IMG/VR virus record: IMGVR_UViG_3300049070_000038
Span: 1 to 41,521 of that record
Source: a virus
Taxonomy: Duplodnaviria > Caudoviricetes
Direction: 5' to 3' (one strand)
DNA: 41,521 nt
Part shown: piece by piece, positions 1 to 41,521 of the stretch
How positions within the stretch are numbered: the first letter of the stretch is position 1
Layout of the letters: each line of letters opens with the position of its first letter
Program-made: the position numbers and the translations under genes
The notes under the pieces: generated by a model
What the model was told of the DNA's origin: nothing
The model's input: the letters and a program-made list of their open reading frames with translations, nothing else
Database searches by the model: none

Positions 1-1
1 T

Positions 2-30
2 ATCATACCATAATATTATTGTGTTGTCAA
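2..30 (-). promoter_or_regulatory. Sigma70-type promoter pointing off the left end
   Basis: Minus strand reads TTGACA-17 nt-TATGAT with a TGn extended -10. Confidence 0.7.
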
Positions 31-130
31 TAAGATTAGTATTACCAATGATACACTACCCCTCTTTACCATTAACATTACCCCATAGATTGATAACTAC
101 ATATCACACACAAGATAAAAATATAGTCAT

Positions 131-178
131 ATATAACACACAGAGAATATTTTTTATAGCTACATATAACACACAGAG
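131..178. repeat. 15-bp direct repeat ATATAACACACAGAG, two copies
   Basis: Exact copies at 131-145 and 164-178, with a degenerate copy near 100-115. Confidence 0.8.
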
Positions 179-269
179 TAAAAATATTTATTAAGCAAAG
201 CAACCTTAATTTATTTAATTACATCTAAGTTACATACAAAACAAAAATAAATTATAATAAAAATAAAGC

Positions 270-298
270 TTGACAAAATTAATATTATCTGTTATACT
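270..298 (+). promoter_or_regulatory. Sigma70-type promoter for the packaging/structural block
   Basis: TTGACA (270-275), 17-nt spacer, TATACT (293-298), TGn extension and A-rich upstream sequence. Confidence 0.75.
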
Positions 299-331
299 CC
301 ACAATGTTTGGAGAACCTACGCTAAATTAAC

Positions 332-374
332 AATCCGGGATTGATAAGTTGAAGTATTAATCCCGGATTCTTTT
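332..374 (+). terminator. Leader hairpin, terminator- or attenuator-like
   Basis: AATCCGGGATTGATA (332-346) pairs with TATTAATCCCGGATT (355-369) and is followed by CTTTT. Confidence 0.5.
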
Positions 375-387
375 AAATAAATTAAAT

Positions 388-951
388 ATGAAAGTTTTAG
401 TTGCTTGTGAATTTAGTGGAATAGTGAGAGAAGCGTTTAAGGCTAAAGGCCACGATGCTTGGAGTTGTGATATTATTGATACAGAGATTGAAGGTAATCA
501 CATAAAAGATAATGTTTTAAATTATTTAAAAGAGGGATGGGATTTAATGATAGGACATCCACCTTGTACATTTTTATCGGTAAGTGGAAATAGATGGTTT
601 AAAGTATATCCCACAAGAAAATACTTACAAGAAATGGCTATTGAGTTCTTCCTTAATTTATGGTGTTCAGGTATTCCCAAGATTTGTTTAGAAAATCCTA
701 TTGGAGTTATGTCAACAGTTTTTAAGAAACCAGATCAAATAATTCAACCTTATCAATTTGGTCACGGAGAAACTAAAGCAACTTGTCTATGGTTAAAAAA
801 TCTACCAAAACTTGAAATGACTAATTATGTTCTTAGAGAAAGAAATAATAATATTCATAATATGTTTCTTGATGGTGTAAAAGATTTAAGAAAAGAGAGA
901 AGTAGAACTTATCAAGGAATAGCTAATGCAATGGCAGAACAATGGAGTTAG
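388..951 (+). CDS. Phage DNA cytosine methyltransferase-like protein
   Basis: N-terminal VLVACEFSG, catalytic-type HPPC, ENP motif, K-T-LWL and C-terminal RSRTYQGIANAMA. Confidence 0.75.
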   Translation: MKVLVACEFSGIVREAFKAKGHDAWSCDIIDTEIEGNHIKDNVLNYLKEGWDLMIGHPPCTFLSVSGNRWFKVYPTRKYLQEMAIEFFLNLWCSGIPKICLENPIGVMSTVFKKPDQIIQPYQFGHGETKATCLWLKNLPKLEMTNYVLRERNNNIHNMFLDGVKDLRKERSRTYQGIANAMAEQWS

Positions 952-954
952 TTT

Positions 955-1413
955 ATGGAAGATAGAAACAAACATTTAAGATTAGTTCAACAAGAGCAAA
1001 CTCTTATTCCACTAATGAAGAATGAAGAGTTAAAGAAAGACATATGTCTTGCAATAAGTTCAGGACTATGCACAGTACCAGAAGACTTAGTTAATTTATT
1101 TAATATCACATACGAACAATCAATAACTCTTTTATCTGATCCTGGATTCCTTTCTTCCATAAAGAAGTTTACAACTGCTAAATTTCAATTAATGTTTCAT
1201 ACATCAGTTCCTAAAGAGTTAGAAAACATAATCAAGAATGGAGACAATAAAGAAAAACTACAAGCTATAAAGATGTATGCTCAACTTACAGATAATCTTA
1301 AGAATACAGGAACAGATGTTAACATCAATCTCAGTTTAGAGAACTTAGTTAAACAAGCAGAGAAGACAGTTAATAATCCCATATTCGATACTGAATACAA
1401 GAAGGTTAGTTAA
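955..1413 (+). CDS. Putative terminase small subunit
   Basis: 152 aa helical protein ending in a DVNINLSL-type strand, upstream of the large terminase; mainly a positional call. Confidence 0.45.
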   Translation: MEDRNKHLRLVQQEQTLIPLMKNEELKKDICLAISSGLCTVPEDLVNLFNITYEQSITLLSDPGFLSSIKKFTTAKFQLMFHTSVPKELENIIKNGDNKEKLQAIKMYAQLTDNLKNTGTDVNINLSLENLVKQAEKTVNNPIFDTEYKKVS

Positions 1414-1439
1414 CCGGGATTGAAGAGGATACTAACTTA

Positions 1440-1667
1440 ATGAGTATATTAACTAAAACATTACCTTTTCCACAAGGAGAAATAGTCTCATTAGTTAGAG
1501 ATAGTGATGATTGGTTTATTTTTATCCCACCAGAAGATTGGGCTAATTCAGAAAATACAATAATGTTTGTAGCTAAAGATAAAAAAGCTTATAATAGACT
1601 TGTTAATAAACTACAGCAAGTAATTATTCAAATCAAGCTACATAATGAAGAATGTGAATGTGATTGA
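1440..1667 (+). CDS. Hypothetical protein
   Basis: ORF preceded by GAGG, co-oriented with its neighbours. Confidence 0.55.
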   Translation: MSILTKTLPFPQGEIVSLVRDSDDWFIFIPPEDWANSENTIMFVAKDKKAYNRLVNKLQQVIIQIKLHNEECECD

Positions 1668-1738
1668 AAACTTGGAATAATTTAAATAATTTAAACATAA
1701 GGAAGTACAGCGAAGCTGGACGACCTAAAAAGGAAACA

Positions 1739-2257
1739 ATGAAAAACAAAACATATGCTATCGTTACTTTGATTACACTTTTTGTAATCTTCTCATTTTG
1801 TGCTTTTAGTGCTAAAGCACAGGATACAGTTAAAGTTGGTGTCAACTTTGTTAATTCAGAATATGTACTTAATCCCATAGAAGCTGTTGAATATCTTCAA
1901 GGTATCTCAGTTAATCTTGATGCTAAGGTTTTCTCACAGAAGGAGAATAAAGGTTTTCGTCTTGGTGGAGTCTTTTACTACAAGAGAGATAACTTTGATT
2001 TTCCCACAGACACTTATGCCTTTGGCCCTAAGTTGAGTTATCGTCTTGGATTTGTTGAACCATTTGGTCAGGTTGTATTTGGTCTTAATACCACTTATAA
2101 CGCTGATCGAGTCTTCACCAGGATTTATAGTGCTGGTGCTGATCTTAACTTTGGTCATATCTACATTCGTCCCATAGAAGTTGGTTGGCAGCGTTCAGAA
2201 GGTTTCTTCTCTCCTGCGAATCAAACTTATTCTGCTGGACTTGGATTGAGGTTTTAA
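1739..2257 (+). CDS. Outer-membrane beta-barrel protein with signal peptide
   Basis: Likely start ATG 1739 (AAGGA RBS); Sec signal ending AKA-Q; alternating amphipathic strands; C-terminal YSAGLGLRF beta-signal. Confidence 0.75.
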   Translation: MKNKTYAIVTLITLFVIFSFCAFSAKAQDTVKVGVNFVNSEYVLNPIEAVEYLQGISVNLDAKVFSQKENKGFRLGGVFYYKRDNFDFPTDTYAFGPKLSYRLGFVEPFGQVVFGLNTTYNADRVFTRIYSAGADLNFGHIYIRPIEVGWQRSEGFFSPANQTYSAGLGLRF

Positions 2258-2268
2258 ATAAATTAAAT

Positions 2269-2475
2269 ATGAAAAGATTACTTCAATTTTTTGAATATCA
2301 ACATTTGCCAATGAACTTGCAGGATATATCTAAAGCATATTATCAAGTAGCTCATTGGATGGTTTCAACCCTACCTGAGAATGCTGAATCAACTGTTGCT
2401 ATGAGAAAACTTCTTGAAGCTAAAGATTGTGCAGTTAGATCAATATTGTACAAAGAACCAACAGCAAACGTTTAA
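2269..2475 (+). CDS. Small helical-hairpin protein, possibly Acb2/Tad1-like
   Basis: Likely start ATG 2269; FFEYQHLP...LP...RKLLEAKDCAVR pattern recognised from phage proteins; function inferred. Confidence 0.6.
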   Translation: MKRLLQFFEYQHLPMNLQDISKAYYQVAHWMVSTLPENAESTVAMRKLLEAKDCAVRSILYKEPTANV

Positions 2476-2537
2476 GGAATTAATTTAATTAAAATAGCAA
2501 GAGATGAACTGTAAGAAATTTTAATTAAATTAATTCC
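2476..2537. repeat. Paired-motif inverted-repeat cassette, copy 1
   Basis: Perfect 20-bp inverted repeat GGAATTAATTTAATTAAAAT at 2476-2495 and 2518-2537. Confidence 0.9.
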
Positions 2538-2557
2538 GTAAATAATTTAAACACGTT

Positions 2558-4363
2558 ATGAATAACACCACAATACTCCAAAAATTCATTCAACTCCAAG
2601 AAGATTTCTTGGAGTATTGTGCTTATAACGTATGGATTAAAAACGTTGGTGGTATTCTAGTTAGACTTCTTTTTAACAATCTTCAGAGAACACTATGGGA
2701 GTTATTCAAAGAAGATTGGAAAAACATTGATGGTCAAATTAAATGGTATCTAGTTAAGATGAGGAAAGGTGGAGCATCTACTTTCTTCATAACTCTCTTC
2801 TACTGGCTTACCACAATGTTTAGAAACAAAGCTGCATTGATTGTTGCTCACGATGAAGATTCAGCTAAAGCAATGATCAATACAATTCAAACTATTCACT
2901 TACGTTCTGAGAGATGGTTAAGGCCAAAGACCAGAACAATGAATAGAAAAGAAATCTACTTTGCTAACTCAGTAGAAGAAGCAGAGAAGACAGGAGATAT
3001 AGGATTAGACTCCATAATTGATTCTGCCACAATCGATACAAAGACATTAGCAAGATCACGAACATTCCAATACGCACTTCTCACAGAGTTTGGCCAATAT
3101 CCAGAATTAGGATTAGATATTGATGAAAGATTAGTTGCTTTATTCAATGCTGTACCAGATGAACCAGGTATTAAATCATTCATAGTTGCAGAGTCTACGG
3201 CAAGAGGAGACAATGCAGCTAAAGATTTTTGGTATGATGATACTAATGGATTTAGAAAGATATTCATTGGTATGGTAGCAATGGAAAGTTATCGTATTCC
3301 CATAACGATAGATAAATACTTTGAGTTGTCCGAAGATAAGGATTCAAGATATGGTGATGAATTAGAAGAAAGAAAAAAACTTATTCCTGAAATCAAATTC
3401 TGGTATCCTAATCTTACCACAGAGTATGAGATTGAAAGTGAGGTAATGGCAAGATTAGCTTGGCGTAGAAAAACAATAGACGTTAAGTGCCGTGGATCAA
3501 AGGATAAGTTTAAACAAGAATATCCCATAACCGTTCAAGATGCTTTTGAAGGTTCAAATGAATCAATCTTTCCCATAAAGAATATTCTTGAGATGGAAGA
3601 GATTTTAAAAAAATTAAAACTCAAGTCTAAAACTTATAACTATAATCACGATGACACAATCAAAGATAAGACACATAAATTCTATCCAAGTAAGTATGGA
3701 GCATTGGAAATTTTTGCCTATGCTGATCCAGATTCACATTATGTTATTGGAGCAGATGGAGCACAAGGAATTAAAGGAGGCGACTATAGTACCGCATATG
3801 TTCTTAAGCTACCAAATTTTGAAGAAGTTGCCTGTTTTGAAGACATCATCAAACCTTCTGAATTTGCAGGCGTGTTAAATTACTTAGGCTTGATTTATAA
3901 TAAAGCTTTGGTTGCTGTTGAGATAAATGATCCTGGTGGATTTGCAGCTAATGAAAAGCTTATGGATTTTTATAATTATCCAAATCTCTACTATCGAATA
4001 AATCCATATGAAGCAGCAGCAGGAGATATGCCATATGGTTGGAAAACCAATGATCAAACAAGACCTATAATGATTAGAGATTTTGATGATGATATACAGA
4101 ACAAAAGAATCTATATTAAATCAATAAAACTCTTGACACAGATGAAAACATTTGTTAGACTTAAGAATGGTAAGATTGGAGCATCACCAGGAAAGCACGA
4201 TGATTTAATTATAGCTGCAATGATAGCAAGACAGATAGCAACACAAGTTCATATAGCTAGACCAGTAATACCGAATAAAGCACCCAAAGGTTCTGTTGAT
4301 TGGCACATACAGCAATTAGGTATTAAAGTAGGGAAACGACCAACAATGCGTAGGGGCGCTTAA
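2558..4363 (+). CDS. terL: Terminase large subunit
   Basis: Walker A-like KMRKGGAST, Walker B ALLTE, coupling motif ESTA, nuclease motifs IGAD..G..GGDYS and HDDLIIA. Confidence 0.92.
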   Translation: MNNTTILQKFIQLQEDFLEYCAYNVWIKNVGGILVRLLFNNLQRTLWELFKEDWKNIDGQIKWYLVKMRKGGASTFFITLFYWLTTMFRNKAALIVAHDEDSAKAMINTIQTIHLRSERWLRPKTRTMNRKEIYFANSVEEAEKTGDIGLDSIIDSATIDTKTLARSRTFQYALLTEFGQYPELGLDIDERLVALFNAVPDEPGIKSFIVAESTARGDNAAKDFWYDDTNGFRKIFIGMVAMESYRIPITIDKYFELSEDKDSRYGDELEERKKLIPEIKFWYPNLTTEYEIESEVMARLAWRRKTIDVKCRGSKDKFKQEYPITVQDAFEGSNESIFPIKNILEMEEILKKLKLKSKTYNYNHDDTIKDKTHKFYPSKYGALEIFAYADPDSHYVIGADGAQGIKGGDYSTAYVLKLPNFEEVACFEDIIKPSEFAGVLNYLGLIYNKALVAVEINDPGGFAANEKLMDFYNYPNLYYRINPYEAAAGDMPYGWKTNDQTRPIMIRDFDDDIQNKRIYIKSIKLLTQMKTFVRLKNGKIGASPGKHDDLIIAAMIARQIATQVHIARPVIPNKAPKGSVDWHIQQLGIKVGKRPTMRRGA

Positions 4364-4372
4364 ATAAATTAA

Positions 4373-4678
4373 ATGAACAGACGTAATTTCTTAAAATCAT
4401 TTAGTGCTGCTGTAGTTGGAACTGTTGCAGCTATTAAATTACCTCTAGCTACTCCATTATCTGAAAGAGTAGCAGAGGTTAAAACTCGTATAGGATTAGT
4501 AAACGAGATTATAGAAATACCTATAGATAGATTTACCACAATGCGTATTACTAAAATTCAATACTATATGAGATTGAAATCATTTACAGCTAAAGGTTAT
4601 GTTCTTAGCAAAGATGGTAAGCAATTAATCTATAATCCTAAGTGGTATTGGGATGATGAGGAGTATGTTAGTGAATAG
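4373..4678 (+). CDS. Small protein with twin-arginine (Tat) signal
   Basis: MNRRNFLK followed by a hydrophobic stretch matches RRxFLK. Confidence 0.75.
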   Translation: MNRRNFLKSFSAAVVGTVAAIKLPLATPLSERVAEVKTRIGLVNEIIEIPIDRFTTMRITKIQYYMRLKSFTAKGYVLSKDGKQLIYNPKWYWDDEEYVSE

Positions 4679-4922
4679 AAGACATTTTCTAAAAGGATTC
4701 CTTGCTAGTGGAGCAATTATCGCACTTGCTCCACTAATGCTTGTTGTAGAAGTACCTGTTTCAAGTGTAACATTTGAATCTTTAGTTGCAACTACGCTAG
4801 CAAACTATCGTCCGATTTTTGTTGATATAATAACAAGGCCGAGTCCTATTTTTGAAGCTTTAAAGAAGAATAGTTGGATTGAACAAGGCCAACCTGTTAT
4901 TGAACCTTTTATTTTTAATTAA
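4671..4922 (+). CDS. Tat-signal protein fused to a major capsid N-terminal-like segment
   Basis: Likely GTG start at 4671 (GAGGAG 7 nt upstream) gives MNRRHFLK; the C-terminal half aligns with the capsid N-terminus. Confidence 0.8.
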   Translation: MNRRHFLKGFLASGAIIALAPLMLVVEVPVSSVTFESLVATTLANYRPIFVDIITRPSPIFEALKKNSWIEQGQPVIEPFIFN

Positions 4923-4928
4923 ATTAAA

Positions 4929-6797
4929 ATGGCTAAAAGTCTTACAAGTGTATATACACCACAAAGCATTCCTGCTCTAGAGAGAATGGAAGGTAGTTCT
5001 AAGGAAGTTGATAATGACATCTGGATGTCTAGACTTCATCAAACTCTCAGGTGGAGACAGAACTATTGGAATGGCGATAAGAACTGGAATAGAGCTTATG
5101 ATATGTTCCGTGGTAAGCATTGGAGAGATAGACAGGAAGAGGAACCTTCGAGTGATCAGTTAAGAGATAGAATTACTGTTAATATAACTCAATCTTCTAT
5201 CCTTGATATTGTACCATTCTTAATGAATAGCAATCCTTATTTTCAAGGTAAGGCTAGAAAGCAAAGTAAAACTAACTCTGTAATGCTTCAGACAGAGATG
5301 CTTAATTATACTTATGAGCAAATAGAAGCAATCGAACAGGTTAAGAAATCTTGCTATGATGGTGCTATCTGTGGACACGGAATATTAAAAGATGGATACA
5401 ATTTTGAGTTAGATGAATCCATTAAGAAGGTTGACGGTAAGACATTAGTATATGAAAATTATATTAAAAAAGATAGTCCATTTACTAAGAGGGTTAGTCC
5501 TTTCTTTTTTCTTATTGATCCAACGGCAAGTGAAGCAAACTTGGAAACTGCGAAATGGTGTGCAGAGATTTTTCTCAAAACTGAGAGGGATATAATTGCT
5601 AATGAGAGATATGACGCTAAGGTAAGAAACAAAATCAAATCAGGTTATTATCCTCTTTTGTATAAAGGCTCTGCTCTTGGTGTTAATGCTGATGATCCGA
5701 CTTTAAATAATTTAAGCAAAGAGACAGATGATCCTGCATTGCCAGAATCAAGACTTGTTCTATTATATGAGGTTTGGGATTGGAAATATGCAAAGGTTAG
5801 AACTTATGCTGATGGTGTACCAGAACCACTACTTGTAAAAGATTGGCCTTATCCCTGGTTAGACAAGTTCCCATTTGTTAAATTTGACTACATTGCTCTA
5901 CCTGATGAATTGTATGGAGTAGGTATTCCCTATCAAATTGAGGATCAACAGTTTGAACTTAATAGAAATCGTACTTATGCATTTGAACATAGACGTAGAT
6001 TTTCTGCTAGGAAATATGAGATTGGCCCTGGTGTAGATGAAGGAGAACTTATAAAGTTTGCTAATGGCGAAGATGGTGCAATGGTTAGAGTAAAGCAGAT
6101 AGGTTCAATTGCCCCTATACCAGATGCACCTATGCCAGAAGATACACAGATTGTTGAAGCAATGATAAGGTCTGATATTCAAGGTTCAACAGGCTTAGAT
6201 GCAGTTGTAAGAGGCCAAGCTTTACCAGCAAGGACAACAGGAGTAGAAGTAAATACAAGGACATCAATATTTAGGTTGAAGCTTGAAGATAGAATTAATA
6301 CAATAGATAAATTTGTATTGAACAATGCTAAGCATATATTACAACATATCAAAGGTACTTATAATAAAGATAGGGTTGTAAGAATGATTGGTTCAAAAGG
6401 TGAATACTGGGAAACACTTACACCTGAGATGATAAGAGAAGAGATAGATATTTTTATGGATACTATCTCTGCTCCTAAAGTTGATCCTCTTGTTGACAGA
6501 CAGTTAGCACTACAGGTTTGGCAGATAACAACATCTGTTCAACCTGGAATGCTTCAAATAGATTATAACGCTTTATTTGGTTGGCTTATGGAGAAATTTG
6601 GAATTAAAGACGCAGGTAGATTCTTTCTGCCTGCGCAAACTCCAACACCACCAATATTGGAAAATCCTGCTCCTCCTGATCCTAACAAGCAATCTACAAA
6701 TGGCATAGTTCCAACACTTGCACCACAACAACCAGGACTAAACGCAATGTTACAAGGTATAACACAGAATGGAAATCCATTAGGAGTGCAACAATGA
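4929..6797 (+). CDS. Portal protein
   Basis: 622 aa between terminase and scaffold/capsid; RVSPFFFLIDP, LYEVW, PFV...LYGVGIP...QQFELN patterns; Pro/Gln-rich tail. Confidence 0.88.
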   Translation: MAKSLTSVYTPQSIPALERMEGSSKEVDNDIWMSRLHQTLRWRQNYWNGDKNWNRAYDMFRGKHWRDRQEEEPSSDQLRDRITVNITQSSILDIVPFLMNSNPYFQGKARKQSKTNSVMLQTEMLNYTYEQIEAIEQVKKSCYDGAICGHGILKDGYNFELDESIKKVDGKTLVYENYIKKDSPFTKRVSPFFFLIDPTASEANLETAKWCAEIFLKTERDIIANERYDAKVRNKIKSGYYPLLYKGSALGVNADDPTLNNLSKETDDPALPESRLVLLYEVWDWKYAKVRTYADGVPEPLLVKDWPYPWLDKFPFVKFDYIALPDELYGVGIPYQIEDQQFELNRNRTYAFEHRRRFSARKYEIGPGVDEGELIKFANGEDGAMVRVKQIGSIAPIPDAPMPEDTQIVEAMIRSDIQGSTGLDAVVRGQALPARTTGVEVNTRTSIFRLKLEDRINTIDKFVLNNAKHILQHIKGTYNKDRVVRMIGSKGEYWETLTPEMIREEIDIFMDTISAPKVDPLVDRQLALQVWQITTSVQPGMLQIDYNALFGWLMEKFGIKDAGRFFLPAQTPTPPILENPAPPDPNKQSTNGIVPTLAPQQPGLNAMLQGITQNGNPLGVQQ

Positions 6798-6874
6798 AAA
6801 AGAAAGTATATAAAACAATAAATAAAAAAGCAGATAAGATTAAGAAGTATTACGCAAAGAAGAAAAAGAAATAG
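6794..6874 (+). CDS. 26-aa lysine-rich peptide (not in the ORF track)
   Basis: AGGAG RBS and ATGA overlap with the portal stop; MKKKVYKTINKKADKIKKYYAKKKKK. Confidence 0.6.
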   Translation: MKKKVYKTINKKADKIKKYYAKKKKK

Positions 6875-6897
6875 TAGTTTTTAAATAATTTAAATAT

Positions 6898-7419
6898 ATG
6901 CCATTATACGATTTAAAATGTTTAGAGTGCGAATACATAACCGAACGGTTATTTCCTAAGATAACTGAATTTTTAGAATACAAAGACTTAACAAAAAAAG
7001 AACGTTCTGAACTTCGTCGCATTAAGTATGGAATACATCCTGGTTATGAATTGATATACTGTGGTAATGCTAGATTTAGAAATCAAGTTTGTAAATGTGG
7101 TGGATTTCAAGAATTAGTTGCTCCACTAACTAATATGCAGCCTGATAATATGTGGGCTGGAACAGATACAAGGCTTGGTTATTTCACATCTAAGAGCAAG
7201 TATGAACAAACATTAAAAGATAGAAATCTTGTAAGTGTTGATAAAAAAGAACTTGACACAGTTAGAAAGAACGTGTATAATACCAAACAAGATAATAAAA
7301 GGAAACAAGTAAAAGCTACAAATGATTTCCTGAACCAACAGTTAGCGAGCGTAGAAATTTCTCCTGACGGTAATACGTTAAAGGAAAGAAATAAGTATGC
7401 TCGTAAACGGAAACAATAA
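6898..7419 (+). CDS. FmdB-like zinc-ribbon protein
   Basis: MPLYDLKCLEC N-terminus and a later CKCGG knuckle. Confidence 0.65.
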   Translation: MPLYDLKCLECEYITERLFPKITEFLEYKDLTKKERSELRRIKYGIHPGYELIYCGNARFRNQVCKCGGFQELVAPLTNMQPDNMWAGTDTRLGYFTSKSKYEQTLKDRNLVSVDKKELDTVRKNVYNTKQDNKRKQVKATNDFLNQQLASVEISPDGNTLKERNKYARKRKQ

Positions 7420-8299
7420 TATACCTGATCCAAATAATTCTCCTAGTGGTACTCAAACTGTATTAGCTCATACACCTAATCCTTTTGCTAATCCTGGTGT
7501 GCCTGCTGGTTTTCTCAATCAAGACCCTAATAGCCTTGCCTTTATATTTAACAATGATTCTGGCGAATTAGAGATTGGCAAGAAACCAGAAGTTAAGCCA
7601 CAAGTACCAGAAACACCTAAAGAAGTAGCTAAGACTACTGATCCTAATGAGGAAAGATTTCTTAGACTTGAACAAGGTATTGCTACTATTGCTTCTTTTC
7701 TTGAAGGACAGAAAGTTGCTGGTTTAAATAATTTAAACAGTCAACAGACTCAGCAACAGCAAACTACTACACCAGAAGAATTTGATTATACAGGTGTAGA
7801 TATCTCTGATCCAAACAATATCAGAGATATAATTCGTAATGAATTTAAAACTCTACTTACTACAGAACTCAAACCATTGCTAGGTAAGCAGGCTGAGCTA
7901 GGCTTGAGAGCTAGCTTTAATGATGCTGCTACTAGATTTGGTAAAGATTTCTTAGAAGGCACACTTCCCACCATAGATACTCTCATCAAAAATGGTGTAT
8001 TGAAAAGTGATCCGAATATGGATTTTGTTAATATACACTTGCAGCTTAAGCAAGCTGGATTAACAAAACCAGTTGCCGCTAACACGGATAGCACTATTCA
8101 ACTGTCTAATGGGTCTACTCCAAGTGGACAGCCACAGACGGCACAGGAGCTTGTTCAGAAAGCTAACGCTCTCTCAACAGAGACTCCCGGCGCACAGCGG
8201 ACAATTATGACTACTACCAATCCGAAGAAAGGCACAAAGGACTACAAGGTTTCTAATGCAGTCCAAGATGCTTTTGAATCTGTTTTTGGTGGAGTTTAA
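7397..8299 (+). CDS. Putative capsid scaffolding protein
   Basis: Low-complexity, helical, directly upstream of the capsid gene, ends in an amphipathic helix (AVQDAFESVF). Confidence 0.6.
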   Translation: MLVNGNNNIPDPNNSPSGTQTVLAHTPNPFANPGVPAGFLNQDPNSLAFIFNNDSGELEIGKKPEVKPQVPETPKEVAKTTDPNEERFLRLEQGIATIASFLEGQKVAGLNNLNSQQTQQQQTTTPEEFDYTGVDISDPNNIRDIIRNEFKTLLTTELKPLLGKQAELGLRASFNDAATRFGKDFLEGTLPTIDTLIKNGVLKSDPNMDFVNIHLQLKQAGLTKPVAANTDSTIQLSNGSTPSGQPQTAQELVQKANALSTETPGAQRTIMTTTNPKKGTKDYKVSNAVQDAFESVFGGV

Positions 8300-8334
8300 A
8301 TAATTTAAACTGGTTGAATAGAGGAGAACTTTTT

Positions 8335-9357
8335 ATGTCCAATCCCAATTTCGATACTCTTGTAGCTACAACGCTAAAGAACTATCGAGCAAATCTTGCG
8401 GATAACATTACTGCTCACCAAGTACTTTGGTATCAGTTGAAGGAAAGAGGCTTTGTCAGAGAAGACGAAGGTGGAACTTCGATTGTTGAGCCATTGCTTG
8501 TTGGTCGTAATACAACTGTAAAATCTTACGCTGGTTATGACATCATTGATACCGCTCCTCAGACTGGTATTACTGCTGCTGAATTTCAATGGAAACAGGT
8601 TGCAGGATCAGTCTCTATTTCAGGAGAGGAAGAGTTTAAGAATGGTGGATCAAAGGATAAGGTTATTTCTTTGCTTCAGTCTAAGATTACACAGCTTGAA
8701 CTTTCAATGATGCTTGAAATCAATCGTCAATTGCAAGCTGACGGTACTGGTAATGGTGGAAAAGACATTACTGGTCTTGATCTTGCTGTTGAAGATGGTG
8801 CTGTTTGGTCAACTTATGGTGGTATTGATTCCAATGCTTTCCCTTATTGGAGGAATCAATGGCTTGATTCGGTTACCGCCATCTCTCTTGCTGCTCCTTC
8901 TGCTGGTACACTTGCCCTTCTTGGTGAGTGGATACGCATCTACAATAGTTGTATGCGTGGTAAGGTTAGACCTACAGTAATCATTACCGATCAGCTTATC
9001 TATGAATTGTATGAGCGTTCAATGCAACAGACATCTTCCAACTATCGTGTAATGATAGATCAGAAGATGGCTGATGCTGGCTTTATGAATCTCCTTTTCA
9101 AAGAAACACCTGTTGTATTTGACGAAGATATGCCCGGTGCTACTCTTGTTGCTGGTGGAACAAACCATCAAGTCAAATTCTTGAATGCTGACTTTATGAA
9201 ATTTGTTGTCGGACGTGGCAAGAACTTTGTGGTTACTGATATGATGAGGCCAGAGAACCAGGATGCTAAGGTTAGCCAGGTTATTCTGTATGGTAACTTG
9301 ACAATCAATAACCGTGCGCGTCAGGGAGCGATTACTGGTATCACTGTCAACGCATAA
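8335..9357 (+). CDS. Major capsid protein
   Basis: ATG 8335 with GAGGAG RBS; about 340 aa; GGTSIVEPL, YAGYD, WKQ, YGGID...YWRNQ, AGFMNL, YGNLT motifs; position after scaffold. Confidence 0.88.
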   Translation: MSNPNFDTLVATTLKNYRANLADNITAHQVLWYQLKERGFVREDEGGTSIVEPLLVGRNTTVKSYAGYDIIDTAPQTGITAAEFQWKQVAGSVSISGEEEFKNGGSKDKVISLLQSKITQLELSMMLEINRQLQADGTGNGGKDITGLDLAVEDGAVWSTYGGIDSNAFPYWRNQWLDSVTAISLAAPSAGTLALLGEWIRIYNSCMRGKVRPTVIITDQLIYELYERSMQQTSSNYRVMIDQKMADAGFMNLLFKETPVVFDEDMPGATLVAGGTNHQVKFLNADFMKFVVGRGKNFVVTDMMRPENQDAKVSQVILYGNLTINNRARQGAITGITVNA

Positions 9358-9368
9358 GAGGTGTTATT

Positions 9369-9662
9369 ATGGCAATTATTGCTAACACAGTAACGTTTGC
9401 AGCAGGAGTACCTAAGAGAAGTTTAGGTAATCTTAATGGTTTGGCTGGCGCTAGTGCGGTTATTCGTTGTTGGATTGTCTCTCCTATTGGTCTTAAGATA
9501 GGAGACACAACTAACGTTTCAACTGTTAATGGATTACCTATAATACCTTTGCAAGTAAATTTATTTGAATTTGCTGCTGCTAATGTTGCAGGTGATAATG
9601 TCTCAATTGTTAGAGAAGCAACAGGGCCAGATGTGGTAATTCACATAATGACTGAAGTTTAA
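9369..9662 (+). CDS. Hypothetical virion protein
   Basis: GAGGTG RBS; beta-rich; follows the capsid gene. Confidence 0.55.
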   Translation: MAIIANTVTFAAGVPKRSLGNLNGLAGASAVIRCWIVSPIGLKIGDTTNVSTVNGLPIIPLQVNLFEFAAANVAGDNVSIVREATGPDVVIHIMTEV

Positions 9663-9676
9663 TATTAGAGGATTTT

Positions 9677-9943
9677 ATGTCAGTACCTAGATATGTTGAA
9701 TATTTTTTTCCTGATGCTAACTCCAAAACTATCGAAGATATTTTGGTAGATGACGGTCTTTCGTTACATTTTCAAACTTGGAATGTTTACTGGATTTGGG
9801 TTGTAACGAATGGTAGTATTGGAACTCCCACACATAATGGTAGTGCGTTAAGTACAACACCCGCCTCAAAGGGATTTGCTTACGACAATACTATAAATCC
9901 TAATGGCACAGGTGCGGTTATTCGATTTTTGATACTACCATAG
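9677..9943 (+). CDS. Hypothetical protein
   Basis: GAGGA RBS; within the structural operon. Confidence 0.55.
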   Translation: MSVPRYVEYFFPDANSKTIEDILVDDGLSLHFQTWNVYWIWVVTNGSIGTPTHNGSALSTTPASKGFAYDNTINPNGTGAVIRFLILP

Positions 9944-9972
9944 AATCTTAATTTAATTAAAGGAGATTCAAT

Positions 9973-10521
9973 ATGTCCGCTAAACTACTTGGGGTTGATA
10001 TTTTTAGAGTAGATTCGGTACAACAGCACGAGCTTGGTATGCAAGCGCGTGATGTTCGTGGTGGAGAAGGTCAATTTAGCTTTAAAGAAGTTATTGACGG
10101 TACTACTCAATTTCGTAGATTTGATCCTGCGGGTGAGTATAGGTATGTTAAAGGTGGTACTGGTGGTGTAGCTGAAGGTGTTGCAGTTGCTATTGAAACT
10201 GGTGCTACTGATACAATAGTGCCCTATCAAGTTATTAATATGACAGCAGAAGGAGTTATTGAGGGTGTCCCTTTGGCTGCAATTCCAGCTAATAGTTTTG
10301 GTTGGATTCAGATTAATGGCAAACACTATAATCTGAACGTTCTTGATGCTGTTGCTGATGATGCGTTACTTGAGCCAGGAGCAGGGCCATCATTGATTGC
10401 TGCCACACTTGACATTGCGCATTATGCTGCTAGTCTAGGTGGTGTTTCAATTAGAAAGATTGCTGATGCTACTTCTCTTGGTGGTGCTGCCAATAGAGGC
10501 ATTGGAACAATCAGACCATAA
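9973..10521 (+). CDS. Putative capsid decoration protein
   Basis: AAGGAG RBS; YRYVK and AIPANSFGWIQING patterns; Gly/Ala-rich. Confidence 0.55.
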   Translation: MSAKLLGVDIFRVDSVQQHELGMQARDVRGGEGQFSFKEVIDGTTQFRRFDPAGEYRYVKGGTGGVAEGVAVAIETGATDTIVPYQVINMTAEGVIEGVPLAAIPANSFGWIQINGKHYNLNVLDAVADDALLEPGAGPSLIAATLDIAHYAASLGGVSIRKIADATSLGGAANRGIGTIRP

Positions 10522-10530
10522 GGAGTTAAT

Positions 10531-10743
10531 ATGTCTTTACCTGATGGATACTTTGAAAAGGTAACTTTGGATGATGGTAGGGAAGTATTGGAACATAAGC
10601 CAAATTATGATGATACTTTCGTGGTCAGGCGTACAATTAAAAAGACTGTTCCGCCTGTCAAACCTATAACAAAGGTGATACCTGACGTGGTTGCTCCTGA
10701 ACCAGTTAACAAACCATCCAAAAGTAAACCAGATATTAAGTAA
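10531..10743 (+). CDS. Hypothetical protein
   Basis: AAGGAG RBS; Pro/Lys-rich C-terminus. Confidence 0.6.
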   Translation: MSLPDGYFEKVTLDDGREVLEHKPNYDDTFVVRRTIKKTVPPVKPITKVIPDVVAPEPVNKPSKSKPDIK

Positions 10744-10789
10744 ATTAGATGAATTAATTAAATTAATATCTGAGATTCAAGAGGATTTA

Positions 10790-11239
10790 ATGTACCACGA
10801 AGAAGATAAACAAGGAAGTACGGCAATGCCGGACGACCTGAAACACGCCACTCATTATCATCATCACGAAGCTGGTGATAATGAGTCTTCTCAAGGAGAT
10901 TCTATGTTTACTAATCCTGCTCTACCTGTCGTAACTGGTGCTGGTATTGGAAATGGTTACGGTTATGATTGTGGTTTTAAACCGGCTGATGCTGCTCTAG
11001 TCCAATCAAATAATCTGGCAATTCTTAGTTCTAATATGACTATGGGTTTCCAGCTACTTAATAATAGTGTTAGTCAGAATAGCAAAGAGAATGCTCTTAT
11101 TGGTAAAGACAATCAAATTGCTATTTTGGCTATGCAAAGTAATATGCAAACAATGTTTATGGCAATGCAAAGCAAGCTTGATCATATTGCTTGTGGTGTT
11201 GCTCATTGTTGTCCTCCTCCTGCTCCAACAAGAGGTTAA
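10790..11239 (+). CDS. Hypothetical Gly-rich, coiled-coil protein with Cys-rich C-terminus
   Basis: ATG 10790 (GAGGA) or 10904 (AAGGAG); His-rich N-terminus; ends ACGVAHCCPPP. Confidence 0.6.
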   Translation: MYHEEDKQGSTAMPDDLKHATHYHHHEAGDNESSQGDSMFTNPALPVVTGAGIGNGYGYDCGFKPADAALVQSNNLAILSSNMTMGFQLLNNSVSQNSKENALIGKDNQIAILAMQSNMQTMFMAMQSKLDHIACGVAHCCPPPAPTRG

Positions 11240-11257
11240 GGATTTAATTTAATTAAG

Positions 11258-11346
11258 ATTAGGGTCTGTGTTATTTGGTTTGGCAGATAAGTTGCCTTGA
11301 AGAGCAAAAGCATTTTATCTTTAGATTGGGTGACATAGACCCTAAT
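11258..11346 (+). other. Long G-U-rich RNA hairpin
   Basis: 26 contiguous pairs (10 G-U) plus 7 more after a 1-nt bulge; fills the intergenic space. Confidence 0.7.
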
Positions 11347-11366
11347 TTAATGTTGTTGAGGTTAAT

Positions 11367-11762
11367 ATGAATTTGGATTTGAATATTGATGATGATCTAC
11401 TAACTAAGGTGGTAAATACCACTCCAAGTTTTCAACAGAGTATTCCTGCTATTCCTACTGAAATAGTTCCACCTATTAGTAAACCTGCGAAGAAGAGGTT
11501 TATCATTCGTTCTTGGATTATAGATAAGTTTACCACTAAGCGTAAACGAATTGAACTTACTCCATCTGTTTGCGATATTTGTGCATTTGATGTTGCTGAA
11601 GCTAAGCACGGTAAATGGGATGCAGTACCAGATTTTAAAAAGTCTGATGTTCTTCTTGCACTTCAAGAGCATAAGAGAGAACAGCATCCGGTCAAAGAAG
11701 ATTTGATTGTTACTGAAGATGAACTTGCAACAGAATGGCTTGGATCAAACAACGTATTTTAA
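11367..11762 (+). CDS. Hypothetical protein with C2H2-like zinc motif
   Basis: CDIC...HKREQH; GAGG RBS. Confidence 0.6.
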   Translation: MNLDLNIDDDLLTKVVNTTPSFQQSIPAIPTEIVPPISKPAKKRFIIRSWIIDKFTTKRKRIELTPSVCDICAFDVAEAKHGKWDAVPDFKKSDVLLALQEHKREQHPVKEDLIVTEDELATEWLGSNNVF

Positions 11763-11776
11763 AATAATTAAACGAT

Positions 11777-12538
11777 ATGACTATATCAGATTTTGCATTA
11801 ATGATGATACGTGATCAAGATGAATCATCTCTTGATGCTGACTATCTTGCTGTCGTTATGGAATGGACAGAAGAAGGAATAGATGAACTTCTTCTAGCTC
11901 ACGATTGGAGAGAGCTTAGGCGTACTAAGACTTTCACAACAGATACTATAAATTCAGTTTATACTATCGATGCAGGTGTACGAGAAATCATAGCAATGAG
12001 GTTTAAAGATACCAATGAACCTATTGATTATCTTGATGCTTCAATGCTTTATAGTATAGCTGAAGATTTAGAACAAACACAGAAACCAACTTCTTGGTTT
12101 TGGGAATCTTCCGTATTCCAATCTAATGATACACAACTAAAGATTCAGTTTAATTCTATTCCTGATGCAGCGTATGTTATTGAATATCTTGCTATAGTTG
12201 ATCCTCTTAGTTTGACATCCGTAAATGTAAATGTACCAGTTCAGAGGCAGATGTTTAGTGCTATTAAGAACTTTGTAAGATCAAAGATTTATGAACAAGA
12301 TGGAAATGATATACAAGCTGCAAGTTATTTACAGCAGTTCTATAATGGTATTAACAGATTGATGGACAAAGATAATGCTAAATCTGCTAGTACACCAAGA
12401 TTGCAAGCTAGGGATATTTCAAATACAAAAGATAGGAAACTAGCAAGACTTGATCCCAATCACTTTGTCTTTCTTATTTCCTCTATAGGAGCTATATGCG
12501 AGCTATTGAACTTACCAGGAATAATAAGGTACTTGTAA
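11777..12538 (+). CDS. Head-tail adaptor / tail tubular protein A-like
   Basis: HDWRELR, P..W, IQF..IPDAAY patterns; position before the nozzle gene. Confidence 0.65.
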   Translation: MTISDFALMMIRDQDESSLDADYLAVVMEWTEEGIDELLLAHDWRELRRTKTFTTDTINSVYTIDAGVREIIAMRFKDTNEPIDYLDASMLYSIAEDLEQTQKPTSWFWESSVFQSNDTQLKIQFNSIPDAAYVIEYLAIVDPLSLTSVNVNVPVQRQMFSAIKNFVRSKIYEQDGNDIQAASYLQQFYNGINRLMDKDNAKSASTPRLQARDISNTKDRKLARLDPNHFVFLISSIGAICELLNLPGIIRYL

Positions 12539-12571
12539 TTTTCTTGTATTAATGGAATTTCAATAAATTAA

Positions 12572-14215
12572 ATGCCACAAGAAGTAATCAATAGAAATAA
12601 CTCTAGAGTACAAACATCTTGGCAAGATGGAATGATAACATCTTTGCCTGCTGAAGAGTTACCACCAACAGCAGCACAAGATTTAGTAAACGTTGAAATA
12701 GATATTGAGGGTAATCTTACCACAAGAACAGGTGCACTATCTTTTATTCAACCATCAACAACATCTAGAATAACTTCTATTTTTAGAGCGCAGTATTCAA
12801 ATGGTACTGTGCTAATTCTATTTACCGCTGGAACTAAATTATTTAAATGTAATGAAGATGGTTCATCTATCACAGATATTACAGGTGCTTTAACATTACC
12901 TAGTAATACAATGTGGCAGTGGGCAATGTTTGGTGATCTTGCAATAGGAGTTAATAAAGCAACATCAGGAGATAATCCAGTAAAGGTTAATAATGCTGGT
13001 ACTGCTGCTGCTTTAGCTGGATCACCACCAAAAGCTAAATACATTAGAGTGTGGAATGAGAGAGTATGGTTAGCAACTTCCACAGGTGGTAGTCAAAATC
13101 AGTTAAGAGCTAGTGCAATAAATCTTCCAGAAGATTGGTCAACAACAGGTGATGCAGGAACAATCACAATAAACGTTGATGCTAATGATGGAGATTTTAT
13201 CACAGGCTTAGAAGTTTTTAGAGGATCGCTCTTTGTATTTAAGCGTAGAAAGATTAATGTTATATCTCCTATTGCTGCTCCTGCTACTATACCAGGAAAT
13301 CTAAGAGTAGATGTATTTACTAAAAACTTAGGTTGTGTCTCTGCTTACTCAATTCAACCTGTATTAGATGATGTTGTTTTCTTAGCTGATTGTGGGGTTG
13401 TAAGTTTATCTCAATCTGAGTTTGGAGAATTGAAATCTGCTATTCTTTCACAGAATATAGCAGAATTAAATATTTTAAAAAAGACATCTGCATTACTAGA
13501 AGAAATACCTGCAATAGTTTTAGACGATGTAAATCAATATTGGCTTTCCATTCCTTCTACTGTTTCACCAAGAGGAATAAATGAAATCTATGTTATGGAT
13601 TATCAGAGGATTAAAGAAGGATTAATAAGATGGGTAAGGTTTAATGGTTTGATTTGTGGTACAGCTTTTGCTGAAAAATTAGATGGTAATTATAAAACTT
13701 ATTTAATCGGTGCATATCCTGTTGCTAGTGTAAATACTAAGATATATAAATATACTCCATCTGATCCTACAAAAACTTTTGCTGATGATAGTAGTAGCTA
13801 TATTAAATTAATTAAAACGAAAGCATATATTGGGGATACTCCAATGATTCGTGAATTATGGCAAAGATTTGGTTGTTCTTTAAATCTTATATCAGAACTA
13901 TTAACTTTTGTTATCAGTTATTTTTATAATAATAATGTAAACGTAGATGGTCAATATAACTTTAATTTTGTATTTAGTGGTATAGCTCCACCTTTATATG
14001 GTACTGCAATTTATGGAACAGATACATATGGATCAGCATCAGATTTTTTTAGAGAAGAAGTGATTTGGGAAAGATTTAAAAAGAATCCTAATGGTAGAAA
14101 AGCTAGAACAGTTTCATTTGAATTTTTATCTGCTCAACAGAATGAAGGATTTATATTTAAATTCTTACAGATTGATTATACAAAGCTTACTAGGAAAAAA
14201 GCGAGGACAATATAA
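12572..14215 (+). CDS. Tail tubular protein B / nozzle-like (beta-propeller)
   Basis: GMIT...NVEID..G.L.TR.G start; WNERVW, P.DW, ITGL...LFVFK, GCVSAYSI propeller blades. Confidence 0.75.
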   Translation: MPQEVINRNNSRVQTSWQDGMITSLPAEELPPTAAQDLVNVEIDIEGNLTTRTGALSFIQPSTTSRITSIFRAQYSNGTVLILFTAGTKLFKCNEDGSSITDITGALTLPSNTMWQWAMFGDLAIGVNKATSGDNPVKVNNAGTAAALAGSPPKAKYIRVWNERVWLATSTGGSQNQLRASAINLPEDWSTTGDAGTITINVDANDGDFITGLEVFRGSLFVFKRRKINVISPIAAPATIPGNLRVDVFTKNLGCVSAYSIQPVLDDVVFLADCGVVSLSQSEFGELKSAILSQNIAELNILKKTSALLEEIPAIVLDDVNQYWLSIPSTVSPRGINEIYVMDYQRIKEGLIRWVRFNGLICGTAFAEKLDGNYKTYLIGAYPVASVNTKIYKYTPSDPTKTFADDSSSYIKLIKTKAYIGDTPMIRELWQRFGCSLNLISELLTFVISYFYNNNVNVDGQYNFNFVFSGIAPPLYGTAIYGTDTYGSASDFFREEVIWERFKKNPNGRKARTVSFEFLSAQQNEGFIFKFLQIDYTKLTRKKARTI

Positions 14216-14988
14216 TGTCGTTAGCAAGATTACACGCAGCACAAATTGCCAATGGTTTGGTAATAGATGCTGATGATTTAGGTGAAGAGTATGATCAGCT
14301 AGTTAATTTACTTAATGGCACATCTACTAACGTAGATGCCATTATGCGTTTATCTAGTGCTACGCTTGCAGCATTAACTTTAGATCAATTAAATGCTGCT
14401 GGCCCTGTACAGATTTGGAGATTGAATGGTGTAGATAAAGCAAAGATAAATAATCTTGCACAGTTTGAATCACTACTTGTAACAGGTACAGCACCATTGG
14501 TAGTAGCATCTACCACGAAAGTAACTAACTTAAATGCTGATCTACTAGATGGCTTAGATTCAGCAGCATTTGCACAACTTGCAACACATCGTAGTTATTT
14601 TTCTGTTACTGTTGGTTTTGAGGCTGATCCTACGGTTACCACTCTTAGTATTGAAGATAGGCAAGGATGGATTGCTCCTGATAACGTAGTTGAGATGAAG
14701 ATAACTAAGTTGTGGATTAAATGGACTAGTGGTAGTAGGACTGCTGGACAGACTTTAACATATCAAATTAGAAAGCGTAATGCTGCTGGTGGTGGTTTGG
14801 TTGATATAGGCGGAATCACTTTGGATAACACAAATAATACACAGCACGTTGTATACTATAATGATATTGGTGATGTTACTTTAACTGCTGGTGATACTAT
14901 AACGTTCTATAAATCTGCAATAGGTGGTAGTCAGACTGAGAAAGCAGTCTGGATTGGATTTGTAGGTTATCAAAGACTATCAACTTAA
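14215..14988 (+). CDS. Tail fibre-like protein
   Basis: TGTAPLVVASTTKVTNLNADLLDG fibre motif and an N-terminal IDADDL..EYDQL adaptor segment. Confidence 0.7.
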   Translation: MSLARLHAAQIANGLVIDADDLGEEYDQLVNLLNGTSTNVDAIMRLSSATLAALTLDQLNAAGPVQIWRLNGVDKAKINNLAQFESLLVTGTAPLVVASTTKVTNLNADLLDGLDSAAFAQLATHRSYFSVTVGFEADPTVTTLSIEDRQGWIAPDNVVEMKITKLWIKWTSGSRTAGQTLTYQIRKRNAAGGGLVDIGGITLDNTNNTQHVVYYNDIGDVTLTAGDTITFYKSAIGGSQTEKAVWIGFVGYQRLST

Positions 14989-15001
14989 GGAATTAATTTA
15001 A

Positions 15002-15065
15002 GGAATTAAATAAATTAAAATTTCATTCCTTAATTACTTGAAGAGATTTTAATTTATTTAATTCC
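15002..15065. repeat. Paired-motif inverted-repeat cassette, copy 2
   Basis: Perfect 20-bp inverted repeat GGAATTAAATAAATTAAAAT at 15002-15021 and 15046-15065. Confidence 0.9.
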
Positions 15066-15074
15066 GTATTTAAA

Positions 15075-15596
15075 ATGTCATTAGTAACTAGACAACCAAC
15101 ATCTAACACAACGCCTGATCCTGTACAGGGAGGATTAGCTGTAACTATTCCTTCTAATACAGGACACGCTAATACGAGTGTTTCTGCTGCTGGTGATGAT
15201 CTTGGAGTATCACAAGAGAAAAGCTGTATATGGCAAGGATTTGCAGCAGCACCATCAGGAACTAAGGTTTCCGTTACTTTAAAGATTACTCATACGAGTC
15301 AAGGTTCTATATCTGGTTTTTCAGCAACAAATCAATTTAGATTAGAGTATAGTCTTAATGGTGGTGGAGCGTGGTCAATTGCTGTATTAAGAATTAATAT
15401 GACAACATCACAAGGGCCAACTGTTTTTAGTGTGGCATTACCTTTATCTCAAGATTTGACGCAAGTTAAAGTAAGAGATTTTATTCAGGCTACAGCTTTA
15501 AATATAGGTCATAGTGCTGCTGCTGATGCTACTATTTCAGATATTAAAATAGAAGTAGTTACATCAGAAGATGTTGTTGTATCAGGTGGGATGTAA
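15075..15596 (+). CDS. Putative tail-associated beta-sandwich protein
   Basis: Ser/Thr/Gly-rich with LEYSLNGGGAW Asp-box-like motif. Confidence 0.55.
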   Translation: MSLVTRQPTSNTTPDPVQGGLAVTIPSNTGHANTSVSAAGDDLGVSQEKSCIWQGFAAAPSGTKVSVTLKITHTSQGSISGFSATNQFRLEYSLNGGGAWSIAVLRINMTTSQGPTVFSVALPLSQDLTQVKVRDFIQATALNIGHSAAADATISDIKIEVVTSEDVVVSGGM

Positions 15597-16204
15597 TGTT
15601 TAATCCTGAAGCATTTGTAAAATATAAAGACTTACCAAACTTAACGCCAATGTTTGGTAACTTAGGTAATAGTTGGGACAATCCACTACCTAATGATCTT
15701 TATATTAAGAGTGTTCCAAAGAACATATTATCGAGTAGTGCATTAACTAATAACAATGGAACAGGATTAGATACTTTAAGAACATTTGTATTTCCAGCTA
15801 AATCCTTAAAATCCAATGGTGATTTATTTCACGCTTGGTTAGCTGGTGTAGTAGCTAGCAATGATGATAATAAACGTTTACAACTTTCTTTTGGTGGGAC
15901 TGTTTTATTTAATAGTGGATTATTTGATTTTGATGGTGGTGGTTGGCAGATAGAACTCTTAATGATTAGGGTTGATGCTACACACGTAAGCTCTTTAGTT
16001 TTATCTGCTACTGGGTTTTTTGCTATTGATAGTACTTTAGCTTTAGCTAGTTCCGGAGTTCAGTATAATTTGGGAAATGCTAATACCTTGGTTGTAGCTA
16101 ATATGGATACTAATTCTAATACTTTGTTGTTAGAGTGTGAATCTGCAACAGCCGGTACTAATGTTTTTCATAATGTAGCAAAAATTGAATTAACAAGATT
16201 TTAG
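15596..16204 (+). CDS. Putative tail-associated protein
   Basis: Beta-rich; start overlaps the upstream stop. Confidence 0.55.
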   Translation: MFNPEAFVKYKDLPNLTPMFGNLGNSWDNPLPNDLYIKSVPKNILSSSALTNNNGTGLDTLRTFVFPAKSLKSNGDLFHAWLAGVVASNDDNKRLQLSFGGTVLFNSGLFDFDGGGWQIELLMIRVDATHVSSLVLSATGFFAIDSTLALASSGVQYNLGNANTLVVANMDTNSNTLLLECESATAGTNVFHNVAKIELTRF

Positions 16205-16212
16205 GAGATTTT

Positions 16213-17178
16213 ATGCCATTAAATCCTTTTCAATTAGAAATAGAAAAATTAGCTAAATCAATGGGCTTGAAGGGGGCGCAGCAACAGCAAGTATATAATA
16301 CTCCACAATTCCAAGATTTAGTTAATAGGTTTTATGGAGCAATACCACTTCCTGCTGGAATTAATGAGAGTATGGTTACTGGTAGGACGCCAGGACAAGT
16401 ATCATTTTCTGATCCTGAAGGGTTTATCCATAATCTTACTAGGAATCTTAGTGGTACTGATCCAAGATTAGGACAAGTATCTGAAAGTTCAACTAATCGT
16501 CCTGCTGTACTTCCTTCTTCAAAAGGAGAGCAGTCGGCTATCAATACCTTGTTACCTAACCTAGTTAATTTATTTAATAATCCTCTTGCACTAGCACAAA
16601 TTGATCCACAGACATTAGGTTTATTGCAACAAATGAAAGCTGCTGAAGATCAAGCATTGCAAGAGCAATTTGATAGAGAGATTGGAACAGTAATAGCGCA
16701 GCTTACAGGACAAGGAATAGGATCAAGCTCTATTGCTGGTGATATATTAGGACAAGCAAAACAACAGCAAGGATTAGTCAGGAGTCAAGCACAAGGGCAG
16801 CAAGCACAAAGACAGTTAGGAGTACAAGAGTTTTTAACACAAGGACAGCAAGCACAAGATCAAGGAATGAAAGATTTTGTTCTTAATTTACTTAATCAAT
16901 CATTGAATAGAGATGTATCAGGCGCACAAGTTGGAGTACAACAACAGCAAGTAACTAATCAAAATGATCAGTTCTATAAAACATTGCAAGAACAAATGCG
17001 TCAGTTTGATGAGATGAAGAGAATGCAAGAACGTCAAGCATTATTTAGCAATATAATGAAAGGTATCACAACAGGAGCATCTTTCGCTACTGGTTTAGCT
17101 AGTGGTGGATTTAGTAGTTTATTTAGTGGTGCTGGTGGTGCAACTTCATCACTACCAACTATAGGATATGGAGGCTAA
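16213..17178 (+). CDS. Putative internal virion / DNA ejection protein
   Basis: Gln-rich helices, GQGIGSSSIA and a Gly/Ala-rich hydrophobic C-terminus. Confidence 0.55.
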   Translation: MPLNPFQLEIEKLAKSMGLKGAQQQQVYNTPQFQDLVNRFYGAIPLPAGINESMVTGRTPGQVSFSDPEGFIHNLTRNLSGTDPRLGQVSESSTNRPAVLPSSKGEQSAINTLLPNLVNLFNNPLALAQIDPQTLGLLQQMKAAEDQALQEQFDREIGTVIAQLTGQGIGSSSIAGDILGQAKQQQGLVRSQAQGQQAQRQLGVQEFLTQGQQAQDQGMKDFVLNLLNQSLNRDVSGAQVGVQQQQVTNQNDQFYKTLQEQMRQFDEMKRMQERQALFSNIMKGITTGASFATGLASGGFSSLFSGAGGATSSLPTIGYGG

Positions 17179-17179
17179 T

Positions 17180-18652
17180 ATGGCAATCTTTCCTGATTTA
17201 AGTTTTTTAAATCCTAGTTTAGTTAATCAACCACAAGAAGTTGATCCATATCAAAGACTGCAAGAAGTTATTGCGGGTATTAATAATCAACCATTACAAG
17301 GAGCAGCGCCTATGGGTACACTTGAGCGTGTTTTAACTGCTATTGCTCAAGCATCTTCTGTTGCTGCTTCAAATGATCCTGGTGCAGTTTTGCAAGCACA
17401 GTTAAAAGCCAAAGCCGATCAAAGGAATGCAGTAACACAGGTAATACAGAATAGACAAAATCTTGTTAATCAAGCTACCTTGCAAGCTGGATTCCAACAA
17501 GCTGAGGGTATGTCAAGAGAACAAGCTGAAGTTAGAAAAGAAGGTAGATTATTTAAACAGAAAGCTGTTGAAGATATACGAGAAGTTAATTTATTTAAAC
17601 AGAAGAAAGAGATTGAAAAAGATATTCAACTTTCTGCTAACAAATCTTTGCTTGAACAGAATGAAGCATTTGAAGCTGCGAATGAGGAAGCTAGAAATAG
17701 ACGTAGATTGAATGCTGCTATAATTGATCTACTTCCTGCTAAATGGAAAGATGCTACAGTATGGGATAGCAATGCTAAGTTACTTGTACCTAATGCTGAT
17801 CCTGCTATATTGGAAAGAATAGCTAATAAGAAGGCTGGTATTGATCTTACTCCCATAACAACACAAGAACAAGAGTTAATAGTTAAAGTTAATAAAGCTG
17901 CATTTGAGCAGAATAAAGAACAGATTGGATTAACTAAACGAAAAGTAGAAGCTGATATTACAGAATCAGATAGGAGAGGCAGAGCAGCTATGATTAGTGC
18001 TAACGCACAAGCACAAGCTGCAAGGAATCAAGCTTATAATGATAACGTTGCTAATTGGGCAAAGAAAAGACAAGTAGATATACTTAGTACACAGTACTAT
18101 AAAACTCCTAGTGGTGCTATTATTTCTATTGATGAAGTCAATAAACTTCCTATCAATGAAAAATATAGTGCTATAGCTTTGCCTGCTGCTGAAAATATAG
18201 CACATCAACAGCGATTGATTCTACAAATGAATGAAACTATTCAGAAATCTCAAATGGATACACAGCAAGTTAATCAACAGTTACAGCAAGGTGATCAATT
18301 AACAAATCAAATCAAAGAAGATTTAAAAACTAAAACACCTGAACAAATTAAGCAGCAAATACTTAACAGTAATCTCCCACAATCTGAGAAGAATAGAGCT
18401 ATGGAAATACTTGGTATTAAACCAACTGAATCAAAAGCTAAAGGTGGAAAGACTATAGGTGGTTCTTCTGTACCATTACCTAACATCAATCTTGGAGTAA
18501 ACTCTTCAACACTTGGCCCAGGGGTAGGATCAACTTTAAGTCAAGTTCCTACAGCTTTATCAGAGGTATTTCAAAGTTTATTTAGAAAGAATACGCCTGA
18601 AGAGAACTTAAAGAGATTGGAAGAACAGCGACAGCGTGGGAGTTTTAAATAA
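17180..18652 (+). CDS. Putative internal virion / ejection protein (coiled coil)
   Basis: ATG 17180 after GGAGG; Q/E/K/A-rich; position in the ejection cluster. Confidence 0.55.
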   Translation: MAIFPDLSFLNPSLVNQPQEVDPYQRLQEVIAGINNQPLQGAAPMGTLERVLTAIAQASSVAASNDPGAVLQAQLKAKADQRNAVTQVIQNRQNLVNQATLQAGFQQAEGMSREQAEVRKEGRLFKQKAVEDIREVNLFKQKKEIEKDIQLSANKSLLEQNEAFEAANEEARNRRRLNAAIIDLLPAKWKDATVWDSNAKLLVPNADPAILERIANKKAGIDLTPITTQEQELIVKVNKAAFEQNKEQIGLTKRKVEADITESDRRGRAAMISANAQAQAARNQAYNDNVANWAKKRQVDILSTQYYKTPSGAIISIDEVNKLPINEKYSAIALPAAENIAHQQRLILQMNETIQKSQMDTQQVNQQLQQGDQLTNQIKEDLKTKTPEQIKQQILNSNLPQSEKNRAMEILGIKPTESKAKGGKTIGGSSVPLPNINLGVNSSTLGPGVGSTLSQVPTALSEVFQSLFRKNTPEENLKRLEEQRQRGSFK

Positions 18653-18674
18653 GTTAAAAACGTAAATTAAAAAT

Positions 18675-21600
18675 ATGGCAGATAATCCTTATGACAATTT
18701 ATATAAAGTAAAGCCTGTTAATCCCTATGACAGGCTTTCACCACAAGTACCAAAAACACCAGGAATAGATGAGCAAATAGGTTCTGCTATTGGTTCAATT
18801 CCAGGCGCACAAACTGTATTGTCTACCTTATCGCCTGTGCTTGATGTCTTATCTAGACCTTCATATGGTTCTGCAAGATTTGCAGATAGTTTAGCTGATG
18901 AATCTAAGTCTATATTGGATGCTGTAGCAGATGCTATTACAGAAACGTTTACACTTGATCCTGATAAGAGACTTAAGCTTTCTTATTCAGATGTTATTAG
19001 ACGTAGACATTCTGATTGGGCAATAGCGAATCCTAAAGCTACTACGCTTATAGGTTTTATTGGTGATATTGCACTTGATCCCACAACCTATCTTGGTACT
19101 GGTTTGATAAAGAGTGGGATACAGGTAGGATCAAAGGTTATTACTAATACAACTAAGAAGGTATTGCAAGAAGGATTAGAATCAGCATCAAGAAAGGTGT
19201 TGGTTAGTGGTAGTGGTACGCTCGAATTAGTTGAGAAGTTAGATAAGCTTGAAAGTAGGATTGCTAAATATGAAAATCCTAGTATTACTATTGGTGCTAA
19301 GAAACAAATTGAGAAAGAGTTAAAGGATACAAGATACTTTGATGCAGTTAGAGCTAAGCAAGATGAGATAGAAGGCTTTTTAAATAATTTAAGTCAAGAC
19401 AAAGCAAACGCTGTTACTGCTGCTACTATAGCTAAGAAAGAAACTATTGCTGATCTAAAGCGTATAGGTGAATCAAGATTACCTGATGAACTATTTACAT
19501 CTGAAGTCAGACAGAGACTTGATCAAAGAATAGTTGAACTTGCTAATACACGTCCTGAATTAGCTAAACAAATATTTGAACCAAAAGGACTTTATCTTAA
19601 AGTTGGATTACCTTTTGGTAAGCAGAAAGATGTGATTAGATTGATTGGTCTTGAGCCATTAACTAATCGTATTAAAGCTTTAGGATCATACATTGAGTCG
19701 TCATCAGCCATTGGTGCTAAAGCTATAGGTATAGCTAAATCAGGACAAAGGTTAATAGGCGAAACATTCAACCGTAACTATGGATTACCAGAAGAATATG
19801 TAGGTTTCAGAGATGAACTTGAAAATTCTCTTGGTTATCTGTCAGACCAAATGATTCGCAATACACGTAAATTATTTAAAGATGTAGATAAAGAAGGAAG
19901 AGATACAATTGGCGAAACAATGCATTGGGTAGATGATCAAACTCGTTTACTTGAAGCATCTAAAGGAGCATCACTTACCGATAAGGAAGCTGCTAAGGTT
20001 ACACAGACAGGCTTTGAGAGATTTAAATTAGATGAAAAGCAAATGGCTATAGTTAGCCAGATGCAACAAGATTATAAAGAAGTTGCATTACTTGAAATGC
20101 GTGCTGGTCTTCTAAAAAATAGTCTTATGAATTACTCTCCAAGAGGCTATGAGATTATTGAGAACGTAGAAGATATGACAGCAATTACTAGAGGTAAGTA
20201 TGGTTCTGCTGTACCACAACCTTATCTTGCTTCAAGTAAACAAAGAAAGTTTTTGACTAAGGAAGAAGCAGAAGCAGCGGGATTAGTTCCTGAACTTGAT
20301 GCAGCTATCCTATATTCTCATAGATTGTTATCAAGTCAAAGAGCATTGTCAATTAAACAATTTAAAGACTCAGTTACAGAACTGTTTGGAGCATATGAAC
20401 CAAGATCAAAGATTGCACATACTGGTATTCTACCTACAGCTATAACTGAAACCAACATACCTAAGCGTATTGTTGATGATATGAAAATGATTGGAGAATC
20501 TGTTTATCCTTCAGGAGTTAATGATACTTTGAAAGGTTGGATAAGAGGATTTGATAAACTGCAATCCTGGTTCAAGCGTAGTGCTACTACTGTTCGTCCA
20601 TCATTTGCAGCTAAGCAGTTATTCTCCAACACCATACAAGCTGCAATGGTATCAGGTGCAAAAGCATTTAAAGCACTTGATCCTAGAGTAGCTGCTGATG
20701 CTGCAATACTATTGGGTAGAGCAGGCAAACCATTAAACAATATACCATTTTTCTTAACTAATTTTATTAGTAAGCATTTCACAGGCAATCAAGGATTAGA
20801 TCAAATACTAGCTAATCGTGTTGTTGCTTCTAAGATATTAGGAGAGAATCAATTACTAGATTATGCTAAAGATTTTAAACTCAAGACAGCACTTGGAGAA
20901 GAATTTACAGGCAATGAGTTAGTACAGCTTGCGAGAGAGAAAGGAATCATAAGAGGATTTGATGCAACAGGTGAGGCATTCTCACAGAAGTTAGAGAGAG
21001 AAATACTTAGAGAAGAGAACAGTTATAAAAATGTTGTTGGTGCATTAGGTAAAGTATGGAATCACGCTGCAATGGTAGAAGATTATGGTAGAATGATGTT
21101 ATTTCTCAACGGTATGAGAATGGGATATACTGCTGATGGAGCAAGCAAGCTTGTCAATAAAGCATTATTTGATTATCAAAGAGGATTGTCTAGTATTGAG
21201 AAAAACATTATAAGGCGTGTCGTACCTTTTTACACATTCCAAAGGTTTGCTATTCCATTTGTATTAAAGGAAACATTGTCAAGACCAGGAAATTTTCTTT
21301 CAATGGAAAAGACAATGAAAACTTTTGAGAAGCTATTGATTAATGGTGAAGAGTTAAATGATGCTGAAGCTAACATCTTCAATGAGAAAGGTAATAACTA
21401 TTTACTTGAACAACCAAGATTGCTTAGTGGGTTTGGTGAAGATGGAAAAGCTACACTCAACATTTTAAATAATTTAACTCCCTTTGATGTTCTAAACTTT
21501 TTTACGTATGATGATCAAGGACAGTTAGATTATAAGCGTACTGCTGAAAGATCAATACTAGGTGCATTAACACCATTCATTAAAGTGCCTTTGAGTAAGC

Positions 21601-22190
21601 TTGTAGATAGAGATTTCTTCACAGGCAAGACTATTGAACAATCATCAACACTTGGTAATTTGGAAGGAAGTATAGGAAAGATTATTCCACAATTTGCTAA
21701 GGATTTAATGTCGTGGGAAGATAGAACTAATCTTGTTACTGGTAAGACTACAACTTATGTTAATCCTTTCCTCTCATATTATACAATGCAATTCATACCA
21801 GCATTGAGAGATGTTGTTAATCCTTTGAAGGATCAAGAACTTGAAGGTTATCTAATGGGGCCATTAGCAGGAGCTATGAGAATATTAGGTGAAGAGATTT
21901 CACCAATTAAAACTAAGCAAGTTGATTTAAAAGAACTAGGTGAATATTCTATGGTACGAAAGGAGAAAGAAATCAAAGAGGCTGAGGCAGGATTAGGATC
22001 ATCAATGATCAAAGGATCAGAAGCCTTATTTGAGAAGCATTTAAATGATTTAAATAACTATATTCGTTTACTTTCTGAGAACTCTAAAGCTAGACAAGGC
22101 TTAGCAGTTAGAGGAGTTGGAATAAATCCTACAACACCAGAAGAACAAATAACGCCTAGCTCCCCACAGCTAGACCAAACGTTTAAATAA
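18675..22190 (+). CDS. Large internal virion / ejection protein
   Basis: 1171 aa, last large structural gene; DIALDPTTYL, VEDYGR, FDY and PFYTF patterns. Confidence 0.65.
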   Translation: MADNPYDNLYKVKPVNPYDRLSPQVPKTPGIDEQIGSAIGSIPGAQTVLSTLSPVLDVLSRPSYGSARFADSLADESKSILDAVADAITETFTLDPDKRLKLSYSDVIRRRHSDWAIANPKATTLIGFIGDIALDPTTYLGTGLIKSGIQVGSKVITNTTKKVLQEGLESASRKVLVSGSGTLELVEKLDKLESRIAKYENPSITIGAKKQIEKELKDTRYFDAVRAKQDEIEGFLNNLSQDKANAVTAATIAKKETIADLKRIGESRLPDELFTSEVRQRLDQRIVELANTRPELAKQIFEPKGLYLKVGLPFGKQKDVIRLIGLEPLTNRIKALGSYIESSSAIGAKAIGIAKSGQRLIGETFNRNYGLPEEYVGFRDELENSLGYLSDQMIRNTRKLFKDVDKEGRDTIGETMHWVDDQTRLLEASKGASLTDKEAAKVTQTGFERFKLDEKQMAIVSQMQQDYKEVALLEMRAGLLKNSLMNYSPRGYEIIENVEDMTAITRGKYGSAVPQPYLASSKQRKFLTKEEAEAAGLVPELDAAILYSHRLLSSQRALSIKQFKDSVTELFGAYEPRSKIAHTGILPTAITETNIPKRIVDDMKMIGESVYPSGVNDTLKGWIRGFDKLQSWFKRSATTVRPSFAAKQLFSNTIQAAMVSGAKAFKALDPRVAADAAILLGRAGKPLNNIPFFLTNFISKHFTGNQGLDQILANRVVASKILGENQLLDYAKDFKLKTALGEEFTGNELVQLAREKGIIRGFDATGEAFSQKLEREILREENSYKNVVGALGKVWNHAAMVEDYGRMMLFLNGMRMGYTADGASKLVNKALFDYQRGLSSIEKNIIRRVVPFYTFQRFAIPFVLKETLSRPGNFLSMEKTMKTFEKLLINGEELNDAEANIFNEKGNNYLLEQPRLLSGFGEDGKATLNILNNLTPFDVLNFFTYDDQGQLDYKRTAERSILGALTPFIKVPLSKLVDRDFFTGKTIEQSSTLGNLEGSIGKIIPQFAKDLMSWEDRTNLVTGKTTTYVNPFLSYYTMQFIPALRDVVNPLKDQELEGYLMGPLAGAMRILGEEISPIKTKQVDLKELGEYSMVRKEKEIKEAEAGLGSSMIKGSEALFEKHLNDLNNYIRLLSENSKARQGLAVRGVGINPTTPEEQITPSSPQLDQTFK

Positions 22191-22195
22191 ATTAA

Positions 22196-22408
22196 ATGGC
22201 AAATCTTGGTATTATTCTTACTATTATTGGTGGAATATTATCTCTCGTAGTAACACTAATAGGTTGTACTTGGGTAGTATCTAATAGGTTTGGTAAGATA
22301 GAAGGTGAGATGATTGGTTTTAGAGAAGTTATGTTAGCACTTCATAGAAGGGTTGAAAGAATGGAAACTAAGTTAGATGTTACAACAGTAGAGAAATATA
22401 AACCATAA
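22196..22408 (+). CDS. Small membrane protein, holin-like candidate
   Basis: One N-terminal transmembrane segment plus a coiled coil, at the end of the late block. Confidence 0.45.
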   Translation: MANLGIILTIIGGILSLVVTLIGCTWVVSNRFGKIEGEMIGFREVMLALHRRVERMETKLDVTTVEKYKP

Positions 22409-22412
22409 TAAT

Positions 22413-22442
22413 AAAGGCTAGAGTACACGCCTCTAGCCTTTT
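22413..22442. terminator. Intrinsic terminator at the convergence of the two gene blocks
   Basis: AAAGGCTAGAG-7 nt-CTCTAGCCTTT with A/T-rich flanks on both sides. Confidence 0.8.
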
Positions 22443-22486
22443 AATTTATTTAAACTTCTCCATCATTTCTTTGTATTTGTCTAACA

Positions 22487-22678
22487 TTATTTCCGCTTTT
22501 TCTGCTGTAAATTCAATAGGTGAAATCCTCTTAACCTCCATTTGTAACATCTCTTATCTAGTGATAATGTGTGGTTCATCTTCAATCTTAACAAACTCAA
22601 CTTCATAATATTCTTTATGGAATATTTCAAGAAACTTATCAATAATTTCTCTTTGATCGTAAGAACTTCCATAACCAT
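22487..22678 (-). CDS. Hypothetical protein
   Basis: ORF only; frame uncertain. Confidence 0.3.
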   Translation of the reverse strand: MVMEVLTIKEKLLISFLKYSIKNIMKLSLLRLKMNHTLSLDKRCYKWRLRGFHLLNLQQKKRK

Positions 22679-22719
22679 TTCTCATACAGAAATCTATAAA
22701 GTTATCTAGAAAATCTTTC

Positions 22720-22974
22720 TCAGTCATCTTCTTTTACCTCATAACCTTCTACAAGAACTTTAATCTGTGCGTCTCTTATAATCATAGAATCTAGTATTTG
22801 ATTATACTCTTCTTTAGTTACCATAATCCTATAATCACCACCTTTCAATTGAATGTTGTAGCAATAAGATTCTGTCCTATCTTTGTAAGGACTAATCCAC
22901 ATAGCACTGATTTCATTCAATGCAAACATTCCACCTTCTTTAGTAAAGCGATATTCTGAAATATATTTACTCAT
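22720..22974 (-). CDS. Hypothetical protein
   Basis: ATGA overlap with the MazG-like gene. Confidence 0.6.
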   Translation of the reverse strand: MSKYISEYRFTKEGGMFALNEISAMWISPYKDRTESYCYNIQLKGGDYRIMVTKEEYNQILDSMIIRDAQIKVLVEGYEVKEDD

Positions 22975-23354
22975 AGTTTTATTTGTGATCCTCTCTTCTC
23001 TGATACTTCGTTGAATTTTTCTATTACTGCTTTAGCTAAATCTATGTTTAATCTAGCTGCAAGTAAATCAGCATATATAACTATATCAGCAATTTCATTA
23101 CTTAGTTGATTAAGAAGATGTTCTAATGTTTCATTGTTAAATGTTCCTTGTTCTGATCTACGAATCTTCTTTGCTGTATTTAGGAACTGAATTAGTTTAC
23201 CAAATACTTCAACTGCTTCTCCAATCTCTCCTGCTGTTGCAGTAGACCAATCATTAACAGACCAACTGTTAAGAGAATGGAAAACATCTTCACATCTGGT
23301 AACATTAGCTTTTCTTAGTTCTAAGAATGTTAAACTAAAATCTTTCTCAGTCAT
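22971..23354 (-). CDS. MazG-like nucleotide pyrophosphohydrolase
   Basis: GEIGEA...EIADIVIYADLLA...IDL..AV..KFN (ExxE...ExxD). Confidence 0.8.
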   Translation of the reverse strand: MTEKDFSLTFLELRKANVTRCEDVFHSLNSWSVNDWSTATAGEIGEAVEVFGKLIQFLNTAKKIRRSEQGTFNNETLEHLLNQLSNEIADIVIYADLLAARLNIDLAKAVIEKFNEVSEKRGSQIKL

Positions 23355-23838
23355 CTTTCTTCTCCTTTGTCATCTCATCTAGAATGTTATCAACAGATTC
23401 TTTGATGTTTAACACTATATCCTTAAGCACAAATAATCTTTCTTCTTGATTTCTCATCAGAAGAGATAGGTTTTTAACATCTTCTGATATATACATTTCT
23501 GGAACTGTTGCTGATTTTACTGTGGCAATAAGTTCTTCAATCTTCCTATGTAATTCAGCATATGTGGTAATCTGATAACCTTTAAGGCTTTCAGTATTAC
23601 CAGCATTGCTTTTAATTTTATTAAACTTATCACTTTCTTTATAGCATTGAGTACCCAATATTTTCATTCCAGGTATTTTAAAATCTCTAGCTTTATTGTA
23701 TACTGTTGAATGTCCAATATCATACTTCCTCATCAAAGCATTAATAGTCCAGAACACACCATCGCTCATTTCAAAGTAATCTGTATTCTTTACAAACTCA
23801 GTAATCTCTTTTCCATTAATTGAAACTTCGCTATTCAT
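23347..23838 (-). CDS. Hypothetical protein (possible N-terminal HTH plus coiled coil)
   Basis: TINALMRKYDIGHSTVY resembles a helix-turn-helix. Confidence 0.55.
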   Translation of the reverse strand: MNSEVSINGKEITEFVKNTDYFEMSDGVFWTINALMRKYDIGHSTVYNKARDFKIPGMKILGTQCYKESDKFNKIKSNAGNTESLKGYQITTYAELHRKIEELIATVKSATVPEMYISEDVKNLSLLMRNQEERLFVLKDIVLNIKESVDNILDEMTKEKKDD

Positions 23839-24080
23839 TATTTATTCCTTTCATTTAAAAATCTTTCGATAGATTTAAGTGCGTTATTTTTCCCTTGTTG
23901 ACCATATAGCACGGTTCTATTACCCCGTTGATTATCCAGGTATTCAACAAATTCAGTTAGTAGTATGATATGGTTTTCTCTTTGCATCTTCTTAACTTTT
24001 TCAATCAATTTACTTTGTAATTCATCAAAAGCTTCTTCCCGTACTGCATATGGTTTAGTTCTTTCTTCTTCACTTGGCAT
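23838..24080 (-). CDS. Hypothetical protein
   Basis: Stop/start-coupled ORF with GGAG RBS. Confidence 0.6.
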   Translation of the reverse strand: MPSEEERTKPYAVREEAFDELQSKLIEKVKKMQRENHIILLTEFVEYLDNQRGNRTVLYGQQGKNNALKSIERFLNERNK

Positions 24081-24325
24081 TATTTATCTCCTCTTTTGAA
24101 AGGCATCAGCTCACACTCAAGTATTGTAACTTCAACCACTTTCTTACAAGCTAAATCAAAATCAGGATTACCGTGTATGTCTGTTGGTTTCCATTTTGCT
24201 AATCTCTTTTTTAAATTATTTAAACCACTCTGATAATCTTCCTCAGACAAATCAGGATTTGATCCCATATTGTGCATATGTAATTCAATGGCAATCTCCA
24301 TCATTGTTTTTCTTTCCCAAATCAT
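24080..24325 (-). CDS. Hypothetical protein
   Basis: Coupled ORF with AGGAG RBS. Confidence 0.6.
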   Translation of the reverse strand: MIWERKTMMEIAIELHMHNMGSNPDLSEEDYQSGLNNLKKRLAKWKPTDIHGNPDFDLACKKVVEVTILECELMPFKRGDK

Positions 24326-24576
24326 AAATTACATTCTCCTTTACAGAAATGAATATGATGTACACATCCCTCATTATCTTCCATACATTCGCTTATCTCA
24401 AACTCACTGCCATCATATGCTTTAACTGTTGTAGTTCCTTTGACAACTGATAATCCTTGTTGTTGATATTTCAAAATAGATATTAGATTTTCATTCATAA
24501 TATCCAATCTACCTATTATTGTTTCAAGCCAATGAATGATTTTCTCATTCTCATTTAAATCTCTATAGTAGCTCAT
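24322..24576 (-). CDS. Hypothetical protein
   Basis: Coupled ORF with Cys/His-rich C-terminus. Confidence 0.55.
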   Translation of the reverse strand: MSYYRDLNENEKIIHWLETIIGRLDIMNENLISILKYQQQGLSVVKGTTTVKAYDGSEFEISECMEDNEGCVHHIHFCKGECNL

Positions 24577-24578
24577 AT

Positions 24579-24896
24579 TTATTTAATCACCTTATAGTTA
24601 TTAACTAGCTTGCACATAATATCCCATTGCATATCAGTGTAGTTACTTGTTGGATTTGTTTTACAAACAAATACATAGATAACTTTATCTGGCCCTCTAT
24701 CAATTAAACGAAATTTATAATACTCTTGATCATATCTTTCATTAAATCCAAAATCTTCTGGAACATCTTTATGGTATCCTAGTGGTATAAAACCTAGAAC
24801 TAGTACATTCCATCTTCTTGCAGATTCAGGAACATTTACCCATTCTCCATCCATACAACCACCAATAAATAAATAGCTTTCAATCTTGTCACTCAT
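24579..24896 (-). CDS. Hypothetical protein
   Basis: LFIGGCMDG N-terminal motif; AAGGAG upstream. Confidence 0.6.
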   Translation of the reverse strand: MSDKIESYLFIGGCMDGEWVNVPESARRWNVLVLGFIPLGYHKDVPEDFGFNERYDQEYYKFRLIDRGPDKVIYVFVCKTNPTSNYTDMQWDIMCKLVNNYKVIK

Positions 24897-24917
24897 TTTA
24901 TTTCATATCTCCTTTCA

Positions 24918-25029
24918 GGCATCAACCAATCAGAGAACGTAAAGCGATAGTTCGTAAATCCATATTTTAAATAAATTAAACGTCTTTCCTCTTTACGTTC
25001 TCTGAACTTCTCAAGGTAGGATTGATGCC
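24918..25029. other. Nested inverted repeat downstream of the SSB gene
   Basis: 15-bp perfect inverted repeat (24930-24944 / 24991-25005) inside an 8-bp one (24918-24925 / 25022-25029). Confidence 0.75.
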
Positions 25030-25032
25030 CTA

Positions 25033-26214
25033 TTAAAAAGCAATACTACCATCTGGCTTATAGACAGTAGCACCAATCTGATAGAAGCCACCACCTAAGT
25101 CTTTTCTTTCTTCTTGTTGTGGAACCTGCATAGGAATTTGCATATTAGGCTGTTGTGCAACTTGATGTGGAATGAATATCGCAGGTATTGTTTGACTACC
25201 TTGTGGTGCTGGTGGTTTCCAACCAGCAGTAGGCATTACACCTTGTGGAAACTGGACAACATTGTGTTGCTGTGGAAATGGTGTAGGTGGTGCAACCTGT
25301 GGTGTTGGCGGCACCGGCATTGCACTAGGATTCTGATATGCCATAGGAACAGACAATGCTTGATCACCTTGTATTGTATGTCCAATGCTCTGCAACAATT
25401 CACTAGCACTACGTTTAAGTAAATTAACTACTTCCTGATATGGCTTGAAGCTATTGCTAGCTATTTCAACAAGATCAAAAGGTATTTGATCAGGAGTGAT
25501 ATGCAGAGGAGAAGGCACACGATCAAACATAGGTGCATCATATCTCCTACTAAAATCATTTCCACCACTAGCATTCCAGCTATGATCAAATCCATTATTA
25601 ATATCAAGTGTATTAATCCCACCCTTTTTATCTTGAGTAAGTACATTGATAATGTGGTTGAAATGTTTCTTACTAACACCCCATACATAGATTTTATTAT
25701 CTCCACTAAAGCCGTTATGTTTCCACAAGACATTCCATATCCATTGCTGCTTAACAAAGAATCCATTACGAACATTTTTATCTACACCATATCTCTCCAT
25801 ATCAACAAAAGCTTTGCAAACAGGACATCCATATTGTTCGTACAAACTTTGATTAGCTTCATCCAGCTTCTTTGTTCCATCAGCTTTAGGTGTTACAAGA
25901 TAGGACAGCATTGATTTTGTTCTCTTTTCCTCAACAGTTTCAAATCCTTTAAGGTTATTCATCAGAAATTCCCAACACATAACAAACTGTGTTCTAAGAA
26001 CTCCTTTATCATCAGGCAATCTAAAACTATGCTGCCCAAGTTCCACAAATGGCAAACCTTCCAATCTATTACCAACAGGTATAATACGAAGCTTATGCAT
26101 ACCAGCAGGGAACTTAGCAAAAATGCTACGTTCAAACTTCTTCTCACCACTAGCATTAGTAGTAAGGTTATTCTGTGCAATCTGTTCAATCTTTCCCCAA
26201 TTCAAGTTATCCAT
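25033..26214 (-). CDS. Single-stranded DNA-binding protein, T4 gp32-like
   Basis: LRIIP, H...C...CPVC zinc ligands, WNVL, IYVW, D...G.D; Pro/Gln-rich tail. Confidence 0.7.
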   Translation of the reverse strand: MDNLNWGKIEQIAQNNLTTNASGEKKFERSIFAKFPAGMHKLRIIPVGNRLEGLPFVELGQHSFRLPDDKGVLRTQFVMCWEFLMNNLKGFETVEEKRTKSMLSYLVTPKADGTKKLDEANQSLYEQYGCPVCKAFVDMERYGVDKNVRNGFFVKQQWIWNVLWKHNGFSGDNKIYVWGVSKKHFNHIINVLTQDKKGGINTLDINNGFDHSWNASGGNDFSRRYDAPMFDRVPSPLHITPDQIPFDLVEIASNSFKPYQEVVNLLKRSASELLQSIGHTIQGDQALSVPMAYQNPSAMPVPPTPQVAPPTPFPQQHNVVQFPQGVMPTAGWKPPAPQGSQTIPAIFIPHQVAQQPNMQIPMQVPQQEERKDLGGGFYQIGATVYKPDGSIAF

Positions 26215-26227
26215 TTTATTTAATCTC

Positions 26228-26389
26228 CTATTTCAAAATTATTTGTTTACGATAAACGTCAGTAATTATTTCTGTAATTTCTTGTTTTACGTGTGGATTG
26301 ATTTCAATTACAAGATCATATTCAAAAATATCATCTTCACATTGTTTGTCTGCTTTCTGTAAACTCTGAATAAATTCTTTAACTGTCAT
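26228..26389 (-). CDS. Small hypothetical protein (MTVKEFI...; not in the ORF track)
   Basis: 53 aa, AAGGA RBS, fills the gap between genes. Confidence 0.55.
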   Translation of the reverse strand: MTVKEFIQSLQKADKQCEDDIFEYDLVIEINPHVKQEITEIITDVYRKQIILK

Positions 26390-26410
26390 ATTTGTCCTTA
26401 ATTTATTTAA

Positions 26411-26620
26411 TTACATTGGTTGTTCTTCTTCTAAATCTGGATCAAACTCCTTTCCAATATTAAAATGTTTTTCATACTTAGCACCCTTAGTAAACTTGTA
26501 CATAAAGTTATGTTTGAATGCTTCAAGTAATCCTATGGCTTGATAGTCAGTAACACCATATGCACAATCACAGCGTAGCTTGTTATCATCATCCATATAG
26601 ATTCTAATCAGTTCCTTCAT
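26411..26620 (-). CDS. Hypothetical protein
   Basis: ORF in the operon; AIGLLE motif. Confidence 0.55.
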   Translation of the reverse strand: MKELIRIYMDDDNKLRCDCAYGVTDYQAIGLLEAFKHNFMYKFTKGAKYEKHFNIGKEFDPDLEEEQPM

Positions 26621-26624
26621 AGTT

Positions 26625-26813
26625 CTAATTCTCCAATTTCAAACTAAGCTCTTTAATTTCTGTACTGTTTGCAATATCCATTGCAAGTTTACCCAGTTGC
26701 ATTGTTTGTTCATCAGTCATTTCAAATATAACATAATCTGGCCCTACTCCAATTAAATCTTTTTGTATAATCATTTCAATTTTATCTTTTCTTTTAAAGA
26801 TTATTTGATTCAT
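26625..26813 (-). CDS. Hypothetical protein
   Basis: AAGGAG RBS. Confidence 0.55.
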   Translation of the reverse strand: MNQIIFKRKDKIEMIIQKDLIGVGPDYVIFEMTDEQTMQLGKLAMDIANSTEIKELSLKLEN

Positions 26814-27050
26814 TCCATTTCTCCTTTAACAATCCAATATAAAATAATTAAAACATCTATTATAATAAATAACACAAGCAATAACTTACCCCTACCGTTC
26901 CAGTGTGGTGGTTGTTTGTTTCTGGAGGAGTGCATACAACCACCTTTCTAAATCACTTTAAATAATTTAAGTGTGGCCATAAGCACAAAGGCCGCAAGTA
27001 GCAAGTATATGACATAAATCAAAAACTCATTTGCTGGCGTTTTCTTCATT

Positions 27051-27317
27051 CTATTTTCCTCTACCTTTCTTTTTAGTCCACATACAGTTTTCTTTACAAT
27101 AGTTTTTATTGTGATCTTTCCTACCTAACGCTGTGTTAGGTGGTTTGTATCCCATATCTTCTTTAAATAAGTTAAACGAATGCCATCTATCACATACCTT
27201 AATCCCTTTGCCTCCATATCTTTTATAGTTTACTCGGTGTTCTTGATAGCATCTACGCATCATATCATACCAAGTATCGTAGGTTCTTCTGTGGTTATTC
27301 TTACTTACCATATTCAT
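27051..27317 (-). CDS. HNH endonuclease-like protein
   Basis: W..M.RRC....Y..YGGKGIKVCDRW..F..F..DMG...R.D....Y...NC.W. Confidence 0.8.
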   Translation of the reverse strand: MNMVSKNNHRRTYDTWYDMMRRCYQEHRVNYKRYGGKGIKVCDRWHSFNLFKEDMGYKPPNTALGRKDHNKNYCKENCMWTKKKGRGK

Positions 27318-27498
27318 ATTGTAAATCTACCATTTGTTTAAAGAAGTCTTTTGCATTCCAAGACATATCAAGTAATATTTCATCAGTATTAGCTTCAAAT
27401 ATTTGTAATGTAATTATATCTAAATCAACATTATCTTTATGTCTAACTATAGACCATACTTGTTTTGTTTGTTCGTAGTGCTCTTCTACTTCTTTCAT
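27301..27498 (-). CDS. Hypothetical protein
   Basis: GGAG RBS directly after the polymerase. Confidence 0.55.
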   Translation of the reverse strand: MKEVEEHYEQTKQVWSIVRHKDNVDLDIITLQIFEANTDEILLDMSWNAKDFFKQMVDLQYEYGK

Positions 27499-27501
27499 TG
27501 A

Positions 27502-29463
27502 TTAACTCCATCGCTCTGAAATCTTAGTATCGAATACTAATGGAACATTAAAGTTGACTCCAAAGACTTCTTTTAAATAATTTAAAGTCTCTGTTTCCAT
27601 AATCGCTTTCACTTCTGCTTTGATGCTTTCCATTGTCATTAGGTTGTATGGAGATTCAATTAATTTAATTTCTGACGTTACGCTATCGTGTACTTGCATT
27701 ATAGTGTGTGCATCCATCCACTGTTTCTGTACTTCCCAATAGTTATCTAGTATTATCAAACCTATTAAGCATATCCAACTAGCTAATGACTGTACAGGAA
27801 AATTAGTAGCTTGTGCTAATGCGTGTGCTGCTTCTTTAGTATGCTCAAGACTAGCCTCCGGTAACCTGCGCCTTTGACCAAGAGGCATAGTAACGAATTT
27901 ATAAGAGGCAGCTTGTATCTTTTGGCTTTCAATCCAAGAGGAAATTTTCTTGTATCTATTAAGCCATTGCCGAATGATTGTTTGACAGTACTCCAATTCT
28001 TGAGTAATTCCAAGCTCAATCCTAAGAAGCCTTTGTAGCCTTCTAGCTTGAACCCCATATAGTATTCCGAAATTAACACGCTTGATTGCAACACGATTGT
28101 TCTTGATTTTAGCATCTGTATCCTTTCCTGCTTGTATCTCATCATACGGCATACCAGTCAAGTCAGACATAACAGCGGAGTGTATATCTAATCCATTATT
28201 AAATGCTTCCATCATTACAGGTTCTTGTGATAAGAATGCAGCTACTCTTAATTCTAATTGTGAGAAATCACCATCTAAAAATGTATAACCAGGAGTAGGT
28301 ATAAACATTCCCTTTACTTCTTTGTCTCTTGGTATCTGTTGCATATCAGATGATAGTCTACCTGTAACAGTACCCCCAAATCCTTCTTCATTTCTAAATT
28401 TACCTAGAGAATAATTAGTATGCCTCCTACCGTCAAATTCTACCCACTGTGTGATTGGTTCGTAGTACGTAGTAATGAGTTTGACTTTCTTTTTGTATCG
28501 TAGTATTTCATCAAGGAACTTATTTTGTTTTTCTGAAACTGCTTGGTCAACCAAATATCCAATTGCTTCGCTATCTGTAGATGGGTTTCCAGTTGGAGTG
28601 AATTTTGTAGGAGTAAATCCCAATGTTTTATAAAGTATTCCACCAAGCGATTGATTACTATCAGGATTAAAAGTACTTGAAGAAATTTCAGACATCGTAT
28701 ACCTACTAGCAACAAGTTCTTTAAATAGCCTATCTTTTGTTTTGTTTGCATACTCAACATCTATTAGTACTCCTCTTACTTCCATCTTACTAAGTATAGG
28801 TAACACCATACTAGCAGTAGTCATTAGTTTATCGTATCCACCATCTCTAAGTTTAGGAACAAAGTAATCATACAACCTTCGTGATGCGTCAGCATCTTTA
28901 CATTGATATAACAGCAAGTCTGACTTACTCATCCTACCAAGATCACTTCTATTAACGCTATCTTTATATCCTTTCAGATCAGCAAACATCCCAGTTAAAT
29001 AATTTAAACTGTTGGATTCTATGTTCTCATCTAATAAGTATTGTGCAAACATAGTATCAAATAGCATACACTTGATTGTAATGCCTAGCTCAACTGCTAT
29101 CCAATTAGCGTCATACTTAATATTATGTCCAACTAGAATAGCATTAGGATCATTGAGAAGATTGATAAATCTTTGGAAGCTATCACCAAACTTTATCTCA
29201 TTACCAAACTTAGTTATACTATGTTCTGGATCAAGAAGGTATAAAGAATAAGCAACCTTCTCAGTAGGAGATACGCCAACAGATATAATCCTAGAGGATT
29301 TAATATAAGGTGATAACCCTTCCGTCTCTGTATCCATACCAAATATTCTACCTTTAAGTGTGGTATGATCAACCATATAGTTATGATAACCATCAGGAAA
29401 TTTTTCTAGAGGCTGAAAAATATCAAGAGCTTGCTGTCTAATATTCTTGTTTGTTTTTTTCAT
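27502..29463 (-). CDS. polA: Family A DNA polymerase with 3'-5' exonuclease
   Basis: Exonuclease DTETEG, HNIKYD, YQCKDA; TGRLSS; motif A DFSQLELR; motif B KRVNFGILYG; motif C VHDS. Confidence 0.95.
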   Translation of the reverse strand: MKKTNKNIRQQALDIFQPLEKFPDGYHNYMVDHTTLKGRIFGMDTETEGLSPYIKSSRIISVGVSPTEKVAYSLYLLDPEHSITKFGNEIKFGDSFQRFINLLNDPNAILVGHNIKYDANWIAVELGITIKCMLFDTMFAQYLLDENIESNSLNYLTGMFADLKGYKDSVNRSDLGRMSKSDLLLYQCKDADASRRLYDYFVPKLRDGGYDKLMTTASMVLPILSKMEVRGVLIDVEYANKTKDRLFKELVASRYTMSEISSSTFNPDSNQSLGGILYKTLGFTPTKFTPTGNPSTDSEAIGYLVDQAVSEKQNKFLDEILRYKKKVKLITTYYEPITQWVEFDGRRHTNYSLGKFRNEEGFGGTVTGRLSSDMQQIPRDKEVKGMFIPTPGYTFLDGDFSQLELRVAAFLSQEPVMMEAFNNGLDIHSAVMSDLTGMPYDEIQAGKDTDAKIKNNRVAIKRVNFGILYGVQARRLQRLLRIELGITQELEYCQTIIRQWLNRYKKISSWIESQKIQAASYKFVTMPLGQRRRLPEASLEHTKEAAHALAQATNFPVQSLASWICLIGLIILDNYWEVQKQWMDAHTIMQVHDSVTSEIKLIESPYNLMTMESIKAEVKAIMETETLNYLKEVFGVNFNVPLVFDTKISERWS

Positions 29464-29656
29464 AAACTATTTCCATCTTAGATGCTCCATACCTAATGTT
29501 TTCTATTGTTGGAGTCTTTTGAAAATAATACCAATGATTTAAAGCCACAGTATATTCTAATACTGTGGGTTGTCTTTGTTCTTCAGCTTCAATTAAATCA
29601 TACAACATCGTCACTATTCCCAATATCATTTGTTTGTTTCTCTTTGGATGGTTCAT
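29438..29656 (-). CDS. Hypothetical protein
   Basis: ORF in the operon. Confidence 0.5.
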   Translation of the reverse strand: MNHPKRNKQMILGIVTMLYDLIEAEEQRQPTVLEYTVALNHWYYFQKTPTIENIRYGASKMEIVYEKNKQEY

Positions 29657-29740
29657 AATTTCACCATTAAATAAATTAAAATAGCTACCGCTATCACAGT
29701 AATAACACTAGCAATGATTGTTGTTCTACATCCTTGCAAT

Positions 29741-30007
29741 TCATTCTTGTCCTGGTTGCAAGACATCATAATCTTTCTCCATTATCTTATAGATTTCAAT
29801 TGCAATATAACCTATAGCTTGTGTCTTTTCCATAGGTTTCTTTTTAAGAACTGAAGCTGTTATTCTGTTTAAATAATATAACTTCTTAGGTTTCAACCAC
29901 CTTCTAAAATCATTCTCTTCAGGATTGTTCTCTGAATTAATATAATTGTTTAGTGCATCTAATGCAAGAACACTGATAACATTCTTATATGTAGATCCTC
30001 TACCCAT
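29741..30007 (-). CDS. Hypothetical protein
   Basis: Coupled ORF with GAGGG RBS. Confidence 0.55.
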   Translation of the reverse strand: MGRGSTYKNVISVLALDALNNYINSENNPEENDFRRWLKPKKLYYLNRITASVLKKKPMEKTQAIGYIAIEIYKIMEKDYDVLQPGQE

Positions 30008-30336
30008 TAATCCCTCTCCTTTGTAATACCTAGTTCATCTAATCTCTGCCATTTCATATCTTTCATAAAGCTACAATGCTTAGCATTTATATAGTGGTAA
30101 AAGTTATAGCATTGATCGTTAGGACACTTATCATAGTATACCATACTATAACAATTCATACACATAATACCGTGTTTGAATCCGAATATCTCTGCGCCAA
30201 TACCTGTAATCATATAACCTTTTGTTTCTATCCACCTATATTCAGCAGGACTAATATCACAATTTATTTTCTCTGTTGGTAAATTATCTATTAAGTCATA
30301 CCCGTCATAATCCCATTCACTATATTTTATACTCAT
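30007..30336 (-). CDS. Hypothetical Cys-containing protein
   Basis: CxxC...CP...C pattern. Confidence 0.55.
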   Translation of the reverse strand: MSIKYSEWDYDGYDLIDNLPTEKINCDISPAEYRWIETKGYMITGIGAEIFGFKHGIMCMNCYSMVYYDKCPNDQCYNFYHYINAKHCSFMKDMKWQRLDELGITKERD

Positions 30337-30586
30337 TTTGTTTTTCCCTTCTAACCTTTCTAGCTTCCCATATTAAATTATTTAATCCCAAGTCAGGATA
30401 GTAAGTATTTCTACTAACTAATCCTTCTTCTTTCATTTTATCTACAATAGATTTATATCTAGTATCGTGTCCAAGTTTAGCATTAGGCCATCCTTCCCAT
30501 AAGTTTTGATGTTTAAGTAGCCATTCAATCTTTGCACTCCTACTTGATTTATAATTACTTTGATATTCACAATCTCTTTTTCTCAT
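30320..30586 (-). CDS. Hypothetical protein
   Basis: ATGA overlap with the primase-helicase stop. Confidence 0.55.
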   Translation of the reverse strand: MRKRDCEYQSNYKSSRSAKIEWLLKHQNLWEGWPNAKLGHDTRYKSIVDKMKEEGLVSRNTYYPDLGLNNLIWEARKVRREKQNEYKI

Positions 30587-32226
30587 CCTAACATACCTCT
30601 CAATTCTGGTTTCATTTGTTCTCTAACTATTTGATGCGCATAATCTGTATTGAGATGGAAAGTTTTACTTGGCCCTCGTGTATTCTTAATCATTTCAACT
30701 TCCATCACATCAGGCATAATCTTTGAGATAATATATCCTGATTGGATAATGTATTCAATATCTCCTGACTCTTTGAATACTGCCTTACCTGATTTCTCAT
30801 ACATACTACGTGGTATGGATGATATGAGTATGACTATCTTTCCATCTTCTCTACATAAATTACCTAGTTGTCTAGCATTATACTTAATGCCTGCTCTCTC
30901 ATCATCACCTTCATACGGCATACGTTGTATGTAGTCTACTATTATAATATCAAAGTTCTTAGATGCGACCTTGATCTGTTCTATTGTCCAATCAGTTTCT
31001 ACTTTAACTCTGCTACTTAAATAATTTAAACGATCAACTGTTTCAGCCTCAATAATTGAATGATCCTTTTCAATATCTACCCAACTATGCTTAGATGTTC
31101 TACTTGCAAACCTTGCCCAATTCTGTTCCTTAGTTAATTCGTAATCAACTGACAATACCTTTTGATCTTGACTAACAAACGTATCAATGAAGTATGTTTT
31201 TAATGTACTCTTACCTGCTTCTGGCATACCAGCTATAGCGTGCATACCTGTAGCAAATCCACCATTAAGAGCAGAATCAAGACTAGGTATGCCAGTAGCA
31301 ACATACTTAACTGTCCTGTTGTTTTGAAGGAAGGTATTAGCCATATAGTTAACATCATATGTAGCATACCTAGAGATGGATTCCTGTAACCAATTAGTGA
31401 ATCCAACACTATCGTAACAATAAGCAGAGTTAATATCAATCTTGTTCTCTTCCCCATTTCTAAATCTCTCAGGAATCTTTAATGGAACAACAGTTGCTTT
31501 AAACTCTTTAAGAATTTCGATTGCTTTCTTTGTGCCCATATGCCCTGCATAGTCAACATCGAACAACACAAACACGACTTTCCCATACAGACAGTATAAT
31601 TGTTTTGGTTCAAGCTGTACTCCAAGTGTGCCCGCAATATTCCTAAATCCGATTTGATAGAGGGTAGCATAGTCTGTAAATCCTTCACATAGGATGACGG
31701 TATCGAGTTTGTATATTCCAGCTTTAAGAAATCCACGTTCCTCACCTTTAGTATTTCTGTGCGGCCTTCCATCTCCATCAATGATCCTACGTCTAAAAGT
31801 TTTCCCTTTTTCATATTCAATTACCAAATGCCCATAGTCAGGATGAGTTATGTCATTAACATAGTAACCCCCTAACTCTTCTATTGTTTCTGGTTTCAAC
31901 TTCTTAGAGATTAAGAAGTCAGCATATTGTTGTGCTTGTATTTTCAATGGTCTTGGTTTAATGGGTGTTGTATTATCAATTAATTTATTTAACCAGTCTG
32001 TTTTCTCAATCTTAAATCCATTATAAATAACACCTAGTCTTTCAGCTAGTACTGTAAAGTGTAATGCGCCACAACCAGCAAGGCAGTTAAACATTTGATT
32101 TTCAAAGTTTAATCCTGCTGATGCATTGTTATCGTTATGAATTGGACAAGCAATGGTTACCCACTCAGGTAGATAACCATTGATTGTCACATTAAACCTA
32201 CTCGCTATTGCTTGTGTCAGATTCAT
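30583..32226 (-). CDS. DNA primase-helicase
   Basis: Zinc finger CPIH...CLAGC; TOPRIM CEGFTD and FDVDYAG; Walker A AGMPEAGKST; Walker B IIVDYIQ; KNTRGP. Confidence 0.9.
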   Translation of the reverse strand: MNLTQAIASRFNVTINGYLPEWVTIACPIHNDNNASAGLNFENQMFNCLAGCGALHFTVLAERLGVIYNGFKIEKTDWLNKLIDNTTPIKPRPLKIQAQQYADFLISKKLKPETIEELGGYYVNDITHPDYGHLVIEYEKGKTFRRRIIDGDGRPHRNTKGEERGFLKAGIYKLDTVILCEGFTDYATLYQIGFRNIAGTLGVQLEPKQLYCLYGKVVFVLFDVDYAGHMGTKKAIEILKEFKATVVPLKIPERFRNGEENKIDINSAYCYDSVGFTNWLQESISRYATYDVNYMANTFLQNNRTVKYVATGIPSLDSALNGGFATGMHAIAGMPEAGKSTLKTYFIDTFVSQDQKVLSVDYELTKEQNWARFASRTSKHSWVDIEKDHSIIEAETVDRLNYLSSRVKVETDWTIEQIKVASKNFDIIIVDYIQRMPYEGDDERAGIKYNARQLGNLCREDGKIVILISSIPRSMYEKSGKAVFKESGDIEYIIQSGYIISKIMPDVMEVEMIKNTRGPSKTFHLNTDYAHQIVREQMKPELRGMLG

Positions 32227-32392
32227 ATGAGGGATTCAGGCATATTAGTCTTTGTAGTAATCCAGTTTCTATTGAATCATTAAACTGTTTAATAAAGAAT
32301 GCTGTAACTTCCGTTAGATTTTTACATACGTACAGCTTACCATTCAATGTACATATATAACCATTCTCTACTTTGTTAACAACTATTTGCAT
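32198..32392 (-). CDS. Hypothetical protein
   Basis: KVENGYI motif; AAGGA RBS. Confidence 0.55.
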   Translation of the reverse strand: MQIVVNKVENGYICTLNGKLYVCKNLTEVTAFFIKQFNDSIETGLLQRLICLNPSYESDTSNSE

Positions 32393-32413
32393 TTACTTTT
32401 TCCTTTAAATAAA

Positions 32414-32728
32414 TTAAACAACATCAGCTAAGCATTCAACATCACCGACCTTAACCCATACCTTATTGTCTACCCACTCTGCATTATCTTTCAACCTATC
32501 TCTAAACTCCTCTGGTATAATACCACTGTGCCACATATCACAGCTTTCAAATGTCTTATCAGGAAAGCCTAACAGCTTCCATCTAAACCACCTACCACCA
32601 AATCCACAGAACTTAGATGGTTCTTTGTTAACACCAACAACATACATATGATGATCAATTATCACCACTTGTTTTGTTTTAAGCCATTCTATTCTTTTCT
32701 CCCAAAACATTCTTTTAAAATCTACCAT
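32414..32728 (-). CDS. Hypothetical phage protein
   Basis: GFGGRWF...WHSGIIP..FRD.L.DNA pattern. Confidence 0.65.
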   Translation of the reverse strand: MVDFKRMFWEKRIEWLKTKQVVIIDHHMYVVGVNKEPSKFCGFGGRWFRWKLLGFPDKTFESCDMWHSGIIPEEFRDRLKDNAEWVDNKVWVKVGDVECLADVV

Positions 32729-32873
32729 TACTTTTCCTTTCTTTCTATCCTGGTTCGTACTGCATCAAGTATATCAGGTGTGCCACAAGATAACCAAGAG
32801 CTAACAAATATTAATATAATTAATATAGTAACTGATCTAATACCGTAAACGCTTTCAATTAAATTATCTGATT

Positions 32874-33260
32874 TCATCTATCTCTCCATTTCTTTATGAG
32901 TTTAAAAACAGGGTCGAGTAATTTAATCCAAGATGATATTGGCAGTGTTAATCCTTCTTCAGTTGGATCATACCATTCACGTACTCCATCTGTTCTATGT
33001 TCAAACTTTCGTATGTCCAAACATAATCCTTTAATCTTATGATCTAAGATGCGAACATAGAATGTATGGTTGCCAATAAGAATGGGTAGACTTGTGTCTA
33101 CCCTTTCCCAAAGTTGTCTAGTTCTTCTACCTGTGTACTTGTTAGGCTGTCTTCTATTAGGTGCAGGCATATCTGCCAAAGCACAGTAGCTCTCCCATTC
33201 AAGTACAATAGGATTGAATGATGGTATGCTGTCTTGCATAACGCTCAATCGTTTTCGCAA
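32874..33260 (-). CDS. PC4/YdbC-like ssDNA-binding protein
   Basis: LDIRKF...PTEEGLTLP. Confidence 0.6.
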   Translation of the reverse strand: MRKRLSVMQDSIPSFNPIVLEWESYCALADMPAPNRRQPNKYTGRRTRQLWERVDTSLPILIGNHTFYVRILDHKIKGLCLDIRKFEHRTDGVREWYDPTEEGLTLPISSWIKLLDPVFKLIKKWRDR

Positions 33261-33537
33261 GACTTCGCGCTGTATTGGATTTAGTTTCTTTATTCTCCTG
33301 CATACGAAAGGGATCAGTTAATTTATTTAACTCCACCCCCTTTACTAAATCCATATAAGCATTATTAACCATTGCTTCTGGAAGTGATTCAAGTAGGATA
33401 CGATTAAGATGTGGTTCTTTTTCTAACTGTTCGATTTTAGTCCAGTTAGTTTTAGCGTAGGTTTCTTCAAGGTATTCATTTTTCTTATTGACAAGTGATT
33501 CAGAATGTGAGATAATTCTGTCAAGTTGATCACCCAT
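33199..33537 (-). CDS. Hypothetical protein
   Basis: GGGGG RBS-like sequence upstream. Confidence 0.55.
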   Translation of the reverse strand: MGDQLDRIISHSESLVNKKNEYLEETYAKTNWTKIEQLEKEPHLNRILLESLPEAMVNNAYMDLVKGVELNKLTDPFRMQENKETKSNTARSLAKTIERYARQHTIIQSYCT

Positions 33538-33602
33538 TACTACCCCCTATAGGAAGGAAAAGACAATGTTAGAAAACAATTCCGCGTAAGTACTACTAAT
33601 AC

Positions 33603-33818
33603 TTACGCGGACACTTCTTTAATCCTTAATGGATTTCTAAGCAATGCAAGAGTAGTTGCAAACTCTTGTCCCTCTAGCTGCATATTCTTTTTAATTAAAA
33701 ACTCTATCTCCTTTTCTTGCTTGTCATACCCAAGCATATATTCAACTAGCTGCATTTCCAGCCAGCCTACGTATTCTTTCTCAGTTAATATTTGTTTGGC
33801 TTCATCTTTAGTTAGCAT
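33603..33818 (-). CDS. Hypothetical protein
   Basis: AAGGAG RBS directly after a promoter. Confidence 0.65.
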   Translation of the reverse strand: MLTKDEAKQILTEKEYVGWLEMQLVEYMLGYDKQEKEIEFLIKKNMQLEGQEFATTLALLRNPLRIKEVSA

Positions 33819-33840
33819 AATATCTCCTTCGATACCGATT

Positions 33841-33869
33841 ATTATACCACATTAAATTAATTAAGTCAA
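33841..33869 (-). promoter_or_regulatory. Sigma70-type promoter for the replication genes
   Basis: TTGACT-17 nt-TATAAT with TGn; the 13-bp motif lies in the spacer. Confidence 0.85.
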
Positions 33870-34005
33870 GTTTATATTTTGTATATGTATCTTATCATTC
33901 TTTCCGAATCTATCTGTAACTTCAGCGCACAAACCAGATTGTATTATTGCCTCAAATCTTCTTCTGACTTACTACTGCGCATCAATTCAATTACTGTTTC
34001 TCTAG

Positions 34006-34230
34006 TCATACTATAATCTCCTTTAATTTATTTAAACTCTCTTGTGCTTCTTCTATTAGTTCTTTAACTTCCTTTACAAATGAATCATATTTAATATTTC
34101 CTGTTCTATTCATATGACAGGATTTTACATACATACAATCTACATTGACATTAATCTTATCAACTAATTTTTGTATCTCTTCCCATTCTTTTCTACTTAG
34201 TATATATTTCATAATTGTGGTATATCCCAT
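34006..34230 (-). CDS. Hypothetical protein
   Basis: ORF in the operon; start uncertain. Confidence 0.5.
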   Translation of the reverse strand: MGYTTIMKYILSRKEWEEIQKLVDKINVNVDCMYVKSCHMNRTGNIKYDSFVKEVKELIEEAQESLNKLKEIIV

Positions 34231-34520
34231 ATTGAATCATTAAATGGTTGGATCAACCATAAGACTGATGTCATAATATATTGTTCATCATTAACATATT
34301 CATTGTGCTCATCAATTATTGTTCTACCTACCGGTAATCTATTTGAATCTGGGTAGTTATTTACAAACCTACGTCTAGCATCTGATACCGATAGTACGTG
34401 TGTCTTGATCATATGTTCAAGCATAGCTGCAAGTTCTAACTTCTCATACTCTAGTATCAAATGGGTAGGAATTTCGTGGCGTTCGGCATAAGCTATTTGG
34501 TATGGTTCAAAGTCGGGCAT
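34209..34520 (-). CDS. Hypothetical protein
   Basis: AGGAG RBS. Confidence 0.6.
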   Translation of the reverse strand: MPDFEPYQIAYAERHEIPTHLILEYEKLELAAMLEHMIKTHVLSVSDARRRFVNNYPDSNRLPVGRTIIDEHNEYVNDEQYIMTSVLWLIQPFNDSIWDIPQL

Positions 34521-34595
34521 TGAGGGATTCTCCTATGTTGTTTAATTTATTTAACTACATTTATTTAGATGTAAATAACTAATGATAGGTTGCCT

Positions 34596-34650
34596 AAAAT
34601 AAAAGGGAGTATATAAGTTCTGCCTGACACAGATCAATATATACTCCCTT
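34596..34650 (-). terminator. Intrinsic terminator-like hairpin downstream of the ParB-like gene
   Basis: AAGGGAGTATATA / TATATACTCCCTT stem followed by TTATTTT on the minus strand. Confidence 0.65.
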
Positions 34651-34711
34651 CATTACAAGTAACAGCCCATCTTGACACTGTTAAAAACTGTTACTTGCAA
34701 TATTAATTTAA

Positions 34712-35740
34712 TTAATTAGTCCCAAACAAATCTTTCAAAGCTGACTTACTCTGTTCGGGTGTGACTTCAACAACAGTTTCTTTCTTTGACTTCTTAGCTT
34801 TGCCTTCTCCCTTAACCTTCGGCTCTTTAACCTTCTTAGGCTTAGGCTGATGGACTGGTTTAACCAACCAGTCCAAATGTCCAGCACCTTGCTGTCTAGC
34901 CTGACTCAAAGAAATATCACCAATGAAGAATGAGATAAGAGCAACATACGGATTAGGAACATTGCTATCACTTGTCAAGGCTTTCCAATCTTTCTTGTTG
35001 AAAGCATCAGAAGGACTAGGCGTCCCATTCCTAGCAGCCCTAGCGTCCTTGCCTTTGATCTTAGTACCGCCAGCAAGTCTTACTTGTTCATCCAATCCTT
35101 CCAAGAAAGCTTTAACTTCCTTCTCATCGTAGGTAGCAGTAAGGCCAGTGGCCTTAGCAGCAGGCTTACCAACAGCTTTCTTAATAGTAAGCGCAGCACT
35201 TTCCGTAAGCTTACCTTTCTTAATGTATTCGTGTACAATCTTAGGCATATCACCAAGACTAAGGATATGACTAACGGCAGCGCCAGTGATACCGCACATT
35301 GTAGCAACTTCCTCTTGGTTCATACCAGTAGCCAAAGCTTTACGAATACCGTATGCAGATTCAACTGCTGTATTCTCAGACCTATTAAAATTCTCTGTCA
35401 ATTCCAAAGCAACATTAAGTTTAGCTTCATTGCTATGGACGATAACAGGAACTTCCTCAAATCCAGCAGCAATAGCAGCACGTACTCTCCTACGTCCAGC
35501 CACTACAACATCCTTCTGCAATTCTTCAACGTGAGTTATAAAGACAGGTGTATGAATGGCACCAAAAGCTTTAACTGACTCAACGAAATCAGGATCAAGC
35601 CCTCTATCTCCACGCTTGTCATAATATTTGGCAAGCAATCCCCTATGTTCAGGAAACTTATCAAGGTGTGCCGATGTAACGATCAGTAATTCTTGTGGAT
35701 TTCTAGTTTCAAGTGTACGGTTTGCAAATTCTTGGTTCAT
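34712..35740 (-). CDS. ParB/Srx-domain DNA-binding protein
   Basis: SV..FG.I..PV, VVAGRRRVRA (GxRR), ENFNR, HTH (QEEVATMCGITGAAVSH) and Lys-rich tail. Confidence 0.85.
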   Translation of the reverse strand: MNQEFANRTLETRNPQELLIVTSAHLDKFPEHRGLLAKYYDKRGDRGLDPDFVESVKAFGAIHTPVFITHVEELQKDVVVAGRRRVRAAIAAGFEEVPVIVHSNEAKLNVALELTENFNRSENTAVESAYGIRKALATGMNQEEVATMCGITGAAVSHILSLGDMPKIVHEYIKKGKLTESAALTIKKAVGKPAAKATGLTATYDEKEVKAFLEGLDEQVRLAGGTKIKGKDARAARNGTPSPSDAFNKKDWKALTSDSNVPNPYVALISFFIGDISLSQARQQGAGHLDWLVKPVHQPKPKKVKEPKVKGEGKAKKSKKETVVEVTPEQSKSALKDLFGTN

Positions 35741-35785
35741 ATTATTTCGTATCTCCTATTTAGTTTTTTACGGAATTTAATTTAT

Positions 35786-36145
35786 TTAAATATCAAAGAT
35801 GTTTCTTAGCTTCCAACTTGTACCATCAAATACAAGTTGTATATTCCTTATGCTTCGTGGTTGTTTGATCACTAATACCTTTACAAAATGTTCAGGCATA
35901 GCAGCTAACTTTATTACATTCTCCTCAGCAAACAAAGCCTTAAAGTTAGCATCTCTAGTTAGACTATGTTTACACTGTATCATATAGAATGCTGGTTGTT
36001 CGTTTGGTGATAGCTTTATCCACACTAAAAGATCAGCAACACCGTGACTACCAGCGCTACGCATACCATCATACCCTTGATCCCTTAATTTATTTAAAAT
36101 TGATCTTTCAAAATCAGCACCTTGTTTTGCTTTACTTCTAGCCAT
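35786..36145 (-). CDS. Holliday junction resolvase, Hjc-like
   Basis: GADFER...SAGSHGVADL...IQCK. Confidence 0.8.
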   Translation of the reverse strand: MARSKAKQGADFERSILNKLRDQGYDGMRSAGSHGVADLLVWIKLSPNEQPAFYMIQCKHSLTRDANFKALFAEENVIKLAAMPEHFVKVLVIKQPRSIRNIQLVFDGTSWKLRNIFDI

Positions 36146-36146
36146 A

Positions 36147-36956
36147 TTAAAATCCTATGTCAATAACTTCTTTATCTTTCCAACAACTACGATCACCAAC
36201 ATTATCTCCGAATGGGCACCATTGACATTCATAATCCTTTGGATTGCTATGATCCCTATTAGGTTGCTTACCTCCACTCATAATTCTTTCGTATATATCT
36301 TTTAACTTATTTAACTTCTGGACTATAAAACCAGGATCAATGTCTACTCTAATAGGCATAAGTATTTTACTGGTCTCTCTGTGTTTAACTATAAAATACC
36401 ATCTCTCAAGATTCCACAATAACATATATCCTTGTGCTTGTCCATACCATTCGTCTGAAATCTCACTTTCTTTTCTTATCTTATCAAACATTGCTTGCTT
36501 AACTGCCTTACACTCAACACCATATACACCATATGGTGTAGTAATCAAAGCATCTGTATGTCCTATTAATTTATATCCACCAAACCTATCAGCGTTATAC
36601 TCTCCTTCCTGTGTATTAGCAGATACCTTAAGTTGATAACCATCAGGCAAACCACGTTGAATATTTTTTAATATAGCTTCTTCGTGGATATGACCATCAT
36701 TAAGAAAATTAACTCCACTCAATCCACTCTTCTTACCTATAGTCATTATCTTAAATGTTTTCTTTGCACATCCACCAATGTCTGATGATACGTGGAAATG
36801 ATCTCTCTTATATTCGTCATTTCCCATATCGTGCATTGATCTACAAATACTACAAGGCGTACTGTTTAGTGCTTTGATATGGTTGCCTAATTCGTGTGAT
36901 TGGTATAATAGGTTAGGCATTTCATCACCTATTTTAGCTGCTAATTCAATCTTCAT
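36147..36956 (-). CDS. Cas4-like PD-(D/E)xK exonuclease
   Basis: N-terminal Cys, G..H, GHTD...VECK, Q..GY and C-terminal CQWCPF...C. Confidence 0.8.
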   Translation of the reverse strand: MKIELAAKIGDEMPNLLYQSHELGNHIKALNSTPCSICRSMHDMGNDEYKRDHFHVSSDIGGCAKKTFKIMTIGKKSGLSGVNFLNDGHIHEEAILKNIQRGLPDGYQLKVSANTQEGEYNADRFGGYKLIGHTDALITTPYGVYGVECKAVKQAMFDKIRKESEISDEWYGQAQGYMLLWNLERWYFIVKHRETSKILMPIRVDIDPGFIVQKLNKLKDIYERIMSGGKQPNRDHSNPKDYECQWCPFGDNVGDRSCWKDKEVIDIGF

Positions 36957-36960
36957 TTAT

Positions 36961-37410
36961 TTAATACTCCCTCAAATGATCCTCAATATATTTACTTAAA
37001 TCTATTGAATCATAGACAGCTCTACCAAACAAATGGCAAACTGGCTTATCAGATTTAAACCTATCATTAAGACATTCACCATATTTATGTAATGCTTCGT
37101 GTATTAGAGTAATAGTTAAACTATCTTTTGATCTTTTTATTCCTTGATTGATGTAGATTACATCTCCTTCGGCATATGCACTAATGCTAGTAAATCCATA
37201 TGGAATACGCAATCTTAAATCCATTGTCTCAATGATAGGGTATAATTTATTTAAAATACAGTTAGCATCATTATGCTTATCTATATGGTTTCTAATTGTT
37301 TTAAGTGTATCATATCGGTATTGCTCTAATTTTGATACGCTCATATTTGACTGAATATTGGAGTAACTACATCCACTTAAACAGGCTGCTAGTAGGAGAA
37401 GTTTTTTCAT
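36961..37410 (-). CDS. Putative lipoprotein with HExxH metallopeptidase motif
   Basis: MKKLLLLAACLSGC lipobox; IYIN...TLIHEALH. Confidence 0.65.
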   Translation of the reverse strand: MKKLLLLAACLSGCSYSNIQSNMSVSKLEQYRYDTLKTIRNHIDKHNDANCILNKLYPIIETMDLRLRIPYGFTSISAYAEGDVIYINQGIKRSKDSLTITLIHEALHKYGECLNDRFKSDKPVCHLFGRAVYDSIDLSKYIEDHLREY

Positions 37411-37643
37411 TTAGTTTGTTCCTTAATTTTTTTAACATCAATTTTTAGATTGCAATGTGGACAAATAATGTGTGTAATTTTTTGATTCCAATAAGCATTA
37501 CGACATACAATGCCGCAATATTTTTGCCAATGAGTTTTTTGGTTAAACTCTTTCTCGCACATCAAACATTTCGTAAGTTTTTTCTCTCCACTTTTTTGAT
37601 AAATAATATCTGACATCTTCTTCACCATCAAAAACTTTTCCAT
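37407..37643 (-). CDS. Zinc-finger protein
   Basis: CLMC...F...QKYCGIVC and CPHC. Confidence 0.6.
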   Translation of the reverse strand: MEKFLMVKKMSDIIYQKSGEKKLTKCLMCEKEFNQKTHWQKYCGIVCRNAYWNQKITHIICPHCNLKIDVKKIKEQTK

Positions 37644-37878
37644 TTTTAAATAAATTACACAAGCTACAACTTACAACTAAATTATCTATTTTATCGCATT
37701 GTGTATAAACAAACGGCATTTTGTGATCTACGTGTTTCGATAATGAAATTAAACCTTTCTTAGATAAAACACTCTCAAATACATAACGTCCACACCAAAA
37801 ACAGTTATCCTCATCTCGAAATCTTTTAAGTAAATTATAGTTATTTTTACGTTTTTTCATAGCCAAAAGCCTTTCCAA
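37543..37878 (-). CDS. HNH endonuclease
   Basis: CFWCG...HVDHKMP...NLVVSCSLCNLFK. Confidence 0.85.
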   Translation of the reverse strand: MERLLAMKKRKNNYNLLKRFRDEDNCFWCGRYVFESVLSKKGLISLSKHVDHKMPFVYTQCDKIDNLVVSCSLCNLFKNGKVFDGEEDVRYYLSKKWREKTYEMFDVRERV

Positions 37879-37906
37879 TAGCCTCCATAACTAGGCTCAT
37901 AAATGC

Positions 37907-37935
37907 ATTGTAATGCTTCTGGCTGGCTTTGTCAA
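37907..37935 (-). promoter_or_regulatory. Sigma70-type promoter
   Basis: TTGACA-17 nt-TACAAT upstream of the HNH gene. Confidence 0.7.
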
Positions 37936-38152
37936 GTGGGAAGAATAGGCGACGTAGTGCTATATAAATTTCATCATAAATGTGTCATTTTGATACGCCC
38001 TATGTCAAGTACATTTCCTCTATTTTCTACCTTTTTTCCTCTTTTTCCAAGCTTCAATTATCCTTTCTGCTCTTCTAAAATCTCTCTTCATTTCCTTACG
38101 TTCTTTCTTCTCAAGTATCCTCTCTCTTCTACTTTTCATACTTTTAATTTAA

Positions 38153-38371
38153 TTAAAGTTCGTCAGTATATACTACTACAATGGAGTAGTTTCTTTTTTG
38201 ATTTAGAAAATTCCACATTTCTCCATCATCAGGAGATACAAATAATTCATACCAAGTCTGGTAACTTGCAACACTTCTACAAAATAAATTTTCTGCCATT
38301 CTACATAATGTATCTAAATCGACATCTTGACAAATATTAACTCTTTGAGAATTTCCGATTATTCTATACAT
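38153..38371 (-). CDS. Hypothetical protein
   Basis: AGGAG RBS. Confidence 0.6.
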   Translation of the reverse strand: MYRIIGNSQRVNICQDVDLDTLCRMAENLFCRSVASYQTWYELFVSPDDGEMWNFLNQKRNYSIVVVYTDEL

Positions 38372-38400
38372 TTAATTATCTCCTATGGGTTTTAATTTAT

Positions 38401-38604
38401 TTAAAGAAAGTAAATCAGAAAGTAAATCAGAAAGTAATCATATTTCTGAGGGTGCATATCAACTATGCAATGCCATTGCAAACAATTGTCTCTCGTTGTA
38501 TCCATTACAACTAATCTCTGTTCATTAGAATTGCAATGAAATATTCTGCAAGTATCTGTTTGATAAATCAATCTGTCAAATGCTCTAATTTCTTTTACTG
38601 TCAT
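38401..38604 (-). CDS. Hypothetical protein
   Basis: GGAG RBS; ends in a 12-bp tandem repeat (YFLI). Confidence 0.55.
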   Translation of the reverse strand: MTVKEIRAFDRLIYQTDTCRIFHCNSNEQRLVVMDTTRDNCLQWHCIVDMHPQKYDYFLIYFLIYFL

Positions 38605-39194
38605 TTATTTATCTCCCAACCATTCCATATACCATATGAGTATATCTGAAAACCAAATAGCATCATACATATATGCAAATGGAATAATCACTAAGGTACA
38701 GAATCCAAATATTTGGAGGAAGAAACAAAATCCTCTCTTCTGTTCCTTCCCAGGTTTATCATCATCTTTCTGCATTCTAACACTAACAGCTTTCTGGCGT
38801 GTTTGATTTATTTAAACAGAATAGGGATTATAGTATCCGCCTTTACTTTTCTCTTTTAATTTATTTAAGAACTTGAAGCAACATACATTCAGGTTACTAG
38901 CCAACATAGCCTAACGATCTTAACTTACTATGCTTTCACTGTTGTTAGTCAGCTAAAATGTATGCTGCTTTAAATTCTTAAACGCGTTAGAAGCTATAAC
39001 TTTGCTGCTTATCACACATCACAGCTTATCTCCCTTAGCTACATCAGGCAGTCAATACGCTGCTTTATCTCCCATTGTGATGCAACCGTGTTAACTTATT
39101 TAACTACGTGCATTTAATAGATTAGGCATTCTAAAAGCATCTCAGCTTACGTATTGAGCTATTCAGTTTTCAATCAATTTAAATAATTTAAAAC

Positions 39195-39257
39195 GGAATT
39201 AAATAAATTAAAATCTCTTCAACTAATAACTAGTGGAGTTTTAATTTATTTAATTCC
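39195..39257. repeat. Paired-motif inverted-repeat cassette, copy 3
   Basis: Perfect 19-bp inverted repeat; 39193-39222 is the exact reverse complement of 15038-15067. Confidence 0.9.
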
Positions 39258-39292
39258 TAATCAGTCTAATTCAACCAATCCCGCGTTAAAGA

Positions 39293-39529
39293 TTAATCTT
39301 TCGCCAAAGTCACAATGATTCTATGTTGGAATTCTGTGTTTGATGACCGAACATTTGAAAACGTATAACCTTGTTCCCATTTGTTCATATACCATTCAAC
39401 ATATTCTGGATTATAGAATTCGTCAATCATTCCCCAACTCTGGTCATAATTCACATTCTCTTTGCAGAAATCACGTTGCGTCATACTAGCAACTATTGTA
39501 TTTGGGCTAGTAAATATTTGTTCTATCAT
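39293..39529 (-). CDS. Hypothetical early protein
   Basis: GGAG RBS. Confidence 0.6.
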   Translation of the reverse strand: MIEQIFTSPNTIVASMTQRDFCKENVNYDQSWGMIDEFYNPEYVEWYMNKWEQGYTFSNVRSSNTEFQHRIIVTLAKD

Positions 39530-39811
39530 ATTTATTCTCCAATCCCGCTTTTAAATCTTTATCTTGTTTTTGTTAGTGTTTTTGGTTGTCCCATAATATT
39601 CTCCAATCTACGGGATTGGCTCAATAAGACTGATTATTAAATTATCAAATATCACATTTTAGCTTGAACGTTCCATAACAATTCAAGGCTTACGGGTTAA
39701 TCTTTCGGATTACCTTTTCTAACTACTAAGATGTATATAATCCATCTTAGGTTGCTTGTCAAACTTAATTTAATTAGAATCTGATTTAATCTAGGATAGC
39801 TGTTAAATTGT

Positions 39812-40075
39812 TTAACTAAAATAAGTTAGTGGTAATCCATCTTGTATTGCATTTAAGTTTAGATTTGTGGGAGAGAAGTGATTTTGATATAATCCTAATT
39901 TACGATTAAGATTTTGGATATCTCTCTTAGCAGATTGAAGCTTTCTTTCTGCTACTGATTCTAAGCATAAATTCAAATACAAGTAACTTGCATTTTGTCT
40001 CTCAATGTGAAACAAATCTCTAATGCGTCTGTTTCTAGCTTCTATTTGCTTTTGTCTTTTAGACTTCATAAGCAT
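39812..40075 (-). CDS. Hypothetical basic early protein
   Basis: AAAGGT RBS. Confidence 0.55.
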   Translation of the reverse strand: MLMKSKRQKQIEARNRRIRDLFHIERQNASYLYLNLCLESVAERKLQSAKRDIQNLNRKLGLYQNHFSPTNLNLNAIQDGLPLTYFS

Positions 40076-40145
40076 AATAAACCTTTCTAGCTAGCCTAGA
40101 CTCAATTAGATTCTAATTAAATTGTCAAAGAACTACAAATCTTAT

Positions 40146-40193
40146 ATCCCGTAATGGAATTGAACCATTATTCAAATGCCTATCATTCGGGAT
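40146..40193 (-). ncRNA. tRNA-like minihelix (acceptor stem plus T-arm)
   Basis: ATCCCG.../...CGGGAT stem with AATGG-TTCAATT-CCATT arm; no anticodon arm. Confidence 0.5.
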
Positions 40194-40209
40194 TGTTTAA
40201 TTAATTTAA

Positions 40210-40419
40210 TTACCAATCACCGGCATCATATGCCTCTTGATTCGTCCTATGAAGATTAAGACCACTATTCTTTTCAGCACATATCATTGTGCAATATCGT
40301 CCAGCATATATTCCTTGATCATCATAAATCTCTTCCATTTCCCAACGATCAAAGTCTTTGTGACAACCTGGACACGTTCTAATATCTTTCATATTGTTGA
40401 ACTGTTTGTCATATTCCAT
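40210..40419 (-). CDS. Small Cys-rich early protein
   Basis: AGGAG RBS; CPGC...YCTMIC. Confidence 0.6.
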   Translation of the reverse strand: MEYDKQFNNMKDIRTCPGCHKDFDRWEMEEIYDDQGIYAGRYCTMICAEKNSGLNLHRTNQEAYDAGDW

Positions 40420-40456
40420 TTTAATCTCCTAATTGTTAAAGAACTTTAGAACCTAT

Positions 40457-40499
40457 AGCCTGTGTTGGATTTGATCCTACATCTTATAATGCACAGGCT
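40457..40499 (-). ncRNA. tRNA-like minihelix (acceptor stem plus T-arm)
   Basis: Perfect 7-bp AGCCTGT/ACAGGCT stem with GTAGG-ATCAAAT-CCAAC arm. Confidence 0.5.
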
Positions 40500-41068
40500 T
40501 ATGGGAATATGTTATACAGTATGAGATAATCTCTATTCCCATTTAAGAATCTGAAAACTCGTTTTCAGTTTCGTATTAAAAGAACTGAAACTAAGATGTT
40601 TAATCTCTGTAATTGGTTGCCTTGATAATTCGATATCTAATCTTTATTCGTGGGAATGCTTTAATAGCCCACATCCACCAATGAATATCACTGTAAAGCA
40701 TTTCGGGCAATGGATATTCAATTAAGTTTTCAATCTTCCTCATTTCACTCCTATGGGAAAACTAATCATTAGTTTAATCTTCCAAAGTTTGAAGAACTTG
40801 GTAACAGTTCTCTTACGCTTCTTTGTGAGAAGAAAGTAGTCTTTCTTCAGAATATAAGGTGATCCCACATTTGTCAATCCTTTCAACCTTAATTTAATTA
40901 CGTAATTAAATGAGAGTAAGTATGAGATAAGATGTTCTCTGAACTCTCAATGCCTAACTGGATCATTTCTTTGATTTACGGTTACGTAACCATTACAGCT
41001 CTATGCTGCCTTTGGCATTTATAACGGAACATTTAAAATCAGCATAGCCAGTAATCTAGCTTTTCTTA

Positions 41069-41130
41069 CTCTCAGACCACGGACGCCTTTAGCGTCCTGG
41101 TTTCGATCTTACAATCTCATCTTGTGAAAG
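41069..41130 (-). ncRNA. Hammerhead ribozyme-like RNA (type I topology, variant core)
   Basis: Three stems, GAAA and a GUC site are present; the core reads CAAGAUGA rather than CUGAUGA. Confidence 0.5.
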
Positions 41131-41301
41131 AACTTAATTTATTTAAGATGTTCTCAGATAGTGATAAGTTATACTTCATCGTGTTAGCCGTGCATCAATC
41201 TAGGAATCTAATCTTCGATTTTATCACTTACGCATCAGATACTTCGCGTTTACTTATCACTATCAAAGAACATCTTTTGTCTTTCGGACAGCATAGGTGT
41301 A

Positions 41302-41317
41302 AGCAATGAGTATGCCA
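41302..41317 (-). promoter_or_regulatory. Sigma54-type -24/-12 promoter candidate
   Basis: TGGCATACTCATTGCT matches TGGCAY-N5-TTGCW with exact GG-N10-GC spacing. Confidence 0.55.
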
Positions 41318-41521
41318 TAGTTTTTAAATAAATTAAGTTGTGAGGAATAATAGAGTTATGGGAATATTAGAAGATATACTAATAATAGTATTATACCAAA
41401 TGGTGAGTAGAATTATTAGAAATCAGGGCTTATATATTATAAGTATAAGAAAAGAAAGAAGATAAGATATTATACCATATGGTAAGTATGTTATACTATT
41501 TAGTATATGTGAAGCTTATAT

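Follow-up and report, generated by a model that had tools for sequence, protein, structure and literature searches.

What reads a short palindrome that recurs from one end of a phage genome to the other, inside genes as well as between them? The window considered here, by which we mean the whole stretch of 41,521 nucleotides analysed, belongs to a soil phage (34% GC, record 96% complete) and carries the 13-bp palindrome TTAAWTWAWTTAA at a density of about one site per 0.8 kb. A preliminary description of this DNA had proposed that a sequence-specific dimeric protein organises the chromosome through these sites, unlike an ordinary operator, and had named a phage ParB-like protein and a host nucleoid protein such as IHF as candidate binders.

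Number and position of the sites

A search of the whole window returned 53 exact copies, at precisely the 53 starts previously listed, and none besides. The many one-mismatch copies mentioned at that stage number 29, among them the three examples given (18645, 22041 and 39091). The preferred base one position outside the 13-bp motif is T.

206..41336, no strand: array of 53 exact sites TTAAWT-W-AWTTAA (6-1-6) and 29 one-mismatch sites, from motif counts, null models and spacing

When TTAA was paired with TTAA at spacers from N0 to N15, N5 occurred 73 times, versus 0–15 times for each of the 15 other spacings. The pattern read backwards has 12 matches in the window, which we take to be, in all probability, overlaps with the sites themselves. 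The expected number of exact copies is 0.11–0.95 under Markov models of order 0 to 5, and reaches 4.2 and 11.8 at orders 6 and 7 because the motif raises the frequency of its own words. The earlier independent-base estimate was correct in lying far below the observed count, although its value should be 0.17 rather than 0.3. Codon-shuffled genomes, also suggested as a null, contain on average 1.9 exact copies when the whole genome is shuffled in a codon-aware manner (n = 60), versus 53 observed; in 500 synonymous-codon shuffles the copies wholly within genes had a mean of 1.63 and a maximum of 6, versus 19 in the window. The other 34 of the 53 are intergenic or lie across a gene end, in a genome whose coding fraction is 89%. 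A site is present in 30 of the 65 gene junctions, several of which consist mostly of the motif, as the preliminary description had noted; its peptide readings were likewise accurate (portal and scaffold, LNNL; an ejection-type gene, VNLFN; polymerase and helicase, LNYL). The following individual sites are referred to below.

5703..5715, no strand: coding site in the portal gene (LNNL), conserved in relatives G001 and L233
19380..19392, no strand: site encoded within the gene of the large ejection-type protein, where relatives have NKL instead of NNL
33852..33864, no strand: site within the spacer of a minus-strand promoter of strong sigma-70-like type (TTGACT-17-TATAAT)
34703..34715, no strand: site across the parB stop codon
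35777..35789, no strand: site that overlaps the resolvase stop codon and lies 37 bp upstream of the parB start

Contigs from four public soil runs, each belonging to a different study, overlap sections of 28000-41521 with identities that are mostly 99% or higher, and an assembly artefact is therefore unlikely. No RNA data set was listed among those containing the sequence. Among the 40 strain substitutions listed (12 more exist) none falls within a site; since only about 1 would be expected there, this carries no evidential weight. No tRNA genes were found in the window.

Evidence of selection in codons and in spacing

Selection acts on the array, as can be seen both in the codons that encode the sites and in the distances between them. 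At residues identical between the window and G001, 34 of 34 coding-site codons are unchanged, versus a background of 2000/2793 (72%); the corresponding figures are 23 of 24 versus 1391/2086 for L233, and 9 of 9 versus 825/1138 for L230 (P = 0.055). Synonymous-site conservation, proposed earlier as a check, is thus borne out by the first two comparisons. At 19380..19392 the change from NNL to NKL in the relatives alters the residue and keeps the motif.

The second proposed check, evenness of spacing, gave a similar answer. The strict sites of the window are more evenly spaced than random (CV 0.70, P = 0.024), and more clearly so with one-mismatch sites included (CV 0.62, P = 0.0004); the same holds for relatives G001 (CV 0.51, P = 0.0006), G006 (0.54, P = 0.0001), L031 (0.32, P = 0.0003) and G008 (0.48, with none of 20000 random placements as even). 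With the non-coding sites fixed and the coding sites placed at random, 0.5% of trials were as even as the strict sites of the window, and none of 10000 when one-mismatch sites were included, G006 behaving likewise: coding sites stand where the intergenic ones leave gaps. No orientation with transcription was found (sense centre base 31 A versus 22 T, P = 0.27; G006, P = 0.89), nor any enrichment in promoters (2 of 5 in the window versus a background of 0.50; 0 of 7 in G006 versus 0.23), and the site at 33852..33864 is the sole clear operator-like placement. The claim of a dimeric, sequence-specific binder acting otherwise than at ordinary operators agrees well with this combination of even, unoriented spacing and conserved coding copies.

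Relatives and lineage-specific variants

Evenly spaced variants of the motif occur in relatives in the same register: TTCAAAT-S-ATTTGAA, TTCAAAC-W-GTTTGAA and TTAAART-W-AYTTTAA. These variants track the capsid tree, with a common motif in the sister sets G006/G008, L232/L234 and G000/G001/L002/L230, and all motif-sharing phages fall inside one clade of 14 rows (support 89/96). In G006, 44 of 49 sites are letter-identical, and the 11.5 kb of L031, at 51% GC, contain 11 perfect 15-mers. In two complete relatives the array is no more than weak: G004 has 1 strict site and 16 loose ones versus 6.6 expected, unevenly spaced (CV 1.66), and G005 has 0 strict sites and 26 loose ones versus 6.3 expected. 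These expectations come from codon-aware shuffles; motif searches on the two genomes by EM without constraints and by degenerate beam search settled on codon periodicity and were dropped. Outside the clade, G007 (93% complete) has no strong array and no ParB match.

The tetranucleotide CATG is nearly absent from most of these phages (0 in the window versus 130 expected; 0–4 in G001, G006, G008, L031, L230, L233 and L239). This avoidance is missing in the weak-array G004, G005 and L153, and also in the strict-array L232.

An orphan ParB-family protein

34712..35740, minus strand: parB, 342 aa, with an NTP-binding N-domain (GRRR, ELTEN), an HTH and a Lys-rich C-terminal tail; candidate reader of the sites

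Of the binders originally named, the phage ParB-like protein is the leading candidate on family matches, fold and synteny, and IHF, whose consensus the sites do not fit, is not supported. The protein scores above the cut-offs of PF02195 (33.3 bits, cut-off 26.3), PF17762 (30.6, 22.6) and TIGR00180 (67, 58.45); its predicted N-terminal fold matches ParB in Foldseek (E 2e-8), and the closest solved structures are Spo0J, ParB, Noc and KorB. It contains VAGRRRVRAA (GxxR) and ELTENFNR (EN), and GxxR is found in 18 of 19 ParB rows, the exception being an N-terminally short row. In the predicted model a 5-residue helix at 2-6 is followed by a central HTH (helices 125-190, pLDDT about 80) and, where a C-terminal dimerisation domain would be expected, by a low-confidence Lys-rich linker with a single terminal helix. 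The predicted recognition helix, ITGAAVSHIL, is without the arginine found in Spo0J; the nucleotide preference of ParB-CTPase proteins is not predictable from their sequence (PMC12704722). No ParA match was found in the window, where the helicase is the one called gene with a Walker A motif, and a ParA-binding motif was found in 0 of 19 ParB proteins. As a single query the protein had no match in viral contigs or cultured phages, and a profile search recovered 9 proteins at E ≤ 1e-30, which form a small subfamily of full-length members.

The preliminary description had asked whether the array and this gene co-occur in relatives. A syntenic ParB-family gene, with NTP motif and HTH and without a ParA, is present in 4 of 4 near-complete clade genomes, and G007 has neither a ParB match nor a strong array, but G004 and G005 have ParB with weak arrays. 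Identity to the window protein is 43% in G005, 37% in G004 (intact) and 24% in G006. The genome search missed the divergent copy of G006, which was recovered by ORF reading, hhalign and TIGR00180, and its apparent absence was rejected; it has an altered HTH and lies under the TIGR00180 cut-off, and nonetheless the G006 site is close to that of the window (TTAAATAAATTAA in the window and TTCAAATCATTTGAA in G006). Two strict-array genomes span the parB region, while G001, G008, L031, L232 and L233 end short of it. In G006 parB is flanked by sites as it is in the window; this is weak evidence, because 30 of 65 junctions have a site anyway.

We consider it somewhat probable (about 0.55) that the sites are KorB/Noc-like loading sites for this orphan ParB, whose sliding clamps would cover the genome. 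By analogy with the biochemistry of KorB, Noc and ParB, the protein would bind each palindrome as a dimer and close there into an NTP-dependent clamp; clamps would then slide outward, and those of adjacent sites could together cover the whole intracellular genome. In what is the weakest step, the coat might serve, with the help of the Lys-rich tail, to compact phage DNA during replication and to shield or sort it, rather than to repress individual promoters. Even spacing, codon retention, the mapping of motifs on the capsid tree, the presence of ParB in 4 of 4 genomes, the 6-1-6 operator of KorB and the ParB of phage Corndog all count for this reading. Against it count the weak arrays of G004 and G005, the divergence of the G006 protein, the recognition helix, Gordonia phage Hedwig (ParB-like genes, no strong array), the uneven array of Corndog, which moreover was picked for its already known array, and the fact that a 103-aa neighbour of ParB and the small terminase show the same distribution across genomes.

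Comparison with known systems

The closest parallel is KorB, a ParB-CTPase-family HTH protein whose operator OB on the IncP plasmid RK2 is a dispersed 13-bp 6-1-6 palindrome, often far from promoters, with 12 copies over 60 kb (PMC11790492, PMC13768133). The window differs in its much higher density and in the sequence of the site, and also in having no ParA/IncC partner, ParA-binding motif or known clamp-locking partner, in the lytic-type gene set of a phage, and in that its reader is a candidate. Noc of Bacillus (PMC8429893) is also an orphan ParB paralogue that spreads from palindromes distributed around the chromosome into large nucleoprotein complexes; it has, however, a 16-bp site (NBS), a membrane-targeting helix and a role in cell division, and the window protein reaches 54 bits with the Noc family model TIGR04285, whose cut-off is 315. 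VirB of Shigella resembles the proposed reader as an orphan ParB-type clamp with site-specific loading at virS, the sliding of which remodels nucleoprotein, but its sites are few, promoter-linked and on a plasmid, and its demonstrated role is anti-silencing (PMC10770331). In ParABS systems parS clusters at one centromere, whereas the sites of the window are spread more evenly than random, with neither a cognate ParA nor a ParA-binding motif.

Among phages, the Cluster O mycobacteriophages (Corndog) carry a 17-bp dyad repeat in 34 copies, the function of which is left unexplained in PMC4351075. As in the window, the half-sites are invariant and the copies are coding and intergenic, unoriented and mostly off promoters; the same paper reports an orphan ParB-like protein, gp90, without ParA or integrase, and gp90 is just one of three possible DNA binders named by its authors (PMC4351075). 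The N-domain and HTH of the Cluster O ParB align with the window ParB family (hhalign 95%, E 3.6e-8). However, the phage and the sequence are unrelated, the layout is 7-3-7 and the density is half (PMC4351075), and the Corndog repeats crowd the right end (CV 1.06 versus 0.32-0.70 in the window clade). Cluster A stoperators are also many short sites over a phage genome, often at junctions, but they are asymmetric, oriented with transcription and bound in temperate phages by an immunity repressor that acts as a monomer (PMC9283540, PMC4351075); the window shows none of these features.

In the largely open-access literature searched, we found no description of an array with even spacing and a phage ParB as its reader. 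ParA-less ParB-like genes occur in many phages and dispersed palindromes in some, and both are unexplained in the literature found. This clade shows that the spacing of the sites is itself selected, even while it constrains portal, polymerase and ejection genes, and it contains a number of naturally occurring site variants, for two of which the genome itself also encodes a candidate reader; Cluster O phages, being in culture, would allow the question to be approached genetically. If the loading-site reading is true, ParB clamps in phages gain a whole-genome organising or self-marking role. A further step, which we put forward tentatively and hold to be rather doubtful, is a phage-private chromatin: clamp and spacing-selected array would coat the genome as a self-mark, both compacting it and shielding it from host defences or the phage's own nucleases, and protein and site would drift together into lineage-specific codes. 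ParB clamps would then have a use other than partition and repression, and the repeats of Cluster O would be explained.

Alternative readers and roles

955..1413, plus strand: probable small terminase, from its position and helical N-terminus, with a site of its own at 1091
34209..34520, minus strand: 103-aa gene close to parB, occurring in G000, G004, G005 and G006
23347-23838: gene for an excisionase-like HTH protein, alternative reader candidate

Another dimeric phage protein might read the sites, be it the 103-aa neighbour, the excisionase-like protein or a repressor acting as a stoperator-like roadblock along the genome. Each of the four near-complete clade genomes that carry ParB also carries the 103-aa gene, the frequency of sites at junctions and the one within a promoter spacer count in favour, and motifs that track the phage tree are compatible with any phage-encoded reader. 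We nevertheless judge this alternative unlikely. The 103-aa protein, a possible partner of ParB (perhaps a clamp-locking co-repressor of KorA/TrbA type) or alternative site reader, has no HTH family match; it also has no Atlas match, and its fold comparison gave nothing clear (best Z 4.1), though it may still have a DNA-binding fold. In G006, tblastn finds no counterpart of the excisionase-like gene; symmetric, unoriented sites are unlike stoperators and promoters are not enriched in them; and none of the 66 window proteins matches an integrase or a cI-like repressor. Less probable again is a host nucleoid, silencing or defence protein, for which the phage would have written host-specific marks into its own genome. 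The loss of CATG in most strict-array phages and not in the three weak-array ones suggests that strictness of the array tracks a host-linked trait, and a host reader would account for ParB without a strict array in G004 and G005; yet phages with equal CATG avoidance differ in motif along the phage tree, L232 has a strict array without this avoidance, and letter identity at the level of G006 exceeds what sites of host nucleoid proteins usually show. In the 25 of 64 parts scanned, 120 viral stretches contained the 15-mer of L031, always as a single copy and therefore without any new array, and none of these had a close match to window proteins. As for IHF, 0 of the 53 strict sites match WATCAANNNNTTR: the best match has 2 mismatches in 48 sites, 1 in 3 and 3 in 2. 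Random positions have 2 mismatches in 29% of cases and 3 in 49%, and the sites are therefore nearer than random, yet the consensus C is missing; the variants of the relatives carry TCAA-N5-TTG, versus the N4 spacing of IHF.

That the sites are labels by which the packaging or ejection machinery recognises phage DNA, with the small terminase recognising its own DNA along the genome, appears improbable. The probable small terminase, for which no family match was found, is conserved in the clade (32-62% identity), and even spacing over the genome suits a process that scans all of it, but G007 has a homologue (26%) and no array, dyad symmetry indicates a dimer and not a ring, and P22-type podovirus terminases initiate from a single pac region. 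Finally, AT richness, codon bias or signals for translation start could be imagined to produce the array as a by-product, given the low GC content and the 27 of 66 genes with a site within 60 nt upstream of the start codon; this explanation is refuted by the roughly 2 copies in codon-aware nulls, by the near lack of strict copies in G004 and G005 at the same GC, by the perfect 15-mers of the GC-richer L031 and by the synonymous positions retained in coding sites.

Wider occurrence

Dyads were surveyed in 114 loci from capsid and ParB scans, and in 88 loci of at least 8 kb from genome and polymerase scans plus Corndog. In the latter survey the three strongest dyads were those of G006, Corndog and G008, with L296, L335 and L261 moderate; the former yielded L216 as a further candidate. 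Among GTDB genomes there was no close prophage relative (best capsid identity 41%). The Atlas neighbours of the beta-barrel gene come from several phyla.

Sequence and spacing of the sites

The array is a real, strongly selected and clade-wide feature of this phage. Every copy listed in the preliminary description was recovered at its place in the window (53/53), the one-mismatch copies that it called numerous amount to 29, and the reported excess holds under Markov, synonymous-codon and whole-genome codon-aware models. The repeated unit has a 6-1-6 palindromic layout, TTAAWT-W-AWTTAA, and the base just outside it is preferentially T (61 of 106 half-sites). TTAA-N5-TTAA occurs 73 times in the window, versus 0-15 times for each of the other spacings, so only the 5-base spacing is in excess. 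Nineteen sites lie fully within genes, versus 1.63 expected.

Conservation of coding copies in relatives, at the level of both motif and synonymous codons, was expected of a selected array and was indeed found. Window coding sites are kept at 8 of 8 aligned positions in the related genome G001 and 3 of 3 in locus L230; in locus L233 five are exact and two have one base changed, while for three more G001 sites the aligned window sequence has 1 or 3 mismatches. Codons for identical residues within sites are unchanged in 34/34 (G001), 23/24 (L233) and 9/9 (L230) cases, as against 72%, 67% and 72% elsewhere (P = 1e-5, 8e-4 and 0.055, respectively), with a slight bias towards this result because a site in either genome qualified. 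In one case an amino acid is replaced (NNL to NKL) without loss of the motif.

Spacing more even than random was likewise seen in the window, G001, G006 and L031 with sites within 60 bp merged, and in G008 unmerged. With non-coding sites fixed and coding sites randomised, equal evenness was reached in 0.5% of trials for the strict window set; none of 10000 trials reached it for the window one-mismatch set or for G006. An internal site is present in 10 of the 12 window genes of at least 900 nt; the exceptions, the capsid gene and parB, each have sites nearby. In the window no site orientation was detected and no enrichment at sigma-70-like promoters was found; site 33852 sits in the spacer of one promoter. 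Three sites fall inside 75 bp (39179-39253), within an early region that holds few genes and several sigma-70-like promoters (38776-41521) and is a candidate origin or control region.

Arrays in related phages

The window motif is shared by G001 (31 in 24 kb) and G003 (11 in 7.9 kb), and a looser version occurs in the L002/L233 phage. G006 carries 49 copies of TCAAAT-S-ATTTGA in 41 kb, 44 of them one exact 15-mer, and its sister G008 has 35 (30 exact); in L031 (51% GC), TTCAAAC-W-GTTTGAA occurs 11 times without mismatch in 11.5 kb, L232 and L234 have sites of the TTAAART-W-AYTTTAA type, and L239 has TCAAAY-type sites. Aligned on their centres, the variants have in common AA at -4/-3, pyrimidine at -1 and T at -6. 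Degenerate arrays occur in G005 (26 versus 6.3 expected) and L153 (8 versus 1.2), and a weak, uneven one in G004 (16 versus 6.6); a strong array is absent from L154 and G007 (7 TCAA-N5-TTGA in the latter, versus 2.1 expected). In a capsid tree of 19 rows a single clade of 14 rows contains every array (its support, 89/96, is not starred), and motifs are common to sister rows; since kin share traits, this agreement is no proof that the motif co-evolved with a particular gene.

A second dispersed element, the 20-bp quasi-palindrome ATTTCYTGASTTAGRGAAAT, has six exact copies in G004 (C1: 2382, 7142, 15032, 17428, 26001 and 30766), the carrier of the weakest main array, and is absent from G005; it may serve as a replacement for the main site or as an operator in its own right. 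Moderate excesses of spaced dyads in unrelated loci, ATGTA-N1-TACAT (L296), GATCG-N12-CGATC (L335), TGCTA-N6-TAGCA (L261) and TCTCT-N14-AGAGA (L216), could represent either tandem repeats or additional arrays.

Candidate reader and role of the array

34712-35740, minus strand: ParB-family protein, 342 aa, with an N-domain bearing GxxR and EN motifs, an HTH and a lysine-rich tail

The nearest solved structures to this protein are Spo0J, ParB, Noc and KorB; it has no ParA-binding motif, and no ParA was found in the window. Published accounts describe ParB-family dimers (KorB, Noc) that load at a palindrome, are closed into a clamp by CTP and diffuse over kilobases (PMC11790492, PMC13768133, PMC8429893). 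Full coverage of the genome by short-range clamps would presumably call for sites like those of the window, about 0.8 kb apart and selected for evenness. Orphan ParBs have been described as widespread and mostly uncharacterised (PMC12704722).

Both the reader and the purpose of the array are matters of inference. We give a probability of roughly 0.55 to the window ParB being the reader. The proposed co-occurrence of the protein with the array stood in part: syntenic orthologues are present in G004, G005 and G006, that of G006 being much diverged, but the arrays of G004 and G005 are weak; the remaining array-bearing contigs stop short of the parB region, G008 beginning inside the helicase. No orthologue was found in G007. 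The ParB profile matched 5 of 88 surveyed loci, with strong arrays in G006 and the Cluster O mycobacteriophage Corndog, weak ones in G004 and G005, and none in L333, a marginal match. Against ParB as reader, G004 retains the protein although its array is almost gone, the HTH of G006 is very different yet its site is similar, the Gordonia phage Hedwig has ParB-like genes without a strong array, and other shared genes match the array distribution equally well. The strictness of the array also largely tracks avoidance of CATG, a host-linked trait, which makes reading by a host protein a live alternative. Among compaction, shielding, sorting and silencing, a structural role of the putative coat is favoured because promoter linkage is absent and the ParB tail is basic.

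Cluster O phages are a partial precedent for a dispersed array of candidate ParB sites. Their 17-bp dyad without known function is described as having 34 copies, unoriented and mostly off promoters, in phages encoding an orphan ParB-like gp90 (PMC4351075); our recount gave 34 copies, unevenly spaced, and gp90 aligns with the window ParB family across the N-domain and HTH. T1-like 21-base repeats and stoperators are oriented and asymmetric (PMC11447400), whereas the window sites are unoriented and palindromic. In the main article texts searched, no account was found of a phage ParB reading an array whose spacing is under selection.

Genome setting

In the record (41,521 bp, 96% complete, linear, 34% GC) no integrase was found among 66 proteins, and its sequence occurs in soil metagenome runs, four of which were aligned to it. 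Its recognisable genes are:

plus strand: P22/SU10-type portal, terminase, capsid, adaptor
minus strand: polymerase A, primase-helicase, Cas4-like nuclease, resolvase, ParB-like gene

CATG occurs 0 times in the window versus about 130 expected, and is almost missing too in G001, G006, G008, L031, L230, L233 and L239, partly so in G004 and G005; the pattern suggests a shared host restriction system, and may help in finding the host. A DNA methyltransferase-like gene (388-951; phrog_757) has no counterpart in any relative searched; should it act on cytosine, it is unlikely to be connected with the array, whose site has no C. Near parB, a conserved 103-aa protein (34209-34520) gives a confident model (pLDDT 82) without clear structural match. 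Immediately upstream of the terminase, a beta-barrel-like outer-membrane gene with a signal peptide (1664-2257), kept in G001, G003, G004 and G005, possibly serves superinfection exclusion. Two small genes between terminase and portal (4373-4678 and 4653-4922) start with twin-arginine-like RRxFLK motifs; homologues of the former adjoin the polymerase in G004/G005, and the C-terminal stretch of the latter resembles the capsid N-terminus. Finally, L228, L233 and L235 belong to one 94-kb metagenome contig in which the capsid gene occurs three times, once every 42 kb or so, making the contig resemble a concatemer of the G002 phage.

Follow-up and report, generated by a model that had tools for sequence, protein, structure and literature searches.

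Twin-arginine (Tat) signal peptides carry a twin-arginine motif and a helix-breaking proline at a set distance from it, and the Tat translocase rejects most unfolded proteins, according to the available text of PMC7317946. Tat also carries signal-less partners as hitchhikers: in HybO-HybC and PaoABC, as set out in the accessible part of PMC4273604, a signal-bearing subunit takes a signal-less partner along. The satellite redirecting proteins SaPI CpmB, SaPIbov5 Ccm and P4 Sid mimic or bind the head proteins of another element; respectively, they are known as a mimic of the scaffold, a homologue of the entire capsid protein and an external scaffold, and the descriptions available mention no export leader. 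Anti-defence mimics and sponges, including the Tad proteins and ICP1 Gp145, are encoded by small accessory genes and neutralise immunity by binding, and the accessible text of PMC13728456 describes none that is a copy of the protein by which the phage itself triggers immunity, or that has an export leader.

The stretch of DNA analysed here (41,521 nucleotides, hereafter the window) is the whole of a 41.5-kb virus record carried by soil metagenomes. It encodes an 83-aa protein (4671..4922, + strand) in which a twin-arginine-like leader is fused to a copy of the N-arm of the major capsid protein. The leader is like Tat signal peptides (PF10518, TIGR01409) in its RRxFLK motif, moderately hydrophobic core and helix-breaking proline at the described distance. 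The fusion differs from them in that it is phage-encoded, its passenger is a 50-residue capsid piece rather than a folded cofactor enzyme, its cleavage site is doubtful, and the window copy lies below both curated cut-offs. The tail is homologous to residues 6-55 of the Mx8-like major capsid protein (NF033394, phrog_9953), but the fusion lacks about 85% of that fold and cannot be a shell subunit. Hitchhiker transport offers a model of how the fusion might work, although a partner and a role in removal are only proposed for it, and the known hitchhikers serve enzyme delivery. Unlike the satellite proteins, the fusion is encoded in a complete phage with its own head genes, and the window does not qualify as a satellite. 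The first-pass annotation of this DNA knew of no described fusion of this kind. Likewise, no phage Tat leader joined to a capsid fragment was found in the literature searched, which comprised few subscription papers and no supplements and in which a mention in a gene table is possible. No described system comes close to the design.

Architecture of the fusion gene and its match to the capsid

The fusion gene starts with GTG and overlaps the end of the upstream ORF, inside which a Shine-Dalgarno-like GAGGAG (4658..4663, + strand) lies 7 nt before the start. Residues 1-34 (4671..4772) form the leader and a linker, with RRHFLK at 4677-4694, a hydrophobic stretch and a conserved Pro21. Residues 35-81 (4773..4913) form the capsid-derived tail, which contains two predicted helices and a strand motif ending in EP. 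The leader, which had been quoted as MNRRHFLK and a hydrophobic segment, is present as described. The major capsid gene (8335..9357, + strand; NF033394 at E 5e-75) encodes an HK97-fold protein, and the part that was copied spans 8350..8499. Its nearest annotated relatives are the capsids of Myxococcus phages Mx9 and Mx8 and Bradyrhizobium phage ppBjS10J-1 (32-35%), and its predicted structure matches HK97-fold shells. In the capsid model the copied segment consists of a long helix at the N-terminus (6-26), followed by a short one (30-37) and strands at 41-44 and 50-53. Only capsid residues 6-55 are present in the fusion, which does not have the full HK97 fold with its spine helix and A and P domains. 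In the predicted structure of the fusion (pTM 0.31) both helices are kept, but a compact fold is lacking.

The two protein stretches that the first-pass annotation had compared, from nt 4773 and nt 8350, were found where it had placed them, and recomputing the first 21 residues, counted from the shared Phe, gave the same 13 identities. Further along, LK is in register without a gap as claimed, whereas G and EP come into register only after a 3-residue gap. BLASTP aligns fusion residues 30-81 with capsid residues 1-55 at 20/55 identities (36%, E 4e-9). The tail-capsid score is 87; in 5000 shuffles the mean was 26.8 and the maximum 63, so none reached it, and the best of the other six-frame ORFs of the window scores 38. 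Comparing profiles of the C-terminal tail and the capsid gave a probability of 98.6 (E 8e-16). Shuffled controls and a profile comparison had both been proposed as checks on the match, and it withstood them. A structure-atlas search returned only unnamed clusters at about 0.9, which have low recognition value, and a predicted complex of capsid residues 28-340 with fusion residues 30-72 scored 0.01, a value that reads neither way. Contigs of four DNA runs over 4200-5300 show a single synonymous difference, confined to one contig of low depth, and their cover gaps over this interval are not readable as gene absence. No RNA dataset with the window was present among the 21 runs listed.

A family of leader-capsid fusions

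A single-query search found three relatives at 68-77%. A six-sequence profile applied to 487 candidates gave 35 matches, of which 33 are leader-bearing proteins, one is a truncated capsid and one is the window's own fusion. Searching 1.84 billion representatives with a 31-sequence profile gave 94 matches. Among the 117 pooled proteins, 89 have an RR leader and 80 of these also have a capsid N-arm match, so the homologous fusions that the first-pass annotation had wished to look for do exist. The other nine RR-leader proteins failed the capsid-tail test; the searches were designed for the leader and N-arm design, by which other cargoes are not fairly counted. No fusion was matched in 50,697 annotated phage records, nor in viral contigs by a single query, and a scan of bacterial genomes yielded one unrelated Tat substrate and no host. 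A degenerate DNA pattern matched 92 stretches; among the 91 loci that were new, a fusion was present only in L154, on the same contig as relative L002.

Most of the 80 fusions (72) are 59-102 aa long. The capsid match begins at capsid residue 2-7 in 77/80, and it ends at residue 36-44 in 43 and at 53-59 in 27. Tail positions 6, 9, 10, 14, 21, 25 and 35 are hydrophobic in 97-100% of sequences at a mean pairwise identity of 30%. In one member (P0052), the leader and capsid N-arm are joined directly to the capsid C-terminal strand, a layout suggesting that the gene arose when a capsid gene was duplicated and lost an internal part. A single origin of all tails was not rejected (AU p 0.52) on a tail tree without starred branches, for which 48 of the 80 tails and 22 of 55 capsid N-termini were left after thinning. 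Fourteen of 69 tails lean to another capsid subgroup, the groups having been named after seeing the data. A weak search for a longer protein close to the tail, with three candidates and none scored, found none.

Several other leader-bearing loci were observed. In P0095, the leader is joined to a weak match of the capsid spine-helix region (E 7e-4). An RR-leader ORF at L052 10001-10282 has a tail that is unlike the Mx8-like capsid family and had no match in a family search; presumably it resembles the N-terminus of another capsid type. Loci L073, L074 and L075 are the same locus three times on one 94-kb contig, probably a concatemer or an assembly repeat, and were counted once.

Tat features of the leader and the sibling gene

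RR is present in all 36 leaders examined, RRxF in 35 and RRxFLK in 28, and a proline lies 12-18 residues after RR in 35/36. The window leader has the motif NRRHFLK, which resembles the Tat S/T-R-R-x-F-L-K motif, and a hydrophobic core with a helix breaker (Pro21) 12-17 residues after RR. It scores 21.9 bits against PF10518 (cut-off 22.7) and 13.5 against TIGR01409 (cut-off 16.7); homologues P0006 and P0020 exceed the TIGR01409 cut-off and P0039 that of PF10518. The leader had been read as a Tat targeting motif, and by motif counts it is Tat-like, with the window copy just under the curated cut-offs. We infer from these features that the fusion is exported by Tat. AxA followed by Pro occurs in 25/36 leaders, and a later cleavage-type site not followed by Pro in only 9/36. 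A proline at +1 (Ala-x-Ala-Pro) may block signal peptidase cleavage, an idea for which PMC9360617 gave no confirmation. The cleavage site of the leader appears doubtful. A basic c-region (Sec-avoidance) residue is present in 21/36 leaders and absent from the c-region of the window's.

The leader type is shared with a sibling ORF of 101 aa (4373..4678, + strand), which carries a different, conserved 50-residue cargo. Copies of the sibling were found at L002 1722-2021, L076 1823-2131, L001 3516-3824 and near 1500 in L097 and L099; the gene is in the head operon in some relatives and among replication genes in two complete relatives without the capsid fusion. Derivation of its cargo from the Mx8-like capsid was ruled out by comparison with the capsid, and PDB and family searches of the cargo were without a match.

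Common leaders of uncleaved appearance, and the same leader type on an unrelated cargo in complete phages that have no fusion, would suit a protein in which the leader does the work. Such a protein would occupy or jam Tat, or sit in the membrane, and the capsid piece would be a convenient amphipathic passenger. The nine RR-leader proteins without a capsid tail agree with this, as does the better preservation of leaders (61-76% identical among the window, L002 and L076) than of tails (35-43%). We consider this reading unlikely. The capsid-like tails of close relatives keep polar capsid-specific residues (Thr13 and Arg18 each in 30/31, Gly47 in 17/18 and Pro53 in 17/17), and across the family linkers of very different kinds are followed by a capsid piece with the same boundary, which is more than a generic passenger needs.

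Selection and divergence of the tail

Different codons for shared residues had been taken in the first-pass annotation as a sign of selection on the protein. The 36 ungapped codons of tail and capsid comprise 6 identical, 9 synonymous and 21 non-synonymous, but this comparison mixes in selection on the capsid gene, and tails were therefore compared with tails. Among the six tails for which DNA was available, conservation is higher at codon positions 1-2 than at the third position in 15/15 pairs, 9 of them at p<0.05 (the pairs are not independent and 6/15 are not significant), so selection on the fusion protein is borne out by the tail-versus-tail test. Tail dN/dS, which had also been suggested as a check, is 0.47-0.55 where measurable and otherwise saturated, reaching about 0.8 for the window versus L046. 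Whole-gene dN/dS is 0.23-0.77 among three same-slot copies, and that of portal and terminase is 0.09-0.22. The tail is thus under purifying selection that is weaker than in core genes. All 33 close relatives are findable by the leader alone, in a test that is partly circular since the leader profile was built from some of them, and 31 of the 33 have a capsid-like tail.

The raised ratios and the six non-significant pairs could also be read as neutral debris of capsid-gene duplications captured behind a common leader, to which a leaderless remnant in two relatives (see below) would add. This explanation seems improbable to us: the codon pattern is the same in every pair, Leu14 and Tyr17 are invariant in 31/31 close-relative tails, and the capsid boundary is nearly constant across the family.

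Capsid residues 1-55 are 100% identical in the window, L002 and L001, and the tails have diverged as given above. The variable cassette is flanked on the left by the terminase large subunit gene (2558..4363, + strand) and on the right by the portal gene (4929..6797, + strand). Identity in the cassette falls to about 40-60%, making it a low-identity island, and in the flanks it reaches 90-95% (window versus L076 and L001). Between the window and L076, the leader is nearly unchanged (dS 0.13) and the tail is distant (dS 1.2), a contrast that speaks for an exchange of modules. Recent gene conversion from the phage's own capsid is not seen at synonymous sites. A single conserved helix face in the tail was not significant (p 0.42); among nine well-conserved tail positions, the three least kept (T12, N16 and D23) share one face, as seen post hoc.

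Tail conservation tracks capsid conservation (Spearman 0.69), and the residues kept in 30-31 of 31 close-relative tails are Thr13, Leu14, Tyr17 and Arg18. This would be expected of a weapon against competing phages, in which the N-arm copy binds the scaffold or capsid of a co-infecting relative, the leader removes them from assembly, and divergence limits self-harm. N-arms bind scaffold C-termini in phages 80alpha and P22 (available text of PMC5644958 and bioRxiv 10.1101/2022.12.13.520362); scaffold as the documented N-arm partner favours this reading and counts against the bait that we propose below. The window has a probable scaffolding gene (7397..8299, + strand), so named from its position; it had no match in family searches including PHROGs and is a candidate partner of the N-arm copy. 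The tails of the window and L002 score higher against a foreign capsid than against their own (95 versus 87 and 139 versus 132), and the gene is accessory and fast-changing. These margins are small, however, and for the tails of L004 and L046 the own capsid scores best. In the window, L002 and L076 the weapon would be produced alongside the head proteins of the phage itself, and with N-arms identical in close relatives self would be hard to distinguish from rival. No integrase was found among 42 window ORFs scanned against PHROGs, so a resident prophage state is not indicated. On balance, we think a role against rival phages rather unlikely.

Genomic position and distribution

The head operon of the window is on the + strand and the replication genes are on the - strand; terminase, portal, capsid, polymerase and primase-helicase are all encoded. 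In the window, L002 and L076, the fusion gene follows the sibling ORF in the interval from terminase to portal; in L004 and L090 it is found upstream of terminase. In G004 it is among replication genes on the opposite strand. Eight related records have a completeness of 90% or more, with capsid identities of 31-82%; of these, only G004 has the fusion. In L001 and L003, whose capsids are 96-97% identical to that of the window, the same slot holds a leaderless remnant. Given this patchy presence, the remnant and the changing position, the fusion gene is accessory, and it is mobile. The remnant ORF of L001 (3811-4008), like that of L003, still ends in a capsid N-arm piece.

A place next to terminase and portal, and a hydrophobic stretch that might serve as an anchor (hydropathy up to 2.2 over 19 residues), would be in keeping with an aid to the phage's own head assembly, with the fusion tethering procapsids to the membrane or tuning their nucleation. 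This was the first idea of the first-pass annotation. Its broader term, a membrane-targeted capsid mimic, fits as regards mimicry, given the residues kept in the tail; the procapsid tether is the weakest of its three ideas, the gene being accessory. Patchy presence and changing position argue against an essential assembly tether: the gene is absent from seven of the eight near-complete relatives, and it has lost its leader in a phage with a 96% identical capsid. The tail also does not follow its own capsid, changing much faster and without recent gene conversion, and completed Tat export would place it in the periplasm, away from head assembly. We regard a role in the phage's own assembly as quite unlikely.

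A possible role as bait for a capsid sensor

Of the readings compared here, the one that we tentatively favour is that the fusion may act as bait, binding a host sensor of capsid protein, with Tat removing the pair or holding it at the membrane. The partner of the tail would be a capsid-recognising protein of the host, most likely a sensor of an anti-phage defence, and would be bound in the cytoplasm before export. The leader would then bring bait and partner to the Tat translocase, which would export the pair or hold it at the membrane, and the phage would be protected by removal of the sensor. A Tat-exported tail ends in the periplasm, away from both head assembly and cytoplasmic sensors; binding first and export after is therefore the easiest order for a two-part function. 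Transport of the partner as a hitchhiker would also explain why RR is never lost. Capsids are known triggers of immunity, CapRel and Thoeris being triggered by capsid proteins (available text of PMC13728456 and PMC12578639). The bait proposal draws on this, on the accessory and mobile nature of the gene, on its late or replication placement, and on a tail that changes fast around a fixed hydrophobic frame. The same kind of leader on another cargo in the sibling gene also speaks for it.

Several observations stand against the bait. In the accessible text of PMC12578639, Thoeris escape sites are in the E-loop and P-loop and not in the N-arm, and capsid triggers share a need for oligomerisation, according to the part available of a review (PMC13728456), which a 50-residue piece may fail to satisfy. 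A decoy could trigger the sensor instead of silencing it. The lack of a significantly conserved helix face in the tail, noted above, also counts against the bait. The predicted lack of a compact fold may also make the fusion a poor substrate for Tat, which rejects most unfolded proteins, and the low-scoring window leader, with no basic Sec-avoidance residue, may not direct it to Tat.

If the fusion does act as bait, it would represent counter-defence by export of a sensor rather than by blocking it, which is absent from the literature searched. The copied pieces would then point to capsid epitopes for unknown defence systems, and the fusions could serve as affinity probes. A broader view, which we find doubtful, is that Tat would be used as a disposal chute: a swappable leader would be placed on copies of the phage's own immune-triggering structural proteins, and the folded complex with a sensor or a rival's head protein would be exported. 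The tails would in that case be a catalogue of capsid epitopes recognised by bacterial immunity. Under the rival explanations too, the fusions are a recurring, selected gene design annotated only as 'Tat signal' or 'hypothetical'.

Other features of the window

Checks of the window for telling repeats and for a promoter excess near the fusion gene found neither. A perfect sigma-70 consensus (12/12) is present at 7253-7281, inside the ORF at 6898-7419 and just ahead of the scaffold and capsid genes. The gene at 1664-2257 is outer-membrane beta-barrel-like; noted as a lead only, it suggests a host with two membranes, and an ORF at L090 7357-7866 resembles it as judged by eye. The replication region contains a ParB-like gene and a Cas4-like exonuclease (34712-35740 and 36147-36956).
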